Made by a program: the position numbers and the translations under genes | Shown here: in pieces, positions 1 through 64,000 of the stretch | Position numbering within the stretch: the first letter of the stretch is position 1 | Layout of the letters: each line of letters opens with the position of its first letter | Assembly (NCBI GenBank): GCA_965140415.1 | Contig: OZ223209.1 | Coordinates: 1,152,001 to 1,216,000, forward strand | Source: Myxococcota bacterium | Lineage (GTDB): Bacteria > Myxococcota_A > SURF-8 | Length of the DNA: 64,000 nt | Direction of reading: 5' to 3' | Notes under the pieces: generated by a model | Seen by the model: the letters and a program-made list of their open reading frames with translations, nothing else | Told to the model about the DNA's origin: nothing | The model's database searches: none

Positions 1-500
1 TGCATCAGAAAGACGCCGTGCTCGTTCGCCAGCAGGAAGGCGGGAGTTTCCATGTGGCTCGGTCGCGGTCGGAAGGGAATCCGAAAGATGGCATCGGCGC
101 GCAGCTTGCTTTCCAACACGGGATCCAGCGCCTCGGCCTCAAGCGTGTACACCTTTGTCACGACTTGATCGAGAATGTCCTCCTGGCTGGCGACCTCTTC
201 GGCTGCCTGTGGGCGGTCTATCGTGGCGGGCAGCGTCGGCAACGGTTTTCCTTCCGCATCCACGGCGACCAGATCATCACGATTGATCGCGTCTCCATCA
301 TCATTAATATAGAGCGCCGCCGTGCAGCCGGCGCTTAAAAGAAAACGCCCATCCCGCGTGAGATGGGCACTGGCGCATTCGTCGCCGTTTTCATCCAGTG
401 CAATCCGGCGCTTGAAGCCGTTCAGGCGTTTGCGGTCGATGGGGACGAGGACGAAGCGGGAGACGCGCTCCTCATAGTTGATCTCGATGCTTTGGGTCAT
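1..500 (-). CDS. Hypothetical protein, runs off the window start (MTQSIEINYEERVSRFVLVPIDRKRLNGFKRRIALDENG...)
   Basis: Translated by hand: ATG at 500-498, preceded by GGAGGAG. The frame stays open to position 1 and is co-directional with the neighbouring small genes. It is absent from the ORF track because no stop falls inside the window. Confidence 0.7.
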   Translation of the reverse strand, partial: MTQSIEINYEERVSRFVLVPIDRKRLNGFKRRIALDENGDECASAHLTRDGRFLLSAGCTAALYINDDGDAINRDDLVAVDAEGKPLPTLPATIDRPQAAEEVASQEDILDQVVTKVYTLEAEALDPVLESKLRADAIFRIPFRPRPSHMETPAFLLANEHGVFLM

Positions 501-502
501 GA

Positions 503-727
503 CTACTCCTCCCCGTCCGATTCCACAGCGTGAGGTTCCACGATCGCGAACACATCCATGCCAGGCACCAGAGAAAGCGAGCGACCGCTATCCCACTTTA
601 CAATAATCTGGGCGAGCGGCCCCTCGGTGACCTCGATGACCACTCCCTCGGATCCCGGCGGTATCGGATCGGGATCGTCAGGCATTTCGATCAGGCGAAT
701 CCGATCTCCCTTGCGTACCGTCGTCAT
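503..727 (-). CDS. DUF4314-domain protein
   Basis: Pattern GDRIRLIEMPDDPDPIPPGSEGVV...QIIVKWDSGRSLSLVPGMD is typical of DUF4314 in mobile elements. Confidence 0.8.
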   Translation of the reverse strand: MTTVRKGDRIRLIEMPDDPDPIPPGSEGVVIEVTEGPLAQIIVKWDSGRSLSLVPGMDVFAIVEPHAVESDGEE

Positions 728-730
728 GGC

Positions 731-1291
731 TTATTCCTCCACTTTGTCAAAGTGGAAGCTGGCGATGGTTTCGCCTTCCACTGCAGGCTTTTGGTCGTCC
801 TCGAAGCCGGTCCATGCCTTCTGCTCTTCGGACGCATCGGTTTGCGTGGCCTTTGCCTTTCGGCTCCGTTTGGGCTTGTCGACTTTCTCACTCTTTGCTT
901 TCCCCTCGACTTTGGTCGGGACAGGCTTGGTTTTCGGCTCCAGGTATTTCTTCTCCGTGGCGGGAAGTGGCAGTCGATCCGACATTCCCTGCTCCTTCCA
1001 CCAGACCAGCGCCGAACGCACAATGCGCCGGATCTGCAGCACGCTGGCCTCGGCGCGGGGTTTCATACCATCCTTACCCGCCTGCATGGTGGCCGCCTCG
1101 CTTTTGAAAAACTTGTCCACATGCAGCGGCAGGATTTTAGCAACATCCTTGTCCTCGCCCATCTCGGTGACGAGCAGATCGAGCGTGCGCTTGGCCGTGC
1201 CGATGGTGGACGGCTTTTTACCGATGCTTTTCAGATGATCCAGATACTTTTCGCAGGCTTCCTTCAGGTTCATGTTCGTTTTCTTCGTCAT
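731..1291 (-). CDS. Stand-alone integrase core-binding (SAM-like) domain protein with a Lys-rich tail
   Basis: LKEACEKYLDHLKSIGKKPSTI...VLQIRRIVRSALVWW resembles the N-terminal helical domain of tyrosine recombinases. No catalytic R-H-R-Y domain follows. Confidence 0.55.
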   Translation of the reverse strand: MTKKTNMNLKEACEKYLDHLKSIGKKPSTIGTAKRTLDLLVTEMGEDKDVAKILPLHVDKFFKSEAATMQAGKDGMKPRAEASVLQIRRIVRSALVWWKEQGMSDRLPLPATEKKYLEPKTKPVPTKVEGKAKSEKVDKPKRSRKAKATQTDASEEQKAWTGFEDDQKPAVEGETIASFHFDKVEE

Positions 1292-1297
1292 TATGGT

Positions 1298-1489
1298 TCA
1301 GTCCTCCTGTTTGGGGTTGAGTGCGCGCCGCAGCTTGGCGGCGGTCTTGATGCGGACCTCGCGGCCCGTAGTGGTATTGACGCCGGTCCAGCCACCGTTG
1401 AAGTGCTCGTCCTTCAGGCGAACCGGAACCAGCTTGCCGGATACTTTGACCAGATAGGTCTTGCCGAGTGTCACGTCTTTCTTCTTCAT
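1298..1489 (-). CDS. Small basic phage-type hypothetical protein
   Basis: 63 aa, GGAGG RBS, tightly packed in the leftward operon. Confidence 0.7.
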   Translation of the reverse strand: MKKKDVTLGKTYLVKVSGKLVPVRLKDEHFNGGWTGVNTTTGREVRIKTAAKLRRALNPKQED

Positions 1490-1498
1490 GCTCGCCTC

Positions 1499-1717
1499 CT
1501 ATTTTTCGTCTGTTTTCAGAATCGCGCGGGCTCTGGCTTCCGCTTTGATGAAACGGCGGTGGGCTTTCTCCTCCACGCGCCGGGCCTTCTCGAATTCCTC
1601 TTTCGCCAGCTCCGTCTCGACACCTGCCAGCGCCAGTTCCCGCTCGGCTTCGCCCACTTCACGCAAGATGGCCTCGCGTTCGCTTTCGTGCTTCCTGTCG
1701 TTTTCCGTGTTCGTCAT
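1499..1717 (-). CDS. Small coiled-coil hypothetical protein
   Basis: 72 aa, rich in E/A/R/K, GAAGGAG RBS. Confidence 0.65.
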   Translation of the reverse strand: MTNTENDRKHESEREAILREVGEAERELALAGVETELAKEEFEKARRVEEKAHRRFIKAEARARAILKTDEK

Positions 1718-1732
1718 GCTCGATACTCCTTC

Positions 1733-1894
1733 TCAGTCTTCGTTGTCGGGGATGGTGACGAAGCGTCCGATGTTTTCGGCCCAGTGCATGGTGATGCCGT
1801 ACTTGTTGACGTAGGTGTCGCCGTGGATGTCGTGCAGAGCTTGCAGATGCAGGCTGCTCATTTCACCGAGCGCCATGTAGCGGGCAAATGCCAT
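1733..1894 (-). CDS. Small hypothetical protein (53 aa, MAFARYMALGEMSSLH...)
   Basis: Translated by hand. The stop lies immediately before the RBS of the next gene. Shorter than any ORF in the track. Confidence 0.45.
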   Translation of the reverse strand: MAFARYMALGEMSSLHLQALHDIHGDTYVNKYGITMHWAENIGRFVTIPDNED

Positions 1895-2018
1895 TTTTTC
1901 AAACGGACGGACCGTGTCGCCGCATGGATGTACAGGGGAAACCGCCGGCGCGCCCGTTTCGAAGATTCCCTGACTATTGAGGGATGAAAGGCTTCTTTAC
2001 TCCGATGGAGACAAGCAA

Positions 2019-2375
2019 ATGAACTCTCCCGTTCGTAAAACAGAAACCAACTTGCCAGAGTTCTCCGAAGCCCGGCAACGGCTGCTCACTCTGTGCTGCG
2101 AGATCCATTTCGGTCGCATCGGAGCATTCGATATCCGGGACGGCGAGCCGGTTTTCGAACCCGCGCCAAACGTCATGCGCGAGATCAAGTTCAATGGGGA
2201 GCATGCAAATCCGGCCAAACGCAACGGTGAGATTACGTTGCGCAACCAGAGCACAGAGCTTTTCGCCTGGTTCGACCGTCTGCGAAACGCGCATGTCCAT
2301 TATCTGGAGGTCAAGCACGGTCTTCCCTTCAAAATGAACGTGCGACACGATCCCGATCAACCCAAACAACGCTAA
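2019..2375 (+). CDS. Hypothetical protein of integrative elements
   Basis: GGAG RBS before ATG 2019. Two internally similar halves (FDIRDGEP / LEVKHGLP). First gene of the rightward replication unit. Confidence 0.65.
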   Translation: MNSPVRKTETNLPEFSEARQRLLTLCCEIHFGRIGAFDIRDGEPVFEPAPNVMREIKFNGEHANPAKRNGEITLRNQSTELFAWFDRLRNAHVHYLEVKHGLPFKMNVRHDPDQPKQR

Positions 2376-2523
2376 ACCGCCTGTACAGGCTCACCCCTAA
2401 GGAGAAGCCGTTGCCCGAGCACCAAGTCAGAAACATCAAGTATGAACGGATTGAGCACCGTTGTTTGCGTTGCCGCCTTGTGGATGGCGCGCCACGTACG
2501 TCCACTATCCGGTGGGGCTCGCC

Positions 2524-5500
2524 ATGAAGGCTGAGTCCCAGGCCATCCCGAAGCGCTTCGAGGGCATCGTCCGCGCCTTTTTGCAGGTTTTTTTCCGCGG
2601 CCGGGCGGATGTCTTCGCCTATCTCTATAATGGTGGGAACGGAAAAAACTACTATCAGTTTCAGTGCTCGAATCTCTTCGATCCCTCCTTCTGCGGCAAA
2701 TCGCGGAAATTCAATGGGAGAAAAGTCCCCTGTGCCGAATGTAAAAGTCGTGAATTTCGCCCGATAAATCAGAAGGACGTATATCTGCACCTGCGCGGTG
2801 AGAAACCTATCGGCTGCTATCCGCTGGTCCCTCAAGTGGAACAGGACGGAAGCGTAATCAAAAACGCCGCCTTTCTGGCCGCACTCGACATCGACGACCA
2901 TGAAAACGGCCGGCCCATCCCCGGCAAGGATGCCCGGAGGGACATGCTGAAGCTGCATGAAACGCTTCGGCAGGCGGCCATTCCTCATCTAGTGGAGCGC
3001 TCCAAGAGCGCGACCGGCTTCCACATCTGGATCATCCTGGACAAGGCCCTGCGCGCCTCGCTGCTGAGAGCCGTGATCCTGACGGTGGTACGAAAGTCAG
3101 GCATCGTGGACAAGGGCTATCCCACCAGTTTCGACCGCATGTTTCCGGCCCAGGATGAATTGAAGGACGACCAGGATCTGGGCAACCTGATCTTGACGCC
3201 CTTGTGCAACCGCTACATGCCGAAAGGTGGCGCGCTCTTTCTGGACCCGGCCAACCATTTCGAACCTTATCCCATACCTGAGCAGAAAGGGTTGCTCCTG
3301 GACCTGGCCGGACAGTTGGGAAACGGCGGCGGCCCGCTGGTCTGCCCGGTGTCGCGCATCGAGGAGCTGGCAGGGGAATGGAAGATCGATGAAACGAAGC
3401 GGAAGCGTTTGCGGACGAAGAGCGCGCCGATGAAACTTCCGGCCACCGCCTCCGAAAGGGAAACCCTCAAACCTTATGGGGCAGAGACCTGCCTGGTGCA
3501 TTGCGCGTTTCTGCAGCACTGCCGCGATGCCAGCGCCTCCCTTTCCGAGCCGCGCTGGATGGCCATGATCAGCAATCTGTGCCGCTTTGCCGACGGTCCG
3601 GCGCTGATTCACGAGCTGTCCAAAGGCTATCCGGCCTACAGCCCGGCGGAGACGGACGCCAAGATTGCTCATCTTTCAACATCCTCTGGTCCGGTCACCT
3701 GTGAGGTTATTCAGAGCGAGGGCTTTGACGACTGTCCGGAGGGCGGCTGCGGGGTGAAAGCCCCGGCGGTGCTGGCGATCACCTATCGGACCGAACGCAT
3801 CGACCGGCTCGTCGAGCAGTTGACACTGGCGGACGGCGGCGCGCCGTCGGAGGAAACCATTGAGCTGCTGCTGCTCGAACTGAGCGCGCTCGGCAAGGAG
3901 GATCTCCCCAAATACAAGAAGCTGACCCTGGAGAAACTGCCCACCTTGAAGCTCGGCGACCTCGACAAGACGCTGGCCGCCCTGCGCAAGCGGCGCAAGG
4001 ACCAGACGGAGGCGCTGCCGGGCTACCGCATCGAGGACAACGGCTATTTTAAACGGCATGTCGATGAGGAGGGCAACGAGCACTGGACCCGCTTCACCAA
4101 CTTCGTCATCAACCTGGAAACCGACAAGCAGTACCTCGACGAAGTGGAAAGCCATCGCCGCATCGAAGGGCATATCCTGACGGAGGATAATACACGCTGT
4201 CCCTTCCACATCTCCGGCCGGGATTTCAACAACAACCCGCGTTTCGCCGAGGCCATCGGCGAGCAGGGAGGCGTGAGCTGTCGTTTCTGGAACAAGGAGC
4301 TTGGCGATGTCCGCCGGGCAACTCAGGAATTGAGCCGGCCCGTTTCCATTACGGCCTATACGCGCATCGGTTTTCTGATCGATGGTGAGGATCGATTTTT
4401 TACGCCATCCGTTGTCATCTCGTCGGCGGGCATCGCCCAAAACACGGAGACGGTGATCGACCTCTCCGAGGTTGAGCACGCCCGGCATCTGGATTTTTCG
4501 ATTCTGGACGAGGCGACCTTCCAGGCCACCTGCCGCCACATCGTGGACGACCTCCTGGACTTGACCGACCATTTCGTGACCTATCCGCTGGCGGGTCACA
4601 CCTTCATTTCTCCGTTCCTCTCGCGACTGGACACCTCGCCGCTGTCGTCCGGCGAGCGCTGCATCCTGTGGATCACGGGAATCACCGGATCGAGCAAGAG
4701 CTTCGCCGCTCTGCGTTTCGCCAACTTCTTCGGCTCTTTCCACGTCGGTAAGAGCGTGAATTCCTGGACCAGCACGCCCTATCAGATCCAACGGGTCGGG
4801 CATCATCACGCCGACGCCCTGTTTCTGGTCGATGATTTCAAGGCGAAAAACCTCTCCGGCCGCACGGAGCAGGTGACGCAGATCCTCCAGGCCTACGCCG
4901 ACGGACGCGGTCGCGGCCGACTGAACAGCGACGCCTCGGTCAAGGCGACCTATGTCATCCGAGGCAACCTGCTGGTGACCGGCGAGGATCTGCCGGATTA
5001 CGAGTCGTCGAATCTGGCGCGCATGATCGTGGTCCACACCAGCAGCCGGGAGAAGGACACGCGCCGGGGCCGCGCCTGCCTCAAGCATCAGGTGAACTAC
5101 CGGGGCGTGACCCCGGCCTTTTTGCATTTCGTCATCTCCAGGTCCGGCTGGTTCGACGATCTCATCGCCCGCATCGATGCGGCCACCGATCACTTCCACC
5201 GCGACATTGAAGAGGCCTCCAACGGCCTGCGCATCGCCCGTAACTACGCCCTGAACCAGGTCGGTTTCGATCTCTTCGTCGAGTTTTTGTGTGCCACGGG
5301 AACGATCAGCGAGACGAAGCGGGATGCCATGATGGCCGAGCATGGGGAGATTCTTCTCGCCTCGCTGGACGAACATGTTCAGCGGGTAAGCGACGAGCAG
5401 GCGGACAACGTCTTTTTAAGCGTCCTGGCTGATCTGCTGCAAAGCGGGCGGGCGGTGTTGCACGAGCCGGGACACACGGTAGGCGGCGGATTCTCCGAGC

Positions 5501-5811
5501 GGGAAGCGAGACCCGAGGATCTTCGAAACGTCATTGGCTTTCTGAAACCTGGCGACGGACATGCCTATGTCTATCCCAAGCTGGCGGTGGGCGAGGTGCA
5601 GAAATCGCTGCGGGACACGGGCGGCTGGCTCGGCTTTTCGGTGAAAGCCATCGGCAAGCAGCTGGCGGCCGAGGACTACCTGGCTAATTCGGATGAACAG
5701 AGGACGACGACGACGGTTCGTCATATGGGAAAGATCCATCGAATCTGGAAAATCAGCAAACATCATCTGGGTCTCGAAGATCGGGGGGACGACGATGAAA
5801 TCCCATTTTAA
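2524..5811 (+). CDS. AEP-family (TOTE-type) primase fused to a PriL-like Fe-S domain and a C-terminal P-loop helicase
   Basis: N-terminus FRGRADVFA...HLRGEKPIGCYPL...LDIDDH...ERSKSATGFHIW (AEP motifs I and II). Cys cluster CAFLQHC...PVTCEVI...CPEGGC. Walker A-like GITGSSKS and Walker B FLVDDF. Start ATG 2524 preferred over TTG 2461. Confidence 0.85.
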   Translation: MKAESQAIPKRFEGIVRAFLQVFFRGRADVFAYLYNGGNGKNYYQFQCSNLFDPSFCGKSRKFNGRKVPCAECKSREFRPINQKDVYLHLRGEKPIGCYPLVPQVEQDGSVIKNAAFLAALDIDDHENGRPIPGKDARRDMLKLHETLRQAAIPHLVERSKSATGFHIWIILDKALRASLLRAVILTVVRKSGIVDKGYPTSFDRMFPAQDELKDDQDLGNLILTPLCNRYMPKGGALFLDPANHFEPYPIPEQKGLLLDLAGQLGNGGGPLVCPVSRIEELAGEWKIDETKRKRLRTKSAPMKLPATASERETLKPYGAETCLVHCAFLQHCRDASASLSEPRWMAMISNLCRFADGPALIHELSKGYPAYSPAETDAKIAHLSTSSGPVTCEVIQSEGFDDCPEGGCGVKAPAVLAITYRTERIDRLVEQLTLADGGAPSEETIELLLLELSALGKEDLPKYKKLTLEKLPTLKLGDLDKTLAALRKRRKDQTEALPGYRIEDNGYFKRHVDEEGNEHWTRFTNFVINLETDKQYLDEVESHRRIEGHILTEDNTRCPFHISGRDFNNNPRFAEAIGEQGGVSCRFWNKELGDVRRATQELSRPVSITAYTRIGFLIDGEDRFFTPSVVISSAGIAQNTETVIDLSEVEHARHLDFSILDEATFQATCRHIVDDLLDLTDHFVTYPLAGHTFISPFLSRLDTSPLSSGERCILWITGITGSSKSFAALRFANFFGSFHVGKSVNSWTSTPYQIQRVGHHHADALFLVDDFKAKNLSGRTEQVTQILQAYADGRGRGRLNSDASVKATYVIRGNLLVTGEDLPDYESSNLARMIVVHTSSREKDTRRGRACLKHQVNYRGVTPAFLHFVISRSGWFDDLIARIDAATDHFHRDIEEASNGLRIARNYALNQVGFDLFVEFLCATGTISETKRDAMMAEHGEILLASLDEHVQRVSDEQADNVFLSVLADLLQSGRAVLHEPGHTVGGGFSEREARPEDLRNVIGFLKPGDGHAYVYPKLAVGEVQKSLRDTGGWLGFSVKAIGKQLAAEDYLANSDEQRTTTTVRHMGKIHRIWKISKHHLGLEDRGDDDEIPF

Positions 5812-5839
5812 TGATCATTCCTTAAGCCTTTGCATTCGT

Positions 5840-5980
5840 ATTACCGCGCCGTCACCGCTTCCGTCACCGGTTTTTGGAGGATTTATGTCGTTGAAAATAA
5901 TGGATATTATGAGGTTGTTCGAGATTCCGTGTCACCACTCACCGGTTACATGCGGTTACATCGGTGACGTTTGCGGTGAC
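5840..5980. repeat. Iteron-like hexamer array (putative replication origin)
   Basis: GTCACC at 5851, 5863 and 5931, with variants near 5840 and 5938. Inverted copies GGTTAC/GGTGAC at 5944, 5954, 5963 and 5975. AT-rich stretch at about 5871-5910. Confidence 0.65.
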
Positions 5981-6087
5981 AGCCCATCCTGGATCAGGGC
6001 GACGGCTCCTCCGCCGCTGGCAAAATCACGGCGCATTCAGGATCACGCCTGGCCCTGCACCCAACTATCCGAAACGAGGAGAAAGCC

Positions 6088-6957
6088 ATGAGCAAAACCG
6101 AAAAAACGTCCCGTTCCCCCGGCATAAACCCCCACGCCCGGCCCTGCGCGGCGACGAGCAAAAAGACGGGCAAGCCCTGCGCCAACCCCGCAGTTGCGGG
6201 AAGCGATTTCTGCCGCATGCACGGCGGCAAGGGGTTGGAAGTTGCGGAAGCGACCTCTGAAACGAACGCCAAAGCGCAGAAAACCGACCAAGCCAACTCA
6301 TCTCACAGACGCGGCGCACGCCCAGGCAACAAAAACGCAGTCACCCACGGGGCCTATGCGTTGACGCTGCTGCCCGAGGAGCAGGCGATCTATGAGCAAA
6401 AACAGGCGCAGTTTCTCGCCGAAATCGGCGCGGCGGACGTTTTTGATCGCCAAGTTATTCACGTGCTGTCCCTCATCGCAGCCAAACTGGATCTGGCGGC
6501 GGCCAAAGGTGCGCCCGCCGAGGCTTTGATTCCGATCTCCAACGAGATCCTTAAACTCTTGCGCTCACTGAAGGAAACGCGCGATTCACGCGACGTGCGA
6601 GAGGAAAACCTGCCCAGAACCGCAGCCGATTTCCTGAACGAATTGATCGAGCGGGATCGCGAGCGAGGCGTGACGGTGAGTGAGGAGGCCTTGCTGACCC
6701 GCGTTTATGAACTGGAACGCGAAATCAACGATTTGCGCACCCGGTTGAACATGGAGCCTCGCCCGGACATCGCCCACCGGATGGACACGTGCTCGCATTG
6801 CCGGCGTGAAACGGAACAGCGCCTTAAGGCGAACAGCCTGTGGGTCTGCCTGCGCTGCGGCTGGGCGATGGAGGAGCGGAAGGCGGACATCGAAACGCAC
6901 ACCGTCGAGGAATCCGCCATTCCCCAAACATCGGTATCTGAGTTGAACGGAGATTGA
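6088..6957 (+). CDS. Terminase small subunit-like protein (HGGxSTG-type Zn motif, C-terminal Zn ribbon)
   Basis: CAATSKKTGKPC...CRMHGG, RGARPGNKNAVTHGAY and CSHC...CLRC. Overlaps the TerL start. Confidence 0.7.
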   Translation: MSKTEKTSRSPGINPHARPCAATSKKTGKPCANPAVAGSDFCRMHGGKGLEVAEATSETNAKAQKTDQANSSHRRGARPGNKNAVTHGAYALTLLPEEQAIYEQKQAQFLAEIGAADVFDRQVIHVLSLIAAKLDLAAAKGAPAEALIPISNEILKLLRSLKETRDSRDVREENLPRTAADFLNELIERDRERGVTVSEEALLTRVYELEREINDLRTRLNMEPRPDIAHRMDTCSHCRRETEQRLKANSLWVCLRCGWAMEERKADIETHTVEESAIPQTSVSELNGD

Positions 6958-8537
6958 TCATGGAAACCTTGTCGCAAACGCCAAACGCCGATAACGGGAT
7001 GCTTTTCGAAAACGAAGCTCCGATGAGCCGTCTGCCCCACCTGATCCGGCACAGCCCCGCTGCCTGGGGCGCGCTGTTTCTGAAAGATCGGGACAGCGGC
7101 CCGCGCCGCTATCGCTGGTACCAGCGGGAGGACCTGGAGTGCCAGGCAACGCGTGTGATTCACCTCGATGGCCGCGCCGTGGGAAAGACGATCAATCTGA
7201 GCACGTATCTCCTGTGGTTTGCGTCGGTCAATAAAGGGAAGTCCGTGCTGGTCGGCGCGCCGTATCAGGGGCATCTCGATACGATCATCGAGGAGGTGGA
7301 ATTCCAAATCCACCATGTGGAGGCGCTGAAGAACAGCCTCTCCGCCGATTCCAAACAGCCGGGAATCAGGCGCAAGCCGTATTTTCAACTGCGGTTCACC
7401 AACGGCTGCATGGTCTATTTCCGTCCCGCCGGGACGGACGGCGACGCTTTCCGCTCGCTGCACGTTGATCTGATCCTGCTCGATGAAGCCGCCTGGCTGC
7501 CGGAACTCGCCTGGACCACCGTTTTTCAGTACCTTAACCCCGGCGGAACGCTGCGGGTTTATTCGACGCCGAACGGCCTCCGAAACCGCACGTTTTACAA
7601 ACTGACCCAGAGCAAAAACTGGACGCTGTTTCACTGGCCAAGCTGGATCGTCCCCGACTGGAACGACGAGCGTAGAAAAGAATTGCTCGATTTTTACGGC
7701 GGCGAGCACTCATCCGGCTGGCTGCACGAGGCGGCAGGCGAGCACGGCATGCCATCGTATGGCGTGTTCAATCCCGCCCAGGTCATGCAGGCGCTGACCG
7801 ATGGGCTGGATTATCAGCTCGTGCGCCTGGACGGCGATCTGTTTGCCGATTGCGCGGATGAAGCCGAAACGCGTACACGGATGGAGCTGCTGGCCGGTCT
7901 GGACGGCGGCCAGGGGACTTACTGGTTGGGTGTAGATACCGGCTACGCCTCCGATCCAAGCGAACTGCTGCTCTTCGAGGAGGACGAAAACGAAGTACTG
8001 ACGCTCGTGGTGCGCATTCACGCCGAGCATCTGCCGTACCCCCTGCTTAGCGAACTGATCCATCTTTTGGACCAATTGTATTCCCCCGCCGGGATCGGTC
8101 TGGATCGCGGCGGCAACGGCACCGCCGTCGAGCACGAACTCCTGCGCCTGGACAAGTACCGCACGGCAGGTTTTGCCGGAAAGTTAGTCGGCGTCGATTT
8201 CGGCGGCTCGACGATGGTGGGCGAAGACAAAGACGGCCAGCCTGTGAAGAAGCGGACCAAGGAGCACATGACGGCGCTGATCAACCGGGCGCTCAACGCC
8301 CGCAAGCTGCGTCTGCCGAAGGAGGACCGCGAGATCGAGGATCAGCTGTGCACCCATACCTACATCCGCTCCGAGCGCGGCATCGTCTATTCGAAGGGCA
8401 ACGACCACATTATCGACGCCTTGCGCTGTGCGCTGTACGCCCGCGATCGGGAAACCGGGGAAGGGTATGATCCGGTGTTTATCACCCCGGAATGGCCGGG
8501 ATTTTACCCCGTTACCCTGCCCTGGGACCGCAACTGA
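6954..8537 (+). CDS. terL: Terminase large subunit
   Basis: Walker A GRAVGKT, Walker B ILLDEAA, coupling motif STPNG, nuclease motifs LGVDTG, GLDRGG and NDHIIDALR. Confidence 0.9.
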   Translation: MIMETLSQTPNADNGMLFENEAPMSRLPHLIRHSPAAWGALFLKDRDSGPRRYRWYQREDLECQATRVIHLDGRAVGKTINLSTYLLWFASVNKGKSVLVGAPYQGHLDTIIEEVEFQIHHVEALKNSLSADSKQPGIRRKPYFQLRFTNGCMVYFRPAGTDGDAFRSLHVDLILLDEAAWLPELAWTTVFQYLNPGGTLRVYSTPNGLRNRTFYKLTQSKNWTLFHWPSWIVPDWNDERRKELLDFYGGEHSSGWLHEAAGEHGMPSYGVFNPAQVMQALTDGLDYQLVRLDGDLFADCADEAETRTRMELLAGLDGGQGTYWLGVDTGYASDPSELLLFEEDENEVLTLVVRIHAEHLPYPLLSELIHLLDQLYSPAGIGLDRGGNGTAVEHELLRLDKYRTAGFAGKLVGVDFGGSTMVGEDKDGQPVKKRTKEHMTALINRALNARKLRLPKEDREIEDQLCTHTYIRSERGIVYSKGNDHIIDALRCALYARDRETGEGYDPVFITPEWPGFYPVTLPWDRN

Positions 8538-8597
8538 AAAATGTATGAACGACTGTCGGCGTTCGACGTCATTCACGTTAACAAAGGAGGAACGACA

Positions 8598-9203
8598 ATG
8601 CCCTGTTATTACGAATTCATGGTGGAGCGTTTGGATTTTCGGCCAATCACCTGGCAACGCTTTCTGTTTCGCGCGAATTTGACCTTCGAAGACTTGCATC
8701 AAGCCATCCAGGCGGCCGCCGGATGGAGCGACAGACACGCCTACCGATTCTGGTCGATTGAGGGAGATCTCATCACCCGAAAGGACCATCCCTCCCTGGA
8801 AGCATGGCACGCCGCCACTGGAGATCGGACACCCATCGGAGCGTATTTCTGTCTGGACGACTCCGTCAAATCCGACGATCCCGACAGATATCCGCCGCCG
8901 CCGCCAGATATCTGCGTATACGAATATCCGCCGGAAATCGGATTCTTCAAGGTCACCCTGCAACATCGGGTGCTGCTCGATGAGGTTTTCGAGCGCCGCC
9001 TGCTTGGCGGCGGGGGTATCTTTTCGCCGGAGATGGAAGATGTGGACGGCGACAACCATACCGTCTCTTTCGAAGAATGCACGGGGAAAACCGTGATGCA
9101 TACTTCAAACAGACACAGTGAAAGTGATAAGTCCGACCCTGTTCCCATGTGGGACTTGGCTTCCTTCAATCTTGACATGCGCAAGCTGGCGTTTGATCGA
9201 TGA
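8598..9203 (+). CDS. pRiA4b ORF-3 / IS1096 TnpR-like passenger protein
   Basis: PITWQRFLFRANLTFEDLHQAIQAAAGWSDRHAYRF matches the family pattern. GGAGG RBS before ATG 8598. Confidence 0.75.
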   Translation: MPCYYEFMVERLDFRPITWQRFLFRANLTFEDLHQAIQAAAGWSDRHAYRFWSIEGDLITRKDHPSLEAWHAATGDRTPIGAYFCLDDSVKSDDPDRYPPPPPDICVYEYPPEIGFFKVTLQHRVLLDEVFERRLLGGGGIFSPEMEDVDGDNHTVSFEECTGKTVMHTSNRHSESDKSDPVPMWDLASFNLDMRKLAFDR

Positions 9204-9276
9204 ACGTGCAGGGCGAGACATTTCAGAGATGGCTGGATTCCCATTTGAACACAGTCACGATTCTGGCGAGGCGTTC

Positions 9277-9534
9277 ATGAATCACTCCGTCTTATGCAAC
9301 GACAACCAGGTGAATCGCCGAACAATGGCCATTCAACCTTTCGGCCACGGTCCTTACTCTCCTTTTCCGGCTTGCTCCGAGATCGTCGATCTGCTCGCCA
9401 CCGCCTGCCTGCGTCATCGCAAGCGCGAGGCTGTAAAATGGGTGAAAGAAAAAACAGAGAAAACCCTTGATGATGTCGCCCAACGAGGGAAGCTCCGGAC
9501 GACGGAGAATCGAACTCCGGAGAAAGGAGCCTGA
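9277..9534 (+). CDS. Short hypothetical protein upstream of DUF2924
   Basis: Contains an EIVDLLATACLR helix and stops 1 nt before the DUF2924 start. Start codon uncertain. Confidence 0.35.
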   Translation: MNHSVLCNDNQVNRRTMAIQPFGHGPYSPFPACSEIVDLLATACLRHRKREAVKWVKEKTEKTLDDVAQRGKLRTTENRTPEKGA

Positions 9535-9535
9535 T

Positions 9536-10042
9536 ATGACAAGCAAACCCGGTGGACGACAACGTGACACCATCCTGCATCAACTGGCGGAGCTTGAATC
9601 CCTGCCCACAGCCGAATTGAAGAAGCGCTGGAACGTGCTCTATGGCCAGGAGCCGCCGCGCTTCAACCGACAATTTCTGATCAAACGCCTGGCCTACAGG
9701 ATTCAGGAAATCGCCTATGGTGGAGTCGACGATCGAACGCGGACCCGAATGAATGACCTCCTTGAAGATGAGGGTTATGACGAGTTGGGGCGAAAAGGCC
9801 GCAAACCGACTCGTCGGGCCTCCGAACGCGCCATCGTGCCGGGTACGGTTCTGGTTCGCGAATGGCAAGGGGAGCGCCATGAGGCGGTCGCCATGGACGA
9901 TGGAGGTTTTGAGCATCGCGGCATACCCTATCGCTCCCTCTCAGCGGTGGCGCGGGCCATCACCGGTACACGCTGGAATGGCCCGGCGTTCTTCGGATTG
10001 CGAGGCAAGACGGTTCCATTGAAGGAGGCCGCTCGTGATTAG
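9536..10042 (+). CDS. DUF2924-domain protein
   Basis: LAYRIQEIAYGG, PGTVLVREWQG and YRSLSAVARAITGTRWNGPAFFGL are the family signature. AAGGAG RBS. Confidence 0.9.
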   Translation: MTSKPGGRQRDTILHQLAELESLPTAELKKRWNVLYGQEPPRFNRQFLIKRLAYRIQEIAYGGVDDRTRTRMNDLLEDEGYDELGRKGRKPTRRASERAIVPGTVLVREWQGERHEAVAMDDGGFEHRGIPYRSLSAVARAITGTRWNGPAFFGLRGKTVPLKEAARD

Positions 10043-11597
10043 GGACCCAAAGCAAGACAACAACAATCCGATCATTCGTTGCGCTATCTACACGCGCAAA
10101 TCAACCGACGAGAATTTGGACTCTGACTTCAACAGTTTGGATGCCCAGCGAGAGTCTTGCGAGCATTTCATCCAGTCCCACGCACGCGAGAACTGGCATG
10201 CGCTCGACGCCCGATACGACGACGGAGCGTATTCAGGCGCAAGCATGGAGCGCCCGGGACTGAAACGGCTGCTGGCAGACATTGAGGACGGCAAGGTGGA
10301 CTGCGTTGTGGTCTACAAAATTGACCGGCTGTCGCGATCCATCGCGGATTTTACGCGCATGATGGAGTTTTTCAAACACCGCGATATCACCATGGTCAGC
10401 GTGACCCAGGCCTTCAACACGAACACATCCAGCGGGACGCTCATGGTGAATTTATTAATGACGTTCGCCAGTTACGAACGCGAGGTCATTGCCGAGCGCA
10501 TCCGGGACAAAGTAGCCGCCAGCAAGAAACGAGGCAAATATATGGGTGGTGTCCCACCCCTTGGCTACGATGTGGATCGCGACAGAAAACGGCTGGTCGT
10601 GAATTCCGAGGAAGCCGCACTGGTGCGATTTATCTTCCGTCGTTACCTTCAATTGCATTCCGCCGTAGCGCTCATCAAAAAGTTGAACGGAAAAGGCCTG
10701 ACCACCAAGTCATGGGTAACGAAAAAGGGCATTCATCGGAAAGGCCGCGCCTGGAACAAATCGCACATCTATCGCCTGCTGAACAACCCAATCTACGCAG
10801 GCAAGATCAAACACAAGGATCGGCTCTATGAGGGCGAACACGAGGCGATTATCGAAAAGTCTTTATGGGATGAGGTGCAGTCGACGATCGGATCCGAGGG
10901 AAAAGCAGGAATTCGGCATAATGACACCTTGTCGCCGTTAAAGGGGATTCTTGTCTGCGGTCACTGCCGCAAACCGATGGGAGCCACATTCACAACAAAG
11001 GACGGCAAGCGCTACCGCTATTACCTCTGCCAACAGGCGGGAAAATCCAGTTACGACAGCTGTCCGATTCGTTCCGTACCAGCCGGAGATCTGGAAAACC
11101 TGGTGCATATTCAGGTCAGGCGTATGCTCGGCTCCACCGAGATCGCCGCCGAAACCTTCCGGGAACTGGTGAAACGGGAAGCCGAGACGGTAAAGAAACT
11201 TGAACAGCAGACCGACAAGCTGAGAGAGGAACTATCAACACTGCAATCCGCTCGTAAGCGACTGATCGAACCTGGGGAGGGAGCATCAAAACTTGTGGCA
11301 GAGGAGCGGATCGGAATCGAAGAGAAAATCAATCATCTTACGCTTCAGCTTGCAAGCATGGATGCCGAACGCGAATTCTACGACAACAATCTGATCAGCG
11401 AACATGAATTGGCGGCGGAACTTCAGCACTTGGATACCCTCTGGAATGAACTCTTTCCCGGTGAAAAGACACGGATTATCAAGCTGCTGGTGGATGAGAT
11501 CATCGTGAATAAAGACGGGATCGACATTGCGTTGAAGCCGACTGGTGTCGAAGGAGTTGCGTTGGAGATGTCGGGAGGACCACATGCACAACTGTGA
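10035..11597 (+). CDS. Large serine recombinase (resolvase + recombinase + Zn ribbon + coiled coil)
   Basis: CAIYTRKST (catalytic Ser), VYKIDRLSRS, ERIRDK...GGVPPLGYD, CGHC...YYLC...C. Confidence 0.95.
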   Translation: MIRDPKQDNNNPIIRCAIYTRKSTDENLDSDFNSLDAQRESCEHFIQSHARENWHALDARYDDGAYSGASMERPGLKRLLADIEDGKVDCVVVYKIDRLSRSIADFTRMMEFFKHRDITMVSVTQAFNTNTSSGTLMVNLLMTFASYEREVIAERIRDKVAASKKRGKYMGGVPPLGYDVDRDRKRLVVNSEEAALVRFIFRRYLQLHSAVALIKKLNGKGLTTKSWVTKKGIHRKGRAWNKSHIYRLLNNPIYAGKIKHKDRLYEGEHEAIIEKSLWDEVQSTIGSEGKAGIRHNDTLSPLKGILVCGHCRKPMGATFTTKDGKRYRYYLCQQAGKSSYDSCPIRSVPAGDLENLVHIQVRRMLGSTEIAAETFRELVKREAETVKKLEQQTDKLREELSTLQSARKRLIEPGEGASKLVAEERIGIEEKINHLTLQLASMDAEREFYDNNLISEHELAAELQHLDTLWNELFPGEKTRIIKLLVDEIIVNKDGIDIALKPTGVEGVALEMSGGPHAQL

Positions 11598-12039
11598 TGG
11601 AACAGAGGCACTTTCGAGGCCAAAGGCAACTGCCAGCAAGCCCGATAAAAGGCAAAGAGTTTATCGGGACAAGCGCGGGCGATTGATCGTTCATATCCCG
11701 ATGAACCTGAAAAAACGGGGGGGTCGTAAAGAGATTGTGCTTCCACATGGCTCTGATCCCAACAGCCTCAATGACGCAACTTCACTCAATCGACCACTGG
11801 CGCTGGCCGTGGCTCTCGGGCATCGCTGGTTGGACCTGCTGACCGAGGGACGATTCGGTTCCGTGCAGGAACTGGCCGAAACGATCGGTATGGATCCGTC
11901 ACAAGCACGGCGGCATTTGAGTCTGGCCTGCCTTCCACCCAAACTTGTCCGGGCAATACTGAACGGCAAGGAGCCAGAGGGTTTGTCGGTGGAAGAATTA
12001 CAGAAAGTTTCTCTAAACTGGCACGAACAGGAAGAATAG
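11584..12039 (+). CDS. HTH-containing accessory protein of DUF2924-recombinase modules
   Basis: LKKRGGRKEIVLP, SVQELAETIGMDPSQARRHLSLACLPPKLVRAILNG. Confidence 0.75.
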   Translation: MHNCDGTEALSRPKATASKPDKRQRVYRDKRGRLIVHIPMNLKKRGGRKEIVLPHGSDPNSLNDATSLNRPLALAVALGHRWLDLLTEGRFGSVQELAETIGMDPSQARRHLSLACLPPKLVRAILNGKEPEGLSVEELQKVSLNWHEQEE

Positions 12040-12259
12040 TGGATCACTTAAAGGCATGTCGGTAAAACTCTTCAAGTGATCGGAAGTAACTTATACACAT
12101 ATCCCGCATGGTCATCCACTCGCCGAAGGTGGTTCTCGTTTCGATCCATATAGCCTCCTTCCAGAAGTTATCTTTGTGTTATTGCTCAGTTATTGTTGTC
12201 ACCCGTATCACCCCATGATATCCTTACGCTACGAAATTCCAGAAGGCTGGAGAATACTC

Positions 12260-13723
12260 ATGAATAGATGGTTGGCTGTTAGCGCCGCAGTTTTATTTTC
12301 AATCGCGATATCAGGTTGTAGTGCCGATTCAACTAATGGCACTGCTGGCGATGACGATACCGCTCCAGTTTTTGATGGAGATAACGCCGATGATGGGGAT
12401 TGGTTTGACAGCGATTTCAGCGATGGAGATGCTTTTCAGGATGAAGACAGTGAAGCAGAATTGGATGATGACACAATCAAGCTCGATGGCGATCAAGCAG
12501 AGGGAGACGAATTTTCTGATGGCGATGGGATTGACGGTGAGGTAACTGACCGTGAGGCGGATATCGACGGAGACAAGGATACTGACAGCGAAATAGAATT
12601 GGAAGATGATACGGATACCGACACCGAAAACTGCCCGGAAATGTGGGAAGGGCCGGCGCCGCCGGATTGCAAACATTGGGACTGTGAACTGCAACCCTGG
12701 CCTTCTTGCTGGGTTTGCGACCTCGCGGCTGATCCCAGCCAAAATGGGCTGTCCTGCGAGTATTGCGATGACCAGTGCGAATGCATTGAACCACCCTGTA
12801 AATGTCTGAATGGGAATTGTATCCCTGACTCAGCAGTTGATGGCGATGGTGAAACTGATGCGGACTGGGAATCTGATACTGAATTAAATGGGGAAGAGGA
12901 TGAAACTACCGTTCATGCAATTGAACGAATTGTCATAGCAGGTGATAGCTGGTCCTGCGGCATCGTTGCCCCAACCCGCGCCATCCTTGACGAGCGTGGT
13001 TTTTCCGATATTGAAATCACATATTCGACCACTGCTGTTGCCGGATCTACAGCTGAGGAATGGGTATACAACCACGATAACAAGTTACTGAAACTCACCG
13101 CTGCCTTGGACGAGGATCCCCAAGCCGAATTGCTTCTGTTGGTTATTGGTGGAAACGATGTCAACGCTTCCATCTACAACGACGGTTTCGATGCCATGTC
13201 TGATGGTCAAAGAGCCCAAGTGCTGGACGGCATCCGGGATGACATTCGGGCCATTGTTGATTTTGCTCGTCTCAACCGTCCACATTTATCAATCGTCTTG
13301 GTTGGATACGACTATTTTCACTATCTCTTCCTTCAGGCATTCTATGGATTAGGGGATATGTACCTGGACGAATACAACCTGGCGTTCGTTGGTTTGGGGA
13401 ACCGAAAACTGGAGATTGCAAACCAGGTGAACGGCTGTTACTACGCCCACAATTACGGCGTACTGCAATACACATTTGGTGATCGACCTCATCCGCCTTT
13501 TTCCCTGCCGCTTTTCGAATATCCACCGGGGTACGTTCCTGCCCCAGGCATTGCGCCCGATTACACTCCTTTTCCAGGAGGATTGTACCAGATCCCTTCG
13601 CCGCTGGACCAGATTCCGGATGGAATCCACCCCAGTGAAGAGGGGTTTTCCGCCATCATGAATCATGTGTTTGACCAAGGGATGGAAAACTTATTGCTGG
13701 GGAACGACTGGGTTACCCCCTAA
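12260..13723 (+). CDS. SGNH/GDSL-family hydrolase lipoprotein with acidic DGD linker and Cys-rich insert
   Basis: Lipobox ISGC. Catalytic blocks GDSWS, IGGND and DGIH. GGAG RBS before ATG 12260. Confidence 0.85.
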   Translation: MNRWLAVSAAVLFSIAISGCSADSTNGTAGDDDTAPVFDGDNADDGDWFDSDFSDGDAFQDEDSEAELDDDTIKLDGDQAEGDEFSDGDGIDGEVTDREADIDGDKDTDSEIELEDDTDTDTENCPEMWEGPAPPDCKHWDCELQPWPSCWVCDLAADPSQNGLSCEYCDDQCECIEPPCKCLNGNCIPDSAVDGDGETDADWESDTELNGEEDETTVHAIERIVIAGDSWSCGIVAPTRAILDERGFSDIEITYSTTAVAGSTAEEWVYNHDNKLLKLTAALDEDPQAELLLLVIGGNDVNASIYNDGFDAMSDGQRAQVLDGIRDDIRAIVDFARLNRPHLSIVLVGYDYFHYLFLQAFYGLGDMYLDEYNLAFVGLGNRKLEIANQVNGCYYAHNYGVLQYTFGDRPHPPFSLPLFEYPPGYVPAPGIAPDYTPFPGGLYQIPSPLDQIPDGIHPSEEGFSAIMNHVFDQGMENLLLGNDWVTP

Positions 13724-13986
13724 TCGATCCATGTCGTAAGAAGATATGAAAGCACAATCTGAATGAGTTGTTGGGAAAGAGATGAAGGTGTGCATCGTTC
13801 AGTGATTTTATTACTATAGTGGATAAGTCATTGAAATTGCCGTCAGATAGATTGCATGTTTGGTAAGGCCAATCGCATCACGTCGGAAACAGAAACCTTG
13901 CTCGGTCGCAAGCTAATCACCCTGCGACAGTTTGTCGAGGATTATCGAGAGGTATGGAAAAAGGCTTGATGCATTGACTTCTTGGT

Positions 13987-15216
13987 TTACATGAGTTCCA
14001 GCATCGCCTCCACCTTCATAAATTCCTTCTCTTCGTTGTATTGGCGGGCATCGGCGTGGTCGACCTCGATCATGACAGTAGGAATCCCGAAGCGCTCCTC
14101 TATTTTCCTCTTCAGGTCCATCTGCATCACGGAATAGACCTTGCACGAACGGTTGGAACTGAAAATTACGCCGGTAATTCCGTAGCGCTCGATCAACTGA
14201 CACATCGCTTTGTAGCGCAACTCCAAGCCGGACGGACAGACAGAAAAGTTCTGGATGCGGGCAAGATAGTGCATTGGATCAACCCCATCGTAACGATATG
14301 GATCGATTTGACCTTCCACCGTACCCATGCAGGCCGTGTAGGTTGCCGAAATCACGTTGGCATCGAGTTTAGCCAAACGCGAAGACATATTCCGCAATTG
14401 ATGCCAGGGTGCGATGTTGTCCCAAAGGAGGCGGTGCTTTTCATTAGGGACGGAAACGTCGTTCGCATAAACGAGTTCCTCGGCTTCATCCGCCAGCAGC
14501 TTGCAGTGATCGACCAGTTCCTGCGTGCCGCGATAGCTGGTGATGTAGGGAGCCATGTGAACAAACGAATCGAAAGCCGTCATTCCGGCTGGATGGTGGG
14601 CGGCCAGATCGAGAAAACGCTTCCAGTGCGTATTGGCTTCGTCGGACAGCCGCACGGCTTCACGCACCTTCACCTCGTCCCAGGTCTGCCCTGTCTTGTT
14701 TTCGATCAATGCGATCAGGTCGTGAAACTGAGAAACGATGTAATCCAGATTCTTCTCTTTCTGCGGTTCGTAACAAAAAGGGACATCCAGCGTGAAATGG
14801 GGAACGCCGAGTTTGCGTCGATAGACATCGAACCATTTGACCAGAAGCGAGCAGTTATTGTTGTTGCTAACCAGCAGATCAGGACTGGGCATGCCCATGC
14901 TGGGCGAGCCTTCACCCTTTGTGTACCAGGTTCCCAGGTCGATGCGGGCATAGGAGCATAGGTCCATCGAGTAGCCGCGATGCTCCGCTTTCTCCGCCTG
15001 CGTTGCGCCGACGCCTCTGGCAGCGCACATGGCTGAGTGGTTTTCCGGAACGGCGACAACGAGGTCGAATCCCTTCAGGAGTTCGATGGGAACGATGATG
15101 GCGATCCAGGCGACGAATTTCCCCTGCGCAGCATCCTTGTGCATTTCGGCGAAGTAACGACCGACAAGCTTTTTCAGGTTCGCAGCGGACCGTTCCAGTC
15201 TGATCGTGCCGCTCAT
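13987..15216 (-). CDS. 2-hydroxyacyl-CoA dehydratase subunit (HgdA/FldB/BcrB-like)
   Basis: PENHSA, GYSMDLCSYARID, NNNCS, NRSCKVYS and IEVDHADAR motifs. Confidence 0.88.
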   Translation of the reverse strand: MSGTIRLERSAANLKKLVGRYFAEMHKDAAQGKFVAWIAIIVPIELLKGFDLVVAVPENHSAMCAARGVGATQAEKAEHRGYSMDLCSYARIDLGTWYTKGEGSPSMGMPSPDLLVSNNNNCSLLVKWFDVYRRKLGVPHFTLDVPFCYEPQKEKNLDYIVSQFHDLIALIENKTGQTWDEVKVREAVRLSDEANTHWKRFLDLAAHHPAGMTAFDSFVHMAPYITSYRGTQELVDHCKLLADEAEELVYANDVSVPNEKHRLLWDNIAPWHQLRNMSSRLAKLDANVISATYTACMGTVEGQIDPYRYDGVDPMHYLARIQNFSVCPSGLELRYKAMCQLIERYGITGVIFSSNRSCKVYSVMQMDLKRKIEERFGIPTVMIEVDHADARQYNEEKEFMKVEAMLELM

Positions 15217-16304
15217 GGCGAGTTCTCCAGCATTTCGGCGAATGCCTCGATTCGGGTTTGCACTGACCCGGATTGCGTATCGCCCATGTCGAATTCCAGT
15301 TGCAGGGTTTTGATTCCTTTCCTCCTCAATACTTCATCGAGATCTGGAAAGTCGAAGTATTCATACTCGCAATATTTCTCACCGATGAAGATCAATCCCA
15401 ATGCGTCATACTGCCTTGCAAGGTCTAGCAGTGTTTCGAGCCGACGTTCAGCGGTATGCAGTAAGGTCGAACAGGGCGTGTGATTCATGTAGAACTGATG
15501 ATAGTAATCCTCCACGGTATCGAAAGATTCCGGCGTATACCCGACAGAGCGACCGACCATTGCAGTATCGTCCACAACGACACGCAGACCGGCGCGATCC
15601 ATGGCTTCACAGGCGTACAGCGGAGGCGGAAGGATTCCACTGACGATAATCCTCTTCCCACCGTCCGATTTGTCATTCCCACTGATACTCGCAATGGTCT
15701 CGTCGAGCGCGTGAATCTGTTCTTCGACCGGCTGCGTATTTTGTTCCAGCAACAGCCGCGTTTCATCCGCGTAGCCGATTCTTCCATCTGCGACATGTTC
15801 GCCAAGGACGTTCACCTTCTTTCGCAGGCTGCGATACAGAGAAACGCTGTCTCTAAATGCTTTCAAGTTGAATGGCGTGTCGGTTCGTTCTTCATGGAAC
15901 TCAACCAATTGCCCGATCTCATATTGCAGATAGTTCCGCCCATAGTCGCTGTCAAGACGCGCCGCCGGGATGTGCATGCGCAGCAAAGGCAGTGAATCAT
16001 CGTCAAGGCCGCTTTCGATAATCTCCGGCAGGTTGCGGAGCGTATCGCAGGCGTTGTACATGAAAAGCAGATCGAATTCCTTTGGGCCGTCGCTGAGGAT
16101 GTATTCGATCATCTTGCGGGCGATACCGCAGCAGAAAGTTTGGATATACCGGTCGGCGTGAATCGTTTTGTCGTATTTTTCAGCGAGTCCCCACAGAACC
16201 ACGGGTGTCATATTCATAGAGTGAAACAGTTCGAGCGGCGGGTACAGGGGAAAACACCCTATAACTGGTCTTCTCTTTTTCGTTTTATGTTTCTCTTGAA
16301 ACAT
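15213..16304 (-). CDS. 2-hydroxyacyl-CoA dehydratase subunit (HgdB/FldC/BcrC-like)
   Basis: IGCFPLYPPLEL, QTFCCGIA, NACDTLRNL, KYCEYE and QTRIEAFAEML motifs. Overlaps its partner gene by 4 nt. Confidence 0.88.
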   Translation of the reverse strand: MFQEKHKTKKRRPVIGCFPLYPPLELFHSMNMTPVVLWGLAEKYDKTIHADRYIQTFCCGIARKMIEYILSDGPKEFDLLFMYNACDTLRNLPEIIESGLDDDSLPLLRMHIPAARLDSDYGRNYLQYEIGQLVEFHEERTDTPFNLKAFRDSVSLYRSLRKKVNVLGEHVADGRIGYADETRLLLEQNTQPVEEQIHALDETIASISGNDKSDGGKRIIVSGILPPPLYACEAMDRAGLRVVVDDTAMVGRSVGYTPESFDTVEDYYHQFYMNHTPCSTLLHTAERRLETLLDLARQYDALGLIFIGEKYCEYEYFDFPDLDEVLRRKGIKTLQLEFDMGDTQSGSVQTRIEAFAEMLENSP

Positions 16305-16381
16305 CAACTTTGCTTTCCATCAGAGCAGCCAAATAGCGGGAAAAGCAGTAAAAAGAGGATTGTAAAGATTGCCTTGTTCAT
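16304..16381 (-). CDS. 25-aa ORF made almost only of a lipoprotein signal peptide (MNKAIFTILFLLLFPLFGCSDGKQS)
   Basis: Translated by hand. GGAGAG RBS, lipobox LFGC, and its TGA overlaps the next ATG (TGATG). Confidence 0.55.
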   Translation of the reverse strand: MNKAIFTILFLLLFPLFGCSDGKQS

Positions 16382-16470
16382 GATCTCTCCATGAGCGGTA
16401 TCGGTTGCAATCGTTGAATTTGCATTAAGAAATTCAAGCTAACTCTATGATACCAATGGCTGTTCCAGTA

Positions 16471-18360
16471 TTACTCTTGTGCAAGATCGTACAGCACTTC
16501 TCCGCGGGGATTCGCCGTTCCCATGATTACATGCGAGCCCGCTTCAAACATAACCGGGAGGCTTCCTTGCAAGGCTAATATGGCCGCAGCACGGTTATTG
16601 CTTTGAATGGTGTCAAACGCCACACCCTGGGCGACGTGGATAACCGGCAGACCACCAGAATCGAGAAGCCAGTCCAACAAATCCTGCTGCTCTGGACTGA
16701 AATAGCTTTGAAAAGTTGCTATGACCACAGCATCCGCTTTTTGGCGGTGTTGCTCGACCCATTGTTTGACGGAATCTTCGGTGATACCGATAACAAAGTT
16801 CTTCTTGTCTACCGATGGCTCTACACGTTTCAGAACATCACAGAAGCTCTCCTCAAGAATCCACGACCAACCAGAAGCCGGATCGGGAAGCAATTTATCC
16901 GGGCTGGCGCACAAAATACGCTTCCCTGTGAGTGGAAGAATATCGTTGTTTTCAAGCATGACAACAGCCTGTTCCGCATGGTCCAGCGACATGATCGCAT
17001 CTTGCTCCAGTCCGATTCGGCTTGCTAACTGTGCCATATCATCTTCGTCTGGATACGTAGGTTTTTCGAACAGACAGTATTTCTGCTTGTAGCGCAGGAT
17101 GCGCTTTGTGGAAGCGGCGAAATCTGCTTCTTTGATGTCACCGGTCTGTAGACCTGTCTCGATCCGAGTGAAAAGATCTTCGAGATAGTCGTCTTCGATG
17201 TAAACGTAAAGCAGGATGTCCGCTCCCGACTTCAGAGCCTCGTATCCCTGCTCCTGGTCTTCGGTCAGGCCGATTCGCGTCCCGTACATGTTGAGGTCGT
17301 CGGTTACAATCAGACCTTCAAAGCCGATCTCACCACGCAGAAAGCCCCGCATGATCTTTTCCGAGGTGATCGCCGGTCGCTGATCGTCCAAAGCCGTGTA
17401 CTGTGCGGGAATCATCATCACCGCATCAGCCCCAGTAGAGAAAGCCGCCCGGAATGGCTTGAGCAGTTTGGTTTCCAGTTCTTCCTTCGTCGCGGTGTTA
17501 ATGGAGTACTCATGATGAGTGTTGACAGCGAGCATGCCATCTCCCGGAAAGTGTTTGACCGTCGGGATGACGAGGTTGTGTTGAAACGCCGAAAAGGCGG
17601 CCAGGCCAAGCCGCGTGTTCAGATCCACGTCTGGCCCGAAGGTGCGCGTATTCAGGTTGCCGCTGTCTCGCTGGTAATGGGTGTCGAGCAGGGGACCGAA
17701 GTTCATGTTGACACCAAGGGCCTTGATTTCGCGGCCCATCAAATCAAATTGATCAAACGCGATCCATTCATCTTTCGTTGCGCCGATGGCGGTCGGTCCA
17801 ATGCTGTCCGTGCCGCCGGTCATATGGTTGACCGACGTGTAAACGCCCCCTTCCTGGTCGCTGCTTATGAATAGCGGGATTCCCATCGCCTCAACCGCGA
17901 TAGTCTGGGCGTGATGTAGAAAACGCGCGCTTGTCTCTGGTGCATCCACTGCGATGCCGGTGATCTGACTGACGAAGCCACCACCGAGAAAGTATGAGCG
18001 AATCCGCTGTTCGTCTTCTGTGGAAACGGATGCTCCGGAGCGCCCAAGTTCGGTGATAAGATGCTGCCCGATGCGCTGGCGTATGGACAGGCGATTGTAG
18101 ATGGCGTCGATTTCACTTTCATCGATGGGGCAGTAGGGATAGTCCAGCGACATCGGATCAAAGGCGTCGTCATCGGATTCCAGCGACTCTGTATCAAGGT
18201 CTCCATCTCCGGAGATCTCGGTCGATTCCGAGTCGAAAGCCTCGCTGTCTCTATCGCCATCCTGAAGATCCCCCGGCTCACTATTCGAGCACGAAAAACT
18301 GGTCGCTAATAAAAGTGAGATCAGAATCAAAGCAAAGAATTCGGATAGCCAAGATTTCAT
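16471..18360 (-). CDS. GH3 beta-N-acetylhexosaminidase-like lipoprotein
   Basis: SDQEGG, TRTFG, KHFPGDG and IVTDDL motifs, GH3 C-terminal domain, lipobox SFSC. Confidence 0.9.
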   Translation of the reverse strand: MKSWLSEFFALILISLLLATSFSCSNSEPGDLQDGDRDSEAFDSESTEISGDGDLDTESLESDDDAFDPMSLDYPYCPIDESEIDAIYNRLSIRQRIGQHLITELGRSGASVSTEDEQRIRSYFLGGGFVSQITGIAVDAPETSARFLHHAQTIAVEAMGIPLFISSDQEGGVYTSVNHMTGGTDSIGPTAIGATKDEWIAFDQFDLMGREIKALGVNMNFGPLLDTHYQRDSGNLNTRTFGPDVDLNTRLGLAAFSAFQHNLVIPTVKHFPGDGMLAVNTHHEYSINTATKEELETKLLKPFRAAFSTGADAVMMIPAQYTALDDQRPAITSEKIMRGFLRGEIGFEGLIVTDDLNMYGTRIGLTEDQEQGYEALKSGADILLYVYIEDDYLEDLFTRIETGLQTGDIKEADFAASTKRILRYKQKYCLFEKPTYPDEDDMAQLASRIGLEQDAIMSLDHAEQAVVMLENNDILPLTGKRILCASPDKLLPDPASGWSWILEESFCDVLKRVEPSVDKKNFVIGITEDSVKQWVEQHRQKADAVVIATFQSYFSPEQQDLLDWLLDSGGLPVIHVAQGVAFDTIQSNNRAAAILALQGSLPVMFEAGSHVIMGTANPRGEVLYDLAQE

Positions 18361-20018
18361 TCTTGATCCTCCTTGCCGTCTCCCGGAAGTCCTTCAGCAT
18401 GCCAAGTTTCAACCTGAAGATTCACCTCACGGATGAAGGTGACGAAATCCGCGTATGGTTCATCTATATTATTCATCAAACCGACATTATGGCCATCGAA
18501 AAATCCATCAGACGGATTGTCGAACCATTTATACCAATGGTAGGCCACAGCATAGGGACGGCGCATGAAGCTCTCCACGTACACATCGTAGGCCAGCGCC
18601 CGATCCTTCTGGGTTTCGAAAACGAAGTCATCCATGAAATTTAGAAGTCCGGAATCCTTCGCCCGGAAGGAGAACTCCTCAATGAGAATGGGTTTTTCCA
18701 GTTCCGGCCAGAGAGCATCCAGTTCGTCGACCCAATTTTCCTGATAACCTGCCATGGAAACCACGTCGAAATGCCGGGCAGCCGCTTTAACCATATTATC
18801 CCCAGGGTACCACGCAAAACGGCAGCCCAGAATGAGGTGATTCGTTTCCGCTGCTCGCAATCCCGCCACGGCAATTGTGGCGTATCGGTGAAAGGTGTGA
18901 ACCATGAATTCTTCGGTCACGCTTTCGGCTTCAGCCGTCTCGGGTTCGAAGTTATCGGATATCAGGCCAGGCAGATCATCCCAACTCGCCAGTGTCGTTC
19001 CCCATGTCGCGTTGAACTTATCAAGATCGACAGCGGCCTCCTTCACGAATCGTAACACCTCAACCCGACCTGGCGCATCCACAGGGAAGTCCACATAGAG
19101 TTGAATCAGGGTTTCATCTGTCCGCCAGTCCGGTCCCCAAACAAGCTCATTGTCCAGGAAAAAGCCAAGCAGATTCTTGTCTTCGGCAAGAGGCGCTGCG
19201 CCATTGACAGCTACCGAATAGGCATGATCTTCAAATCCCTGTGACCAGTAATCCGCCACGGGATCTTCCGGATTGTAGCGCGGCGCCCACATACCCGAAT
19301 TGAGAATCGGCTCGGCGTGTGTGTTTCGATCCACTATGGAACGGCTGCTCCATGGACCGATGGTGTTGAATTTCCAATCATGCAATCGATCCAGGGAAGC
19401 ATCGATCCAGGCTTCTTCATCTCCGTATTTATCCACAAGGATCTGGTGGTATTCGTCGTCTCGAAGATTCGAGCCCTGATAATTGACATCCGTAACACCC
19501 TTGGACACCAGCGGATACCCATCCGGCGTGATGAACCACCAGCGGCCATCAATCTTCTTCACCCGGAAATACTCACCAGGATCAGGCTCGCCGAAAGATT
19601 CAGGTGCATTCATCCAGCCGCCGTAAGGATCGAGTTGAACAGTCAGTCCGGCATTTTCGATTCGTAGCTCGTTCAAGCGGGTACGGTAGGCTTTTTCGGT
19701 TTCCGTTTCAGTTTCATTGGCCACACAACGTCCGGCTTCGCAATTCCAACCGTTTTCAGCACAGTCAGCGACGGCCCTCCATTCTCCATCTCGGCAAACC
19801 GTCAGGGAAGCGCCTTCACATCCAATCTGCCCATTCACGCAGGTAGTGGTTTCACTGTCACCATCGGATTGCGCACCGTCCATATCGCCGTCGATGGTTG
19901 GACGTTCTGCGTCCGAATCTCCGTCAGTGGATGACATGCCGGAATCACCGGACGTGCTGCTGCATGAGATATGCAGGAATACGATGGCCAGAAGGACTGC
20001 CAGTGATCTTAAGGTCAT
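18357..20018 (-). CDS. GH50/beta-agarase-like glycoside hydrolase lipoprotein (copy 2)
   Basis: GRWWFITPDG, FNTIGPWS, FLDNELVWG, KPILIEEFSF and YHWYKWFD motifs. Lipobox HISC. GGAG RBS before ATG 20018. Confidence 0.8.
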   Translation of the reverse strand: MTLRSLAVLLAIVFLHISCSSTSGDSGMSSTDGDSDAERPTIDGDMDGAQSDGDSETTTCVNGQIGCEGASLTVCRDGEWRAVADCAENGWNCEAGRCVANETETETEKAYRTRLNELRIENAGLTVQLDPYGGWMNAPESFGEPDPGEYFRVKKIDGRWWFITPDGYPLVSKGVTDVNYQGSNLRDDEYHQILVDKYGDEEAWIDASLDRLHDWKFNTIGPWSSRSIVDRNTHAEPILNSGMWAPRYNPEDPVADYWSQGFEDHAYSVAVNGAAPLAEDKNLLGFFLDNELVWGPDWRTDETLIQLYVDFPVDAPGRVEVLRFVKEAAVDLDKFNATWGTTLASWDDLPGLISDNFEPETAEAESVTEEFMVHTFHRYATIAVAGLRAAETNHLILGCRFAWYPGDNMVKAAARHFDVVSMAGYQENWVDELDALWPELEKPILIEEFSFRAKDSGLLNFMDDFVFETQKDRALAYDVYVESFMRRPYAVAYHWYKWFDNPSDGFFDGHNVGLMNNIDEPYADFVTFIREVNLQVETWHAEGLPGDGKEDQE

Positions 20019-20049
20019 GATAAAAGCTCCTATTATTAACCCGGTTTTA

Positions 20050-21750
20050 TTATCGAGTTTCCGGGACGCCTTCGGCATGCCAGATTTCGGCTTGGAAGTT
20101 CACCTCGCGGATGTACGTCACGAAATCCTGGTAAGGATCGTCATTGCTGTTCATCAGGCCGAAGTTGTCTCCCGCGATGAAACCGTCTGTGGGATTGTCA
20201 AACCATTTATACCAATGGTAGGCCACCGCATACGGACGGCGTATGAAACTTTCCACGTACGTATCAAATGCCAGCGCCCGGTCTTTCTGGGTCTCAACCA
20301 CAATGGCGTAGTTCATGATGTTGGGAAGTCCAGAATCCTTTGCCTTGAAGGAAAACTCTTCGATGAGAAAAGGTCTGTCCGTCTCCGGATAAACGGCATC
20401 CAGTTCGTCAACCCAATTTTTGTGGTACCCTGCCATAGAAATGACGTCAAACACCTTTCCGGCTGCACGGACGAGGGCATCGCCGGGATACCAGGCAAAG
20501 CGGCAGCCAAGAATCAGGTGGTTCGAATCTACGGCACGTAAGCCCGCAATGGCAATGCTTGCATAGCGATTGAAGGCAAGAACGCTGAAGTCTTCTGAAA
20601 CCGCTTTGGCATTGTCTGTATCGGGTGAGAGATCGCTGGATGTAAGGATAGGCAGATCGTCCCAGCTTCCTAGCGTTGTTCCCCAGGTTGAGTTGAATTC
20701 CTCAAGGCTTGCCGCCTGTTCCTTTATGAAGTGTAACGCCTCAACCCTGCCCGGAGCCTCAGCCGGAAAATCGAGGTAGGCCTGCAACATGGTTTTATCT
20801 GTTCGCCAATCCGCTCCCCAGAACAGTTCGTTATCCAGGAAATACCCGATCAAAAACTCGTCATTGACATGCGGCGTCGCCCGATCAATGGCGACCTGAC
20901 GCGCGTTTTGCGAAAAACCCTCTGACCAGTAATCAGTGACGAAATCGCTCTCTGGGTAGCGGGGCGAATGGCCGGCGGAATCCATGATCGGCTCGGCATG
21001 TGGCATGCGAGTAACCATCGATTCGCCACTCCACGGCCCCACGTTGTTGAATGACCATTCCTTGAGTCGCGCCAGCGAGGCATCCGCCCAGGTTTCTTCA
21101 TCACCATATTTGTCGACGAGGATTTGATGGAAGGGGTCGTCGGAAAAATTAGGACCGAGATAGTTTACATCCGTAACACCTTTGGAGATAAAGGGATACC
21201 CATCCGGAGTGATAAACCACCAGCGGCCATCAATCTTCTTCACCCGGAAATACTCACCAGGATCAGGCTCGCCGAAAGATTCAGGTGCATTCATCCAGCC
21301 GCCGTAAGGATCGAGTTGAACAGTCAGTCCGGCATTTTTGATTCGCAGTTCGTTCAGGCGGGTGCGGTAGGCAACTTCGGTTTCCGTTTCCTCTCCCGAT
21401 GCAATGCATTGGCCGTTTTGACACGTCCAGCCATTTTGGGCGCAGTCAGCTATAACCAGCCATTCTCCAGTGTGGCAAATCGTGAGAGAGGAGCCTTCAC
21501 ATCCGATCTGGTCGTTCACGCAGGTGGCGTTCTCCTCATCGCCATCGGTTTGTGCCCCGTGGTCAATATCACCATCTGGGGAAGCATCCATCTCCGTGTC
21601 CAGTTCGCTCTCGCCATCACCGTCGATGGCAGGAAGGTCCACCTCCGCGTCACCGTCCACCCCCGAGATACCGGGATCATTGGATGTGCTGCTGCATGAA
21701 ACAGGCAGAAATACGATGACCAGAAGGACTGCCAGGGATTTAAAAGTCAC
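20050..21750 (-). CDS. GH50/beta-agarase-like glycoside hydrolase lipoprotein (copy 1)
   Basis: Collinear paralogue of the downstream gene with the same motifs. Lipobox PVSC. Confidence 0.8.
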   Translation of the reverse strand: MTFKSLAVLLVIVFLPVSCSSTSNDPGISGVDGDAEVDLPAIDGDGESELDTEMDASPDGDIDHGAQTDGDEENATCVNDQIGCEGSSLTICHTGEWLVIADCAQNGWTCQNGQCIASGEETETEVAYRTRLNELRIKNAGLTVQLDPYGGWMNAPESFGEPDPGEYFRVKKIDGRWWFITPDGYPFISKGVTDVNYLGPNFSDDPFHQILVDKYGDEETWADASLARLKEWSFNNVGPWSGESMVTRMPHAEPIMDSAGHSPRYPESDFVTDYWSEGFSQNARQVAIDRATPHVNDEFLIGYFLDNELFWGADWRTDKTMLQAYLDFPAEAPGRVEALHFIKEQAASLEEFNSTWGTTLGSWDDLPILTSSDLSPDTDNAKAVSEDFSVLAFNRYASIAIAGLRAVDSNHLILGCRFAWYPGDALVRAAGKVFDVISMAGYHKNWVDELDAVYPETDRPFLIEEFSFKAKDSGLPNIMNYAIVVETQKDRALAFDTYVESFIRRPYAVAYHWYKWFDNPTDGFIAGDNFGLMNSNDDPYQDFVTYIREVNFQAEIWHAEGVPETR

Positions 21751-21768
21751 AACAAAAACTCCTTTGAG

Positions 21769-24147
21769 CTATGGCTGCTCTTTCATAACGACGACGAGTT
21801 CGCCGCCGTCGCGGATCATGGGCCAGGTCAGGATTGGACGCGCTAATACCTCCCCATTGAAGCGGTATTCGACGGGCACGACATTGCCTTCAAGAGGCCC
21901 TTCTGCGCGAATGACCAACACGCCTTCGGCAAGCTGGATTTCTGCTTTGCGTACTCTCGGACAGGCCAGCCAGTAATCGTCCGTTCCGGGATTCGGATAA
22001 AATCCCAACATGGAAAAGACCAGCCAGGCCGAAAGCGTTCCGACATCATCGTTGCCGGGCAGACCGTCCGGCGTGCTGTTGTAATGCGTGTCCATCACCC
22101 AACGGACGGTCCGGCAGGCCAGATCGGGACGCCCTACTGATGAAAACAGATAGGCCGTGTGCAGGCTCGGTTCGTTTCCGTGCCAATAGTAGAGGCGGTT
22201 GCCGCCGATGACTTCCGGATCGTCGGGAAGGGATTCGAATTCATCTCGTGAGAGCTCGAAGAAGTTTGACAGCCGTTCGGTGAAGCTCTCCGGCCCGCCG
22301 TTCATTTCAATCAGCCCCTGTGCGTCGTGGGGAGCGAAGAACAGGTAATGCCAGGGATTCCCTTCTGTGAATGCAGAGTTCTTCCCGTCCAGCACGTTCG
22401 GTGGTATGGATTCCGGCGAGAAATCCGGCCAAGCCGAGCCACCATCCGCGTTCAAAGGCAAAAAGAACGCGTGTTCCTCATCCCAAATATTCCGATGGTT
22501 GAACCGCGTCTGGCATACCAGTTCGGCGTCTTCCGTGCGTCCGAGCCGCGTTGCCATCTCGCAGAGTGCCTCGTCAGCGACGGCGTATTCCTGGGTCTTG
22601 GATACCGAGCCGCTTTCAGCGTCTGCCGGGATGTATCCGATATCCAGATGTTCCGAAAAACTTTCGCGACCGAAATAACCGGAACCCGGTTCTGTGGGAG
22701 CACGCACTGTTAGCATACTGAAATCGAGTGCTTCATCGAAAGGAAAAACGAGTCCTTTCAGGTAGCTGTCCGCAATCACAATGTCGGCGGGTGTACCTAC
22801 CATAATGTTGGTTTCGCCATTGGCGAAGGCCCATTTGGGGAAGTAGCCGCCCTGACGGGCCATATTGAGCAGGGAATACACCATCTCAAGCTGATATTCC
22901 GGGTAGATAATGGTCAACAGCGGATGCTGGGTCCGATAGGTATCCCACAAGCTGAAATCCGAGTAATACCGACTCTGTTCGGTTTCATGCAGTTGGCCGT
23001 CGAAGCCTAGATAACTTCTATCCACATCGCTCATGAGTGTGGGCATGAGCAATGTGCGATAAAGTGCGCTATAAAACTGCCGTCGGATATTATCGCTTTC
23101 GCTGTCAATGCGGATGCGGGAAAGCAACCTGCGCCATTGATCCTGTCCTTCGGCAAGAACGGAATCAAAGTTAGAGTCAGACGTTTCTGTCTCCAGGTTG
23201 ATGTCTGCACCATCTGCTGAGGCGAAAGACATTCCGACCTGTATTTCCAGACTATCCGCATCTTCATAACAGAGTAAAGCGCCGAGCGTTATCGAACCTT
23301 CGGCTGAAAGGCGGTTTTCCTCAAGACCCGCGGAGTTCCAAGTTGCGACATAGTCCGGGTTCGGAGGAAACGCACCGGAAGCGTACATGGTCAATCCTCC
23401 GATTTCGAAAGAAAACCCACCGATCTGAAGAAATGTGGCCGTGAAGCGTCCGTCTTCCTGGTCAAGGTCAATCCTGGCATCCGTGATAATGTTATTCGGC
23501 AAGGCGTGGGCGACATCGATCAGCACGCAGCGCAGATCGTTTGATTCTGTTGGAAATGAATACCGGTGCCAAGCCACGCGATCCGAGGCGGTAAGCTCCA
23601 CTCGGATACCGTCCTCCAGTGTAACGGCGTAATATGCGGGGCTAACCGTCTCGCTACTCTTATCGAAACGGGTTCTGTAGTTCTGATCCGAGAATCCTGA
23701 AATCACGCGCCCTAATTGCGGCAACATCAGGATATGGCCGTAGCTCGTAACGCCCACTCCGTGCATGTGGGTCTGGGAAAATCCGGCTATCCAGTCATCG
23801 TGATAATAGTAACCGGCGTGATGCAGCGGGTCCGGTGTCCCATCGGTTCCTTGTGTGTCTGGCGATGGTTTCACCATGCCAAACGGACGCGTCGCGCCGG
23901 GGGTGCCGTTGCCGCCGCCCCAGAAACCGTAGCCTCCGGTTCCGATCAGCGGGTCCACCCAGTCCAGGGAGAACCAGGAGTCCGCATTGTTTTCCTCTTC
24001 TTCCCCTTCGGCTTCGCTTTCTATATCGCCATCGGGGGAGGATTCCTTATCTCCATCAGTATGGCTTTGGCCCGCTTCATTTGTACAACCGAAACAAACG
24101 AAAAAAACGACCAGCACAACAAGATTTATTGATGTCTGAAATATCAT
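21769..24147 (-). CDS. GH92 alpha-mannosidase family lipoprotein
   Basis: VDPLIGTG, PGATRPFGMVKPSPDT, FSQTHMHGVG, FSLWDTYRTQHPL, EGNPWHY, HGNEPSLH and PGNDDVGTLSAW motifs. Confidence 0.93.
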   Translation of the reverse strand: MIFQTSINLVVLVVFFVCFGCTNEAGQSHTDGDKESSPDGDIESEAEGEEEENNADSWFSLDWVDPLIGTGGYGFWGGGNGTPGATRPFGMVKPSPDTQGTDGTPDPLHHAGYYYHDDWIAGFSQTHMHGVGVTSYGHILMLPQLGRVISGFSDQNYRTRFDKSSETVSPAYYAVTLEDGIRVELTASDRVAWHRYSFPTESNDLRCVLIDVAHALPNNIITDARIDLDQEDGRFTATFLQIGGFSFEIGGLTMYASGAFPPNPDYVATWNSAGLEENRLSAEGSITLGALLCYEDADSLEIQVGMSFASADGADINLETETSDSNFDSVLAEGQDQWRRLLSRIRIDSESDNIRRQFYSALYRTLLMPTLMSDVDRSYLGFDGQLHETEQSRYYSDFSLWDTYRTQHPLLTIIYPEYQLEMVYSLLNMARQGGYFPKWAFANGETNIMVGTPADIVIADSYLKGLVFPFDEALDFSMLTVRAPTEPGSGYFGRESFSEHLDIGYIPADAESGSVSKTQEYAVADEALCEMATRLGRTEDAELVCQTRFNHRNIWDEEHAFFLPLNADGGSAWPDFSPESIPPNVLDGKNSAFTEGNPWHYLFFAPHDAQGLIEMNGGPESFTERLSNFFELSRDEFESLPDDPEVIGGNRLYYWHGNEPSLHTAYLFSSVGRPDLACRTVRWVMDTHYNSTPDGLPGNDDVGTLSAWLVFSMLGFYPNPGTDDYWLACPRVRKAEIQLAEGVLVIRAEGPLEGNVVPVEYRFNGEVLARPILTWPMIRDGGELVVVMKEQP

Positions 24148-25526
24148 TCAAGCCATCCTAAACTTTCCAGCGCTTGCCATGCACAGGGACCGGAAGACAT
24201 TCCAAGACCGGTCTTGGCTTCATATCCCTCCAGTCGACCCGACGTGTCAGCTTCGACGGATTCCGGATCGAGGATATAACCAATAGAATCATCGGCAAGA
24301 CCGACTGTGAAACGAAACGGCCCGCTCATCCTTTCCCGCGCGGCCAGGGAGTATTCCGGGCTTGGCTCACCTGGAAAGACGACGAACTCGGCATCTCCGA
24401 GCCTGTGTAGGGAAATGGGGATTTCCGACACGATCATTCTATCATCGTCTTCAATGACCGTGCGTTTGGGCATACCCAGAAGGCGGTATGTGTCCACGAG
24501 GTAGGAGTCCCGCGCTTCGCAGGAGTAGAGGGTCGAATTATGCCGGATGTCGAATCGGTTCGACGGCTCGAACTCGTCAGTCTTGGCTAGCACGGCATCG
24601 GTGAGGGCGCTACCCACCAGCCATGCGTCGTCCCACATGGTTTCTTCCGGGGAGAAGGTGTACGGTCCATGCACGGCAGCAATGAATCCCTGGAGGAACA
24701 TGGCCGGGGCGGCGGTATTTTCCTTCATGGTTTCCCGAAAACCCCAGAGGAAATCGGCTGAGGCGAGAGTGTTCGACTCCGGCAACACCGTGGGATGCTT
24801 GGCGAAATTGATGATGGTGAGCAGAACCTCGTTCTCCGGTGAGCGAGCTTGGGCGACACTCAGCGTGTTGTCGAGAACCGGTGAGCAGTTTTCGTCGCGT
24901 CCGGTATAGCCATTCAGTTCCGTTTCTCCGAAAAACAGAGTGACTTCGCTAAGCTCTTCCGCTGCCTTTATGGCCAGATCGGTCAAGGTTACACGCATGA
25001 ATTCCAACAGTTCCTTATCCACACCCTCACCGATATCCTGGTAGAGCCCTCCGAGATCCGTAGAGGCATGGCTATGGCTGCTGGTGATGACGATCTGGTC
25101 GGGTGAAGTGATCAATCCGCCGGGACTTTTTTCGATGATAGAATATTTTACGTCCCTGATGCCCGGCCCCCATTCGCCGAACTCCCAGCAATACATTGTG
25201 CTATCCAGGCTTATAATAAGAATAGCTTCTCCGGCTCCGTTGGTGAATAACGCCGCTTGCGCAAGCAAGGGGTCGTGGACGCCAGTAGCCGCCCGGTGTT
25301 GGCCTGGAAGACCGAATCCGCCTAAGATAACACCTTCGTCGGGGCTGATGTCCGCCTCGGCATAACCAAGCATGAAACCGCTGGTTTGTTCGGGTTGGTC
25401 GGTCATCTCGGAGTCTTGATCTCCATCGCTGCCAAGAGTTTGTTCGTTATGCGTTTCTTCGCATCCTGCGACAACCAGAATGGTAAAAATCGATAACAGC
25501 AAAATCATTTTCTGGTTGAGATTCAT
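24144..25526 (-). CDS. Neutral/alkaline ceramidase-like metallo-amidase lipoprotein
   Basis: GYAEADISP, GVHDPL, SSHSHAS, NFAKHPT, SADF and FPGEP motifs. Lipobox VAGC. Confidence 0.7.
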   Translation of the reverse strand: MNLNQKMILLLSIFTILVVAGCEETHNEQTLGSDGDQDSEMTDQPEQTSGFMLGYAEADISPDEGVILGGFGLPGQHRAATGVHDPLLAQAALFTNGAGEAILIISLDSTMYCWEFGEWGPGIRDVKYSIIEKSPGGLITSPDQIVITSSHSHASTDLGGLYQDIGEGVDKELLEFMRVTLTDLAIKAAEELSEVTLFFGETELNGYTGRDENCSPVLDNTLSVAQARSPENEVLLTIINFAKHPTVLPESNTLASADFLWGFRETMKENTAAPAMFLQGFIAAVHGPYTFSPEETMWDDAWLVGSALTDAVLAKTDEFEPSNRFDIRHNSTLYSCEARDSYLVDTYRLLGMPKRTVIEDDDRMIVSEIPISLHRLGDAEFVVFPGEPSPEYSLAARERMSGPFRFTVGLADDSIGYILDPESVEADTSGRLEGYEAKTGLGMSSGPCAWQALESLGWLE

Positions 25527-25547
25527 CAGAACGCCTCCTATCGTGTA

Positions 25548-25565
25548 ATGACGACTTCAGTCGCA
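25548..25565. promoter_or_regulatory. Putative TetR-type operator
   Basis: TGAC-N7-GTC containing the palindrome CGACT-tc-AGTCG, just upstream of the RBS of the 25526 gene. Resembles the sites at 38442-38473. Confidence 0.35.
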
Positions 25566-25655
25566 CCACTGGCGTTGACCATTAGGGAAACCAGCACTCG
25601 ACTTTACGATCCTGTTGATATGGTCAAGCATCGCCATGTTGCATTCCTTTCAGCC

Positions 25656-28199
25656 TCATGGACGAAGCAGCGTTTCCGCTGTTTTTTCGGCGACAATCGC
25701 CTCGCGGTCATGCGGAATCAGTCGATACTCGCCCTCTAGCCAATCATCAATCTGATCCCCAAAACCGTAGGGCATGTTGTAATAGGTCTGAAGCCTGCCA
25801 TTGCTATCGAATGTCCATAAAAGCCGATAGACCGAACCGGCGGAAGAATTGCAACGTTCCATCAGCTTTCCAGAATCCCAACAGTGGCTTTGGCTGACAT
25901 TGACCGAGGAATCGTCGCCATTCTTGTTTTCCCGCTTGATTATTTCTCCCGCAGGATTGTCGAAGACGGCTTCATGAATATCGCTCCACGTAATGTTTTC
26001 CAACTCACGAGTTGCGATGTCGGCTAAGGCATCGTCCATCGCTTCGATCATCAGCAGTTCAGAAGAAACATCGAGGAAAGTCGCGATCCGATTTCTGTGC
26101 GTATTCAGAGTGAACTTGGTCATGGTCACCGGTTGTGCATCATCAAGATCTTCAAAAACCAGCGACAGGTCATCCCCTAAAGTGCGTTTTGATAGATAGG
26201 CGTACCAGATTCTAAACAGTGCAGCTGCTTCCGAATCCCGTGTTACCATCCGATCCCATGTGGAAAGCAGATTGATCGCCTCCTGTATATCGATTCGATC
26301 TCTATATTCACTAAGGGTTTCATCTGAACCAAGCATCTGACCCGCATTGGAAAGCATTGGAATAAGACCCGCAGCCAGGTTGCTGTAGCTATCCATTTGA
26401 AGGATCTTCATATCTTGAAGGGTGATCGGTTCCGCCTCGATCATATCGTTCAACAGACCGGTAAGGCGTGTGGCGCGAAAACCCGGAGAAAAATAGCTGC
26501 CATAGTAGAACTCGTCATTAAGCGGATCATTATCGTCAGTATGCCCCCAGGGGTCGTTGTTACCGGTTACGACAAACGGACGCTGGGTGTGATCAAGGTA
26601 TGGAAGTTGCTCATCGGGAAGCACATTGCCATTCCAGAATGTGCTCGGATCGGAGCCGTCAAGAATGCGATTGGCTTGAGGTCGACCGATCCTGGGACCA
26701 CGATCAGGAATTCGTCCGTGCGCCATGAGCGTGAATCCTTCGGTGCTAGCCGCCAGCCAGTTCTGCATGCCGGAGATCTGCAAACTGGTCGCCGCTTCGA
26801 AGTCATCAAGTGTCGCCATGCGATCGTAATCCAGATATTGGAAGACTTCGTGGCTTGGGCCGAACCCGACCCAGTTCATCAGGACACTGCCTTTGGCAAA
26901 GAGAAACGATGGTATAGGCAGGATATCGTCGGGAATCAGTACACCATATCCGTCCACGCTACGAATTTCAAATGTTTCCGTATCGACCGTTCCTTCCTCC
27001 CGTTTAACCAGAATATCTTCTGAACGAGTATCGAACGGTACTTTGTTGTTTCCGATGACAACCTTACCATCGTTCGTTACACTTACATCCCAGATGTCCA
27101 TCACATCGGCAAAGTTCGTGGTTGCACCCCAGGCAACCGATGAGGTATTGCCGACATGCACTCCGGGAACCCCAGGAAAAGAGAGTCCCATTACATCAAA
27201 TTTTCCTCCTGCATCGGAGGAATTGAGATGGGCCAGGTACATATTACTTGGGTATCCATAGTGGGCGTGGGAATCGTTGGCGAGCATCGGAAAACCGCTT
27301 GCCGTGTAGTCGCCGGAAATAGCCCAATTATTGCTGCCTTCACCAAGCCGCAATATTTCTCGGTATTCAAGTAGCGCTTTTGTGAACGTTTTCAGTTCTA
27401 AACGATCCTTCTCTGACAATGCGTGTCCCACTGTATTTGAAATGCTGCGCTTTGTATTAGGATTAAAAACGGAAGTGCCCTCTGTCATGAAATAAGCCGC
27501 TCCGCCCGGCTTGTAGATGGGCAATTCATCCACGTTTGCCACCAATTTATCAAGGACGGAAGCGAGCATATCGAATTCCATGGTGCTGGAAAATCCGAAC
27601 ACCATCATGATCCCGATGGATATCAGATCCTTTTGCGTAAAGGGTTCGGGATCGAAATCATAAGATATATAGTCACTTGGACGATCGGCGCTCCCGGTTA
27701 CGATTTCATCCACGCGTCTGTTGATTCCTGCCGTATAAGCCACGACAAGCTGCCAGTCGTTCGGACGCTCGGAACTCATCAGATCAATGCTTTCCTGGGC
27801 AATGGTTGTCAATCCAATCGTGCGCATCAGCTTATCCGAGGTCAGTTTTCTCTCGCCGAGCACCTCGGCAAGTCGACCTGTTGCACGACGACGATTAACA
27901 TCCAATTGGAACAGGCGATCGACCGCAAGCTGGTATCCAGAAGCGAAAAAGAGATCGAGATCGTTCTTTGCAAAAATATGCGGCACCCCGGTTTGGTCGA
28001 AAAGAATTTCCACATCGTCACTGAGGCCATTGAAGAGTTCTACCGTTTCGGTATCCTGATCATCATCGATGTCACCATCCGGACTGGTATTGTTTTCTTC
28101 ATTACTGCTACATGCCGTGATAAGCATGAGCAAAACTAGGATGCCGATCACGTGACCAAAGCCGGATACTCGAATTTGCTTTTCTGATTTTCTCTTCAT
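25656..28199 (-). CDS. Penicillin acylase family (Ntn-hydrolase) lipoprotein
   Basis: GVPHIFA, DRLFQLD...RRATGRLAEVLG, beta-chain start GSNNWAISG, ANDSH. Lipobox ITAC. Start codon uncertain (28199 or 28235). Confidence 0.9.
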   Translation of the reverse strand: MKRKSEKQIRVSGFGHVIGILVLLMLITACSSNEENNTSPDGDIDDDQDTETVELFNGLSDDVEILFDQTGVPHIFAKNDLDLFFASGYQLAVDRLFQLDVNRRRATGRLAEVLGERKLTSDKLMRTIGLTTIAQESIDLMSSERPNDWQLVVAYTAGINRRVDEIVTGSADRPSDYISYDFDPEPFTQKDLISIGIMMVFGFSSTMEFDMLASVLDKLVANVDELPIYKPGGAAYFMTEGTSVFNPNTKRSISNTVGHALSEKDRLELKTFTKALLEYREILRLGEGSNNWAISGDYTASGFPMLANDSHAHYGYPSNMYLAHLNSSDAGGKFDVMGLSFPGVPGVHVGNTSSVAWGATTNFADVMDIWDVSVTNDGKVVIGNNKVPFDTRSEDILVKREEGTVDTETFEIRSVDGYGVLIPDDILPIPSFLFAKGSVLMNWVGFGPSHEVFQYLDYDRMATLDDFEAATSLQISGMQNWLAASTEGFTLMAHGRIPDRGPRIGRPQANRILDGSDPSTFWNGNVLPDEQLPYLDHTQRPFVVTGNNDPWGHTDDNDPLNDEFYYGSYFSPGFRATRLTGLLNDMIEAEPITLQDMKILQMDSYSNLAAGLIPMLSNAGQMLGSDETLSEYRDRIDIQEAINLLSTWDRMVTRDSEAAALFRIWYAYLSKRTLGDDLSLVFEDLDDAQPVTMTKFTLNTHRNRIATFLDVSSELLMIEAMDDALADIATRELENITWSDIHEAVFDNPAGEIIKRENKNGDDSSVNVSQSHCWDSGKLMERCNSSAGSVYRLLWTFDSNGRLQTYYNMPYGFGDQIDDWLEGEYRLIPHDREAIVAEKTAETLLRP

Positions 28200-28273
28200 A
28201 AGTAAGCCTTTTCGTTTACTGTTACTTTTCGCCAACGGATAGCTACTATCTACCTGAACTACAGGCCAATTTG

Positions 28274-28876
28274 TCAGTCTCGAAACCCATCGGCGAACAT
28301 ATCTACCAACCGTATCAAGTCTTTATCCATTGATGAGAGATTCTGAAGACAACCGCCTTCAAACCATTCTCCAAGAATCGCACGGCTGGCTCCAAGCATC
28401 GCACCTGCAACGATATCGGCCCGCCGCTTGGTTAAAAATGGCTTTCCGGTCCAGGATTGAAGGCTGGTGGAAATGATCTTCTCAAACTCGATATCCAGTT
28501 CCATATCTGAGGAGATCAACTCTTTGGAAGAGGTTACGATCCTGTATTCGTCCAGGAGTTGGTTCTTTTGCTGCTGATACTCCTTTGATATGGCTAGTAG
28601 GGCGTGTTTTAAACGGTCGAATGGATTTCCGGTACCATGCCCATTGGTCAAATATTGTTTAAGCGATTCACGGCGATAGTCGTGATTCCAGAATACAATG
28701 GCCTCTTTGGTTGTGAAATATCTGAAAAAGGTGCGCTGGGACAAGTCGGCCTGATCGACGATTTCATCGATCGTCGAAGCCTCGTATCCCTTTTCAAGAA
28801 AAAGCCGCGTGGCAACCTGGATCAAGCGGTCCCGGGTCTTGATTTTCTTTCGCTCTCGAAGTGGAAGACGTTCCAA
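28274..28876 (-). CDS. TetR/AcrR-family transcriptional regulator
   Basis: LRERKKIKTR...LFLEKGYEASTIDEIVDQADLSQRTFFRYFTTKE helix-turn-helix. Confidence 0.93.
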   Translation of the reverse strand: MERLPLRERKKIKTRDRLIQVATRLFLEKGYEASTIDEIVDQADLSQRTFFRYFTTKEAIVFWNHDYRRESLKQYLTNGHGTGNPFDRLKHALLAISKEYQQQKNQLLDEYRIVTSSKELISSDMELDIEFEKIISTSLQSWTGKPFLTKRRADIVAGAMLGASRAILGEWFEGGCLQNLSSMDKDLIRLVDMFADGFRD

Positions 28877-28910
28877 TTACTAGCTCCTTTGGGTAAAGAA
28901 TGCAAAACTC

Positions 28911-30977
28911 TTATTCTCCGCGCAGACGATCGGAAATTTGGCTGCGTAATTCGGCGTCTGTTGCAAACACAAACATGTGCACCGGGGTTTCATTCGATAC
29001 CGGAATATCGCTCAGGACAATACGGCGACCATCCATGGTAACAGGATAGGACACATCCTCCACTCGATCCGGAAATATCTCGAACACGTCATTCACTGCA
29101 AGATCGTCCGGTATGGTAACGGACACGCTTATCGTCCGTTCCGTTAAAATCCAGTGGGGTTCATCCTCAATTTGACCGAGCCCATAGAGCAAACAATCTT
29201 GATCGGTTGGAGCAATGTCGGCCGCCAAAGTTATGACTGGGACCACCAGAGCTTCCGGGCTGCGGATTGCTTCAGTTAGCGTGTCGGTGTCACTTGAGGC
29301 CAAGCCTGTCACATCACCTTCGCGAAGTAGAGGCCGGACACCACGCACCATCCAGTTGACATCTGACATGGCCTGCCAGGTATCTGGGAATTCCTTGGCC
29401 AACTCAGTGCCGGCCTGGAACCACATTAAGCCTTTACCGCCTGCCGCTATAACCTCAAATCCTTGAACTAGGATTTCCTGTGGATCGGGATTGATCGTCC
29501 AACCCCCAAGTCCTTGTGCGTATAGCCATGTCGGCCAAGGCATGTGGTTGTTGCGTGCGTTTCGCAAATAATCAAACGGCGCGCGCAGTGGAGGATGATC
29601 ACCAAAATTAAGGATATGGGGTGCACAGCCTGCCGCATAAATATCAATACCTTGCACGTCGGCCATTCCGGCGAACGCGCCGATATGCTTGTTGGTCATA
29701 GCTCCGTTGTAGGTGAGCAATTCCGGGTAGGACCGCCATATTTTCCGAGTCATAGTTGCTTTGTTTTCGGGCTTCGGTCCGCCCTCATCGGTCGTGTAAG
29801 ACCAGTCGGATTCATCGCCGGTCAAGATTCCTGCAATGGCCGATGTGTCAGTCAGGATGTCGAGTGGAGGATCGTCAAACGGAAAGTCGTCACCAAGCAA
29901 GACGTGAACGTCACCGCGAGCGGGCAAGGTTTCGTTGTACATGCTTGTATTGTCGTAACCGCAACCACTTCCGCCTCCCCAATAGTGGTAGAAAGTATCA
30001 AGTCCACCGGCAAGAAAGAAATCCGTTGCGGTATCATTGACTCCAGGCAGCGCACAATCGCCACCTTTCTGCCAGGCTTCTATTGGGAAAAACGGTTTCA
30101 GGTGTCGTCCCACGGCTGCGACCGAAGATTTGTTTTCCGTGTCGATAACAAGTGTCCATGCGCTGCCTGGTCCTGGAGTTTCGCACAGAGGTGCCGACCA
30201 TATCGCGTGCTCTTCTGGATTAAGTGTCGTTGATGGAATACAGATGACACCCCCTTCCATGAGATTAACGCCATTGTACAAAACGCGGGAAACGGTCACT
30301 GCATCATCTCCCGTATTAGTGACGTGAATCAACAAGGTATCGCGGGTGTTGTTGACAGTTACATAGCCAATCGCGAGCGGATGGATGCTAACATCGAACG
30401 TGCCGTTTACCGCTATGCCATTGTCAGTTTCAATTCGGATATGGCCACTCTCGGCACTATCCCATGAGCTACTTCTTGAATGAAACGCAAACCAGACGGG
30501 TTTTCCCGTTTCGACTTGTTCGGGCCACACATGCTGCCAGTCCATCGAGAGCTCTGCCAACAGATCAGTCACTTGGGTGTCGTTGATGAAAACTCCGGTC
30601 ACCGTACCAGTGACTTGGCTGATCGCCGCTATGTGAAATCGGCCGCCATCCAGCGGATCATCGAGAGGCTCGTTATATTGATCGCTGGGTAGATAGTAGT
30701 CTTTGCGGTAGGATGCATAAATGTCTGAATCTACAATCATCGATTCGCAGGCGGGCTGAACTGACCCGCAGCTGGCCAGAGCGGATATCGGTTCAAACCC
30801 GTGAATGTCGAATTCCGAAGACTCGGCATCCGTTCCATCCCTATCGGCCTGTTCCGTTTCAGTTGTGTCTCCATTATTGATGTCGCCATCCAAAGTATCG
30901 CTATTGGATGAACATCCCAATAAAAATAGTAGCAATACCGCTGGTAACAAGGCGGTTATCGGGCTCATTATTTTCAT
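28911..30977 (-). CDS. Uncharacterised lipoprotein, possibly with a TIM-barrel glycoside hydrolase-like domain
   Basis: Lipobox LLGC and DGD linker. The C-terminal half has TGDESDW, DVQGIDIY, PTWLYAQG and GGKGLMWF segments reminiscent of clan GH-A barrels. Confidence 0.6.
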   Translation of the reverse strand: MKIMSPITALLPAVLLLFLLGCSSNSDTLDGDINNGDTTETEQADRDGTDAESSEFDIHGFEPISALASCGSVQPACESMIVDSDIYASYRKDYYLPSDQYNEPLDDPLDGGRFHIAAISQVTGTVTGVFINDTQVTDLLAELSMDWQHVWPEQVETGKPVWFAFHSRSSSWDSAESGHIRIETDNGIAVNGTFDVSIHPLAIGYVTVNNTRDTLLIHVTNTGDDAVTVSRVLYNGVNLMEGGVICIPSTTLNPEEHAIWSAPLCETPGPGSAWTLVIDTENKSSVAAVGRHLKPFFPIEAWQKGGDCALPGVNDTATDFFLAGGLDTFYHYWGGGSGCGYDNTSMYNETLPARGDVHVLLGDDFPFDDPPLDILTDTSAIAGILTGDESDWSYTTDEGGPKPENKATMTRKIWRSYPELLTYNGAMTNKHIGAFAGMADVQGIDIYAAGCAPHILNFGDHPPLRAPFDYLRNARNNHMPWPTWLYAQGLGGWTINPDPQEILVQGFEVIAAGGKGLMWFQAGTELAKEFPDTWQAMSDVNWMVRGVRPLLREGDVTGLASSDTDTLTEAIRSPEALVVPVITLAADIAPTDQDCLLYGLGQIEDEPHWILTERTISVSVTIPDDLAVNDVFEIFPDRVEDVSYPVTMDGRRIVLSDIPVSNETPVHMFVFATDAELRSQISDRLRGE

Positions 30978-31001
30978 AACATCTCCTCAAACATTATGGG
31001 T

Positions 31002-31817
31002 TCAGCTCAACGAGGACAACAATCTAACCAGCGGATCGTCAGCGGTTATCAGAGTTGAGCGAAATTTCTCAGCGTAATCGTAGTCCGTGTTTTTAGCAGC
31101 TTGCTGTGCCGCGCCGAAAAGTAGCGCCTTCCAATAGTCTGCATAGTCTTCCGTGTTTCGATTTTTAATAAATGGAAGGCCAAACCCGGCGGCTTCCAAT
31201 CGTCTCTTCTGATCCATCATTGCCGTAACAAGCATCGTTTTGTGTTCGAGAACCGCCTGGATCTTTTTTTCGAGAGTTCGTTCGATATTCACCACGGTCT
31301 CGCCATGAACGAAATGGCGGGTGAAATAGTACTGCCCGAGAGGCGTGTGCGGTTCCAGTCCTTGCTCCATGTGCTCCGGGTGAAAGTTTGGATAGCCCGC
31401 CGCCCAGCTTGCATCGGCAGCGGCCTTAGCTGTAACGATATGATCGGGATTTTCGTCGTCCGCGGTCGCCGGGTCGAAACTCACGATGATCTGCGGTTTG
31501 AACTCACGGATCTTTCGGATCATCTTTTCGCGCAATTCGCCGTATGGAGCATCCATCAACTCGCAATCTCGATAATCCAGATCACATGTTTCTTGCACTC
31601 CAAGCGTTCTCATCGCCAGGTGAAACTCCTTTAGATTGATGGCGGCAGCTTGCTCGGGAGATAGTATAAACGAATCTTTTTCATCCTGCGTGACGCGCAC
31701 CACCAAGACATCACAATCCTCTTCCACCCATGATGCAAGCGTTCCTCCTGCAAAAAGGGTAATATCATCCGCGTGTGGTGTTATGGCTAAGGCGCGTCTG
31801 GGTACAAAAGTCGACAT
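31002..31817 (-). CDS. PIG-L/LmbE family deacetylase
   Basis: ITPHADD, AGGTLA, NPDH (His-to-Asn relative to the usual HxDH) and KKIQAVLEHKT motifs. No signal peptide. Confidence 0.85.
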   Translation of the reverse strand: MSTFVPRRALAITPHADDITLFAGGTLASWVEEDCDVLVVRVTQDEKDSFILSPEQAAAINLKEFHLAMRTLGVQETCDLDYRDCELMDAPYGELREKMIRKIREFKPQIIVSFDPATADDENPDHIVTAKAAADASWAAGYPNFHPEHMEQGLEPHTPLGQYYFTRHFVHGETVVNIERTLEKKIQAVLEHKTMLVTAMMDQKRRLEAAGFGLPFIKNRNTEDYADYWKALLFGAAQQAAKNTDYDYAEKFRSTLITADDPLVRLLSSLS

Positions 31818-31826
31818 GATTATCCC

Positions 31827-33503
31827 TCAGTCCAGATTGTCAAAGTTTACAGGCGTGTACGGATTGTTCGCATTATTCTCCACGGCCTGCTTGAAGGTGG
31901 GATGGGCGGAGAAGTTGGCGCTGTCAAGTGCTTCAAAGTCCGCTTTGATTTTTTCGTAATCGGCATCCTTAACATCTATACGGTAACCTGGATTGTCCGT
32001 TGGATGATAAAGCCCCCAAGTACTTGTGTCGGTATAATATTTCCATGTCCAGAATCCCCAGTGAATCCCTCTTTCGTTCAGTAGTTCCAGTACAAGATCC
32101 ATCCCTTCCACCGAAACATCCGGATGTCCGTCGTTTCCATCCGCCGCATTGAATTCACCCAGATATATGGGACATTCAAAGCGGTCAAAGGCATTACCAA
32201 ATTCTCTCAGATTGCGATCGATATTATTCAGATACTCCTGGGCTGTATCCCCACCCGGATAAAGGTGCAGAGAAAACATTGCGTTTTGCCAGCCCATCTC
32301 TTTGGGCGAACGGATACTGGAAAGCGATTTATAGCCATCTTCGATCATGATGATATGACGAGAATCGACTTCGCGAATGGCCTGATAAATCCCATCATGT
32401 ACACTGGCGTACGTCTCCACATCCGGCGACGCCATCGGTTCGTTCATCAGGTCGAGTATGGCAATATGCGGTTCATCTGCGAAATAACTGGCGATGGCTT
32501 TCCAAAGGCGGGTCGTTTTATCGATGCAGGCTTGATTGGTCCATAGAAATCCACCGTTCTCCAATCCTTGATGCCACGAGGTGCTTTGCCCACCCGGTGT
32601 ACCGTGCATATCGAGCATCAGATACACTTGATGTTTGCGCGCCCATCCAACCAAACGATCCAGTCGTTCCCAGCCATCCGGCTTGAAAGCGTTTTCGTCT
32701 TCTTCATCGCTTTCGAGCGCTTCGTACCAGATCGGAACCCGGATCAGATTCAAGCCCAGTTCCGCAACCCGTTGCACATCCAGTTCGGTGATGTAACTAT
32801 CCTGGAAGGTTTGTCGCAATTCCAGGTATTTTTCCTTACCGAAACGAGCATCAAGGTGTTTCCACAGCGAGCGTTCCTCGTAAATCCAGGGCTCGGATTC
32901 GAACCATGCCCAGAACTGATCCAAGCCGGGAAGATCCTGCTCTGTAGCATTTTGATAAGTATACGGTTTCCACTCCTGCATCAACATCCAATGGGATTTC
33001 GATTCGATCAACCAATCAAATGCCGTTTGATCGCGTGCGGATTCTACCAACTCTGCTACACCGAACTCCTCCGCTTTTGTTGGGATCAGCTCTAGAAAAT
33101 CCCACTCAAACAGCAAACCGACACCGGAGAGCCAAGTTTCCATCATCATCCAACTTCCAAAGTTCACACCACGCAACATGATTTTATTGTCATCTTCATC
33201 GACGATGTCCGTTCCATCCACATGCAAAAACGGTAGGGTCGCTGCTTCGGCAGGTGTTGGCCGGATTGGAAAGGTCTGCGTGTTCGGCTGGCAATCCGCC
33301 CATTTCGTATGATCGAGAGAAACATCTGCAAAGTCGGCATCACTTTCAAAATCAACATCCCCTTCATTCTCGATATCCGTTTCAACGTCACCATCATAAA
33401 CATCCATGTCGCCGTCCGGGACGGTTTCCCTGCTGGTTGTGTTGCAGGCTGGCAACAGGACGATGCTAATGATAAGTAGCCATATCGCCGGGGTCGTTTT
33501 CAT
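31827..33503 (-). CDS. GH5 glycoside hydrolase lipoprotein
   Basis: LRGVNFGSW, NLIRVPIWY, LDMHGTPG, LMNEP (acid/base) and YLGEF (nucleophile). Lipobox LPAC. Confidence 0.92.
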   Translation of the reverse strand: MKTTPAIWLLIISIVLLPACNTTSRETVPDGDMDVYDGDVETDIENEGDVDFESDADFADVSLDHTKWADCQPNTQTFPIRPTPAEAATLPFLHVDGTDIVDEDDNKIMLRGVNFGSWMMMETWLSGVGLLFEWDFLELIPTKAEEFGVAELVESARDQTAFDWLIESKSHWMLMQEWKPYTYQNATEQDLPGLDQFWAWFESEPWIYEERSLWKHLDARFGKEKYLELRQTFQDSYITELDVQRVAELGLNLIRVPIWYEALESDEEDENAFKPDGWERLDRLVGWARKHQVYLMLDMHGTPGGQSTSWHQGLENGGFLWTNQACIDKTTRLWKAIASYFADEPHIAILDLMNEPMASPDVETYASVHDGIYQAIREVDSRHIIMIEDGYKSLSSIRSPKEMGWQNAMFSLHLYPGGDTAQEYLNNIDRNLREFGNAFDRFECPIYLGEFNAADGNDGHPDVSVEGMDLVLELLNERGIHWGFWTWKYYTDTSTWGLYHPTDNPGYRIDVKDADYEKIKADFEALDSANFSAHPTFKQAVENNANNPYTPVNFDNLD

Positions 33504-33515
33504 GTTGTCATCCCT

Positions 33516-35804
33516 TTAATTCTCATTGGTATAGTGTTCGGATTCGCAAACGAATTCCGCAATATCAAAACCCCAAGCCGTCGGCAAATCTCGTTTCATT
33601 CCTATAATTACAGTCCTGTAGAAACCACTATGGCTCGGATTCCATTTAACCCTGTTGTCTATTGCACGTGCATCAGCCAGGCCAAACACGACGAGGTCAA
33701 CCGCATCTTCACTTGGCGACCAAACCCAGTTTTCGTTTGTTCTGCAGTTCTGTTCGGGCTGATAAAACGATAAAGATGTCACATTTCGATCTGTTACGGG
33801 TAAGGCTCTTACAGCATCCAGTAATTGGGCAACCTTACCAATGCTAAACACAAAGCGATTTTCACTGGAGCGCTCGCGAGCTTCTTCGGCTTTCAGCAAA
33901 GCGTCGTTGCCCGATTCACCGCCCTGTTTTTCCGCCAGTGCGCGAAGCGACCACAATCCCATTTCACCTTCGGACTGGATCTTTTGAAGCGGAAAAGCCA
34001 GTTCATCAACCAGGTCAAACGCCAGGGCGCTGTGGTGAACTTCGAACCGGATGGCGGCCATCCGCCCGAACAATGGCAACAGGTCGAATACTTCATTGAG
34101 ATCCGGATCGGAATCGTATTTTAGTTTCTGAATCAAAGAATCGATGGCCGTTTCCAGTTTACGGTGCCCCGTGTCTTCCTGTGCGTGACCGTCAAAGAGT
34201 TCCATAACAAAACGAAGGGTATCGATATCATTTTCACTGGAATCGTACGGCCTGATTCCGTTTTTCCCCTCCAAATCCGCCGCCACGTCACGACCCTTTG
34301 ATGGCTTGTATGGTCCCGGATCCTGCATAAACATCGCAAAGCTGCCGATATTCAATCGCGACAACCCACCTTGAATGGAAGCGTTGTGCATGATACCGGA
34401 TACCGAAGATAAGAGCGGCTCGTCCCGCCCGGAGAACGCACCAAGCAAAATACGCCCGGTAAAACCGTCCCCACCATCGTTCGCCCAGAAGTTGTCCCAG
34501 ATCACCGGTTTGCGATCAAGCGCATCCACAAACGCATCCAAGTCGGAACCGAACATGTTCAGATTCGAAGTGCCGGGTCCCGTCCACATGACAGCGATTT
34601 CCCGGTCTAAATCAGCCAGCGCGTTCAAATAGCCGACACCATCATCAAACATTGCGATGCGCTCGTCGCTATACACGGTCGGAACAAACATCATATTGAC
34701 GTCAGGATCCAGCAATTGCAGTTCGCCGAACAGGCGATTGGCAACCGAGACATGATTGGCTGCCATCTCAGCATCCACGGGATATTCCGTATCGAATTCG
34801 ATATCGTCCGCCAATAGTGCGATTCCACTGGCTCCAAGCTGGACAAATTCAGTCGCTTTGTTTCTCAGAATGTCAAAATCCTCATCTTGAGACGCATCGA
34901 AATCGATATAGGGGCTGATGCCGAAAAGGAAGGTGATCCGGGATGCTTTACTGTATTCAAACAAGTCCTGAAACCGGCTCTTTTCCGATTCCGTGTAGGG
35001 TTCTCGCCAATTCTCACGATGTTTGTCGTCCCATTTCGGGCAATACAGATAGGTCCCAAGACCGGTTGCGGCGATTCGTTCGATCATGGCGAGCCGTTCG
35101 CCCCACGACCACGGAACCCCATAGAAGCCCTCAATCACACCTGAGAGGGGAAACAATGGATCTGTTGCATCTTTAAAAACATCCGGCTCAGGCGGAATGA
35201 AGGATTCAGGCGCCCATGCCTTTATTTTCAGACTGCTCAAAGAAGCCGAGCCCTGTGTTTGGAAAAGAAGCTGTATGCATCCCGCCTCTGACCCTGAGAG
35301 ATCGATTTCTTCCCCGATTTCCTCCCAAATCAGACTCTGTTTTGCTTGGCCTTGACAGGCATCCATCAAGGTGATTGTCAGTTTTGGGATTTCTCCTTCA
35401 ACAGCCAGTTCTGCGCTTTCAATGGAAACCTGCTCATGCAACCACGGTTGCAAGTCGATCATCAGCGTGGTTTCGTTATTTTCCGGAATCTTCCAGGAAG
35501 TCTCGGGATTGTCGTCGCGAATGGTCGCGATGGCGTCCTGGCTTTCGATCGGCCAGGGAAAGAAGTCTTGTTTCGTATCACTCGCGTCGAGACGGCTGTA
35601 TGGAATCACATCAATCAAAACGAGGCGTGCTTCTACGTCGCCTTCGTCATGTTCTTGAACATCACTTTCGGCCTGATCCAGATCCGAATCTCCGTCAATA
35701 TCTGGAAGATCAGAGGATTCACCACTCGTACAGGCTGCAATTACCAGACCTGCCAGGCTCAACAGAACTATCGACATCCAATGTTTCATCCAAGTGACAT
35801 CCAC
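33516..35804 (-). CDS. GH84 beta-N-acetylglucosaminidase (O-GlcNAcase/hyaluronidase-like) lipoprotein
   Basis: GVIEGFYGVPWS, YCPKWDDKHRENWRE, catalytic LADDI, MWTG and WDNFWAND motifs. Lipobox IAAC. Confidence 0.9.
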   Translation of the reverse strand: MDVTWMKHWMSIVLLSLAGLVIAACTSGESSDLPDIDGDSDLDQAESDVQEHDEGDVEARLVLIDVIPYSRLDASDTKQDFFPWPIESQDAIATIRDDNPETSWKIPENNETTLMIDLQPWLHEQVSIESAELAVEGEIPKLTITLMDACQGQAKQSLIWEEIGEEIDLSGSEAGCIQLLFQTQGSASLSSLKIKAWAPESFIPPEPDVFKDATDPLFPLSGVIEGFYGVPWSWGERLAMIERIAATGLGTYLYCPKWDDKHRENWREPYTESEKSRFQDLFEYSKASRITFLFGISPYIDFDASQDEDFDILRNKATEFVQLGASGIALLADDIEFDTEYPVDAEMAANHVSVANRLFGELQLLDPDVNMMFVPTVYSDERIAMFDDGVGYLNALADLDREIAVMWTGPGTSNLNMFGSDLDAFVDALDRKPVIWDNFWANDGGDGFTGRILLGAFSGRDEPLLSSVSGIMHNASIQGGLSRLNIGSFAMFMQDPGPYKPSKGRDVAADLEGKNGIRPYDSSENDIDTLRFVMELFDGHAQEDTGHRKLETAIDSLIQKLKYDSDPDLNEVFDLLPLFGRMAAIRFEVHHSALAFDLVDELAFPLQKIQSEGEMGLWSLRALAEKQGGESGNDALLKAEEARERSSENRFVFSIGKVAQLLDAVRALPVTDRNVTSLSFYQPEQNCRTNENWVWSPSEDAVDLVVFGLADARAIDNRVKWNPSHSGFYRTVIIGMKRDLPTAWGFDIAEFVCESEHYTNEN

Positions 35805-35817
35805 GATACACCAGCCC

Positions 35818-36837
35818 TTAACGCAAAAGCGATTTCAACTTACCCCGTAATTCTTCGGCTCTGCCTTTATCCATTCCCTTGTGATGATATATGCCATAGG
35901 GCAACTGCGTTTCTTGTTTGAGGAAATCAGGGAGTGCGACAAGAGTTTCGACTATTTCCTTTTCCGTAACGCCTATCTGTTCCGGTTTATACCTAACTTC
36001 GGCTTTATCCAGGAAGGACTTAATTGGAGTAACATCCTGCTCCTGGTATAGCGCCGTTATTAAAATCGCCAAGGCAATCAATTCGCCGTGAATGTACGAA
36101 CGGTGGGTGATCGATTCCAGGCAGTAGGCGAAGTAGTGCTCCGAACCTTCTTCTGGACGGCTGTTGCCGTGCGTTTCGCACAATGCTACTTCACCGACAT
36201 ACAGCTCTGAGATTAACTTCAATCCCCCATTATCACAGGCGCGAACTGCTTCCGGTTTGGCAAGCAAATCATCGAGAAGCTTCTGAGATGCATGCGCTAT
36301 TGATTCATCATAGTCTTCTGCGACGGTATCGGCTGCCAGTTTCCAGTCATGCAGGGCCGTGAAGATGGAAAGAATATCGCCGACGCCCGCGCGGTTGAGC
36401 CGCTTGGGTGAGCGTTTCAGCAAATGAAAATCGATCAGCAGTTTTTCAGGCAGAATCTGACCGACATAGCGGACGTGGTGATCGACGCGCACACCGACCG
36501 CGCTCGTGAACGCGGCATCCACGCTTACAATGGACGGCATCAGGATCAGGGGTAGCCCTTTCATCCAGGCCGCCATCTTCGCCGCATCGCAAGCCGACCC
36601 GCCGCCAATGCCGAATAATGCAGATACCTCGGATAAGGATTCGATTTGCACCCTTAACGCACCTTCTTCCATAGATTTTGGGGTAACCACGAATTCCGGT
36701 GCAGATGGAAATTCATCCGCTACCAGATCCCACGCTTCCTCAGCACAAAAAACACCACACGTTTCAAATAAGCTTGGGTCTAGAGTTTGAAGAAGCTTTT
36801 CTCCATATATTGGCTCAGCCTGCCGTACCTCAGCCAT
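35818..36837 (-). CDS. sn-glycerol-1-phosphate dehydrogenase-like enzyme (EgsA/AraM family)
   Basis: GIGGGSACDAAK, PSIVSVDA, AGVGDI, SRPEEGSEH and HGELI motifs. Confidence 0.75.
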   Translation of the reverse strand: MAEVRQAEPIYGEKLLQTLDPSLFETCGVFCAEEAWDLVADEFPSAPEFVVTPKSMEEGALRVQIESLSEVSALFGIGGGSACDAAKMAAWMKGLPLILMPSIVSVDAAFTSAVGVRVDHHVRYVGQILPEKLLIDFHLLKRSPKRLNRAGVGDILSIFTALHDWKLAADTVAEDYDESIAHASQKLLDDLLAKPEAVRACDNGGLKLISELYVGEVALCETHGNSRPEEGSEHYFAYCLESITHRSYIHGELIALAILITALYQEQDVTPIKSFLDKAEVRYKPEQIGVTEKEIVETLVALPDFLKQETQLPYGIYHHKGMDKGRAEELRGKLKSLLR

Positions 36838-36848
36838 TTGTCATCCTT

Positions 36849-38402
36849 TCATTTTCCGTTTACCGTGGTGTCGGTTTCCGCCAAGCGGTCGAATACAACT
36901 CGATATCCCCGCATCAATCTTGCTGCCACGGTGGGCCCTGAAGAATGTCCTTGGGACCAGTGATTGTCTGGATCCAATTGATAGTGGGGAAAGATGTACC
37001 CTATCTCCACATCGCATAATCCGGAGATGAAGCGGTTTGGGGTGGTGATAAACTGTTCCAGGTAAGGTTCCCGCTCATAATCGGCATACTCTCCCGGGAC
37101 AGGTTCCGGGTCCGGATATTGCCCGATTACCAGTTCGGGAGTCATTTCACCGGGAACGGATATCCAGGTCATGACGTCGCCAAACAAAATGGCGCTTGCC
37201 GGGATATCAATACACGCAAACAAGTCGCATTCGTCACCATCATCGTATAAGTAGCCATCAAAGCCGTCAATCATGCCGCTTACTAGACCCGCATAGAATT
37301 CGAAGTTTTCGAGTACCAGTTTCTGTCTGACCATCGCCGAATTTATGGAAACACAAACCGGAGGATCGCTGCTGCCCAATGCGGAACCAATCACCTCTGC
37401 ATAAGCTTTCCCGATGCGTTCCGCATCCTCAAAGCTTTGCGTGCTCGGCGTCTGCATCAATCCCAACGCACCGGAAAAATAGATCGCCATGCCGCCGAAT
37501 TCCGCTTCGATTTCTTCGCGTAGATAATGAGGATAGTCTGAAGACAGGAGCAGATTTTCAGATCCTGCCGCTTCCGGGTGATTGGCAATGCTCATCATGG
37601 TGGAGATGACATCTCCATTTTGTGCCACGCCCTGGATGATGCCGATTGTTGGATCTTTCACATCCGGCGGATCAATATCCACAACGACATCTCTGGGCTG
37701 AATGGCGGAAGCGAATCGCAACTCACCGGGTTGCATATCATCGAGAGCTTCCACAGCCGCCTGCGCTGTCAATTCAACCACTTGATCGAGGTATTCCGGG
37801 GGCATCAGATCCCAAATACCCTGTGTATCAGGCCCCTGGTGGGTATGAGTGCTTGCCCAGTGAACGGTTCTTTGAGCGATATCGGCTTCCGGACGCAACT
37901 CGCTGATTCTATCGACCAAGCCGTCATAGCGAGCCAAGCCCAACCCGATGAGATCACTGGCGCAAAACAGGTAAGCCTGACCGTTTGCCTCTACAGCCAT
38001 ACATCTGCTCCAGAGTGAATCATGAACTCCCTGGGCCTGCCGTGCTCCAAATCCGGCTAAATATACGGGATCGTATTGTCCGTTCTCATTCGTATCCGCA
38101 TAACTTTCCTCATTCTCGCGCCAGGAGTTACCGTTGGTATCCTCGTATGGTTCAACGGTAGGCGTGATGTTGCGCTTTGCAGCACCTATCCTCATCGTGC
38201 AGGTGAAAGGAGAATCCATTTCGCCATTTTCAATATCTGCATCTTCCGTCGCATCAGATTCAACTACCTCGTTTGAATCGAGGTCTCCATCCGTGTTTGG
38301 CAATGCTTCATTGGATGTGCAGGCGGTTATGCAAGCCATAACGAGCCCTAAAAGCATCAGCAAACAAACCCGAAAATTAATGAGTTCATCTTTTTCAATC
38401 AT
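36849..38402 (-). CDS. Neutral/alkaline ceramidase-like metallo-amidase lipoprotein
   Basis: GAAKRNITP, GVHDSLWSR, STHTHQGPDT, ANHPE, SSDYP and PGEMTPEL motifs. EF-hand-like DTNGN/DTNENG insert. Lipobox ITAC. Confidence 0.72.
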   Translation of the reverse strand: MIEKDELINFRVCLLMLLGLVMACITACTSNEALPNTDGDLDSNEVVESDATEDADIENGEMDSPFTCTMRIGAAKRNITPTVEPYEDTNGNSWRENEESYADTNENGQYDPVYLAGFGARQAQGVHDSLWSRCMAVEANGQAYLFCASDLIGLGLARYDGLVDRISELRPEADIAQRTVHWASTHTHQGPDTQGIWDLMPPEYLDQVVELTAQAAVEALDDMQPGELRFASAIQPRDVVVDIDPPDVKDPTIGIIQGVAQNGDVISTMMSIANHPEAAGSENLLLSSDYPHYLREEIEAEFGGMAIYFSGALGLMQTPSTQSFEDAERIGKAYAEVIGSALGSSDPPVCVSINSAMVRQKLVLENFEFYAGLVSGMIDGFDGYLYDDGDECDLFACIDIPASAILFGDVMTWISVPGEMTPELVIGQYPDPEPVPGEYADYEREPYLEQFITTPNRFISGLCDVEIGYIFPHYQLDPDNHWSQGHSSGPTVAARLMRGYRVVFDRLAETDTTVNGK

Positions 38403-38441
38403 GGCAAAGCTTATCTCCTGAGTCTGAAAACAAGGCAACAA

Positions 38442-38473
38442 TGACGGCTGCTGTCTATTGACAGTTGCTGCCA
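38442..38473. promoter_or_regulatory. Two tandem pseudo-palindromes (putative TetR operators) at the head of the hydrolase operon
   Basis: TGACGG-ctg-CTGTCT (38442-38456) and TGACAG-ttg-CTGCCA (38459-38473), 40-70 nt upstream of ATG 38402. Confidence 0.5.
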
Positions 38474-38555
38474 ACAAATATCATTCCAAGAGACCTTTTG
38501 CAATGAAAATGGGTTATCGTAATCGTACGAAGGGATTCAGGCGGGGGACGAATGC

Positions 38556-38639
38556 CGCGAGGTTATAGAAAAGCACGAACGAATAGCAGTGGAAATTGTA
38601 AAGCTAGCTGAAAAAAGAAACGAGGAGCTAACGAGATGA
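38556..38639 (+). pseudogene. 3' remnant of a gene, probably type I restriction subunit HsdR
   Basis: Reads ...REVIEKHERIAVEIVKLAEKRNEELTR*, with ATGA overlap into the M48 gene. HsdR followed by YgjP/M48 is a common gene order. The HsdR identity is inferred. Confidence 0.4.
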
Positions 38640-39338
38640 ACAACACATCTCAAGACGATATTGATTACAAGGTCTTTCGAAGCGACAGAAAGACTGCAGA
38701 CATCGTAATCGAAAGAGATGGCCGTGTTCTGGTGCGCACACCTGAATGGGTAGATGACAGTCAAGTTGAAGCCATTATCGACTCCAAGAGGTACTGGATC
38801 TATAAGAATCTCGCTGAATGGCGAGATCTAAACGCCACCCGAATTTTGAGAGAATACCGCAACGGAGAAGGTTTTCTTTATCTTGGCCGCTCCTACCGGC
38901 TGTCGCTTGTTATGGAACAGGAAAAGCCGCTTCTTTTGAAGAACGGTCGTTTTTATCTACTCAGAGAACTGGTTGAACAAGGGGATGTTGAGCCTGCTCG
39001 TGTGGCGTTCAGGAATTACTACATCACTCGAGGCCTAGACCGCATCAGCAAACGTGTTGAATACTATGCACCTAAAGTCGGAGTGAAGTACTCCAGCATT
39101 GACGTACGCGAATTGGGTAATCGATGGGCGTCTTGTTCAAAAACGGGAAAGCTCGCTTTTCATTGGAAATGCATGATGGCTCCCCAAACTATTCGATTAC
39201 GTTGTCGTTCACGAACTCTGCCATTTGCATACCCGTGATCACACAGACGTCTTCTGGAACGAAGTGGATAAGATTCTCGCCGATTATCGCGAACGGAAAG
39301 AATGGCTACGTAAGCAAGGGGCGGGGCTGGATATATGA
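38636..39338 (+). pseudogene. YgjP/DUF45 (M48-family) metallopeptidase, frameshifted
   Basis: The N-terminal part (RSDRKT...RWASCS...) shifts frame at about 39193. DYVVVHELCHL...FWNEV...EWLRKQGAGLDI* continues in another frame to TGA 39338. Confidence 0.85.
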
Positions 39339-39470
39339 CCTCGCTAATATCTGGGAAAAGTCCTTTATTTCAGCGCCTATATTCTTCGTGATTTCAATAT
39401 ATTCCAAGTTTTCACCAGTCCAGTACACCCCAATCAGAGAGAGTTTGTCGGTAACACTCGCACAACGTAC

Positions 39471-39488
39471 CGGGAATCGAACTCGGGG
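39471..39488 (-). other. tRNA/tmRNA T-arm-like fragment (degenerate att remnant)
   Basis: Minus strand reads CCCGAGTTCGATTCCCG (GTTCGA T-loop). The rest of a tRNA is absent. Confidence 0.4.
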
Positions 39489-39542
39489 TTTTATGGCATG
39501 GCTAACTATTTGGCGGAAGGGTATGATATTGTTAACGATTCT

Positions 39543-39585
39543 CATTTCGGACGGGCAAGCCCACATTTCGGACGGCGTCCGAAAT
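39543..39585. repeat. Direct and inverted short repeats (candidate recombinase binding sites)
   Basis: CATTTCGGACGG at 39543 and 39564, inverted CGTCCGAAAT at 39576. Confidence 0.6.
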
Positions 39586-39729
39586 AATAGAGAAACAGAG
39601 AGAGATTTGCGGAGAATTGGTGAGAAATGGGCAGGATGTGGAACAGGCTCGTCCTTTTTAAGTCCGAATTGAGAATGATAGACAGCGGCGAAAACCTATA
39701 GATATTCAGCACATATAGCGCGTTATCAT

Positions 39730-39764
39730 AAAACGAAACAAGCTCCATGGAGTAACCATAGAGC
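39730..39764 (-). terminator. Rho-independent terminator downstream of the tmRNA-like 3' end
   Basis: Minus strand GCTCTATGG-TTACT-CCATGGAGC (9-bp stem with one G-U pair) followed by TTGTTTCGTTTT. Confidence 0.6.
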
Positions 39765-39783
39765 GAGTTCGAAAAACAACTAA

Positions 39784-39795
39784 TGGTGGAGGCGG
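39784..39795 (-). other. att-site remnant matching the 3' end of tmRNA (CCGCCTCCACCA)
   Basis: Alanine-type acceptor 3' strand (U70, A discriminator, CCA) followed by a terminator. The rest of the gene is absent. Confidence 0.6.
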
Positions 39796-39992
39796 GACAT
39801 TGCGTTGCGTATACACTAACCGACCTCCACTCTGTAAGTACATGTTATATCGAAACTATCTACGGAAAGCCAGCCAAAAAGATGAAAAAGAAGCGTCGAT
39901 GATTCACATCATATCCTGATGTCCACTACCTCGTTTTCTCTGCAAGATTGCCGACAGTTGCGTACAAGAATACAATTATCACGAAACCATCT

Positions 39993-41007
39993 TTAATGAT
40001 CCCAAATCACCCGAACCGAATCCACAAACACCCAACGGGGACCTGTGCCATCAAGGCAATCCACTCCGGTAGAACCGTGATCGTACAAAATCAAGGTATG
40101 ATCTCCAGGTTTCAGCCATATCACTCCACTGGAAAGATCCATCCATTGGTTTTTATATTGCGATGCGGCAAACGGACCGTATAGCCTGTCGCTTGCACCT
40201 TCTCTGATGAGACCATAATAAACATCATCTGCGTGTCGGTATGAAGCTCCATAATCACAGAGGTATCCTTCCGCCGGTATCTTTACCTGGATTTTGTAGA
40301 AACCTTCTACCGGCACACTAAAGTCCCAACGGGCGTTGTCGCCGGAATAGTCTGTAAGATCACTTGCATCCGGGATCTCGCAACCTGTAGTCCATGTCCA
40401 GCGAATATTTAGGTTGTTGACGGTCGGCCCATCGTGCCATCCGCCAGCTGTCGGATTGGCGCAGGTGGCACTTGTATCCACTGGCGTATTTTGACGATAT
40501 TGTTGGCCTTCGCGCTGATGTACGAAATCATCACATGTACGGAATCCGAAGTCTCCACTGCTGCAATCGAGGCAATAACCATCCGGATCGCAGGCCCAGC
40601 CTTCCTGGCAGTCTCCACAGTCGCAGTCGCCGACATCGCCGCAGCGGTTCTGGCAGCTGTCCTCACAATCGTTCTGGCATTGGCCACTCAGGCAAGTAGT
40701 CTCCGTATCGCAGGTCTGAGTTCCGGTTACTACATAGCATGAGCCATTCGTTCCGCAACTGGTGATAGTGCTGTCGTTACTGCACCAGGAGCCGCTGCCG
40801 TGGTTGTTATCCTGGCACCAGTTGGACGGGCAGGAGCAGGATACGCAGCCGCCGATGTCGTCATTGCAGCGACGGTTACTGGCGCAGTATTCGTAGACCT
40901 CGTAGGAGCCCCTTGACACAAGATCGCCGTTGCAGCTGGCGCTGGTACCCGAACAGTAGCGGTCGTACCACATGATGTACACGTCATCGCCGCAGGCGGT
41001 GCCATCT
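39993..41007 (-). pseudogene. 5'-truncated Cys-rich secreted-type protein with a C-terminal beta-sandwich (Golvesin/CBM-like) domain
   Basis: Many Cys-rich modules, then NARWDFSVPVEGFYKIQVKIP...VFVDSVRV. The frame begins mid-module after a TAA, with no signal peptide or RBS. Confidence 0.6.
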
Positions 41008-41049
41008 TAACCCAGGATCCATCGTAGCCATGGACATGGGCTAGTCAGT

Positions 41050-44000
41050 TTACCGTTTTCCCAGCCATGACTCAAAAGTAGGCCAAACTAAACTATTTTG
41101 CTTCTCCAGAAGATAAATATAGGCCTTTCTTTCATCTCCCATAATTTGGATCAACCTGTCCAGATATGGCTTTCGGTTAATTCTAACTTCGGAATCTTTT
41201 TTTCGAGCGTGCCATCCTGCTAAAATCTTTCTTCTAAGTTCACTCTCTTCCGAATTAGTCTCGACGTATTGGATGGTGATACCTTTTTCGATTTCCTGCT
41301 GTTCCCAGTGTTGTCTTGCGGAGATTGGGGCTTGGAGACTATTTTCTTCTTCTTCCGCAATGTCGATTTGTTTAATAGCAAAGACTTTTCTCACAAGCTC
41401 TTCAGTGATCATCTTCGAGTCGGAATTGCCTTTATGGATATGGCAGGAATATGTGAAGTTTTTCAGTTCACGAACGTTCTCCGGCCAATGGTACAGATTG
41501 AGCAAGTATAACGCTTCTGCCGTGATTCCTTCGAATACAGGCTGTTTGCCATTTTTTCCTTCGAATACAGGCTGTTTGCCATCTTTCTCATACTGTAAAT
41601 TGAACCAGTTGATGAGAAGTGGTATATCGGATTTTCTTTTCCGCAATGGAGGAATCTCGATTCGACAAAGATTGATTCTGGAAACGAAGTCGGCATTGAA
41701 GTGTTCCCGGTTGTCAGTATTCTCATTTGTTGCGAAAATAAATCGCACATCAATCTTTTTCTCAGTGTCGCTTCCAACTTGCTTGATCTCTTTTTTATCC
41801 AGGACCGTATTCATGGAGGTCTGGATGTTTTTTTTAAGACAGTGGCATTCGTCGATGTGTATCGTACCACCTTTATTCTCTACGATAATACCTTTTCGTT
41901 CCTTACCCGCTCCGGTATAGGCACCTGGCTTATGGCCAAACAAATCCGACCCATTCAGTTCATCGGTAAGATTGGCCGCATTGATTTCACCAAACGGTTT
42001 ATGATATTTGCTCTGGGCACTGCAGGCCATAGCGACCTCTCGCTTTCCTGTGCCCATCTCGCCTACCAATAGAATCGGAAAGTTCAAACCGGCGTATTTA
42101 GAAATGTAATTATTCACTTCCTGCTGCGCTTTCGATACTCCGATCAGGCGATAGCAGTATGGGGTCTTACTTCTGTCTCTACTTTTTTCATCCTCATTAT
42201 CCTTTTCCATCATGCAGAACTGATTGAGGGTTTCCTCATCTACAAATCGATAATCGGAAAGGTGCATTTTATTACTCAGAAGTATTTGCAATGACTTCGA
42301 AAACAGTTTGATTTCTTCTTTTTCTTGTAGGGAAAACGCAAGATCATCACCCGTGCTGACACGTTCACGGAACAATTCGATTACCAGCATGATCTCGCCA
42401 GAGTCGTTTAGAATCGGAAAACCGAGATAACTTATGATCGTTTTATTAGAACCGGGATCGAAGTAAGGAACGTTAAGAAAGTAAGGACGCCCTCCTTCTT
42501 CAATTCTATGTTTCATGGATGGGCGTTCAACGATTTCATCTTTCCGTAATACAATTGAGATGAGATCGTTCTCTTCTTCCTCACTGGAGAAAAGATGCTG
42601 CTCCAATATCTCCCTATCTTTTTCGGAGATTATTTCAGCAAGTTTTCCCGTTATCGTATGTACCTTCGCTATGCGATTTCCCTGGTTGGGATAGCATTTA
42701 TAAATGATTCCAGAAATACCTGAACCGTCGGCATCGATTGAATTGGACAGGTGTTCGAGAAGATGATCGATATCAAGCCATTTCTTGTCTTGATTGAAAT
42801 CTTTCAGCCAATCGTGAGGACTGATAGAAATCTTTTTCTGTTCATCCTTGAATACATACCGTCCAACCACGCTGGCCCAGCTTTCAATCAGTTCTCTCCG
42901 CCCATCCTGCTTCAAGGAGGTATATGTTTCCATGAGCAATGAGCCAATCAAGCGGCCGTCGATGACAATAGGAATTGCCAATTTCGTGTCTTCTGAAACG
43001 GACTTCTTTCCTTTGCTCCACGAATCCAGAACCTTTTCCAATAAATCGGATTCTATTTTTTCCCTTTTCTGTCTTAAGCGCTCCGATTCAGGCTTACTAT
43101 CGAATTCGTTTTTAATGGGAAATCGATGAATGTTGCTCCACCATTGGGTTTCATCTGAAACAGCAGCCAGATTTCCAGAGACGGCTGCAAATTTCTTCAG
43201 AACAAACCATTTAATAGATATTGTGTCTTGAAGAATATGCAGCAACATCCGAGTCATCGCATCAACTTGCAGTGGCACATTCCCAACGAAGCTTAGAATC
43301 ATTGCCAGAAAGTTGCGAAAGTCGGTAGTCGAATCTTCAATTTGCGGTTTTGCGGCTTTATAGGCCATGTACAGGCCTGCAATCTGTGCATATTCCTCGT
43401 AGAGTAACTGCGTGATATGTTCATCATAAGTATTGCGATTGTTAGAACCGGCCTCTAGAGTTCCTAGAAGATTCTTTCCGAATATAATGGGAGTAACGAT
43501 CTCGGATTTTAATTCCTTATTCATTTCGTGATAGCCGATCCGATAGTCACCATCTCGTTCGTTGCCGTTCTGGTTTATCAGAAATTGTTTTCCATCGATT
43601 TTGTGAATGAAGCCCCGTACGGGTTTTGCATATTTGGCCACATGGCATGTAGTGGAATTGAGAGACTCTTCTTCGATATTCCATGAAATATCTTCCTCCC
43701 ACTTTGCACCGACTTTACAGACAACCCGCAATTCGTTGTCAGTATCGGTCTTTCCCAGAATCACTTTCGAAATCGATCCCCAGATAACCCAGCCTTCATA
43801 CCGTGGCTGACTTTCGATTGTTGCCTTAAGCAAGCGCTGTAAAATATCGAGATCCTCATCCGATTGTATATCTGGCTGGCTTTCTGCTTTTACTTCTTTT
43901 TCTTTTACTTCCTTCAATTGCAACTTGGAGAACAGCTCACTGTCCTGTATGAATCGACTGATTGACCGCCAGGCATTGGTATAGTGGATCAAGTCCAGTT

Positions 44001-45492
44001 GATGTCTCTTCTTCTCCTCTATGGTATTGGTGTCGTTGCCTTTTTCTCCTCTACCAAGGGAGCGGGTATCGAAATGGCGAACGAGTAATCCCAGGCAATC
44101 AGCAGCCAATTTCAATTTATCCAAATCGCCTTCTTCTATTTCCTCTTTATGCGTTTCCACATTGAGGATGCCCATTACCTCCTTATGCCAATATGCTTTA
44201 AAGGCGATATTTCTGCGTGTTCCAGGAAAAAGAATATGATGCTTATCGGTCCAACCCTTCTGGACTTCCATCTTAGTTTCATTTGGAGCACCTTCGGATT
44301 TTTGGTTTTTCTTCTTTTCCTCGTTCTCTTTCCATTCCAAGCTAGGTTCATCGTCTTCAAAAAGACGCCCAACTACTCCATGACCTTTTGGATATTCCGT
44401 AAGTAAAAGGAAACTACGACCAAGTTTTCCTGCAATGGCAGAGAGTTGCAATGAATCGGTTCCTGGAATTGGCTTATGAAAACTGAAGTTATAATTTGGA
44501 AAAGCACTGGATAGCGCAGCCAATGCCATTTGCAGCGATTCTCCTGGTCCAACAGAATTGTTTAAAAGGTAGATAGATCGATTTTGAGCACGGATCGCTT
44601 TGCGGCCTGGTCTTTTCAATTGCCAGCGACGAAAAATGCGCTGCAAGATCATGAGCGGCTCTTTCAAGCTCTCATAGATCGATTCGACCTTTGTTTTGGT
44701 GTCTTTTTGACTGGTGTGAAAGATCGGCTCGTTAAACACCAAGCTTAGAACTCCGATCGGTTTGATCACGGGAGTCGCCAGTTTTGCAGAATCAGGACAA
44801 GGTTTTGACCAGGCACATAAACATGAAGTCTTATTTTCATCTTCATTGATATCTGGATATACATCTAGCTTTTCTATCCCTGGCGGTAAAATCGGATCGA
44901 ATAGAGGAATGCTAAGACTGGCCTGCGCTGCAACGTTTTCCTTAAGTTTGGTCGGTTTAATATCGACATAGGCAGGGCAGGATTGTTTACTTGAAGCAAG
45001 ATCGACTGCACAGAGCTTTCCGGACAGTAAAACCTGCCCGGATAATCCCAGGCGGCGAATCTCTGGAACTCTTTTCTTTGGTATAGAGATTCGTGAAACG
45101 TGAGTGAGGCAGGCGGAAGGTCCATAGCGGCAGGGCTTAATTAGCAGTTCTCCCATAATTTCTTCCTTAAACACCTCCTGCATATATTCCTTTTTCAAGT
45201 CTGAGAGATGCAAGGTTCCAAGCACCATCATCGGTGGGTTTTCAAGATCCAGGATCTTGTTTCCAGAAAATAGGGAGGACATATAAATCAACAGGTGTTG
45301 CAGGGCATTGTCATAGCCTCGCCCCCGAAGGAGATAATTGTCGCTTTCCGTGTCTAGAAGCCAATTCAATCGCCTTTTTGCAATTTCACCTGCATCCACA
45401 GGGTTTTCATCTGCATATTTGTATAGAATATCTAATTCGGTGGTAGACCAGTCATCTAGGCTGATATTATATGGATTTATTGTCTTTTCCAT
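41050..45492 (-). CDS. Multi-GAF sigma54-dependent enhancer-binding protein (about 1480 aa)
   Basis: AAA+ motifs LLVGEMGTGK, LFGHKPGAYTGA, IHIDE, RFIFATN and WPENVREL. About five GAF-like segments upstream. GGAGG RBS before ATG 45492. Confidence 0.85.
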   Translation of the reverse strand: MEKTINPYNISLDDWSTTELDILYKYADENPVDAGEIAKRRLNWLLDTESDNYLLRGRGYDNALQHLLIYMSSLFSGNKILDLENPPMMVLGTLHLSDLKKEYMQEVFKEEIMGELLIKPCRYGPSACLTHVSRISIPKKRVPEIRRLGLSGQVLLSGKLCAVDLASSKQSCPAYVDIKPTKLKENVAAQASLSIPLFDPILPPGIEKLDVYPDINEDENKTSCLCAWSKPCPDSAKLATPVIKPIGVLSLVFNEPIFHTSQKDTKTKVESIYESLKEPLMILQRIFRRWQLKRPGRKAIRAQNRSIYLLNNSVGPGESLQMALAALSSAFPNYNFSFHKPIPGTDSLQLSAIAGKLGRSFLLLTEYPKGHGVVGRLFEDDEPSLEWKENEEKKKNQKSEGAPNETKMEVQKGWTDKHHILFPGTRRNIAFKAYWHKEVMGILNVETHKEEIEEGDLDKLKLAADCLGLLVRHFDTRSLGRGEKGNDTNTIEEKKRHQLDLIHYTNAWRSISRFIQDSELFSKLQLKEVKEKEVKAESQPDIQSDEDLDILQRLLKATIESQPRYEGWVIWGSISKVILGKTDTDNELRVVCKVGAKWEEDISWNIEEESLNSTTCHVAKYAKPVRGFIHKIDGKQFLINQNGNERDGDYRIGYHEMNKELKSEIVTPIIFGKNLLGTLEAGSNNRNTYDEHITQLLYEEYAQIAGLYMAYKAAKPQIEDSTTDFRNFLAMILSFVGNVPLQVDAMTRMLLHILQDTISIKWFVLKKFAAVSGNLAAVSDETQWWSNIHRFPIKNEFDSKPESERLRQKREKIESDLLEKVLDSWSKGKKSVSEDTKLAIPIVIDGRLIGSLLMETYTSLKQDGRRELIESWASVVGRYVFKDEQKKISISPHDWLKDFNQDKKWLDIDHLLEHLSNSIDADGSGISGIIYKCYPNQGNRIAKVHTITGKLAEIISEKDREILEQHLFSSEEEENDLISIVLRKDEIVERPSMKHRIEEGGRPYFLNVPYFDPGSNKTIISYLGFPILNDSGEIMLVIELFRERVSTGDDLAFSLQEKEEIKLFSKSLQILLSNKMHLSDYRFVDEETLNQFCMMEKDNEDEKSRDRSKTPYCYRLIGVSKAQQEVNNYISKYAGLNFPILLVGEMGTGKREVAMACSAQSKYHKPFGEINAANLTDELNGSDLFGHKPGAYTGAGKERKGIIVENKGGTIHIDECHCLKKNIQTSMNTVLDKKEIKQVGSDTEKKIDVRFIFATNENTDNREHFNADFVSRINLCRIEIPPLRKRKSDIPLLINWFNLQYEKDGKQPVFEGKNGKQPVFEGITAEALYLLNLYHWPENVRELKNFTYSCHIHKGNSDSKMITEELVRKVFAIKQIDIAEEEENSLQAPISARQHWEQQEIEKGITIQYVETNSEESELRRKILAGWHARKKDSEVRINRKPYLDRLIQIMGDERKAYIYLLEKQNSLVWPTFESWLGKR
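41526..41582. repeat. 30-nt-period tandem duplication inside the activator gene
   Basis: TTCCTTCGAATACAGGCTGTTTGCCAT occurs twice, giving GKQPVFEG-KN-GKQPVFEG in the protein. Confidence 0.9.
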
Positions 45493-45790
45493 AGAATCCT
45501 CCAAATTGAAGAATCGTATTATCGTAAAATAAAAGATAAAAAATAATAATATAATATTAGAAAAACTGAAATAAAAAAATAGAAAAACAGTAAAGTACAA
45601 AAATATAGAATAATACATCAAATAAAAATAAAGAATAAAAAATAAAAAACAATATAACAGGTAAAAATACCAATAATAATTTAGATAAACTATGCAAATA
45701 ACAAAATTATTATATTCAATATAAATACTATCCTAAAATGAAAATCCTATCATTATGAAATAACATGTAAAAATGTCGTTCATTTCAAAT

Positions 45791-45806
45791 TGGTATCCCG
45801 ATTGCA
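45791..45806 (+). promoter_or_regulatory. sigma54 (-24/-12) promoter
   Basis: TGGTAT-CCCGA-TTGCA with exact GG-N10-GC spacing, facing the 46016 gene and divergent from the sigma54 activator. Confidence 0.7.
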
Positions 45807-46015
45807 AATAAATAGCGATACGAATTTTGCGAAAGGGAGAAAATGAGATGCCAAGAGTTTGCCAGTGTCTAGCACACCGAAATTGCAAAAACACTCCGAT
45901 TCTGGAAAGACCGCCGCCGTCGGTTTCAGCAACGTTGGAGATCGGCGAGAAATCAGGTCATTCAGGTTTTTTGCGGACAGAGTCCGAAACCAGAAACTAC
46001 GAAAAGGAAAAAGCA

Positions 46016-48928
46016 ATGCTAACCACTTTTAAGTATTTCATGAAGGCCTTGATGATATTATTCATCATGAACGGCTGTAGCGGCCCCGAGATTCCCTTGG
46101 GCGAAGGCGACACCGACACGACATCAGGTGAAGAGCCGACCAGTGAAACCTCGGGAACATTTCTTCTTACATCGACTCTTGGAAACCTTCCCGAGGGTTT
46201 TACCGGGAACGGGACAGTTACGGCGTTCGATGAAGAAGGCATCGCCAGTCAATATGCGTGTCAGGTCGAAAATCGCGACAACGATTCCGGCAAGACCGTG
46301 TTTTCCTGCGGTCCATACAAGATCGAAGCGATACCACACCGCTTTATTTTGGAGGTCTTCGACGCCACCACACAACAGCTTTTCTGCCAGGCGAAAAGCG
46401 ATTTCGTTTCCATCGCTGCCGGTACGATTACTCCTGTGGATCTGGGACTCTGTGTGGGGGTAGAAATCGAGGGCGAGGACGGAGTAGGCGACGCCTACGT
46501 TGTCTTGTATTCCGAATACGAACCGATCTACCTCAGAACGCCGCCACTGAACACGGTCGTCAAAGAACTGACCCGTGAGTTCAGTGTGAGCACTCCCCTA
46601 CAGGAAGGCATCGAAACCTATCACTTCATCCTGGATCGACTTTCCATTCCCGGCATTGGTGAGGAAGTCGAAATCGAAACGTTGGGAAGCTGTGAAACAA
46701 CAGAGCCGACCTGTACGTTCTCAGACATCCCCTCCAAGAGCGTTTTCAATATTACTGGCTTTGTCAGCGCCCTTGGCGTTGATGGTCCAAGCATGACCGT
46801 TATGTTGGACACCAACGACTGGAGAGAAGACCCTGTCGACGGTGATGTCACTGACGGTGATGTCGTTGACGGTGATGTCACTGACGGTGATGTTATTGAC
46901 GGTGATGTTACTGACGGTGATGTCGTTGATGGTGATGTCGTTGATGGTGATGTCACTGATGGTGATGTCACTGATGGTGATGAAGAACTACCCACCGGAG
47001 GTTCAACCATCAACTTCATCGGCGCAATCGACAAACCTTTTGAAAATACATATGCCACACGATATTTTGCTCAAGAAACTGATCGTGGCGTACATTTAGG
47101 CCAGGATCTCCGTGCAGCAGTAGGAACCCAGGTTAGAGCCGGATGTACCGGCCCCGTCTCGTTTAGTAGCGATACGGTATCCGGTTACGGTTCCACTAGT
47201 GGTGCAGACGGAAGCGTCACCTTACAGAACTGCACCGACATCGACATAGCTGCGACGATGAATTACGGGCACTGCACATCAACTGGGATTGCGGAGGTTG
47301 GTGACGTTATACAACGTGGCGATGTTATTTGTGAAGTCGCAGAATTCTATGGGCCTGATGGTGTGACATCATGGGCTCATCTACATGAGGCTTGCCGCAT
47401 CGGACACTACGGAGTTGACCCGGGCAACTACCTGATCGGTTATGCCAACGGTGCAGAGCAGCCGATCTCCAATGGCGGAAGCTGGGTTGACCCGGCTACG
47501 CTCGATCCGGAGAACCTCGATCCCTGTGTGGGTCTCGACGACGGCACCTACTGTGGTGACAACGGCTTGTACAACTACGCGGGTGATGCCGAGGATCTGG
47601 TTGAATGTAAAGAGGGTGTCATTGTGGATTTGACGGCCTGTACCCATGGTTGCGTTCGTAACGAGCAGGGTTACAACGACACCTGCAACCAGGGTTCCTC
47701 TGAAACCTGCGATGGCGTGGACAACGACTTCGACGGTCTGGTTGATGAGGATTACGGCATTGGCACCGCTTGCCAGGGCAAAGGCGAGTGCGGCACCGGC
47801 ACGATGGAATGTGACGGTCCCTATGCGTCCCGTTGCTCCACCGATATCGGTGGTAGCGAGTATGCTGGTAGCAATGACGTTTGCAACAACCTCGACGACG
47901 ATTGCGACGGCAATACCGACGAGGATTACAGCATCGGCTCCAGCTGCCTGGGTAAAGGCGAGTGCGGCTGGGGTGTGTTCGAGTGCAACGGGATCTATGC
48001 CAATCGTTGCTCGACCGATGCGGGCGGCAGTGAGTACGATGGGTCGACGGAAGTCTGCGACGGTCTGGATAACGACTGCGACGGCTCCGTGGACGAGGGC
48101 TATAGCATCGGTTCCAGCTGCAACGGAGTCGGGGCTTGCGGCTATGGCGAATACGAGTGTAACGGCCTGTACGGCACGCGTTGCTCGACCGATGCGGGCG
48201 GGAGCGAGTACGACGGCTCGACCGAGCTCTGCAACAACCTCGACGACGATTGCGATGGCAGCACCGACGAGGGCTATAGCATCGGTTCCAGCTGCAACGG
48301 AGTCGGGGCTTGCGGCTACGGTGAGTACGAGTGTAACGGCCTGTACAACAAACGCTGTTCCACCGACATAGGAGGCAGCGATTATGACGGCACGACGGAA
48401 GTCTGCGACGGTCTGGACAACGACTGCGACGGCTCCGTGGACGAGGGCAGCTCGCTTTGCGGCACCGATCAGATCTGCCAGGCCGGTTCCTGCGTCGATT
48501 CTTACTACATCACTGCGGATTACGAAGACGACTACTCCCCCTCCGGCGTTTGTGACACGGCTGTCAGCCGTGCCCTTTACCGGATGCAAGTCATCTATAT
48601 CGATGGCAATTTTGTTACCCTACGAGTGAAGAAATGCACCGATACGGCCCAGAGCTCGGGACGCATTTACTGGATCGTGACAGGCGAGCACATCTATCCT
48701 CAGGAGTCACTGATCAACGCGTATGTGCCTCGGGTTTCCGGAACCTGGAGCAGCACGATCACCAAGACGATCTACAATGTTCCGGTGTGGCCGGATGTAG
48801 CCAGTCTTCGTGAAGCTGCCTGCGGAGAAACGAAGCGCTTGTTCGTTATCACCGATGGCTCCGACACGGTAGGGGAGCGGATTTGGTACCAGTACCGCAG
48901 CGTGCAATTCACCAAGGTTTGCCGATAA
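46016..48928 (+). CDS. Large lipoprotein with DGD repeats, an M23 peptidase domain and Cys/Asp-rich (MopE-like) repeats
   Basis: Lipobox MNGC. M23 motifs HLGQD, YGH and HLH. ExCDGxDNDCDGxVDEG repeats. AAGGA RBS before ATG 46016. Confidence 0.82.
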   Translation: MLTTFKYFMKALMILFIMNGCSGPEIPLGEGDTDTTSGEEPTSETSGTFLLTSTLGNLPEGFTGNGTVTAFDEEGIASQYACQVENRDNDSGKTVFSCGPYKIEAIPHRFILEVFDATTQQLFCQAKSDFVSIAAGTITPVDLGLCVGVEIEGEDGVGDAYVVLYSEYEPIYLRTPPLNTVVKELTREFSVSTPLQEGIETYHFILDRLSIPGIGEEVEIETLGSCETTEPTCTFSDIPSKSVFNITGFVSALGVDGPSMTVMLDTNDWREDPVDGDVTDGDVVDGDVTDGDVIDGDVTDGDVVDGDVVDGDVTDGDVTDGDEELPTGGSTINFIGAIDKPFENTYATRYFAQETDRGVHLGQDLRAAVGTQVRAGCTGPVSFSSDTVSGYGSTSGADGSVTLQNCTDIDIAATMNYGHCTSTGIAEVGDVIQRGDVICEVAEFYGPDGVTSWAHLHEACRIGHYGVDPGNYLIGYANGAEQPISNGGSWVDPATLDPENLDPCVGLDDGTYCGDNGLYNYAGDAEDLVECKEGVIVDLTACTHGCVRNEQGYNDTCNQGSSETCDGVDNDFDGLVDEDYGIGTACQGKGECGTGTMECDGPYASRCSTDIGGSEYAGSNDVCNNLDDDCDGNTDEDYSIGSSCLGKGECGWGVFECNGIYANRCSTDAGGSEYDGSTEVCDGLDNDCDGSVDEGYSIGSSCNGVGACGYGEYECNGLYGTRCSTDAGGSEYDGSTELCNNLDDDCDGSTDEGYSIGSSCNGVGACGYGEYECNGLYNKRCSTDIGGSDYDGTTEVCDGLDNDCDGSVDEGSSLCGTDQICQAGSCVDSYYITADYEDDYSPSGVCDTAVSRALYRMQVIYIDGNFVTLRVKKCTDTAQSSGRIYWIVTGEHIYPQESLINAYVPRVSGTWSSTITKTIYNVPVWPDVASLREAACGETKRLFVITDGSDTVGERIWYQYRSVQFTKVCR
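46838..46981 (+). repeat. 15-nt coding tandem repeat, (DGDV[T/V/I]) x9 plus a final DGD
   Basis: GAYGGTGATGTYRYT units read directly from the sequence. Confidence 0.95.
47702..48448 (+). repeat. 174-nt (58-aa) coding repeats, four full copies and one partial
   Basis: Example: GAGGGCTATAGCATCGGTTCCAGCTGCAACGG at 48095 and 48269. Confidence 0.9.
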
Positions 48929-48972
48929 GCCAGAAGTCATTGAAAAGTAACGGCTATTGGTGACAGTAGCAT

Positions 48973-49001
48973 AAAAAAGGCGGGAGTTGCTCCCGCCTTT
49001 T
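48973..49001. terminator. Bidirectional rho-independent terminator
   Basis: AAAAAA-GGCGGGAG-TTG-CTCCCGCC-TTTT, about 45 nt after the stop of the M23 gene. Confidence 0.85.
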
Positions 49002-49677
49002 CCTTATGGAGCAGACTGGTTAACATCTCGCTGAAAGCAAGAGAATTTCATCTGATCAAGAGGTCGACAGGTTGCTCAGGCAATAAAATACTGAGTCGTA
49101 GGGTTGCTACGGTGGGAGAAAGAGGAAGACGAAAAGGCACTGGGAGCAGGGTTATTCTTTTTTTTCTTCTTCTTTCAGCCACTTAACTTGGGGGCTGAAA
49201 ATATTGCGGGATCTGAACAGAGAAAGACCTTTCCGCGGTTTCAAGCGGGGGGCGTCGTCCTCAAGGTAGTCGAAGCGATCTTGCGGAGCCCACATACCGT
49301 GCTCCACGCCAGCGCCGACTTGTTCGTAACTAACCACCCAACTTTCAGGACGCTTCATTTTCAAGCGCATTCTTTGTACCGTACTGTCTTACGTGCCCGT
49401 AGACAGCCCTTCCTTGGTGGTTCGACAATCAGCGGATTTTCTCTTCCGCCTTTTTGCCATTCTACCACTCCCGTTAAAAAAAATCAAATAAATAGAAGCT
49501 AACGAAGCCTTTCTCCTGGTGTCTTCCCCTGATGAAGATTTTTCGGTTTTACCCCGTTTCGGCGCTTCTGATTTACTACTGCATAGAACCGATGAATATC
49601 AGTTTCGGAGTTTTCAACTCCGTTTAAATTCTTAGTGAATTTTTGCCAGATTGAACAGGTGTTGTCAACAAAAAAAT

Positions 49678-52326
49678 TCAAAGTTCGTTTCCTACGTCCA
49701 AGGAGGTGGAAGGGAAAGGAGGCTTGGAAGTCGATGTTTTTTCGTAGTTTTTTTCAAGCTCCCATTTTATTATCCCCTTGGCCCGTCTGCGCGAAAGGAA
49801 ATAATGGCACTCATATTTGTGATCGGCATCGGGGGCTAAATCTTGAACGGGAATGTCAGTCGGGGCCGTTTTAAAAAGTTGCGAAAAACGCCGGGTGCGG
49901 GCCTGAGCGGTGCGCTTTCCAAGCTCGCGGACAAAAAGCTGGTGATCGTCCGCGAGGGCGACGAGATCCCTTGCGCACAACGGTGCGCCGTCGTTGTGCG
50001 CCAGCCAGGCCGAGAAAAAAAGCTTGAAATCTGGGGACGTGACGGGAGAAGACGCAAGAAAACCGGAGATGCCATGCATGGCCAAGAGCCCGTCGAGCGC
50101 GTGCGCCCAAGTTTCGAAAGTGGAAAGGTGGGCCTTTCCTCTGGGCTGACCTGCAAGAAACCAGGCGCGGACCAATAACAGCGCAGCACGCAGGCCCTCC
50201 AAACGGTGACGGCGCAAAAATTGCAGCAGATCCGCATGGCGAAAGCTCGCGGGGTCTTGTCTTCTTCGGCGTTGAAGGCGAACACGTACGAGGCGACGGG
50301 CCAGCTCGGGCGTCGTACTAAGATGATTGGCCGTCAGACACCAGGAGCTGCGATTCGTAAGCTTGATTATTTCGGAGTGGCCCAGGCGGCGGGAACACCA
50401 CTCGGTGGAAGAAATCACGCTGGCCAGCGAGGGAGAATCAAGCAGGAAGGACAGGTTGTCGAAACAGATGAAGTCCGCCGAATCACACAACAAAGCTGTG
50501 ATCTGTTTGCGGCGCTCGCTTTCATCCTTGTCCAGCACGGTCATCGTCGGGCCATGACCCAATAAAATCGTGCCGATCGCCTGCACCAATAGGGTTTTAC
50601 CAACGCCGGGCTGTGGAGCTTCGATACTGAACAGCGGGGTTGGGGCGTGGAGCGCATCGAGCAAAAAAGGTTGCAGTAGCAGCGCGAACGCATGAGCCCG
50701 GTCACTTGCGGAGACGAAGGGGAAATCATGAAACAGATGTTCATCGAACCACTGCACGGCGCGGCGGCACTCTTCCGGAGATGGATTCTCGGGGATAGCG
50801 GGCAGTTCCTCATCGAGCGAGACGTACAAGCGGCTGTCGGCGTAGTAACCGGAACGCGCCAGCAGACGACCTTCCGAATCGAAACAGGGACGGCGGCGGA
50901 CTCCAAGAAGTTCCGGCCATTTCGGATCGGGATTTACACAGAGATCTCGGGCCAATTCGCGATTCGGGCGGGATGGGCGCCGGTTTGGATTTTCACCGCG
51001 CACCCAATCCGCCGCCCGAACCAGCAGTCCGAAGGACAAAGCCTCCGTCAGGGGTTTCAGTCGGCCTCCTTCTTGCTCGGAATCGAGCAGGAGGGATTGG
51101 CCATCCAACCTGAACAGGCGCGGCGGAGAACCATAGGCTTTTCGTAGCGCACGATGCGTGTCCAATAGGACATCGCGAAACTGGCGCCCGTCTACTCGGA
51201 TTTCAGGGTGCTTTTCATCCTTTTCAAGATCCATTGGCGGTGGGCAACCGGCCAGGTTGCCCACACGTTGCACGGCGTCTTTAAAATCCTGCGCCTGCCC
51301 GGTGCGTTGCATGAACGAAAAGACGGAAACCGTTTCGCCGGAACGAAACGAATGAAACGAGCCGCGTTCGGCGGGACCGCTACCATCCGCGACGCTGGCG
51401 GAAGGACGACGATCGCCGCTGGGACTGGCCGGGTCTCGGCATTCCAGCCAGCCGCCGGAGCTGGCTCTTCCGGTCAGCCACGGGCCATACACATCTTCCA
51501 ATGGGAGGCGGTCGAGGGCGTTTTGCCGCCAGTCCGGGAAAGAGTCGTACAGGGCTTGCAAATCGAAAGCGGGGGAGGGCAGCTCCGGCGAGGAAATGAC
51601 AGGCGGTTCTAGTTCCTCTTTCACCTCGGTTGTTTGGTTTAGCCGATCGGGAGGGTTGGGGCGGAAGTCGGCGGGTGAAACCGGCCTGAAGCCCTGCTCG
51701 GTAGGGCAGAAAAACCGGCAGGCGCCGGGCTGCGCACCCTGCCAACCCGGCAGCCAAACGAAATTTCCCAGTCCCTGTCGCGTTGTCAGCGCAGCCTGTT
51801 TGGGAAAAATTTCCACCCGGCGGCGCGTTGCCTCATCCAGCTTTGAGAGCAGCTTCTTAGCGAGACGGCGCAATCGATGCGCCTCTACAGGCTCGCTAAA
51901 GAGCAACCACACATGCCAGCCATGGCCCGAAGCGGAGCGCTCCGCCAGGGGAAATAGATGCAAGGTTTCCGTCGCGGCAAAAACCTGTTTCATCGTCGCG
52001 TCGGGATCGGGCAGGGCATCGGCGTGATCCGGTCCCCCATCGAAGTCCAGGCAAAGCCAGCGACTTCTACCCAGCGCGTCCGGTGCATAGCTGCCCAGCC
52101 GAAAGCGACCGAAGAGACGGCGGGTTTTCCCGTGCAGGGTGCAACCGGCCAGCGGCGCCTGCGGGCCGAGCAGATGCGCCGTGAGCAAGGCGTCCAGATC
52201 GTCGGGCCGAACCGGGTGTGGGCGGCCCCACGGCATGGCGGCGGCCACGATATCCGTGCGATTGAAAAAGAAATCTTTCAACAACGTCAGCCAGTCGATC
52301 ACAGCAGCAGGGGTCAAGTCGGTCAC
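49678..52326 (-). CDS. Second AEP (TOTE-like) primase fused to a P-loop helicase-like domain
   Basis: FFNRTD, WLCLDFDG, ERSASGHGWHVW and VEIFPKQ motifs, then APQPGVGKT (Walker A), ICFDN and LTAN. GGAGG RBS before the GTG start. Confidence 0.8.
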   Translation of the reverse strand: MTDLTPAAVIDWLTLLKDFFFNRTDIVAAAMPWGRPHPVRPDDLDALLTAHLLGPQAPLAGCTLHGKTRRLFGRFRLGSYAPDALGRSRWLCLDFDGGPDHADALPDPDATMKQVFAATETLHLFPLAERSASGHGWHVWLLFSEPVEAHRLRRLAKKLLSKLDEATRRRVEIFPKQAALTTRQGLGNFVWLPGWQGAQPGACRFFCPTEQGFRPVSPADFRPNPPDRLNQTTEVKEELEPPVISSPELPSPAFDLQALYDSFPDWRQNALDRLPLEDVYGPWLTGRASSGGWLECRDPASPSGDRRPSASVADGSGPAERGSFHSFRSGETVSVFSFMQRTGQAQDFKDAVQRVGNLAGCPPPMDLEKDEKHPEIRVDGRQFRDVLLDTHRALRKAYGSPPRLFRLDGQSLLLDSEQEGGRLKPLTEALSFGLLVRAADWVRGENPNRRPSRPNRELARDLCVNPDPKWPELLGVRRRPCFDSEGRLLARSGYYADSRLYVSLDEELPAIPENPSPEECRRAVQWFDEHLFHDFPFVSASDRAHAFALLLQPFLLDALHAPTPLFSIEAPQPGVGKTLLVQAIGTILLGHGPTMTVLDKDESERRKQITALLCDSADFICFDNLSFLLDSPSLASVISSTEWCSRRLGHSEIIKLTNRSSWCLTANHLSTTPELARRLVRVRLQRRRRQDPASFRHADLLQFLRRHRLEGLRAALLLVRAWFLAGQPRGKAHLSTFETWAHALDGLLAMHGISGFLASSPVTSPDFKLFFSAWLAHNDGAPLCARDLVALADDHQLFVRELGKRTAQARTRRFSQLFKTAPTDIPVQDLAPDADHKYECHYFLSRRRAKGIIKWELEKNYEKTSTSKPPFPSTSLDVGNEL

Positions 52327-52931
52327 GGGAAATCCTCCTAAATGCTTCAGGGCGGAAATCGCCCGAAAAAAACATCGGAGGAAAACGTTTTTTCAAAGGG
52401 ACGATTTTTTTATACCAAGAAATCCGGGGGGGCTGCAAGAGACGTAGAGCAGCAAAAAGCAGCGCAGCGGAGCATGAGGGTTGGCACAGCAGCGGCAGGC
52501 AGCGGGAAGGACAACAGGGACGGCAACAAGCGACCCGAGAGGCTGGAAGGATGTAAAAAAAGAAAGTGCGGATAGTATTCTTATAGTATTTTTTTCTCCC
52601 GGAAAATTGCGCGAAGGGAAGAAAAAAAACGTTGTTTTCGTCAAAACCAACCTAAGCTAATGAAATAAAAAAAGATATTAGGGGTGTAATAAAAAAAAGT
52701 GTTCCCGCCTTTCTCCCTTCATACCCCCTGAAAATCGTTTCGGAAGTAAAACTGGTTTTGAGTTAAAAACTTTTACATGATGTAAGGAATGTGAAAATTT
52801 ATTGCTCCATTTTTTTCATTCATTAGTTTGACTTTTAGAAGGTCTTGATTAGAATGGCCAGTCATGGTTTAAGTACAACCAAATCCCTCATTACCAAAAA
52901 TTCGTGGCGGACAACAGTAGAGGTATGCTTT

Positions 52932-55900
52932 ATGGCTCCAAGCAATGATCTCAATCGATGTAGGCTTAAAGATTACGGTCTGATGATGTCGTTTCATGCC
53001 ACACCGCCGGATCGAATCTTTAGCATTTTCGACGAACTCAAAGATCATTACGCCCGCTTTCGCGATCCCTTGTTTCTGACCTGTAAAGAATATGAGGAAA
53101 AGAGCAAGCGCCCGAGAACGAAGGATTTCAAAGAGAAGAAACGGGAGTTTGAAAAGTTTTTCTATCATCCGTTTTTCGCGTTTCTGTTCGGTCCCTTCGA
53201 CGCCATGAGCATGGCGCTGGTGGATCATTATGAGCTATCGATGTTTCTGCATCCTCCTTCTTCCTCTTCCCTCCAGGTCGCCTTTCACGCCGTTCCGCAG
53301 AATTTTCCTTCGAAGAGTCAGATAAAGGTGTTTTCAGAACAATGTCCTGCTCTTGCAGGTTTCGACCCGCGACTTCGGGAAAAGCACATCACAGAAACCG
53401 TAAAAAGCGTGTTCGTTTCGCCGCTGTCCATGTTCGGCAACGAGTTGTTCCCGACACAGGATTTTACGGAGCATTTGATCTCGAAATTACAGGCTCATGG
53501 GTTATTGAAAAAGGAACTTCCTGGGTTACCGGAGAAATATCCTCTCAATAAGCAAGTTCATTACATGCTGCATACCGTTTTTAAGCCCATACCCTACCCG
53601 GAATTGAGTAAACCCAAGCCCCCTTCCGATTCGCAATTAGGGAAGCTTTTCGACTTGATGCAGAGCGCCGATTTTATTGAGCCTGGTAGTTCTCTTGCGC
53701 TTTATAAAGATGTTGTCACTGCGGTCTATGTCAAATCCATTGACGATCTGAAAAACGAAAAACGCAACGAGCCGATCCACCGGCAGCGCAAACGCCTTGC
53801 CAACGAAATGCCGCTGATCGCCATTGTCAAGATCAAACTCAACGCCGTGCTGCTGCTTACCTTTGGGGCCTCGCTGGTACGTCGAATCAACCGGGCCATG
53901 CGTGCGTTGTTGCATACTTACCGCGACGAGGACGATGGGAGCCTCAGGTACAACCCTTTGGAATGCGATCTTAAAGTAAAAGTCACGGCGCTGGAGCCCA
54001 TGGGCTGGAGCGAGCTGAGCTTATGCTTAATATCAAATAATTACGAGGACTTGGCCGCGGCCATCCTTCGCATCCGCGAGGCAAAGCTCTCTGATTTGAT
54101 CATCGAACCCGATCCCGAAGCAACTGGGAAGGAAGCAGAAAACGAAAGCATCCTGAAACAGGCGGCCTATCAGTTAAAAGAACCCTGGTTCCCAACGGAT
54201 CTCAGCAGTTTCCCACTGTTGCGGCTCTTCCACGGCGACCGCAACAAGGCAGAAATCTTGTTTTCGACCTTCCTGCTTGAAGCTCTTGCCAACCCCGCCT
54301 TTGCCGATTTGGCTTCCGGTGGCTTCCGGCATGAATATCCCCATGTTTATGCGCGCCGCACCACGTCGGATGAGCCCTTGTATCAGGACGCACCGCTCGG
54401 CTTGTATTTTCGGGAGCTGTGCCATCTTTTCGGTGTACCCGATAAAGATGGAAAACATGATAATCCCAACTTGAGGGGCGAAATTGAAAGCGCCATAAAG
54501 GACTATCTGGCCCAGTCGAAAACCAATCCACCCAAGTCGCTGCTGAGTTTTTTGCGCCCGGTGTTTGAACGACCTACTATGGATGATCCACCTTCCCCCC
54601 ATGATTGGGAGGACAACGAGAAAAAAAATTTAGAACGAGAACAACGGAATTACCTGGGGCGCTGTTATCACGCGGTGCTCTCCCGCATCCTGGCGCACTT
54701 CGACGAATTGCCTCCCTTTCTTGCAAACGAGACCTGGAAACAGCATCTGGCTGGATACGATAAGACCGTCGAGGATATCATCAAAGAGATGCACCTGGCG
54801 GTGGATAGCAACGCGAAAGACATCAACCTGATCAGCATTACGCATTCCTTCTTCGGCGTGGGCCGTACATTTATGGAAACCTTGCGAGATTTCTGTTTTC
54901 AGCGTGGCGACTTCGAAGATTTGAATAGTAAGGACGAAGCGAAACGCGCGCAGGCGGAGCAAGCGAAAACGGAACTGCTTGCCTCGTTGGATAATATCAA
55001 CGGGTTTGTGCTGCCTTCGATCGGGTTCAATGCCCGCCCGGGTAAACTGAATGCTCTTTATAATAAACTAAATGAGTTGGCTTATGATCTGATCAATATT
55101 AATGCGGCCACCGATGAAAACTCCTCCTTTAACGATAAACCCCACTTGCGCCGATTGCTCAATGACCTGAAAAACCAGCCCATTCCAGTTCCGGAAGACT
55201 TTGGTGAGGGGAAGTACATTCTGGTTGAACCGGGCAAAACGGATATGAATTTGCAGTTTTCGTGGTTTAAGGAAAGCTCCAAAGACTGGATCTTCAATCC
55301 TCGTGCTCCAATTCCGACAAGGCTTTTCCTCTTGCTATTGATGGCGTCAATGACGACGCTAGCAAAACAGGAAGACAGCGAGGCCTCGCCCGCCTCCGTT
55401 CCCAAGAATTACCGCGCCTTCGCGTTGGAAATCTATCGGCAGCGCAGCTCGCTGGGGGTGTTGGTTGAGACCAAAAAAACCCCGGTCACGTTCATGGACC
55501 CAAAAAAACGGGCAGACGAGACGAAAAACGTGATGAACCCCAATTTTCAGTTATTGGAGCTTTTGCGACTGGGCGAGTTGTACGATCTGTATTTAAAAAG
55601 CAACATCCGCAAACTGGGAATTCCAAAGCATTTAAAAAACGAGTTGCGCCTGATGTTGGGCGTCTACGATTCGATCATTACCGATCCGATTCAGTTCGAC
55701 GCCATTTTGGAGCTTGGCCCCTCTTTGGTGCGTTCGCTAAAATACATTCAGGAATGTATGGATACGAAAACGCCCGGGAAGAAGATCCTACTCGAATCCA
55801 AAAAGCAGGAAAAGCTTATTGAAGATATCGAATTCAGCTTGAGACGTTTGCGCGACGGCTTTTCCAATCGCTATAGCAGTTCCTTCGCTCTAACGGAACT

Positions 55901-57596
55901 TTCCGATGTCACGCTTGAAGTAAAGGGCCCGATTCAGCATCTCCTTACAAGCCTCGATGGAATCCTTGCTTCGGCGCTACAAGATCTGCCTAACTTCGTA
56001 GATCACGCCGATCCGCTGGACTGGCCGATGCGTTCCGGTTTTGCCGTGATCGGCGAAAAGACCTCTGTAACTACCTTGCTGCCAATAGGGTCTATTACTC
56101 GCCAAAATATGGTGGAAATGTATCAGGCAGAGCACGTGATGACCTTGTATCACGAAGCGCTACATACCTTGCTTGTCATGTCCGAGTTCGACCCCTTACG
56201 CGAATTGCTTAAGCATTACAGCAACGGCACCTTCGGCTCCAATATCGAATATGAGAATAGGACACCGATTTTGGAAGAGATCATGTCGGATTGTTTGTTG
56301 GCGGAGAGGGTGTTTTTCCCTGAGCTGGGCGATCTCCTGAGCGACCCGAACGAAGAACAGAAAAATGATCGCGCCAACCGTTTCAAAGAAAGCAATCGTC
56401 ACTTTTTACGCTGGCTTTCGTTCAATTTCCTGCAAATCGGTACGTCTTCCGATCCGACCCTGCAAGAGTTGGAAAAGGATTTTTATCGCCGTGCCCGTTT
56501 CTTTGCCCGTTTGATTTTCGCCATGAATCTCGACGAAGAAGACCAGTTGGACCTCGCCGATAAGGACTATTTCAAGACCTGGGAAGAACGTTTTCATAGC
56601 CCGATGCGCATGGCAAACTATTTCCTCCCGAAACTTTCCGGTTTCAAGGATGAGTTGAGTGCGCACATTCCGCCCAGTGCCCTCTCAGAAGAGACTCTGA
56701 AGAACAAGAATGGTGTGGGTTGGAAGTTTTGGGTTCTGTTGCATCAGAAGTTCCAACACCTGGTTCTTGCGCCGGAAGGCTTGTTGAAACTCGAATACGA
56801 GCATCAGGTCCAGCTATTCGAGAAATTAAAAGAGAATTTCGACATCGAACAGGATATTGCATCTCAGGACGAGCATTTAAGAAAGAAATTCGAAACTCGG
56901 CTGGAAAAGATCAAGTGTCTGTTGCAAAATTTTGTGAACAAGGCGCACGACGATCTACCTCCCCCCATGCTGCATTTCCTATTGACGATGAAGTATTTGC
57001 TATGGGGATTTCGGAGCTACGACACCCACGAAAACCTGCCTTTGGTCGGTGCGGATAGATGGGAAACCCTTAGCAAAGAAGATTTTATCGATTACCGCCA
57101 AAATCGCCTGGCCGCCTTCACTCTCGATCCGATCCGTGACCCCGACTATCTTGGTCCCCTTGACGGCTCTCCCTCCATAAAGGATATCGATTGTCAATTT
57201 AGTCGAGGATATGGTTTCATCAGTAAGGTGTTCTCTCAATACCTGGAACATCTCTTCGATCCACCTATAAATAAAGGTGAAAATAAAGATTGGCCGCGAA
57301 CCCCTTTCAAGCGTTTGGGTCGCGCGGAAACAGACTGCTCCCCTGAATTTGAGGAAGGCGATCCGCCCCTGTTGGCCGATCCGGCTGGCGGCTCTTTTAC
57401 GCCTGACTTCGAGTATCGCCGCCTTTATTTTGGCGCTGGCGAGGTTTGCATGTTTTCGCTTTGGGATTATGGTTTATTTGCTCGCCGCCGGAAATTGTTG
57501 AACCTTTTATTGCGCCCCTTCGTTAAAGCTCAATCAGGAGATTACAAGGAGTTTTTGGGAGAAGACAAAAAGGTCGAGGAGGTGAGGGAAGTATAA
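52932..57596 (+). CDS. Very large uncharacterised protein (about 1554 aa) with an HExxH...E zinc-metallopeptidase-like motif
   Basis: Long uninterrupted ORF. LYHEALH (HEALH at 56151-56165) and EEIMSD about 37 aa later. No signal peptide. Start chosen from the GAGGT RBS. Confidence 0.7.
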   Translation: MAPSNDLNRCRLKDYGLMMSFHATPPDRIFSIFDELKDHYARFRDPLFLTCKEYEEKSKRPRTKDFKEKKREFEKFFYHPFFAFLFGPFDAMSMALVDHYELSMFLHPPSSSSLQVAFHAVPQNFPSKSQIKVFSEQCPALAGFDPRLREKHITETVKSVFVSPLSMFGNELFPTQDFTEHLISKLQAHGLLKKELPGLPEKYPLNKQVHYMLHTVFKPIPYPELSKPKPPSDSQLGKLFDLMQSADFIEPGSSLALYKDVVTAVYVKSIDDLKNEKRNEPIHRQRKRLANEMPLIAIVKIKLNAVLLLTFGASLVRRINRAMRALLHTYRDEDDGSLRYNPLECDLKVKVTALEPMGWSELSLCLISNNYEDLAAAILRIREAKLSDLIIEPDPEATGKEAENESILKQAAYQLKEPWFPTDLSSFPLLRLFHGDRNKAEILFSTFLLEALANPAFADLASGGFRHEYPHVYARRTTSDEPLYQDAPLGLYFRELCHLFGVPDKDGKHDNPNLRGEIESAIKDYLAQSKTNPPKSLLSFLRPVFERPTMDDPPSPHDWEDNEKKNLEREQRNYLGRCYHAVLSRILAHFDELPPFLANETWKQHLAGYDKTVEDIIKEMHLAVDSNAKDINLISITHSFFGVGRTFMETLRDFCFQRGDFEDLNSKDEAKRAQAEQAKTELLASLDNINGFVLPSIGFNARPGKLNALYNKLNELAYDLININAATDENSSFNDKPHLRRLLNDLKNQPIPVPEDFGEGKYILVEPGKTDMNLQFSWFKESSKDWIFNPRAPIPTRLFLLLLMASMTTLAKQEDSEASPASVPKNYRAFALEIYRQRSSLGVLVETKKTPVTFMDPKKRADETKNVMNPNFQLLELLRLGELYDLYLKSNIRKLGIPKHLKNELRLMLGVYDSIITDPIQFDAILELGPSLVRSLKYIQECMDTKTPGKKILLESKKQEKLIEDIEFSLRRLRDGFSNRYSSSFALTELSDVTLEVKGPIQHLLTSLDGILASALQDLPNFVDHADPLDWPMRSGFAVIGEKTSVTTLLPIGSITRQNMVEMYQAEHVMTLYHEALHTLLVMSEFDPLRELLKHYSNGTFGSNIEYENRTPILEEIMSDCLLAERVFFPELGDLLSDPNEEQKNDRANRFKESNRHFLRWLSFNFLQIGTSSDPTLQELEKDFYRRARFFARLIFAMNLDEEDQLDLADKDYFKTWEERFHSPMRMANYFLPKLSGFKDELSAHIPPSALSEETLKNKNGVGWKFWVLLHQKFQHLVLAPEGLLKLEYEHQVQLFEKLKENFDIEQDIASQDEHLRKKFETRLEKIKCLLQNFVNKAHDDLPPPMLHFLLTMKYLLWGFRSYDTHENLPLVGADRWETLSKEDFIDYRQNRLAAFTLDPIRDPDYLGPLDGSPSIKDIDCQFSRGYGFISKVFSQYLEHLFDPPINKGENKDWPRTPFKRLGRAETDCSPEFEEGDPPLLADPAGGSFTPDFEYRRLYFGAGEVCMFSLWDYGLFARRRKLLNLLLRPFVKAQSGDYKEFLGEDKKVEEVREV

Positions 57597-60500
57597 TGCC
57601 TGTCGACTTCACCCAACTATTAGCTGATTTCAAGCCCGAATTTGTTGAAACCTTGGATCGTCTTCGATCCCAGGAAGAACAACCCATTTTTTCCAAATTC
57701 AATGTCAATAAAACCAAACTGGACTCCCACTACGATACTGGGACCGAAGAATACACACAGAAAAAGAAGCAACTGGAAGATACAAAAGAAAAGGAAATGA
57801 AAAGTGTTGAAAAAGATTACGATCTCTTGCTCCGCGAATACGATCGAATCTCCTCTCTTTCCTACCGACAGGAATCGCATGCAAGCGAGCAGATTATATT
57901 TCCCTATAAACTCCTCATTTTATCGTATCACTTGATGCTTGACTACGAGTTGAATAGGACCGTCTTCGGCCTCCCAATGCGCGATTTTCTCGGAAGAAGA
58001 GCCCGAGCAATTCTATGGCGGATTCTTAATCCGCCTCTGGGTATGACCTCGATTCCGCAGCGCCTGTATTTTTCCTGTTGGTGGCTTATTTTTTACAGTT
58101 ACGCCTCTTCCGGTAATGCCCTGGGACTGTTTCAAGCCCGCCGAATTATGCTTAAGACTCTATTGCTTTACTCTAAAACAGTGGGCGTCTCGCGTCATAC
58201 CGTTAACGTATTTTGCTGCATAGTGGATCTAAATCTAGTCATGCAAGCAAGAAAAGATCAGAAACTCAAAAAGCCGATTTCCCACACTGATCCTCATTAT
58301 GATAAATTAAACAGCTTAGTCAACCTCCTTAGCGAAGATCCCTCCTCTAAATACCTGCAACGCGAACTTTCTACTCTTATTTCTGAAGCGAATGACCTAT
58401 TGTTTTCTTTTAAGTTAGAAAATCCATCTCAGGATTTCGAAGTATTTTCCATCGATATCGATTTACAAACCTGTCTCAATAGTCTGAGATTATTGGATAT
58501 CAAGGCTATACCTCTTTATCAGGATCTCTACTACGAATTACAATCTTTTTCCAAAATCGGCAGTAATGACAACCTCTCAATTTTCGAGAATATGTTCAGT
58601 CGTTATGCCAATGAACTTCTTGCGGATAAATTCGCTCCTTGCAACTTTATCCAAAAACTCGGCGCAAGGAAAATTATCGAATCCTTGTTAAGAGGACATT
58701 TCGATGAAACCTGCCCACTCAATGCTAGATCGATGCGCAGCAGATTTTCTCGGACTAAGATTCCGCAGGAAAGTCCACAAACACCTTTACAAGTCGTGGT
58801 GATAAACTCCCACACTAACATACACTCCTATCCCTCTTCATTTCTCACCAACTTATTCTTATATATTGAAGAAAAATACGAAGACTACGATGCTTCGAAT
58901 ATTGACACCTACCTCCGCTATCTGGTTGCGGAAATCGCCGAATCTTGCCTGAGATATGAATTGGAACTTGCGGCGGAGTTGATGACGCTGGCCCGCCTTC
59001 ATTTTATCTACCTGGAAAAGAGCAAAAAGAACATTCCTTCCGGTTTTAAACATCTGGGTAAATTTCTCGTAAAAATTGCTCCTGGCAAAGATAAGCGGTC
59101 CAACAGCGAGGTCAAAGCGAAGTTTCAGGAATACTTGAGTTCCCTTTCCTGGCCGACTGGAATGCGCCATTTCCTGCTTTCCTTGTTTCCTTCGAGTGGC
59201 GTCGGTGCGGATCACCTGGCCCTTTTAAACCAACCTCGAGGTCTTACGGATTCGGACGACGAAATTCGCATTCACTGTCTTCGTCGTTGGGGTTCGGATA
59301 CATCCCTGTTTACTTGGAACCGCGAAAAGGAACAGAACTGGGGGGGCGGATTCTTTATTTATGCCGGCAAGGACAGAGGAGTTGCGGTTGATCCCGGTCT
59401 GGATTTTCTTGATCTATTTTATATGTACACACCCTATCGCTTTTCGAACATCTCCAGCTACCTGATTACTCATACCCATATCGATCATGCCGGAGAATTC
59501 GAGAAAATGTTCTCGATCAGTGTGAAATATGCAGAACTGGCTAACAATATCCTAAAACCGTTGCAGATCATTTCCTCCAGGGATCGTGGCCATTATATAG
59601 AATGGATGAGTTGGACTAAAGAGGAGTGCCGACGCTGGCAGAGGATCAGAAAACTGAAGAACCCTAGTTGTTGTCCCATTATCGAAAAAAAGGATCAGGG
59701 GTTGCCTGAGTTGTTCAAGCAACGCTGTACAAGTGACAATGAAATTTGTCCTCGCCAGTTTCCTTTTATAAACAAATTGGTTGTAGTAAAAAAGACGATC
59801 GACGAAACAAGTGCAACCGAAGATACAGTGAGTATTCCTCTTACAGACACGAGTCAGATCGATCGTAATCAATGGGCAAAAGTGGTTCCCTTTAAGGCCG
59901 AGCATTATGAATGGCCACTTTCTAAACTCTTTCCAAAGTCTCATAAATACGACAGCAACTCATCCTATCCGAAGAAACGTCGCTCGTATGAGTTTCCTCC
60001 TAAATACTGGACCCCAGATACACCCTCGGATTACAGTGTTGGCTATAAACTAAGCATTAACCCCCCCGCCTCGCAAATGGATTCCTGGTACAATATCCTA
60101 ATTACTGGCGATTTCAGCTACAATCAGGTCAGTGAATTTAAGAAATCAGTGAATTCGGGGCGATTGAATCTCACCGATACGCATGTGATGATTGCCAACA
60201 TCAGTTCGGTCAAATCCAGCGAGTTGGATGAACACAACGGCGATCGTAATGGGGGCAACCATCTGGGACTTTGCGGGTTGATTGACATTGTAGAAATTGT
60301 GAAACCGAAGGTGCTGGTGATCACAGAAATAAATCGGGAACAGTCATTCAAAGATCTTCGCTGCAATCTGCTTGATCTGATCAAGTATCGTCTTAATATT
60401 AAGATGGGGGACGAAGCTCCACCGGTTTTCTTGAGTGAGCTTGGTTTGACCTTCATTTTGCGCGATGGAAAAATCCTGGTGGAATGCGCCTGCTCCTCAC

Positions 60501-60847
60501 TCGCTGATGAGGCACGCGAAATCTATCCTAACCCAGTTACAGTTGAGCAAGTTAAATTCAACTCTTCCGAGCATTACAACAAAAATGGTGAGCTCGCTGT
60601 TTTGTGTGAAAAATGCAAGCCTCTATTCTCAACACCAGAGGACCAGCCACCTCAAGGTGGTGTAACAATCACTCCTCCTCCTCCTCCGGCAACTTCCCGT
60701 TCAATGGACATTCCCGCGGCCACCAGACAAAATAAAAAATGGGGTTCATCTCCTTCCTCCCCCACTCTCCCAGAAACAAACATAGAGGTTCCCTCTCAAA
60801 TTAACTTGGAAGATAAAAAAGATTCTGATCCAAAAACTGTGACCTGA
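57596..60847 (+). CDS. MBL-fold metallo-hydrolase with a long helical N-terminal region
   Basis: GGGFFI...AVDPG, ITHTHIDH (HxHxDH), AEH, ITGDF and NHLG motifs. TAATG overlap with the upstream gene. Confidence 0.82.
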   Translation: MPVDFTQLLADFKPEFVETLDRLRSQEEQPIFSKFNVNKTKLDSHYDTGTEEYTQKKKQLEDTKEKEMKSVEKDYDLLLREYDRISSLSYRQESHASEQIIFPYKLLILSYHLMLDYELNRTVFGLPMRDFLGRRARAILWRILNPPLGMTSIPQRLYFSCWWLIFYSYASSGNALGLFQARRIMLKTLLLYSKTVGVSRHTVNVFCCIVDLNLVMQARKDQKLKKPISHTDPHYDKLNSLVNLLSEDPSSKYLQRELSTLISEANDLLFSFKLENPSQDFEVFSIDIDLQTCLNSLRLLDIKAIPLYQDLYYELQSFSKIGSNDNLSIFENMFSRYANELLADKFAPCNFIQKLGARKIIESLLRGHFDETCPLNARSMRSRFSRTKIPQESPQTPLQVVVINSHTNIHSYPSSFLTNLFLYIEEKYEDYDASNIDTYLRYLVAEIAESCLRYELELAAELMTLARLHFIYLEKSKKNIPSGFKHLGKFLVKIAPGKDKRSNSEVKAKFQEYLSSLSWPTGMRHFLLSLFPSSGVGADHLALLNQPRGLTDSDDEIRIHCLRRWGSDTSLFTWNREKEQNWGGGFFIYAGKDRGVAVDPGLDFLDLFYMYTPYRFSNISSYLITHTHIDHAGEFEKMFSISVKYAELANNILKPLQIISSRDRGHYIEWMSWTKEECRRWQRIRKLKNPSCCPIIEKKDQGLPELFKQRCTSDNEICPRQFPFINKLVVVKKTIDETSATEDTVSIPLTDTSQIDRNQWAKVVPFKAEHYEWPLSKLFPKSHKYDSNSSYPKKRRSYEFPPKYWTPDTPSDYSVGYKLSINPPASQMDSWYNILITGDFSYNQVSEFKKSVNSGRLNLTDTHVMIANISSVKSSELDEHNGDRNGGNHLGLCGLIDIVEIVKPKVLVITEINREQSFKDLRCNLLDLIKYRLNIKMGDEAPPVFLSELGLTFILRDGKILVECACSSLADEAREIYPNPVTVEQVKFNSSEHYNKNGELAVLCEKCKPLFSTPEDQPPQGGVTITPPPPPATSRSMDIPAATRQNKKWGSSPSSPTLPETNIEVPSQINLEDKKDSDPKTVT

Positions 60848-60848
60848 C

Positions 60849-60921
60849 TGACCTGCCCCCCTAACGAGAATCCAGTAATGATGCTTTGCTCCCCTGACCT
60901 GACCCCGATAGTGACGCCAGT
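60849..60921. mobile_element. Two tandem orphan IS3-family-like terminal repeats
   Basis: TGACCTGCCCCCCTAACGAGAATCCAGT (60849-60876) and TGACCTGACCCCGATAGTGACGCCAGT (60895-60921). No matching transposase is attached. Confidence 0.5.
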
Positions 60922-60971
60922 CATTGTGGTAGGCCCGGATCAGCCGATTGACTTTGGAGACCCCAGATATC

Positions 60972-62375
60972 CGTGCGTCCCGAAAACTCCGTCCAAGCTG
61001 AAATCACTTGCCTTTTCGTGATCATTCCGTAAAGCTGTTTTGCATGAAACTCTTGCTGATTATCACGATGTTGGCCGCCCTGAACCTCTTCCTATTCGGT
61101 TACGTCCACCGGAAACTGATTCTGCTCGTCGCCTTGCAACGTCAACAGCTCGTTGTTTACAAGCGGAAGATCAAACGACCGAGGCTCAAAGAACGGGACC
61201 GTCAATTCTGGATACTTCTTTCAAAGATCTGGTCGGAGTGGAAAGAGCACCTGGTCATTGTCAAACCGGAAACGGTCATCCTATGGCGTCGCCGGAAATT
61301 CAAGGACTACTGGCGGAAACTGTCAAGAGCAGACAGGAAAATAGGACGACCGCCCATCACCAAGGAACACATCGCCTTCATCAAACAGATTTCCGCTGAC
61401 CACCCAGGCTACAGTGGCAAACGCATCGCCGGGATGTTGAACACGTTGTTTGGTGTAAATCACGCCCCAAGCACCGTAGATCGCTACCGAGTGAAGCTGA
61501 CGAAACCGCCTCTTGGAAATCAGCAGTGGAGCACCTTTTTAAAAAACCATGCTTCCGCTATCTGGTCCTTTGATTTCTGTGTCCAGTTCACCTTCTTCTT
61601 TGCCCGAGTTTATATCCTGATCATCATCGAATTGGAAAGTCGACGGATTGTCCATCTCGCTGTGACACTGCACCCAACCCTGGCCTGGCTCAAGCAACAG
61701 ATCCGCAACGCCACCTGGGATAATTGCCCGAAGTTTCTGATCCATGACAACGACGGCATCTTCGGCCAACTGGGAAAGCCAGTGGCCGTTCAATTCAATG
61801 GCAAATCGGTTTCCTGCCGCTCGTCGTTGGATTATTGGCTGGTCACCATCATGGGCATCCGGGGAATTCCGACCCCGTTCCAAGCGCCCAATGCCAACGC
61901 CCATTGCGAGCGCGTCGTGGGCACGCTACGCCGGGAGTGCCTGGAGCACATGCTCTTTCTCAACGAATGGCATCTGATGCGGGTGCTGCGGGAATACAAA
62001 GACTATTACAACCACGAGCGTTACCATCAAGGCATCAAGCGGATTCCAAACCCAGCCGATGACATTGCCGATAGCCGGAAACTTGAGGGCAAAGGCAAGC
62101 TGGTTCCCAAGCCGATCCTGAACGGACTGCTCCACAGCTATCGGCTGGCGGCTTGACGTTTTAGCTGGTGATCTTAGAATGGGTCTCGGATTGAAACCTA
62201 TGGACAGGTCCATCCAATACTCGCCATTTACACGTTTCAATGAACAATTCGGTCATAGTGGGAGGGGAGTTCATGTCCCGCGCCGCCGAATTCCTTCTCC
62301 TCCAGACTCGCAAAGTGTTTTCTCATCGGGCGATCATCGCCAAATCATGTCCGGATGGAGTTTTCGGGTTGCACG
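60972..62375 (+). mobile_element. Insertion sequence with 23-bp terminal inverted repeats
   Basis: CGTGCGTCCCGAAAACTCCGTCC (60972-60994) versus GGATGGAGTTTTCGGGTTGCACG (62353-62375), 20/23 complementary. No target duplication visible. Confidence 0.85.
61044..62156 (+). CDS. DDE transposase (integrase core domain)
   Basis: VKPETVILW, WSFDF, LIHDNDGIF, PNANAHCERVVGTLRRECL and YYNHERYHQG motifs. Confidence 0.92.
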   Translation: MKLLLIITMLAALNLFLFGYVHRKLILLVALQRQQLVVYKRKIKRPRLKERDRQFWILLSKIWSEWKEHLVIVKPETVILWRRRKFKDYWRKLSRADRKIGRPPITKEHIAFIKQISADHPGYSGKRIAGMLNTLFGVNHAPSTVDRYRVKLTKPPLGNQQWSTFLKNHASAIWSFDFCVQFTFFFARVYILIIIELESRRIVHLAVTLHPTLAWLKQQIRNATWDNCPKFLIHDNDGIFGQLGKPVAVQFNGKSVSCRSSLDYWLVTIMGIRGIPTPFQAPNANAHCERVVGTLRRECLEHMLFLNEWHLMRVLREYKDYYNHERYHQGIKRIPNPADDIADSRKLEGKGKLVPKPILNGLLHSYRLAA

Positions 62376-62604
62376 AGTTGCGAATCAGTCCCTTTTTAAC
62401 TATGAAAAGAACGGTATCAACAGTCTTTTTCTCAAGCCAATAGAGCATGAGATCAATTGCAATTTTTGTTTTTCCGAGTCCTTGCTCGTGAAAGATTGCA
62501 GCGTACTCAAGTTCGCGGACAGCCTGAACAGCCTCGCTTTGGTAGGAAAACGCCTGATGTTTTGCATCAAGTCTAGGTTCTTTTTTCAGCTTAATCTTAG
62601 GCAT
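62376..62604 (-). pseudogene. SNF2/SF2 helicase 5' fragment truncated by the IS
   Basis: Q-motif FSYQSEAV and Walker A HEQGLGKT. The helicase-like sequence ends at the IS right inverted repeat. Confidence 0.8.
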
Positions 62605-62627
62605 AATTCCTCAACCTGCATTTCTGT

Positions 62628-63038
62628 CTAGCAAGGGAGGTTGGCAATTACATCAATTGATACCGAACTAGAATTGGTTTCAATTTGAAGACGCTTGGTT
62701 AAAGCTCTCGCAAACCTGCTCATTGGCCATGGAACTGCAAATACAAAAACAGAGTTTCCACATGTGGAACCATATTTTAAGAAAGCTCTGATTTGTTCCA
62801 CCGAATGAGGTCTTTCAACGTCCCCTATTGTTTTGGCTTCACCAATAACAGTTAAGCCATTTGGTGCTGTTGCAGTGAAAACGTCTGGAACGTACCCGTT
62901 AATTTTAGGAGGTTTACTTGAAACGTTCATCGTAGGGTGATCGATTAATAAAAACCCTTTGTCTCCATTCAAATACGTCTTGGTAACCCAAGCCACTAAA
63001 TCTTCCACAAGTGTAACATGAGCCGCTGATTCTGCCAT
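62628..63038 (-). CDS. Small PD-(D/E)xK nuclease-like protein
   Basis: YVPDVF...TVIGEAKT motif. TAATG-coupled to the ParB-like gene. Confidence 0.6.
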   Translation of the reverse strand: MAESAAHVTLVEDLVAWVTKTYLNGDKGFLLIDHPTMNVSSKPPKINGYVPDVFTATAPNGLTVIGEAKTIGDVERPHSVEQIRAFLKYGSTCGNSVFVFAVPWPMSRFARALTKRLQIETNSSSVSIDVIANLPC

Positions 63039-64000
63039 TATTCTTCCGAATCAAAGCCGATATCTTTACAGAGGTCGCTAAGGGCATCTCTGGCATCACA
63101 AACCACGGAGACTTCTGGTGTGTCTTTCCTACTCCGAAGTTTCTGAAGATCAATATATTGAATTCCACTTATTCGCTTGCTAAGCTCTCTTGCCAGTTGC
63201 TCCAGTGTTGCATCCTGCAGGGCAGATTCTGGATTTGGCACATCCAAAGCCTTTATTGCTTCTTGGGCGCCATGTTTTAGAAAAATGGCCTTGGCTTTTT
63301 CATTCTGTAAGATTTGGGGTAGTTTACGAACAGTATTTAAAGGGAATATTTTTTGAGTATTGACCCATTCTGCGAAATCCTTTTTTGTGTAATTTGCTAA
63401 AAGAAGTGCATTGACTACTCGCGGACGCTGAAGCTCGACAAATGCACTAAAACGCGAGGGATCAAAATCTTGGTCGCTATCAAGCAGGGGTCTGTAGTTA
63501 GACTCCATGTCGTTGTAAGCTTCAATATAATTTTGTACTTCCCGTTTATCTCCACCACAAAAGTCCACTAGTTGAGAAAAAGTAAGATGCTCATTGTTTC
63601 TAAGAAGATTCAGATATTTCGCTTTTGAATAGGGATCCCATTCTCGTGTCCCAACCAAGTGAGCCTGCAATCGTATCGCATCAATTGAATCTGTGGGTAG
63701 CTCATCATGGACCATAGATGGGATCTTGTCCCAAGGTCCTTTGGGATCACTCGCTTTCAGCTCTCGATAAATGTGCGTCCTTGTGTTCCCTTCGATTACA
63801 ACAAGCTTTCCATCGCTCTCTCTATTCACAATAATTGGGTGGATAATTCCACAATTTGTTTGAATTGACTGTTTTAAACTTTGGTAGCTTGGACCTCCCA
63901 CATCATCTTGCCCTCCACCTGAGCGCAAGGCCAATTCAATCTGTGCGGAAGTTGGTGCTCCTTCATATATTTCAAGCCATTTGGCGATCCTTGGATTCTG
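63038..64000 (-). CDS. ParB/Srx N-terminal-domain protein; 5' end outside the window
   Basis: The frame stays open to 64000 (QNPRIAKW...). GIIHPIIV...VVIEGNTR and WDPYSKAKY motifs. Confidence 0.8.
   Translation of the reverse strand, partial: QNPRIAKWLEIYEGAPTSAQIELALRSGGGQDDVGGPSYQSLKQSIQTNCGIIHPIIVNRESDGKLVVIEGNTRTHIYRELKASDPKGPWDKIPSMVHDELPTDSIDAIRLQAHLVGTREWDPYSKAKYLNLLRNNEHLTFSQLVDFCGGDKREVQNYIEAYNDMESNYRPLLDSDQDFDPSRFSAFVELQRPRVVNALLLANYTKKDFAEWVNTQKIFPLNTVRKLPQILQNEKAKAIFLKHGAQEAIKALDVPNPESALQDATLEQLARELSKRISGIQYIDLQKLRSRKDTPEVSVVCDARDALSDLCKDIGFDSEE

Follow-up and report, generated by a model that had tools for sequence, protein, structure and literature searches.

This study describes a mobile island of approximately 22.6 kb in a Myxococcota chromosome (host genome size 5.98 Mb) that carries genes for replication, DNA packaging, end joining and integration, and in which no portal, capsid, tail or lysis gene was detected with Pfam and PHROGs. 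The analyzed stretch of 64,000 nucleotides, here called the window, contains the right half of the island, with the block from the primase to the small HTH gene at 2461-12039; in window coordinates, the whole island extends from about -10.6 kb to +12.05 kb. The gene content and its intactness are established, as is the fact that this architecture recurs in relatives. The best explanation is that the ancestors of the element were temperate tailed phages of a widespread family, from which it has kept integration, replication, packaging and end joining. That it is a helper-dependent satellite bringing its own terminase has, in our judgement, an even chance of being correct. The features in and beside the right half are as follows.

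1..500, continuing to window -138, minus strand: 5' part of u212, a 212-aa gene that always adjoins the Ku-like gene
503..727, minus strand: DUF4314 protein (PF14192, E 5e-16)
731..1291, minus strand: stand-alone SAM-like DNA-binding domain protein, as found at the N-terminus of tyrosine integrases (phrog_1, residues 4-120, E 5.1e-8)
1298..1894, minus strand: three small genes (63, 72 and 53 aa; reading frames) heading the leftward operon
1977..2375, plus strand: 132-aa gene at the head of the rightward operon, divergent from the leftward operon
2461..5811, plus strand: AEP primase-polymerase domain (PF22548, E 1.5e-40, residues 42-271), then a P-loop NTPase region
5812..5997, no strand: iteron region, two GTCACCG pairs flanking an AT-rich core, directly 3' of the replication gene
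6088..6957, plus strand: TerS-like protein with a zinc ribbon at each end (weak TerS matches)
6954..8537, plus strand: full-length TerL (phrog_2 3.7e-25; Terminase_6N 1.3e-5)
8541..9203, plus strand: pRiA4b ORF-3-like gene at the portal position of the relatives (PF07929, PRiA4_ORF3, 3.5e-9, N-terminal 50 residues only)
9467..10042, plus strand: DUF2924 protein, first gene of the integration module (PF11149 2.8e-47)
10035..11597, plus strand: large serine recombinase, the integrase (Resolvase 1.2e-36, Recombinase, Zn_ribbon_recom; phrog_95 1.7e-124)
11545..12039, plus strand: small HTH protein (phrog_14161 1.6e-26)
12040..12175, no strand: right end of the island; third-position G+C drops from 0.57-0.76 to 0.49 and a host GDSL lipoprotein gene follows

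The preliminary description of this DNA had reported primase-helicase, origin, terS, terL, pRiA4b-like gene, DUF2924 and serine recombinase as contiguous and intact, and all were recovered in place with open frames. All reading frames of the element are intact, and its genes overlap or abut. The left end had been placed outside the window, in agreement with the extent given above, and inspection of the upstream contig, as had been proposed, revealed no structural genes in the 20 kb to the left. The island also stands out by base composition: third-position G+C is 0.62-0.80 in its interior, versus 0.42-0.53 and 0.49 in the host neighbours on the left and right, respectively. The two junctions have no repeat of at least 10 bases in common, as expected of a serine integrase, and no tRNA gene was found in the 20-kb locus L114. 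Five family genomes yielded no homologue of a 133-aa frame located at the left junction, and in the nearest genome with both flanking host genes (G006) their orthologues lie 207 kb apart. Public data were searched as assembled contigs; the source organism was present in two samples, and neither an excised circle nor an empty site was found in these contigs.

The replication protein was also matched by the PADLOC PrimPol model (7.3e-27) and by PDB entry 7nqd (4.2e-5). Behind the AEP domain, a P-loop (GITGSSKS) and a Walker-B-like motif (LFLVDD) were read by eye in the translation, and the true start of the gene may lie a few codons further downstream. Proteins encoded behind RecD in complete Myxococcota prophages are 29-38% identical to it. 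The literature searched gave no match for the 'TOTE' system that the Pfam entry mentions. The iteron region is the probable replication origin: GTCACCG occurs 18 times in L114 with 2.7 copies expected, and none of 200 shuffles reached 18. In SaPI-type islands the origin is located right behind the replicase gene. An inverted copy of the iteron region, 85% identical, lies at window -9328..-8984, 3' of a second AEP-family gene. This second copy was considered as a common promoter upstream of the PrimPol-helicase gene and rejected, because its strand places it 3' of the gene. The 132-aa gene has homologues in four related prophage loci and no family match in Pfam or PHROGs, and the 63-, 72- and 53-aa genes are 90%, 81% and 54% identical to genes of the related locus L004, in the same order. 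The SAM-like protein has no catalytic domain; in 54 of 74 related loci a homologue lies just ahead of terL and is encoded on the other strand, and the DUF4314 gene is conserved beside it in related prophages.

The TerS-like protein gave only weak family matches (phrog_1889 1.3e-5; phrog_10899 2.9e-5; NCBIfam TerS_not_xtmA 6.7e-6, below its cut-off). The frame extends 4 bases into the start of terL, and alignment with six terL-joined homologues revealed a conserved GNxNAxxHG motif and CxxC pairs. The profile of the TerL clade matches T4 gp17. Of 101 residues invariant across 60 prophage TerLs, the TerL of the window keeps 94, which is within the 93-95% retained by divergent prophage TerLs when these are left out singly. 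The terL dN/dS analysis suggested in the preliminary description gave pairwise values of 0.23-0.35 within the clade (the L010 row, read in the wrong frame, was left out), with dS of 0.9-1.7 near saturation, and the ratio spans the whole history of the gene and not only the time since portal loss.

The family to which TerL belongs is widespread and consists of complete temperate tailed prophages. It is 48-64% identical to the TerLs of this uncultured family (e.g. the Syntrophus buswellii prophage, L039 plus L081) and about 60% identical to those of complete prophages in sister genomes; complete relatives, which are possible helpers, occur in G009, G011 and G013, genomes from the same family and order. 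Two closer relatives, 83% and 72% identical (P0002 and P0003), are known as proteins only, and the nearest TerL of a cultured phage, Microcystis phage MACPNOA1, is 30% identical. The element shares with these prophages a TerS-like protein and, ahead of terL and on the other strand, the SAM-like and DUF4314 genes; with the Myxococcota members it also shares the AEP replication protein. However, the prophages continue with portal, MuF, an 800-aa DNA methyltransferase, scaffold and major capsid, and also encode neck, sheath, tube, tape measure and endolysin, all of which the window lacks. A portal gene comes after TerL in 56 of the 58 genome loci and in all 55 viral contigs with at least 3 kb downstream. 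The absence of a portal after terL, pointed out in the preliminary description, was confirmed: a 12-portal profile, run at maximum sensitivity on six frames of window 8300-9700, scored below zero. The pRiA4b-like gene that occupies this position is without homologues in the related loci. The architecture of the window is absent from all 64 IMG/VR contigs with a related TerL, and the search for circular forms and virome copies that had been recommended came back empty in these and in the assembled contigs. In the whole host genome, TerL is present as a single copy, and no match was obtained to PF04860 or PF05065, or to the portal, MuF, methyltransferase, capsid and sheath proteins of the TerL family itself. 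For the families searched, the host genome appears to hold no helper of this phage family.

Relatives were collected by a TerL alignment scan of genome contigs, a single-protein scan having given no matches; as TerL was the query throughout, its retention among the relatives is partly a result of the collection method. The TerL of the window belongs to a distinct Myxococcota clade comprising seven loci whose terS is joined to terL (SH-aLRT 93; the frameshifted long-branch row L028 also falls here). This clade is sister to ten complete Myxococcota prophages and has long end branches (0.26-0.68). Among 401 Myxococcota genomes, only 3 had a TerS of the terL-joined type, and a metagenome scan with the TerS alignment retrieved three contigs of 2.4-4.2 kb that end too early to show the genes after terL. 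Five of the seven clade members are portal-less, namely the window, G011 near 3166 kb, G009 C3 near 1021 kb, L014 and L031 (the last with only 1.9 kb of flank), and a Ku-ligase operon lies within 10 kb in four of the seven. L004 and L008 keep a portal. According to the preliminary description, the satellite would be refuted if the closest relatives all had a head-tail block between terL and DUF2924. No relative has such a block, but the sister locus L004 has a portal gene, and nothing else, at this place, and the wider family almost always has the portal after terL. Relative to L004, the 132-aa gene, the small HTH gene and everything between them are inverted in the window. Decay is visible in other members: at G009 C3 the ligase gene is split and insertion sequences are present, in L014 terL is directly followed by tyrosine recombinase genes and an IS91-type transposase, and the TerL near G011 2970 kb is truncated.

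As neither a helper nor an excised form nor packaged DNA turned up, and as several relatives are decayed, the element may be a defective prophage remnant. A phage of the clade with joined terS and terL would have lost all genes after terL by deletion or replacement, and what is left would be maintained in the chromosome by its defence and toxin-antitoxin genes and would have ceased to move in virions. The near-universal portal in the family, its persistence in L004 and L008, the decay of other clade members and the lack of a helper in the genome, of a circle in assembled contigs and of a virome copy all fit this explanation, and the AbiE pair could stabilize a dead element. We nevertheless consider it rather unlikely, as the element shows intact, closely packed frames and no portal debris, TerL has kept its conserved residues over a long end branch, and the replication, origin, integration and end-joining modules are all retained. 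Moreover, the same reduced gene set occurs in at least three other loci at 53-79% protein identity, which indicates an old state and not a recent accident. The preliminary description had offered a satellite and a cleanly deleted prophage side by side; the largely portal-less clade, the intact frames, the constraint on TerL, the element's own primase and iteron origin and the Ku-ligase operon favour the former, but a helper, an excised or a packaged form has not come to light.

The left half of the island contains SoFic-like, AbiE and PrimPol-helicase defence genes and an operon in which a 237-aa protein is encoded beside a LigD-like ligase fused to a Cdc48-like ATPase. The 237-aa protein is predicted to have a Ku fold. 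Its model has a pLDDT of 94.5 (fold of the 275-aa frame with 59 sequences aligned; with 5 sequences pLDDT was 33) and matches bacterial Ku 9i91_A, 8v53_B and 9vnq_A with a Foldseek probability of 1.00 and a TM of about 0.5; Ku of M. tuberculosis and B. subtilis is matched at this probability. There were 48 PDB matches at E <=0.001, and all matches listed are Ku chains; the best viral structural match is Ku of Mycobacterium phage Dylan (E 3.6e-5). None of the 59 family members has a Pfam match, and no sequence similarity to Ku families was detectable. The fold search reveals a divergent Ku family missed by Pfam, which was found in 42 of the 301 Myxococcota genomes searched. The ligase domain matches DNA_ligase_A_M (5.1e-10) and DNA_ligase_A_C (3.6e-11) above the Pfam cut-offs and the NHEJ model TIGR02779 at 3e-20 (72.6 bits, below the curated cut-off of 227.75), and a KIDGE motif was read by eye in its translation. 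It gave no match to the LigD polymerase and phosphoesterase domains; instead, the Cdc48/VCP-like AAA domain is fused to it. Homologues of u212 lie beside the Ku-like gene in every related locus. A profile comparison of u212 with the Ku-like family was weak (hhalign probability 42%), its profile had no significant match in the PDB (E 0.02), and the ESM Atlas had no usable match for the 275-aa and 212-aa proteins. The 212-aa, 132-aa and small genes and the pRiA4b-like gene were counted as being without family match and could in principle belong to a small but complete virus with structural proteins that have diverged beyond recognition. This is most improbable: only a few short genes are unassigned, the largest conserved unknown takes a Ku fold and not that of a capsid protein, and relatives in the TerL clade use ordinary, recognizable portal and MuF proteins.

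In the G011 elements, L004 and L051, the recombinase gene has DUF2924 as its neighbour and is followed by the small HTH gene, which possibly encodes a directionality factor; DUF2924 is a neighbour of the recombinase in L008 as well. PICIs, cf-PICIs and P4 mostly use tyrosine integrases, whereas the integrase of the element is a large serine recombinase accompanied by DUF2924. Public contigs from two further organisms contain the integration module (window 9437-11996) at about 95% identity. In G011, the Ku-ligase operon and the recombinase module form a 9.8-kb multi-copy element without terminase (at least six copies, 88-98% nucleotide identity), which implies that spread within a genome does not need TerS-TerL. 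The multi-copy unit, the recombinase module occurring alone in other organisms, the wealth of defence genes in the island and the inversion relative to L004, which fits modular reshuffling, would suit an integrative Ku-ligase element, with the recombinase module and the Ku-ligase operon as its mobile core, that captured phage replication and terminase genes as cargo; TerS-TerL would then hinder the packaging of related phages as a means of defence and would not serve to move the element. We regard this as unlikely. A full, constrained TerL with nuclease and ATPase residues, a joined TerS and an adjoining origin make up a set for packaging the element's own DNA. In addition, the proposal overlaps with that of a satellite, because interference and self-transfer are coupled in known satellites, as far as these are treated in PMC10085698.

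If the element is a helper-dependent satellite, growth of a related phage in the cell would lead to its excision and to replication from its own origin. TerS would then recognize the DNA of the element, and TerL would dock on the helper portal and fill helper procapsids. In the new cell, the Ku-like protein and the ligase would close the linear DNA, after which the serine recombinase would integrate it; the Ku-ligase operon makes sense for DNA that arrives as a linear molecule. A more far-reaching proposal, which we put forward tentatively and hold to be somewhat less probable than not, is that such elements form a separate satellite class, so far seen in one Myxococcota order, with their own TerS and TerL motor and Ku-ligase kit, dependent on helper procapsids, portal and tails and derived by stepwise reduction. 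As part of this proposal, the series would run from complete phage via terminase plus portal (L004) and terminase only (window) to the terminase-less 9.8-kb G011 element. The relatives would represent a natural step series of a phage shrinking into a hitch-hiking element.

Known satellites, in the accounts available, either redirect the helper terminase by TerS or a similar factor or build their own capsids. The PICI core comprises an integrase, alpA/merR/stl regulation, a primase-replicase and a small terminase (main points of PMC10085698). Compared by gene content with the SatelliteFinder core set (the integrase being called from Pfam/PHROGs and not from SatelliteFinder profiles), the element has integrase, primase-replicase and small terminase, the last with weak family matches. 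It resembles PICIs of the SaPI type as an integrated island with integrase, putative regulators, primase-replicase, TerS and defence genes and without capsid, tail and lysis genes, going by the PICI features reported there. However, it differs by its full TerL, which the same text treats as a mark of cfPICIs, by the Ku-ligase operon, by its host phylum Myxococcota and by its size (22.6 kb versus a PICI median of 9.5 kb, with only 17 of 1435 PICIs at 20-28 kb in the figures accessible). Both terminase subunits are also encoded by cfPICIs and by MulchRoom and MiniFlayer of Streptomyces, which according to the portions at hand of PMC10085698 and PMC10690885 have their own major capsid, portal and head-tail adaptors or connectors and take tails alone from the helper. 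In contrast, the element has no major capsid, portal, adaptor or connector genes. No Pfam or PHROGs match in the element points to PLE or P4-like satellites. An element with only the motor, if real, would fill a gap between PICIs and cfPICIs and raises the testable question of whether a foreign TerL works on the portal of a helper.

The closest parallel to the end-joining genes is found in Cluster O mycobacteriophages (Corndog, Dylan), which also carry a Ku-fold protein. In Corndog, an AAA ATPase gene lies in the same leftward region as the Ku-like gene, and the genome is apparently recircularized by end joining with the help of the phage Ku (PMC4351075, citing Pitcher 2006, for the parts of that article seen here). 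The element differs in that it also brings the ligase, fused to the ATPase, and the two proteins together suggest how arriving DNA is re-closed. Regarding regulation, no match to AlpA, MerR or Stl was seen in the element of the window, and a Cro/CI-type HTH gene is located at window -4325..-3996. In L014 and in the G011 locus near 3166 kb, MerR and LexA-like genes precede terS.

The preliminary description listed replication, terminase and integration genes at 2019-12039, and this list was confirmed: eight features follow one another on the plus strand at 2461-12039. The window covers 1152001-1216000 of a single contig of 5.98 Mb, of which the 40 kb to the left were also inspected (negative coordinates count bases left of the window start). 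From 1894 down to -10588 every gene lies on the minus strand. Read 5' to 3', these leftward genes start with three small genes, a stand-alone SAM-like protein, DUF4314 and a 212-aa protein, followed by a 275-aa call (more likely 237 aa in truth), a 1039-aa ATP-dependent DNA ligase/AAA ATPase fusion, a Cro/CI-type HTH gene and IHF/HU. The remaining leftward genes and the right half are as follows.

Leftward, after the IHF/HU gene, minus strand: AbiEi (PADLOC 8e-64)
Leftward, after AbiEi, minus strand: AbiEii (PADLOC 9.8e-102)
Leftward, after AbiEii, minus strand: AEP-helicase, 814 aa (PF22548 1.2e-98; PADLOC PrimPol 3e-88)
Leftward, last gene, left end of the island, minus strand: Fic protein (PADLOC SoFic 1e-30)
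2461-5811, plus strand: 1116-aa AEP protein, residues 42-271 an archaeo-eukaryotic primase domain (PF22548 1.5e-40)
5812-5997: iteron region, non-coding
6088-6957, plus strand: TerS-like protein, 289 aa (four PHROGs TerS families, weak, 1.3e-5 to 8.4e-3)
6954-8537, plus strand: TerL (phrog_2 3.7e-25; Terminase_6N 1.3e-5)
8541-9203, plus strand: pRiA4b-like protein (PRiA4_ORF3 3.5e-9, first 50 positions of the family only)
9467-10042, plus strand: DUF2924 protein (2.8e-47)
10035-11597, plus strand: large serine recombinase
11545-12039, plus strand: small HTH protein (phrog_14161 1.6e-26)

Third-position G+C is 0.62-0.80 in the island, 0.42-0.53 in the chemotaxis genes (MCP and CheW) beyond -10.6 kb and 0.49 in a GDSL lipoprotein gene on the right. 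Because it drops in the host genes on both sides, the island is taken to measure about 22.6 kb. The AEP protein at 2461-5811 is also recognised as PrimPol by PADLOC (7.3e-27), matches PDB chain 7nqd at 4.2e-5 and, as seen by eye in the translation, has a P-loop (GITGSSKS) and LFLVDD C-terminal to its primase domain. The TerS-like protein matches NCBIfam TerS_not_xtmA at 6.7e-6, under the cut-off of that model, and its frame shares 4 bases with terL.

Locus L114, 20 kb long, has 18 copies of the heptamer GTCACCG, compared with 2.7 expected, and 14 of them fall in two regions. The first (5812-5997), directly 3' of the AEP gene, has an AT-rich core between two iteron pairs. The second (-9328 to -8984, or 3672-4016 of L114) follows the 3' end of the other AEP-family gene directly and is an inverted copy, 85% identical, with a 166-base insert holding four further GTCACCG motifs in a hairpin arrangement; an 87-aa frame overlapping it is probably no gene. 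Since iterons directly follow both AEP-family genes, the island contains two units of replication gene plus iterons.

Within the 22.6 kb, structural genes (portal, capsid or tail) and lysis genes are absent, also from the left half, where the preliminary description had proposed to search for structural genes. That the island is a complete virus whose structural genes escape recognition is very unlikely. In the whole genome TerL is single-copy, PF04860 (Phage_portal) and PF05065 (Phage_capsid) have no match, and nothing resembles the portal, MuF, methyltransferase, major capsid or sheath proteins of the phage family that owns this TerL. The most likely reading, to which we give about an even chance, is a satellite derived from a phage, dependent on a helper and equipped with a terminase and an end-joining kit of its own. 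This reading is weakened by the lack of a helper of that phage family in the same genome, and neither an excised circle nor an empty site was present in assembled contigs of public runs, which weakens it as well.

Homologues of the TerL at E 1e-5 or better number at least 366, and the best 120 listed are at least 48% identical. The closest cultured phage, Microcystis phage MACPNOA1, reaches 30% identity. Scanning with an alignment yielded 74 loci, whose genomes carry the labels of many phyla, and 64 IMG/VR contigs. The usual order is RecD-like helicase, large primase, TerS-like gene, a short opposite-strand operon with SAM-like and DUF4314 genes, TerL, portal (phrog_2739, 2.8e-76), MuF protein (up to 1523 aa) and DNA methyltransferase (800 aa). 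Further on, Syntrophus buswellii has a block of scaffold, major capsid protein (phrog_2522, 9.4e-88), neck, sheath, tube, tape measure and endolysin. Among the genome loci with at least 3 kb of flank, 56 of 58 have a portal downstream of TerL (exceptions L014 and L064), and so do all 55 viral contigs with enough flank; these counts leave out 16 genome loci and 9 viral contigs too short to judge. The reduced architecture is absent from all 64 viral contigs with a related TerL, which weakens the satellite reading. In L064 (9450-11014, from a Desulfovibrionales MAG), TerL misses its first ~160 residues and directly adjoins a homologue of the small HTH gene, possibly through insertion of a recombinase element into terL. 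Separately, the complete prophage block from RecD to methyltransferase is ~96-97% identical at nucleotide level over 13-21 kb across genomes labelled as different phyla (L032, L033, L036, L037, L038, L040, L067), including Ectothiorhodospira shaposhnikovii DSM 243, Desulfofustis glycolicus DSM 9705, Desulfobulbus rhabdoformis DSM 8777 and MAGs labelled Geobacteraceae, Verrucomicrobiota and Rhodospirillaceae. The explanation is either recent transfer across a very broad range of hosts, or contamination/mis-binning.

TerL of this family occurs in four of 40 relatives of the window's genome (G008, G009, G011, G013), always at 64% identity or less. The copies mapped in G009, G011 and G013 are of two kinds, complete prophages (portal, MuF, methyltransferase, capsid) versus loci with terS directly joined to terL. 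The seven terS-joined loci (the window, L004, L008, L014, L031, G011 near 3166 kb and G009 contig C3 near 1021 kb) group together in a quick maximum-likelihood tree (SH-aLRT 93, not starred), and the frameshifted long-branch row L028 falls among them. The group is sister to ten complete Myxococcota prophages, and its end branches measure 0.26-0.68 changes per site. The portal after terL is missing in five of the seven and present in L004 and L008. Four (the window, L004 and the G011 and G009 loci) have the ligase operon of the window within 10 kb, with SAM-like, DUF4314, 212-aa, 237-aa and ligase-ATPase proteins 55-90% identical to those of the window. L004 reads terS, terL, portal, DUF2924, recombinase and HTH, with the operon coming next, also on that strand; inverting the stretch between the 132-aa gene and the HTH gene, both included, gives the order of the window. 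In the G011 and G009 loci terL converges on the Fic gene, behind which the operon lies. In the window this junction would arise only by joining the two ends of the island, and judged from sequence it would fit a circular form with an attachment site between the small HTH gene and Fic.

It is possible, if doubtful, that the island is a prophage remnant. A profile of 12 related portals found no trace of a portal remnant at 8300-9700. The window TerL keeps 94 of 101 residues invariant in 60 other prophage-type TerLs, the other six clade members keep 93-99 of them, and divergent prophage TerLs, left out one by one, keep 93-95% of invariant residues. Within the clade, terL dN/dS is 0.23-0.35 (Nei-Gojobori; 0.23 for the closest pair, L004 and G009 C3), with dS at 0.9-1.7 or saturated; these values span the whole history, so the constraint cannot be dated to after portal loss. 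Several observations weaken the satellite reading. The TerS type joined to terL occurs in three of 401 Myxococcota genomes (three metagenome contigs with it are too short to help), one G011 TerL is truncated, and in G009 C3 the ligase gene is split and insertion sequences are present. In L014, terL is followed by two tyrosine recombinase genes and an IS91-type transposase. Moreover, the relatives were all gathered by a TerL query, a bias to loci that keep TerL. A LexA-like S24 repressor gene lies directly upstream of terS-terL in L014 (7640-9153), L098 (2223-3749) and L004 (7930-8541), in two of them together with a MerR gene; neither is present there in the window. This position hints that DNA damage switches on the packaging genes in these relatives.

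The 275-aa frame had no family match in profile libraries, and its profile search gave 444 clusters of proteins of ~235 aa. The 237-aa form, modelled at pLDDT 94.5 (59 sequences), matches bacterial and eukaryotic Ku in Foldseek (probability 1.00, best E 6.5e-6, TM ~0.5), with the Ku protein of Mycobacterium phage Dylan as best viral match (3.6e-5); Pfam gives nothing in 59 members of this Ku-like family. The ligase domain exceeds the Pfam cut-offs for DNA_ligase_A_M and DNA_ligase_A_C and matches the NHEJ ligase model TIGR02779 at 3e-20, under its cut-off, and the C-terminal part is a Cdc48/VCP-like AAA domain (5vc7, 4.9e-116). The available text of PMC4351075 reports that the genome of the Cluster O phage Corndog is recircularised by end joining with phage Ku, and places an AAA ATPase gene in a leftward region that also holds the Ku-like gene. 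We infer that the operon would close the linear DNA of the element after entry.

A Ku-ligase element carrying its terminase as anti-phage cargo is a less probable alternative. A ~9.8-kb unit without terminase is repeated on contig C1 of G011 (L219-L224, L097, L085; 88-98% nucleotide identity), with DUF2924, recombinase, HTH, SAM-like, DUF4314, 212-aa, Ku-like, ligase-ATPase and Fic genes; some copies lack the recombinase module, and the Ku-like gene has nine matches in G011. It looks like an active integrative element without replication or packaging genes. Movement within the genome therefore needs no TerS-TerL, which weakens the satellite reading. The recombinase module (DUF2924, recombinase and HTH; 9437-11996) recurs at ~95% identity in two other organisms, on one contig of 30.6 kb from public run X3 and on two contigs from run X4, from which the rest of the island is absent; modules are thus exchanged, and this weakens the satellite reading too. 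The Ku-like gene occurs in 42 of 301 Myxococcota genomes, usually in single copy. In the eight such loci inspected (L211-L218, eight genomes) the trio of 212-aa gene, Ku-like gene and ligase stands alone in the chromosome, with no other element genes within 10 kb, and possibly represents an end-joining system that is divergent and unannotated.

As far as the portions consulted go, PICIs have an integrase, regulator, primase-replicase, capsid-morphogenesis gene and TerS, typically without other phage structural genes, and terL is a distinguishing cfPICI core gene along with capsid and head-tail genes (PMC10085698). Unlike the former, the island has TerL, which it shares with the latter, but it misses the capsid and head-tail genes. 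Like the Streptomyces satellites it encodes a terminase, without their portal and capsid genes (PMC10690885, in part). In the corresponding excerpts, marine VEIMEs have small-subunit terminases only, the large subunit being expected from the helper (PMC9618062), and the EPIP preprint lists TerS and not TerL (PMC12822802), whereas the island has both. An element with TerS and TerL and nothing else is not described in these portions of the four sources; a precedent in print is possible. Elsewhere in the window's genome (contig C1, ~3797156-3812654), a second SAM-like gene (42% identity) and a further serine recombinase gene are ~14 kb apart and may mark another element.

Follow-up and report, generated by a model that had tools for sequence, protein, structure and literature searches.

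In the surface adhesins of Gram-positive staphylococci, a Ser-Asp (SD) repeat, the R region, lies at the C-terminus and adjoins the LPXTG wall anchor. In Bacteroidota, the lipoprotein export signal (LES) is reported to act at positions +2 to +6, with the consensus K-(D/E)2 in C. canimorsus and SDDDD in B. fragilis (Lauber et al., 2016, PMC5080379). Lipoprotein sorting in M. xanthus has been described as relying on +2 Lys for the inner membrane and +7 Ala for the extracellular matrix (Bhat et al., 2011, PMC3222651). In E. coli, Lol trafficking is reported to require disordered linkers, artificial ones being accepted if of the right length (El Rayes et al., 10.1101/2021.01.05.425367), and linker residues 12-16 have been placed in the LolE cleft of LolCDE (PMC12846838). 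Here we describe a tether of Asp-Gly-Asp (DGD) units behind the lipobox Cys of lipoproteins in a Myxococcota genome.

A lipoprotein cluster with DGD tethers

Within the window, the whole stretch of 64,000 nucleotides that was analysed, region 12176-38477 encodes 11 lipoproteins (open reading frames with a signal peptide and a lipobox Cys), and 11/11 carry DGD 8-19 residues past that Cys (Table 1), much as a first-pass annotation of this DNA had claimed (about 7-19 residues). The tether peptides quoted there proved correct against the translations, and the cytoplasmic genes of the cluster, said to lack the tract, are indeed free of it (5/5: two HGD-D subunits, TetR, PIG-L, Fe-ADH-like). Attachment to mostly unrelated families is likewise seen, both in the region (GH3, GH92, GH5, GH84, penicillin amidase) and in a genome-wide Pfam sample. 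Lipoprotein 18357-20078 is a tandem paralogue of 20050-21750, and its tether is followed by a Cys-rich module. Homologues of the GH92 lipoprotein from the same family and order keep the lipobox plus DGD or xGD, and distant Myxococcota homologues retain the lipobox and nothing more of the tether. The ten tandem DGD units ascribed to a lipoprotein at 46016 (ORF 45827-48928) are real but lie about 250 residues past the Cys, outside the tether, where the array is an inter-domain linker; the tether of this protein has EGD instead of DGD, in the register shared with the other tethers.

Table 1. Positions of tethers, an internal array and tract-free control genes (offsets in residues, Cys = 0)
Feature	Position	Strand	DGD offsets or remark
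Tether, lipoprotein 12176-13723 (no Pfam family)	12317-12493	+	19, 25, 35, 56; extent from Cys codon to last DGD within +60
Two HGD-D-family genes, tract-free (cytoplasmic, internal control)	13987-16307	-	from translations
Tether, GH3 lipoprotein 16471-18360	18199-18291	-	10, 28
Tether, lipoprotein 18357-20078 (no Pfam family)	19857-19964	-	13, 24, 33
Tether, lipoprotein 20050-21750	21538-21696	-	13, 24, 40, 50
Tether, GH92 lipoprotein 21769-24147	24025-24087	-	10, 18
Tether, lipoprotein 24144-25526 (no Pfam family)	25419-25463	-	12 (one DGD)
Tether, penicillin-amidase-family lipoprotein 25656-28235	28071-28112	-	11 (one DGD)
TetR, tract-free	28274-28876		cytoplasmic control
Tether, lipoprotein 28911-30977 (no Pfam family)	30882-30914	-	8
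PIG-L, tract-free	31002-31817		cytoplasmic control
Tether, GH5 lipoprotein 31827-33503	33387-33446	-	10, 17
Tether, GH84 (NAGidase) lipoprotein 33516-35804	35688-35732	-	12
Fe-ADH-like gene, tract-free	35818-36837		cytoplasmic control
Tether, lipoprotein 36849-38477 (no Pfam family)	38283-38321	-	10
Tether start, lipoprotein 45827-48928 (MopE-type Cys-rich repeats)	46076-46111	+	EGD at 9-11
Internal array, lipoprotein 45827-48928	46829-46990	+	ten DGDV[TVI] units

Genome-wide frequency and class specificity

The DGD pattern is real, genome-wide and far above chance. With gene calls and signal-peptide classes taken from crude custom scripts, and a broader lipobox rule, DGD occurs within 40 residues of the Cys in 385/740 candidate lipoproteins (SPII) of the 5.98-Mb genome (4/92 sampled candidates being obvious false positives), compared with 22/632 SPI proteins (at least 10 of the 22 being really lipoproteins with an odd residue preceding the Cys), 4/387 N-terminal-TM, 3/333 TM and 15/2057 cytoplasmic proteins; SPII proteins hold 3600 of the 4463 DGD of the proteome. 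The proposed specificity for lipoproteins is thereby confirmed, and the statement that every lipoprotein bears the motif holds in the flagged cluster but applies to only about half of them genome-wide. Under a PROSITE-like lipobox rule, 323/633 candidates have DGD within 40 residues, while 200 per-sequence shuffles averaged 99.8 and never exceeded 119. The tripeptide occurs 810 times where 71 are expected from composition (11.4-fold), whereas GDD, equal in composition, occurs only 98 times. The repeat itself is a general extracytoplasmic linker, since it is also found in a few true SPI proteins, where it begins directly after the AxA site, and as internal arrays (DGD density outside the tether in SPII proteins, 4.8 per 1000 residues).

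OmpA/Pal-type lipoproteins (5/5) and BamD lack DGD and are K/R-rich past the Cys. An even sample of 92 candidates contained 44 DGD-bearing proteins, 21 of them with Pfam matches: GH79, GH92, lipase, PNGase-like, esterase, ceramidase, PI-PLC, 5'-nucleotidase, two Exo_endo_phos, arylsulfotransferase, FGE-sulfatase, four Lcl_C, RHS, PPC, P_proprotein, Ig-like and a lipocalin of the Blc type. In E. coli, the Blc-type lipocalin is an outer-membrane lipoprotein that faces the periplasm. Candidates without DGD include two S8 peptidases, two trypsin-like peptidases, a penicillin amidase and Peptidase_MA_2, and the functional partition is not clean. Judging by the enzyme types, the DGD class would consist mainly of exported glycosidases, lipases, nucleases, phosphatases and adhesin-like proteins.

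Anatomy of the tether

The tether opens with a polar or acidic neck (offsets 1-5), continues with a short hinge (offsets 6-8) in which G-D is avoided, and then reaches a first unit, [T/P/V]-D-G-D-[T/S/L]-[D/E], beyond which follow 0 to about 27 more DGDxx(x) units, their number changing fast. This first unit is locked in register, its Gly lying 9-11 residues past the Cys, a point new to this analysis: across the 740 proteins, GD was counted 7, 6 and 7 times at Gly offsets 6, 7 and 8, and 67, 97 and 78 times at 9, 10 and 11, D frequency is high on either side of offsets 6-8 and drops within them, and the first DGD lies at offsets 8-12 in 203/323 DGD-bearing candidates. Tethers have 1-28 units (79 lipoproteins have a single one) spaced by 5-6 residues (period 5, 1215 times; period 6, 744 times), and the tract ends at a median of +25 (10th-90th percentile, +13 to +90).

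The repetition is at the protein level, not the DNA level. Selection acts on the protein, because all 16 of the 16 possible DGD codon combinations occur and because a GH92 orthologue pair (88% identity) retains TDGD at +10/+11 while neighbouring residues and unit number vary. In a close GH3 orthologue pair the in-register DGD is not retained, and tethers of orthologues 86% identical are too diverged to align. Proteins with DGD have on average 0.33 K/R in +2 to +31, against 2.48 in those without, and a net charge of -10.0 against -2.9 over 30 residues. The tether is probably disordered: for a 27-unit tract AF2 gives a pLDDT of 27-47 and no secondary structure, although such low confidence, from a single sequence with no alignment, is weak evidence for disorder.

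Distribution among Myxococcota

The tandem DGD repeat is restricted to two neighbouring families in an uncultured order of Myxococcota, in agreement with the lineage restriction suggested earlier. Among 401 Myxococcota genomes, the paired-DGD DNA pattern was counted 2789 times in genome G000, 358-1506 times in the rest of its family, 1041 times in family f4 and 9-70 times in f2 and f3, the remainder having mostly <100; a triple period-5 pattern occurs 971 times in G000, 546 in G001, 57 in G008, 24 in G004 and 0-7 times in other genomes. The sister family f2 (G006), again a new point, keeps a lone GD at the register position, without repeats (17/40 candidates, shuffles giving 3.2 +/- 1.7); of the acidic tethers in f2, 50% have their Gly at offset 11, and DGD is present in only 4/40. 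In f4 (G008), whose tethers have a poly-D flavour, the register is weak (10/47 against 7.3 in shuffles), and in G020 the tethers are of DA/DV types and the register is absent. Because other Myxococcota thus have acidic tethers of other flavours, register-free in G020, acidity alone may be what matters.

Comparison with known sorting signals and linkers

As in the LES described by Lauber et al., an acidic element soon after the Cys marks one lipoprotein class, many of them glycan-degrading, its position relative to the Cys counts, and the modal neck of DGD-bearing proteins genome-wide, S-D-D-D-D, is like the reported B. fragilis SDDDD. However, DGD itself, at about +9 to +15 and in another phylum, is too distant from the Cys to be a Bacteroidota LES, and the tract is not this export signal, which the first-pass annotation had cited. 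An LES-like neck (a polar residue, then two or more D/E within +3 to +6) is present in only 1/11 window proteins and in 186/385 DGD-bearing against 67/355 DGD-free proteins. The search for a co-distributed translocon, which had been proposed as a check, found none. LolF copy number does not correspond with the motif, and LolF cleft sequence does not tellingly separate DGD lineages from others. The idea of a dedicated signal gains from the fixed distance of the first unit, the spacing one would expect if some machinery recognised it, and from the lack of the tract in envelope housekeeping lipoproteins; it loses on LES identity and the translocon.

The M. xanthus rules, from the same phylum, provide a reported case in which sorting is set several residues past the Cys (PMC3222651), but the residues differ, the register here is +10 to +13, and +7 is led by D, T and S with no preference for Ala. 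The E. coli linkers of RcsF, Pal and NlpD, as described by El Rayes et al., also begin at the lipidated Cys and lead up to the folded domain of unrelated proteins, have no predicted structure and often exceed 22 residues; the tether differs in its defined DGDxx repeat, register-locked first unit and strong negative charge, and in being carried by about half of the lipoproteins, while Pal and BamD, linker-bearing in E. coli, are without it. Like the staphylococcal SD region, it is an acidic dipeptide-type repeat stalk that would keep a functional domain off the cell envelope, but the SD region sits at the C-terminus and lacks both a lipid anchor and a register-locked unit.

Interpretation

Polyanionic Asp-rich tracts bind divalent cations, and the even spacing of Asp pairs and Gly, together with the near absence of K/R, would suit a dedicated Ca2+ module whose units are defined sites (DxDxDG/EF-hand, thrombospondin type 3 or RTX) that would make the stalk stiffer or link it to lipopolysaccharide. 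We consider this improbable. The DxDxDG loop invoked by the first-pass annotation is ruled out, D being present at -2 in only 25/269 cases and not favoured 2 and 4 residues before DG, while T/P/V are favoured at -1; of the 12 longest tracts listed, six were scanned, and 0/6 matched TSP_3, EF-hand, dockerin, Excalibur or RTX in Pfam, even at E up to 10, the scan giving sub-threshold low-complexity matches and nothing else. Moreover, AF2 yields no ordered repeat fold (single sequence), and many proteins have one unit only. An in-register [TPV]-DGD that is cut by an anchor-shedding protease or post-translationally modified is very unlikely, even though its distance from the anchor is fixed, the class is made up of enzymes whose activity would gain most from release, and some M. 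xanthus lipoproteins are reported to reach the extracellular matrix through a position-specific N-terminal signal (PMC3222651). No candidate enzyme was found, and many downstream repeats would be needless for one site. To our knowledge, no known sequon resembles the motif.

A long, flexible, acidic stalk without sorting information, drifted to the DGD flavour in this lineage by gain and loss of units, is possible but doubtful; the apparent register would then be a by-product of repeats that just begin past a short neck of fairly constant length. Such a stalk would account for the variable unit number and tract end, the unalignable tethers, the internal and SPI occurrences and the other acidic flavours elsewhere in Myxococcota, and fits the reported function of artificial disordered linkers in E. 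coli (10.1101/2021.01.05.425367). Against it stand the sharp onset of GD at offset 9, the in-register GD that f2 retains without repeats, the single-unit lipoproteins, too short for a stalk, and the housekeeping lipoproteins, which need linkers too, yet do without the tract.

With moderate confidence, we prefer to see a strongly acidic and probably disordered tether, specific to this lineage and built of repeated DGD units, that marks one lipoprotein class and is possibly a sorting or handling element. Set between the lipidated Cys and the folded domain, the tract would keep the first 25-90 residues unfolded and K/R-free, which would suit handling by the Lol transporter, as the need for disordered linkers in E. 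coli suggests, and would hold the enzyme off the membrane; its polyanionic repeats would bind divalent cations weakly and non-specifically. The register-locked unit could serve as a class label recognised at a set distance from the lipid, by analogy with the E. coli linker residues 12-16 reported in the LolE cleft (PMC12846838), a register matching the first DGD unit, and, going by enzyme types, could mark proteins for display on the cell surface or for packaging into vesicles. For this lineage, the DGD tether is a local version of a known type of lipoprotein leash, one that may serve as a sorting tag too.

The DGD tether in the window and across the genome

The acidic Asp-Gly-Asp (DGD) tract that follows the lipobox cysteine is a real, lineage-wide feature. 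All 11 ORFs between 12176 and 38477 whose signal peptide ends in a lipobox Cys carry DGD 8-19 residues past it (offsets 19, 10, 13, 13, 10, 12, 11, 8, 10, 12 and 10, with Cys = 0), and none of the five cytoplasmic window genes checked has such a tract; the translations thus bear out the first-pass annotation, which had assigned the motif to every lipoprotein enzyme in 12260-38402 and noted that the cytoplasmic cluster genes lack it at their N-termini. That annotation had also credited the lipoprotein at 46016 with ten DGD units. An array of ten tandem DGDV[TVI] units does exist in this protein, but it lies about 250 residues after the Cys and outside the tether, which itself has EGD at offsets 9-11.

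The source genome (G000; 5.98 Mb, one contig, 52% GC, 4149 genes called by a simple codon-bias model) yields 633 lipoprotein candidates by a PROSITE-like lipobox rule, and DGD occurs within 40 residues of the Cys in 323 of them. When the same candidates were shuffled sequence by sequence 200 times, 99.8 on average and never more than 119 had it there; the first DGD stands at offsets 8-12 in 203 of the 323. The tripeptide was observed 810 times against 71 expected from composition, while GDD, of the same composition, was found 98 times. The suspicion that DGD might be no commoner than in any acidic low-complexity linker is answered by the shuffles and by this comparison with GDD. With a broader lipoprotein rule, and with the other classes assigned by crude rules, DGD within 40 residues marks 385 of 740 candidate lipoproteins (SPII), 22 of 632 other signal-peptide proteins (SPI), 4 of 387 proteins with an N-terminal transmembrane segment, 3 of 333 other membrane proteins and 15 of 2057 cytoplasmic proteins, and SPII proteins hold 3600 of the 4463 DGD tripeptides in the proteome. 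A few true SPI proteins start with DGD repeats, and of these 22 SPI proteins at least 10 are in fact lipoproteins in which N, T, Q, D or Y replaces the G/A/S just before the presumed lipidated Cys. Among 92 sampled SPII candidates, 4 are plainly cytoplasmic or inner-membrane proteins, which affects the denominators; the limits of the script leave the set of DGD-bearing candidates (DGD+) unaffected, since the detection rules made no use of DGD.

This lineage seems to tolerate a looser lipobox than the textbooks allow, and standard predictors may therefore undercount its lipoproteins. By the crude rule, up to 740 of 4149 genes (18%) are lipoprotein-like in G000, and relatives across the phylum have 10-17 lipoprotein candidates per 100 kb; if confirmed by a proper predictor, the G000 lipoproteome would be very large.

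Some further features of the window can be recorded beside its tethers (see the table below). The tandem paralogous lipoproteins of the glycan-degradation cluster each have a small four- to six-Cys module directly after the DGD tether, followed by a large conserved domain. A long sigma-54 activator, encoded in a low-GC (45%) stretch, combines GAF domains with an unusually long N-terminal region. An AEP primase domain of the TOTE conflict-system type adjoins two very large ORFs and an integrase, in which GC falls to 45-49%, and this region is possibly a defence island.

Features of the window (window positions) and related loci in the source genome G000 and in G006, a member of another family of its order
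Feature	Location	Strand	Remarks
Additional lipoprotein	12176-13723		With two HGD-D-family genes, upstream of the cluster
Window parts matched in G006	13974-18189; 21681-23986		86-88% DNA identity, 6.5-kb segment
Glycan-degradation cluster	16471-38477	minus	Pfam scan of ORFs: GH3, two paralogues without Pfam family, GH92, unknown, penicillin-amidase-family protein, TetR regulator; then unknown, PIG-L deacetylase, GH5, GH84 NAGidase, Fe-ADH-like protein, unknown
Tandem paralogous lipoproteins	18357-20078; 20050-21750		No Pfam family
Sigma-54 activator	41050-45621		1523 aa
Lipoprotein with EGD tether	45827-48928		The '46016' protein
Ten tandem DGDV[TVI] units	46829-46990		Within 45827-48928
AEP primase region	49678-52326; 52845-57596; 57596-60847; 61008-62156		Large ORFs of 1583 and 1083 aa, no Pfam family; integrase rve_3
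Counterpart segment in G006	G006:C1:202838-210616		HGD-D pair, GH3, GH92
LolF-like genes	G000:C1:3641102-3642436; 2524513-2525847		One in lolD-bamA-skp-lpxD context, the other alone
Tethered proteins with odd residue before Cys (examples)	G000:C1:3161383; 5260853; 4732688; 1997140; 4367095; 3650600		

Anatomy of the tether and the proteins that carry it

A logo of 269 first units reads [T/P/V]-D-G-D-[T/S/L]-[D/E]; position -2 is occupied by T (42), P (32), S (31) and D (25), and position -1 by T (67), P (51) and V (40). The Cys is followed by S or G and then by Asp at 30-42% from +3 to +6. Successive DGD are spaced by 5 residues (1215 cases) or 6 (744 cases), which gives the reading D-G-D-x-x-D-G-D, and the number of units ranges from 1 to 28 per protein, 79 proteins having one only. 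The onset of the tract falls within about 10 residues of the Cys and its end at a median of +25 (10th-90th percentile, +13 to +90). Since DGD is encoded by all 16 possible codon combinations, the repeat is not a DNA microsatellite. K and R are rare, at a mean of 0.33 per 30 residues in DGD+ vs 2.48 in DGD-free (DGD-) lipoproteins, and net charge is -10.0 vs -2.9. The register is the most informative detail. Among the 740 SPII proteins, a GD dipeptide has its Gly at offsets 6, 7 and 8 in 7, 6 and 7 proteins and at offsets 9, 10, 11 and 12 in 67, 97, 78 and 53, and Asp frequency is lowest at offsets 6-8, between two Asp-rich zones. From this onset and this dip, the tether can be described as a neck, a hinge, a first unit in fixed register (that is, with its Gly at a fixed distance from the lipidated Cys) and a variable array. 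A lipoprotein of 319 residues and 27 units was also modelled with AF2; over residues 23-220 the model shows no secondary structure and pLDDT stays at 27-47, which is weak evidence because a single sequence was used.

The tract avoids envelope housekeeping proteins, although the split between the classes is not clean. All five OmpA/Pal-type lipoproteins and BamD are without DGD and K/R-rich after the Cys, and the eight OEP proteins are SPI proteins without DGD. An even sample of forty 20-kb blocks of G000 gave the 92 SPII candidates, 44 DGD+ and 48 DGD-, of which 21 and 23, respectively, have Pfam matches. The enzymes among the DGD+ matches comprise GH79, GH92, a secretory lipase, a PNGase-F-like protein, a chlorophyllase/PETase-like esterase, ceramidase, PI-PLC, 5'-nucleotidase, two Exo_endo_phos, an arylsulfotransferase and an FGE-sulfatase/propeller protein, and the others four Lcl_C, RHS, PPC, P_proprotein, Ig-like and a Blc-type lipocalin. 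The DGD- matches include OmpA, a triple PPIase, TPR, Sel1, DUF192 and VIT-VWA, as well as two S8 and two trypsin-like peptidases, Peptidase_MA_2, a penicillin amidase and four false positives. On these sampled matches, the tract goes with a class in which exported degradative enzymes and adhesin-like proteins predominate.

Distribution and evolution of the tether in Myxococcota

Across 401 Myxococcota genomes, a DNA pattern for two DGD separated by 3-18 bases matches 2789 times in G000 (1 for the backwards control), 358-1506 times in the five other genomes of its family (f1), 1041 times in f4, a family of the same order, 70, 19 and 9 times in f2 and f3, and mostly fewer than 100 times elsewhere. 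A stricter pattern of three units with period 5 gives 971 matches in G000, 546 in G001 (f1), 57 in G008 (f4) and 24 in G004. Lineages with 250-700 paired matches (e.g., f41, f67 and f10) were considered as carriers of the same repeat and set aside: they have no tandem period-5 repeat, with triple counts of 0-7 and none at all in f41, f67 and f10. The same simple lipoprotein scan was applied to evenly spaced DNA samples of five genomes (see the table below), and six candidates were available from the small sample of G007 (f3), five from 60 kb and one from its GH92 locus.

DGD in candidate lipoproteins (SPII) from evenly spaced samples of five Myxococcota genomes
Genome	SPII candidates	DGD within +40	First DGD at +7 to +13
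G000 (f1, source genome)	108	51	37
G001 (f1)	60	30	22
G008 (f4)	47	20	6
G006 (f2)	40	4	2
G020 (another family of the phylum)	68	3	0

The samples of G008 and G020 fit a convention of acidic tethers that spans the phylum and differs in flavour from lineage to lineage. G008 has long poly-Asp runs (e.g., more than 20 D in a row) and EDGD units, with a register much weaker than in f1 and f2, and the acidic tethers of G020 are of the DA/DV type. In G006, a single in-register GD is found in 17 of 40 candidates vs 3.2 +/- 1.7 in shuffles, and half of its acidic tethers have Gly at offset 11. The GH92 homologues of f1 and f4 have a lipobox followed by DGD repeats, and in those of f2 and f3 it is followed by SGD near offset 9-13; most of the distant genomes have a lipobox with neither DGD repeats nor SGD. 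As far as these sequences go, the core conserved at the level of the order is a single xGD whose distance from the Cys is fixed, and the DGD array is an elaboration at the level of the family.

G006 also holds a segment closely similar to part of the window, in which counterparts of the two tandem paralogues are missing, and which looks like a recent transfer between the G006 and G000 lineages. The GH92 near-orthologues keep TDGD at +10/+11 and a second unit, and differ in the neighbouring residues and in unit number; the GH3 tether is wholly diverged in G006, with DGD at +2. These pairs indicate that the tethers evolve much faster than the domains they carry, and the in-register unit is often, not always, retained. 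The transferred GH92 has kept its DGD tether though G006 is almost free of such tethers genome-wide.

Comparison with known signals, repeats and linkers

The first-pass annotation had drawn two parallels, with the lipoprotein export signal (LES) of Bacteroidota and with DxDxDG Ca2+ loops, and neither holds. An LES consists of a polar or basic residue and then at least two D/E at +2 to +6, whereas the conserved DGD lies at offsets 8-13; under one and the same rule, 186 of 385 DGD+ candidates, 67 of 355 DGD- candidates and 1 of the 11 window proteins have an LES-like neck. The LES is also a mark of surface-exposed lipoproteins, missing from those that face the periplasm, and suffices to drive export; for the DGD tract the evidence of such a division is indirect, in that Pal-type lipoproteins and BamD lack it and exported hydrolases bear it. 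The Ca2+ loops (EF-hand-like, thrombospondin type 3, Excalibur, dockerin) have Asp at positions 1, 3 and 5, a consensus absent from the 269-unit logo, and a Pfam search of six DGD tracts with E up to 10 gave no convincing Ca-binding or other repeat family. Besides a low-complexity match to Glyco_hydro_42C, for which the whole-protein score exceeded the cut-off without a matched stretch, this search returned only sub-threshold TrAA12, LbR_Ice_bind and bactofilin. The RTX nonapeptide GGxGxDxUx forms a Ca2+-bound beta-roll and repeats every 9 residues, not every 5-6 as here; the six tracts have no Pfam RTX match, and the single-sequence AF2 model no beta structure. On the logo, repeat spacing, Pfam and AF2 results, a defined Ca2+ site in the tether is unlikely, and weak non-specific cation binding by such a polyanionic tract is to be expected. 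The M. xanthus rules (+2 Lys for the inner membrane, +7 Ala for the matrix) do not describe the DGD+ proteins either, in which +2 is S (38%), G (26%), D (13%) or N (10%), with K not among the leaders, and +7 is D (22%), T (14%) or S (14%), with A not among them.

Because their defining features were looked for and are absent, the tether falls outside the LES, DxDxDG/TSP3/EF-hand and RTX families. It does answer to the description of the disordered N-terminal linkers of outer-membrane lipoproteins, which are unstructured from Cys+1 and in the long class exceed 22 residues. A literature search, with subscription journals and supplements outside its coverage, found no paper on a DGD lipoprotein motif, and we regard as new the DGD unit of period 5/6, the constant register of the first unit, which persists in a sister family as a lone GD, and the absence of the tract from housekeeping lipoproteins.

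Possible function and the search for a reader

About half of the E. coli outer-membrane lipoproteins are reported to carry a disordered linker longer than 22 residues, which Lol-dependent trafficking requires (10.1101/2021.01.05.425367). Residues 12-16 of the linker (Cys = 1) are described as a short strand in the LolE cleft in cryo-EM structures of LolCDE bound to Lpp, Pal and LolB (PMC12846838). For Bacteroidota surface lipoproteins, the marking signal is reported to be acidic and to lie at +2 to +6, with the sequence SDDDD in B. fragilis (PMC5080379), and their surface export has now been tied to Lpt machinery (PMC13692018); for M. xanthus, sorting by +2 Lys and +7 Ala has been described (PMC3222651). 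The DGD tract is most plausibly the lineage's own form of a disordered lipoprotein linker, acidic, K/R-free and confined to the exported-enzyme class, with its first unit, at +10 to +14 (Cys = 1), overlapping the stretch gripped by the E. coli extractor. It is possible, if doubtful, that this first unit is read by a trafficking machine and serves as a label for the surface or for vesicles. The rival explanation, that only tether length, disorder and charge matter, is somewhat improbable. In its fullest form, which is unlikely, the sorting-label reading would make the register-locked xGD, about 10-12 residues past the Cys, the true sorting signal of an uncultured Myxococcota order, read at the periplasmic cleft of a Lol-type extractor or by a parallel Lpt-like route and committing about half of the lipoproteome (degradative enzymes) to the surface or to outer-membrane vesicles, with the DGD repeats as a later elaboration; if true, no LES-like consensus would have been described before it outside Bacteroidota, and its position would be new.

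Among its sorting genes G000 has one LspA, two LolA-like and two LolF-like proteins (the latter 53% identical) and a lolD. A LolF paralogue as dedicated transporter, a candidate for the co-distributed translocon that the earlier annotation had proposed to look for, was rejected, as LolF copy number does not track the motif (one in G001, two in G004, two in tandem in G006, two in G020). When the cleft was mapped on residues 222-260 of E. coli LolE, f1 and f2 were seen to share GGFPY[KQ]VRDW, and the basic residues of its strand also occur in motif-free lineages, with no clear discriminating feature. A search for Slam/DUF560 (PF04575) found no match in G000, and likewise none in the control genomes. 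A complex prediction for the LolF2 periplasmic domain (50-297) and residues 1-40 of the mature GH92 lipoprotein, run without controls, scored 0.00, a value that argues neither for nor against binding. In G006 and G009, one member of a tandem LolF-like pair has about 18 additional residues, including Cys, inserted in its cleft region.

Significance

What is known of how diderms choose the destination of a lipoprotein comes largely from Proteobacteria and Bacteroidota. In G000, half of the candidate lipoproteins are marked by one simple motif, which the eye can pick out and whose distance from the lipid is fixed. For annotation the tracts call for practical caution, as they are where start sites, domain borders and assembly errors induced by repeats cluster. 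Were the tether a spacer only, it would be a clean example of a low-complexity linker 'dialect' becoming fixed in a lineage. Its importance would rise sharply if the register-locked unit were a sorting signal: the motif would then provide a natural test of the gripping of lipoprotein linkers by the Lol transporter at residues 12-16, a handle for finding the machinery that reads it, and a ready-made rule by which the enzymes at the surface or in vesicles of an uncultured group of glycan-degrading Myxococcota could be predicted.

Follow-up and report, generated by a model that had tools for sequence, protein, structure and literature searches.

A translationally coupled pair of large genes, one with a zincin-like centre and one with an MBL-like signature, as a possible conflict module

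Two very large open reading frames, encoded on the same strand and joined end to start, lie between a primase gene and the remains of an insertion sequence in the window, the whole stretch of 64,000 nucleotides that was analysed. The features that make up the locus are the following.

52932-57596, forward strand: gene 1 (P0001), 1554 aa from its ATG, an expanded form within an unlisted family of large, apparently cytoplasmic proteins
57596-60847, forward strand: gene 2 (P0002), 1083 aa, an orphan translationally coupled to gene 1
52828..52855, forward strand: sigma-70-like promoter match, TTGACT-16-TAGAAT, 10 of 12 positions matching, 77 nt upstream of the gene 1 ATG
49678..52326, reverse strand: divergent gene upstream of the pair, coding for an AEP primase of 882 aa whose C-terminal part is of the phage primase/polymerase type (PF22548 AEP-TOTE, 63.1 bits)
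60894-60971, no strand assigned: 78-bp repeat, with two further copies by blastn against the genome
60972-62250, no strand assigned: IS remnant, 84.6% copy by blastn against the genome, containing an rve integrase ORF at 61008-62156 (Pfam rve_3)

The original prediction of two large frames joined by a TAATG overlap was borne out, with a single shared base: the junction reads ...GTATAATGCC, the stop codon TAA of gene 1 occupying 57594-57596 and the ATG of gene 2 57596-57598. A strong Shine-Dalgarno-like stretch, GGAGGTGA, is found about 12 nt upstream of the gene 2 ATG, within the end of gene 1. The gene 1 frame is open upstream from a TTG at 52845, and the ATG at 52932 is its likely start because residue 1 then aligns with residue 1 of two relatives (P0004 and P0006). 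The promoter match is a weak lead, since the region holds 9 promoter-like sites against a shuffle mean of 10.0, that is, no excess. Neither N-terminus contains a hydrophobic segment in a Kyte-Doolittle scan, in agreement with the predicted lack of signal peptides, and every motif quoted beforehand for the two genes was found in its place. The G+C content is 0.438 in gene 2, 0.490 in gene 1 and 0.524 in the genome.

The flanks are also as described earlier, with the AEP-TOTE primase gene upstream and an 85%-identical IS copy downstream. The primase gene matches phage primase/polymerase profiles as well (phrog_10537, E 7.6e-50, and phrog_19930, 'DNA polymerase/primase') and could be no more than the replication gene of a mobile element. 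Moreover, the contigs of the assembly break at the repeat/IS segment (60894..62250), and a ParB-like gene is found near the pair. With its phage-type primase, ParB-like gene and IS remnants, the setting looks like a decayed mobile element; the wider flanks in the window are housekeeping genes.

An exhaustive search of 1.84 billion representatives recovered 55 relatives of gene 1 at E<=1e-3. Judged by sequence, these relatives and the longer gene 1 make up an undescribed family whose members are large, predicted cytoplasmic proteins, usually of about 900-1200 aa; the family is absent from domain libraries and collinear with gene 1 over four blocks (residues 5-146, 289-407, 886-1099 and 1460-1526). 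Gene 1 itself matches nothing in Pfam, PADLOC, NCBIfam or PHROG, and PADLOC run on 45 family members returned nothing except three single sub-threshold matches. The family is spread patchily, being present in 2/400 and 0/400 genomes of two phylum samples and in 26/301 genomes of one bacterial family. Conservation was counted over 67 sequences, and the following parts of gene 1, all on the forward strand, can be distinguished.

52962..54980: two ferredoxin-like domains in a chlorite-dismutase/HemQ/DyP-like arrangement, residues 11-683, split by insertions specific to P0001
55005..55517: third ferredoxin-like domain, residues 692-862, with the conserved hairpin PGKTD at 767-771
55995..56315: putative gluzincin-like unit, residues 1022-1128, with a helix, three strands, the HExxH helix and a later ExxxD helix
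56151..56165: HEALH (H1074, E1075, H1078), with E1075 in 67 and H1074 in 60 of the 67 sequences
56274..56291: EEIMSD, starting at residue 1115 (E1116-x-x-x-D1120), with D1120 in 65/67
57309..57509: conserved C-terminal block DPxGGxF...RRxYF...SLWD, residues 1460-1526

In the C-terminal block, R1496 is kept in 64 of the 67 sequences, D1483 in 60, and G1486 and G1487 in 61 each.

Fold searches assign the N-terminal half of the family to a fold of heme and monooxygenase enzymes. The two ferredoxin-like domains form the barrel of the CDE superfamily (chlorite dismutase, HemQ/coproheme decarboxylase and DyP), and the sequence identity to this superfamily and to other dimeric alpha+beta barrels is 8-12%. 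The glycine-containing segments picked out in the original prediction (FGPFDA at 86, MGWSEL at 357 and PGKTDM at 767) cover conserved hairpins of these domains, FGPFD at 86-90 and GWSE at 358-361 belonging to the double domain. In contrast to the CDE superfamily, the conserved residues are the Gly, Asp and Glu of hairpin turns, the N-terminal half has no invariant or nearly invariant His that could serve as a proximal heme ligand, and the fold makes up just one part of proteins that are 1000-1550 aa long.

Gluzincins of the thermolysin and neprilysin type carry HExxH plus ExxxD. The gene 1 family resembles them in having an HExxH helix, a later ExxxD helix and a small sheet before the HExxH: in the AF2 model of the relative P0004 (residues 630-765, pLDDT 88-95), the two motifs stand on two helices after a three-stranded sheet. 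The three fold-search lists obtained for the family model are taken up by the N-terminal domains, and the secondary-structure order fits a zincin. A lone HExxH in gene 1 would be unremarkable, because 0.095 occurrences are expected from composition, and a further one, HEYPH, is present at 467. A further resemblance is that the second His and the Glu covary in the family: among the 67 sequences, 25 have His and 32 have Asn at position 1078, and Glu or Asp occupies position 1116 in 23/25 sequences with HExxH vs 3/42 without His1078, Tyr being found there in 24 of the 32 sequences with Asn at 1078. H1074, E1075 and H1078 are present in all of the six closest sequences, and HExxH...[E/D]xxxD is the pattern of the subfamily that holds gene 1. 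The prediction of HEALH with a distal Glu was thus sound as regards family features, although the full HExxH is found in only 25/67 sequences (HExxN in 27/67); likewise, the distal acidic motif is real, but its conserved residue is D1120 rather than the first Glu. In gene 1, the Glu of E1116-x-x-x-D1120 may be the third metal ligand. The differences from gluzincins are a spacer that is about 37 residues long in gene 1 and reaches about 70 in its relatives, the HExxN/YxxxD form of more than half of the family, and the lack of a sequence match of gene 1 to peptidase families, both in Pfam and among solved structures. Furthermore, proteolysis cannot be the general mode of the family, because 42/67 sequences are without the full HExxH, including the members partnered by TIR and metallophosphoesterase genes.

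In gene 2, two features of note are found, both on the forward strand.

59387..59512: MBL motif 1 (VDPG) and motif 2 (HTHIDH, 59471-59488), residues 598-639
60485..60616: CxC...CxxC cluster (C964, C966, C1004, C1007), with CAC at 964 and CEKC at 1004

The original prediction had attributed an intact MBL core to this protein; what stands is the segment with the Asp strand and HxHxDH, which matches MBL profiles from four sources, while the Pfam score stays below the cut-off. The stretch VDPG...ITHTHIDH (residues 598-631, HTHIDH starting at 626) aligns to MBL profiles, with the local HMM extending to 598-639, and 0.0007 occurrences of HxHxDH are expected by chance in gene 2. Against Pfam Lactamase_B_2 (PF12706) the score is 14.1 bits (E 0.035; 16.5 bits in the genome scan), below the cut-off of 27. 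The comparison by hhalign with MBL proteins of the same genome gives a probability of 58.7% (E 9.5e-5, 55 columns), and the match to phrog_392 has an E of 3.8e-4. The nearest Atlas clusters are all MBL, the best scoring 0.90, and include, as a lead only, Apyc1-type phosphodiesterases at 0.86-0.90. The MBL assignment, made from sequence, is carried by about 45 residues; the second half of gene 2 aligns to MBL profiles at an E of 0.74, which is not significant. Candidate later MBL residues, placed by eye, are H770, D836 (in TGD) and H889, and by the same alignment about 205 residues separate HxHxDH from the candidate TGD, more polar than the remainder, the extra polar sequence falling at about 641-760 and 775-815. 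A single-sequence structure model reached a pLDDT of 33.5. The Cys clusters reported earlier are present, PSCCP at residue 690 among them, and CxC...CxxC is a possible four-Cys metal site. No relatives of gene 2 were found among the neighbours at 13 gene 1 family loci, in 40 related genomes, in 10 genomes holding the gene 1 family, where a single weak MBL hit came up (E 0.024), or by two word-index searches of 5.8 billion proteins; its orphan status is provisional, the exhaustive search having covered gene 1.

The partners of gene 1 relatives are different. A TIR or TIR-like gene stands tail-to-tail downstream in 13/21 full-length Saprospiraceae loci (8 recognised by a local TIR HMM and 5 from a class that hhalign relates to these eight with a probability of 97%, E 1e-10), the loci coming from related genomes, so that the counts are not independent, and the TIR genes being convergent rather than co-directional. 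The Saprospiraceae genomes with gene 1 relatives contain only 3-7 TIR_2 genes each, and relatives lie beside TIR-like genes far above chance. The TIR-partnered relatives are those with a degenerate HExxH. In one locus (L069), a metallophosphoesterase gene (529 aa) overlaps the gene 1 relative by 4 nt and is coupled to it, and in another (L016) a different downstream gene overlaps; most family members have no co-directional partner. In addition, NACHT/STAND, patatin and SLATT genes are found nearby in 3/13 family loci, and one distant member, in genome G060, adjoins a FabK/nitronate-monooxygenase-like oxidoreductase gene. The expectation that homologues of the two genes would be co-located failed: the pairing with gene 2 is seen once, and neither at the 13 family loci nor in the 10 genomes with the family, a sample without the closest relatives (P0006, P0007 and others), was a gene 2 homologue found beside the gene 1 relatives or elsewhere.

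The reading tentatively favoured here, as a real possibility rather than a probability, is that of a conflict module with interchangeable partners, represented at this locus by a zincin and an MBL-like hydrolase. The gene 1 family, with three ferredoxin-like domains, a helical half with a gluzincin-like centre and the C-terminal block, would be the constant component of a defence-type module whose partner genes vary by lineage: in Saprospiraceae the partner is a small TIR-like protein, in one genome it is a metallophosphoesterase coupled to the family gene, and here it is the MBL-type gene 2. The N-terminal domains of gene 1 would sense a signal or an invader, and its intact zinc-protease centre, if it binds metal and cleaves, would then process gene 2 and so release the activity of a blocked hydrolase, either a nuclease or a phosphodiesterase. 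The gene coupling, the family, the covariation at the metal site, the MBL signature of gene 2, the conflict context of relatives and the protease/MBL precedent argue for this reading. Against it stand the pairing seen once, the below-cut-off score of gene 2, its second half without significant alignment to MBL profiles and its low-confidence model, the fold searches that returned N-terminal domain matches and no zincin, the 42/67 sequences without HExxH, the lack of PADLOC matches, the housekeeping flanks, the convergent TIR genes of related genomes and the FabK-like neighbour.

It is unlikely, but worth weighing, that gene 1 is itself the effector, a triggered zinc protease cutting host or invader proteins, with gene 2 as an accessory (e.g. 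a nucleotide-signal phosphodiesterase) and not as its substrate. Lit and the caspase-like Thoeris effector are proteases that cut proteins once triggered. Gene 1 and its closest relatives retain the whole HExxH...ExxxD motif, and the Apyc1-type clusters near gene 2 could agree with an accessory of this kind. Relatives adjoin TIR-like genes, and in type IV Thoeris, as described in the main text of 10.64898/2025.12.03.692087, TIR signals switch on a protease effector. However, the pair has no TIR gene in its vicinity and gene 2 contains no TIR, the only TIR_2 match of the genome being about 930 kb away, and it is the relatives with TIR partners that carry the degenerate motif.

Similarly improbable is that the pair is non-defence cargo of the decayed mobile element, serving metabolism, natural-product chemistry or the element's own use, with the chlorite-dismutase-like N-terminus binding small molecules or acting as a catalyst. 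Such a role would suit a fold shared with heme and monooxygenase enzymes, the oxidoreductase gene beside the distant family member, the absence of PADLOC matches, and a pair adjoined by a primase gene, IS remnants and a ParB-like gene within housekeeping flanks. Yet the heme-ligand His of Cld and DyP type is not conserved in the N-terminal half, the TIR-like partner at 13/21 loci and the NACHT, patatin and SLATT neighbours point to conflict, and the patchy spread (2/400 and 0/400 vs 26/301 genomes) fits mobile conflict genes. Least probable of all is an incidental or decaying coupling, in which gene 2 would be a fast-evolving orphan with an inactive MBL-like remnant and gene 1 would work alone: the lack of detectable relatives, the short MBL-like part, the deviating G+C of gene 2 and the lack of a co-directional partner in most family members agree with it. 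On the other side, a frame that runs unbroken for 1083 codons through DNA of 44% G+C, preceded by a Shine-Dalgarno-like stretch and starting in a one-base overlap, argues for a maintained, co-translated gene, overlapping downstream genes occur with two further family members, and the orphan status is provisional.

Returning to the conflict module, a further claim, doubtful at present, is that gene 1 represents a new immune class, i.e. giant sensor/effectors with three ferredoxin-like domains (bearing Gly-x-x-Asp/Glu hairpins), a zincin module and swappable TIR, metallophosphoesterase or MBL partners, the window holding the first metalloprotease-gated MBL pro-hydrolase. Were it correct, the protease/pro-nuclease principle would reach a third protease class and an MBL lineage without known relatives. 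Gene 1 in any case brings to light a family missing from every domain library, with a new and confidently modelled architecture of chlorite-dismutase-like double barrel, third ferredoxin-like domain and zincin-like module, and the strongly non-random TIR-like link in one bacterial family makes it a testable candidate for a TIR- or hydrolase-associated immune module. Should the pair prove to be without phenotype, the family definition would still be useful, with the caution that an adjacent HExxH and HxHxDH do not make a system.

The pair was not recognised as a named system in the original prediction, and indeed neither gene matches PADLOC or scores above threshold in Pfam or NCBIfam. It can be compared with several known systems. 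PMC12458937, which cites Aravind, Iyer et al. 2022, defines TOTE conflict systems by TPR, OB, TBP and Effector. The gene upstream of the pair carries the Pfam domain 'AEP-TOTE', but no TPR, OB-fold or TBP match occurs in any ORF from 49104 to 63934.

Thoeris systems combine a TIR gene with a variable effector gene, and the main text of 10.64898/2025.12.03.692087 describes diverse effectors, among them the protease of type IV. The Saprospiraceae relatives of gene 1 are similar in being paired, at 13/21 loci, with a small TIR or TIR-like gene, although these genes are placed tail-to-tail and not in one operon, and the window has no TIR partner. That main text contains none of the terms 'metallopeptidase', 'metalloprotease' or 'zincin'; its supplementary tables could list such an effector.

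Finally, the closest parallel is given by the protease/MBL pro-nuclease pairs. According to the text of PMC12799240, MBL pro-nucleases are blocked by two insertions and activated by partner trypsin-like or caspase proteases, the antiviral pairs including HamM with protease-HamA in Hachiman, Avs1, Lamassu, DRT and the caspase-nuclease 'canu'; a trypsin-MBL module is also described in 10.1101/2025.09.03.673762. The candidate protease of gene 1 differs in being a zincin (HExxH) instead of trypsin-like or caspase-like, neither gene having a Pfam match to trypsin or caspase at E<=1, and the word 'metalloprotease' is absent from the main text of both sources. Moreover, the nuclease gene is upstream in the trypsin pairs as described there, whereas the MBL-like gene 2 is downstream; gene 2 has no PADLOC model match and no MBL homology detected beyond motifs 1-2; no co-occurrence of the two genes was found across the genomes searched; and the two genes come without any known sensor module (Hachiman, STAND, Lamassu). 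On the other hand, a protease-type and an MBL-type gene are directly adjacent on the same strand, gene 2 appears, by the alignment made by eye, to carry long extra polar segments inside its fold, and the mechanism demonstrated in those pairs is the one originally proposed for gene 1 and gene 2. If that proposal is true, the pair adds a zinc-protease version to the trypsin-like and caspase-activated MBL nucleases shown in 2025, and would favour the view that the proteolytic unlocking of effectors arose many times in evolution.

Two very large genes are read in the same direction and joined end to start:

window 52932-57596 (+), gene 1, 1554 aa from ATG (frame open from TTG 52845)
window 57596-60847 (+), gene 2, 1083 aa

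Gene 1 probably begins at ATG 52932, since residue 1 of the deduced protein aligns with residue 1 of its relatives and GAGG is found 9 nt before this codon. At the junction, GTATAATGCC, the TAA stop of gene 1 and the ATG of gene 2 have one base in common, in keeping with the TAATG overlap of the original prediction; GGAGGTGA is found about 12 nt upstream of the gene 2 ATG. The motifs quoted in that prediction are all present where they had been placed (residue numbers):

gene 1: HEALH 1074, EEIMSD 1115, FGPFDA 86, MGWSEL 357, PGKTDM 767
gene 2: HTHIDH 626, PSCCP 690, CAC 964, CEKC 1004

From composition, 0.095 HExxH motifs are expected by chance in gene 1, and a single one, taken by composition alone, is not remarkable; the HxHxDH of gene 2, with a chance expectation of 0.0007, is. 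HEYPH at residue 467 of gene 1 has been ruled out as a meaningful site, as it sits in an insertion found in this protein only. Moreover, both N-termini were found to be without a hydrophobic stretch in a sequence scan, as expected for proteins said to have no signal peptides. The G+C content is 49.0% in gene 1 and 43.8% in gene 2, that of the genome (one 5.98-Mb contig) being 52.4%.

Gene 1 has no match in Pfam, PADLOC, NCBIfam or PHROGs, and a word-index search of 5.8 billion proteins returned a single match (8% coverage, E 3.3e-4) and no useful relative. An exhaustive phmmer search with residues 355-1554 as query has revealed 55 further proteins with E<=1e-3, and for four the value falls below 1e-30. 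Most relatives share four collinear blocks with gene 1 (residues 5-146, 289-407, 886-1099 and 1460-1526; local phmmer), and family members measure about 900-1200 aa, gene 1 being longer because of insertions of its own. None of 25 members scanned reached the Pfam cut-off, PADLOC and NCBIfam gave only sub-threshold rows from single sequences over 45 members, and PDB sequence searches with gene 1, gene 2 and the family profile gave chance-level rows only. In the Atlas, the neighbours of gene 1 are unnamed clusters (score 0.78, low recognition). The ten members looked up all come from metagenomes or MAGs, one of them, from Candidatus Lernaella stagnicola, bearing the name 'hypothetical protein'.

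The spread of the family is patchy. It is absent from 40 genomes closely related to that of the window and from 400 other genomes of the phylum of genome G405, and is found in 2 of 400 other genomes of the window's phylum and in 26 of 301 genomes of Saprospiraceae (the family of genome G406). A profile of the six closest sequences matched no locus in genome contigs or viral contigs and, among metagenome contigs, only that of P0004, a compact relative of gene 1; an alignment of the members bearing HExxN had no match in viral contigs, nor did tblastn of gene 1 and gene 2 find any in plasmids and phages. Eight of the 21 Saprospiraceae matches (L046, L048-L052, L054 and L055) have one to three in-frame stops in the matched range, and in L055 the family gene is split in two; pseudogenes may be among these copies, or the matched ranges may overrun gene ends. 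A distant member belongs to the window's phylum:

L070 5938-9261 (-), genome G060, 1107 aa, HEHGH (local HMM, E 1e-20)

A gene of 677 aa nearby matches FabK/nitronate monooxygenase structures in its C-terminal part (E 3e-51). Small ORFs upstream of the family gene were dropped as apparent wrong-frame artefacts, the DNA being rich in G+C.

In the HEALH site, the Glu, E1075, is invariant in an alignment of 67 family sequences (gene 1 numbering); the full HExxH is kept in only 25 of them, with HExxN in 27 and other variants in 15. H1074 is found in 60/67 and D1120 in 65/67; at position 1078, 25 sequences have His and 32 have Asn. Of the 25 with HExxH, 23 carry Glu or Asp at position 1116, four residues ahead of D1120, and of the 32 with Asn at 1078, 24 carry Tyr there; thus, the group of gene 1 bears HExxH...[E/D]xxxD. 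Relatives that belong to this group are P0006 (MDP8225706.1, on a 229-kb contig), P0007, P0011, P0015, P0017, P0018, P0025, P0029, P0055 and P0056. Thermolysin- and neprilysin-type gluzincins are characterized by the pattern HExxH...ExxxD, with the Glu as third zinc ligand. The distal Glu proposed for the site is best read as E1116; among the distal residues, D1120 is conserved best. In the HExxN group the second His and the Glu have both gone, a joint change which argues that both positions act as one site; it may also reflect few evolutionary events, since the HExxH and HExxN groups are clades.

A structural model was built for P0004 (1072 aa) with the 67-sequence alignment; its identity with gene 1 is 27% in this alignment and 38% over the stretches matched in the exhaustive search, and the model is confident (pLDDT 82.5, pTM 0.89). 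The segments with Gly followed by an acidic residue, noted earlier in gene 1 only, have proved to be a feature of the whole family, all three being nearly invariant:

P0001 (gene 1) residues 86-90, window 53187-53201
P0001 residues 358-361, window 54003-54014
P0001 residues 767-771, window 55230-55244

In the model each is the turn of a beta2-beta3 hairpin in one of three successive ferredoxin-like domains. The G-x-x-D/E hairpin is a three-fold internal repeat in the N-terminal half of the family; as modelled, it is reminiscent of palm-type domains, and the fold-search lists contain no cyclase or polymerase. A heme enzyme, suggested by the CDE fold (chlorite dismutase/HemQ/DyP superfamily), has been set aside, since the alignment has no conserved His in the N-terminal half, which makes a Cld/DyP-type heme site unlikely. 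The C-terminal half of the P0004 model is helical, save for strands 642-646, 653-657 and 660-665, which are followed, at pLDDT 88-95, by helix 678-687 (HEAFH) and helix 750-765 (EEIAAD). This predicted order of strands, HExxH helix and ExxxD helix would fit a zincin. The lack of a zincin in the fold-search lists is uninformative, because these were filled by the N-terminal domains and never reached the C-terminal half.

The neighbours of the relatives do not bear out a conserved pairing of gene 1 with gene 2. At the 13 genome-contig loci with a family gene, all of the HExxN group, this gene is in every case without a co-directional partner, and no gene 2-like ORF is found among their 190 ORFs. 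Genes for TIR, NACHT/STAND, patatin and SLATT proteins are repeatedly found next to it, and at loci L007, L008 and L010 a TIR gene is the only neighbour in common. In Saprospiraceae, a TIR gene lies tail-to-tail downstream in 8 of 21 full-length loci (local HMM), and in 5 more the same place is occupied by a gene of about 312 aa, homologous to the TIR partners (hhalign 97%, E 1e-10):

L041-L045, L048-L050, L052-L054, L056 and L058, TIR or TIR-like gene tail-to-tail with the family gene (13 of 21, which overstates independent events, as the loci are from related genomes)

Five of the TIR-partnered genomes have only 3-7 TIR_2 genes each, one being the neighbour of the family gene, and the TIR-partnered family proteins show HExxN/YxxxD in place of HExxH/ExxxD. 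The Saprospiraceae family gene and its TIR or TIR-like neighbour are a candidate two-gene module in their own right. Other members have other neighbours:

L069 9813-14563 (-), family gene (1054 aa, KESVN, KExxN type) and downstream 529-aa calcineurin-like metallophosphoesterase, 4-nt overlap
L016 4813-5151 (+), gene downstream of that of P0004, 23-nt overlap, only 113 aa on the contig
L016 2-694 (-), IS110-type transposase upstream of the P0004 gene

The metallophosphoesterase has intact DxH, GD, GNHD and GHEH motifs and an unannotated C-terminal half of about 250 aa. P0004 is the closest relative with fetchable DNA, and the 113-aa fragment beside it resembles nothing searched, gene 2 included. 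The ORF after the copy in genome G278 (HEVGH) is unrelated and without similarity to gene 2, and an all-against-all BLAST of the odd partner proteins gave no match. As a less likely alternative, gene 1 could itself be an effector protease to which gene 2 is an accessory.

The surroundings in the window include the following:

upstream of gene 1, divergent, 882-aa protein with AEP-TOTE primase domain and phage-type primase/polymerase part
window 60894-60971, 78-bp repeat directly 3' of gene 2 (two more genome copies, 97% and 94% identity)
downstream of gene 2, IS copy with rve integrase ORF
window 63038-64000, on to L036 3038-4063 (-), ParB-like gene, 341 aa, adjoining an IS remnant

The primase and IS remnants thought to flank the pair are thus confirmed, the former upstream and an IS copy downstream. 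Since these features lie nearby and the genes further out are housekeeping, the pair appears to have been carried in by a mobile element, since decayed, and not to be part of a classical defence island. The ParB-like gene and the primase suggest a former plasmid- or phage-like element. The region is contiguous in three public DNA runs, and assembly contigs break at the 78-bp/IS repeat. A TOTE system, prompted by the AEP-TOTE domain, has been rejected: the TPR, OB and TBP components, which define such systems (PMC12458937), have no match in the ORFs from 49104 to 63934. Further, a sigma-54 activator of 1523 aa that contains a GAF domain (window 41050-45621, -) lies in a stretch of 42% G+C, well under the 52% of the genome, and next comes a MopE-repeat/M23-like protein of 1033 aa (45827-48928, 54% G+C), this 20-kb region being of mosaic composition. 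A non-defence role of the pair would agree with housekeeping genes further out, and less with the TIR, NACHT/STAND, patatin and SLATT genes beside its relatives.

The sub-threshold library matches of gene 2 all fall in one short stretch: Lactamase_B_2 at residues 596-635 (14.1 bits, cut-off 27), RNase Z and GntH models (E about 0.1) and phrog_392, 'metal-dependent hydrolase', at residues 592-638 (E 3.8e-4). Residues 585-640 align with a profile of nine metallo-beta-lactamase fold (MBL) proteins of the same genome (hhalign 58.7%, E 9.5e-5) over a strand, the VDPG Asp and ITHTHIDH. The MBL core described as intact is therefore supported for the VDPG Asp/HxHxDH segment only; no significant alignment (E 0.74) is obtained for the second half. 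The nearest Atlas clusters are MBL (best score 0.90), and a single-sequence AF2 model of residues 545-1020 is unusable (pLDDT 33.5). By eye, H770, D836 (ITGD) and H889 could be MBL motifs 3-5, which would put about 205 residues between motifs 2 and 4; the same span, read from the consensus, is under half of this in the nine same-genome proteins. The candidate extra segments, placed by eye at about residues 641-760 and 775-815, are more polar than the remainder of the protein. No relative was found by word-index search of the 5.8 billion proteins (whole sequence, and residues 560-1010 against shorter proteins), in 40 related genomes, or in 10 family-bearing genomes, where one MBL match was obtained (E 0.024); gene 2 is provisionally regarded as an orphan. 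An incidental coupling, with gene 2 in decay, is a less likely alternative; it would agree with this status, and poorly with the uninterrupted frame of 1083 codons.

The best-supported account is that of a conflict family with an intact site in gene 1 and a local, MBL-like partner. In full, the gene 1 family would be an unlisted conflict-system family with interchangeable partners, gene 1 having kept a gluzincin-type site and gene 2 being a divergent MBL-like partner, a reading which we consider tentative and somewhat short of probable. Against it, the gene 1/gene 2 pairing is unique, the MBL evidence of gene 2 spans about 45 residues, and HExxH is gone from the majority of the family, the members with clear partners among them.

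A description of the gene 1 family or of a zincin/MBL pair was not found in the main texts covered by the literature search. The TIR survey (10.64898/2025.12.03.692087) reports, in its main text, TIR genes with many alternative effectors, and that text does not mention a metallopeptidase. The terms 'metalloprotease' and 'metallopeptidase' are absent from the main text of PMC12799240, and the former also from the trypsin-MBL preprint (10.1101/2025.09.03.673762). The step from partnership to a gene 1 protease that would unlock the gene 2 hydrolase is drawn by analogy only. The MBL nucleases of Hachiman, AVAST, Lamassu, DRT and 'canu' loci have been shown (PMC12799240) to be pro-enzymes, blocked by two disordered insertions and opened by partner proteases of the trypsin-like or caspase type.
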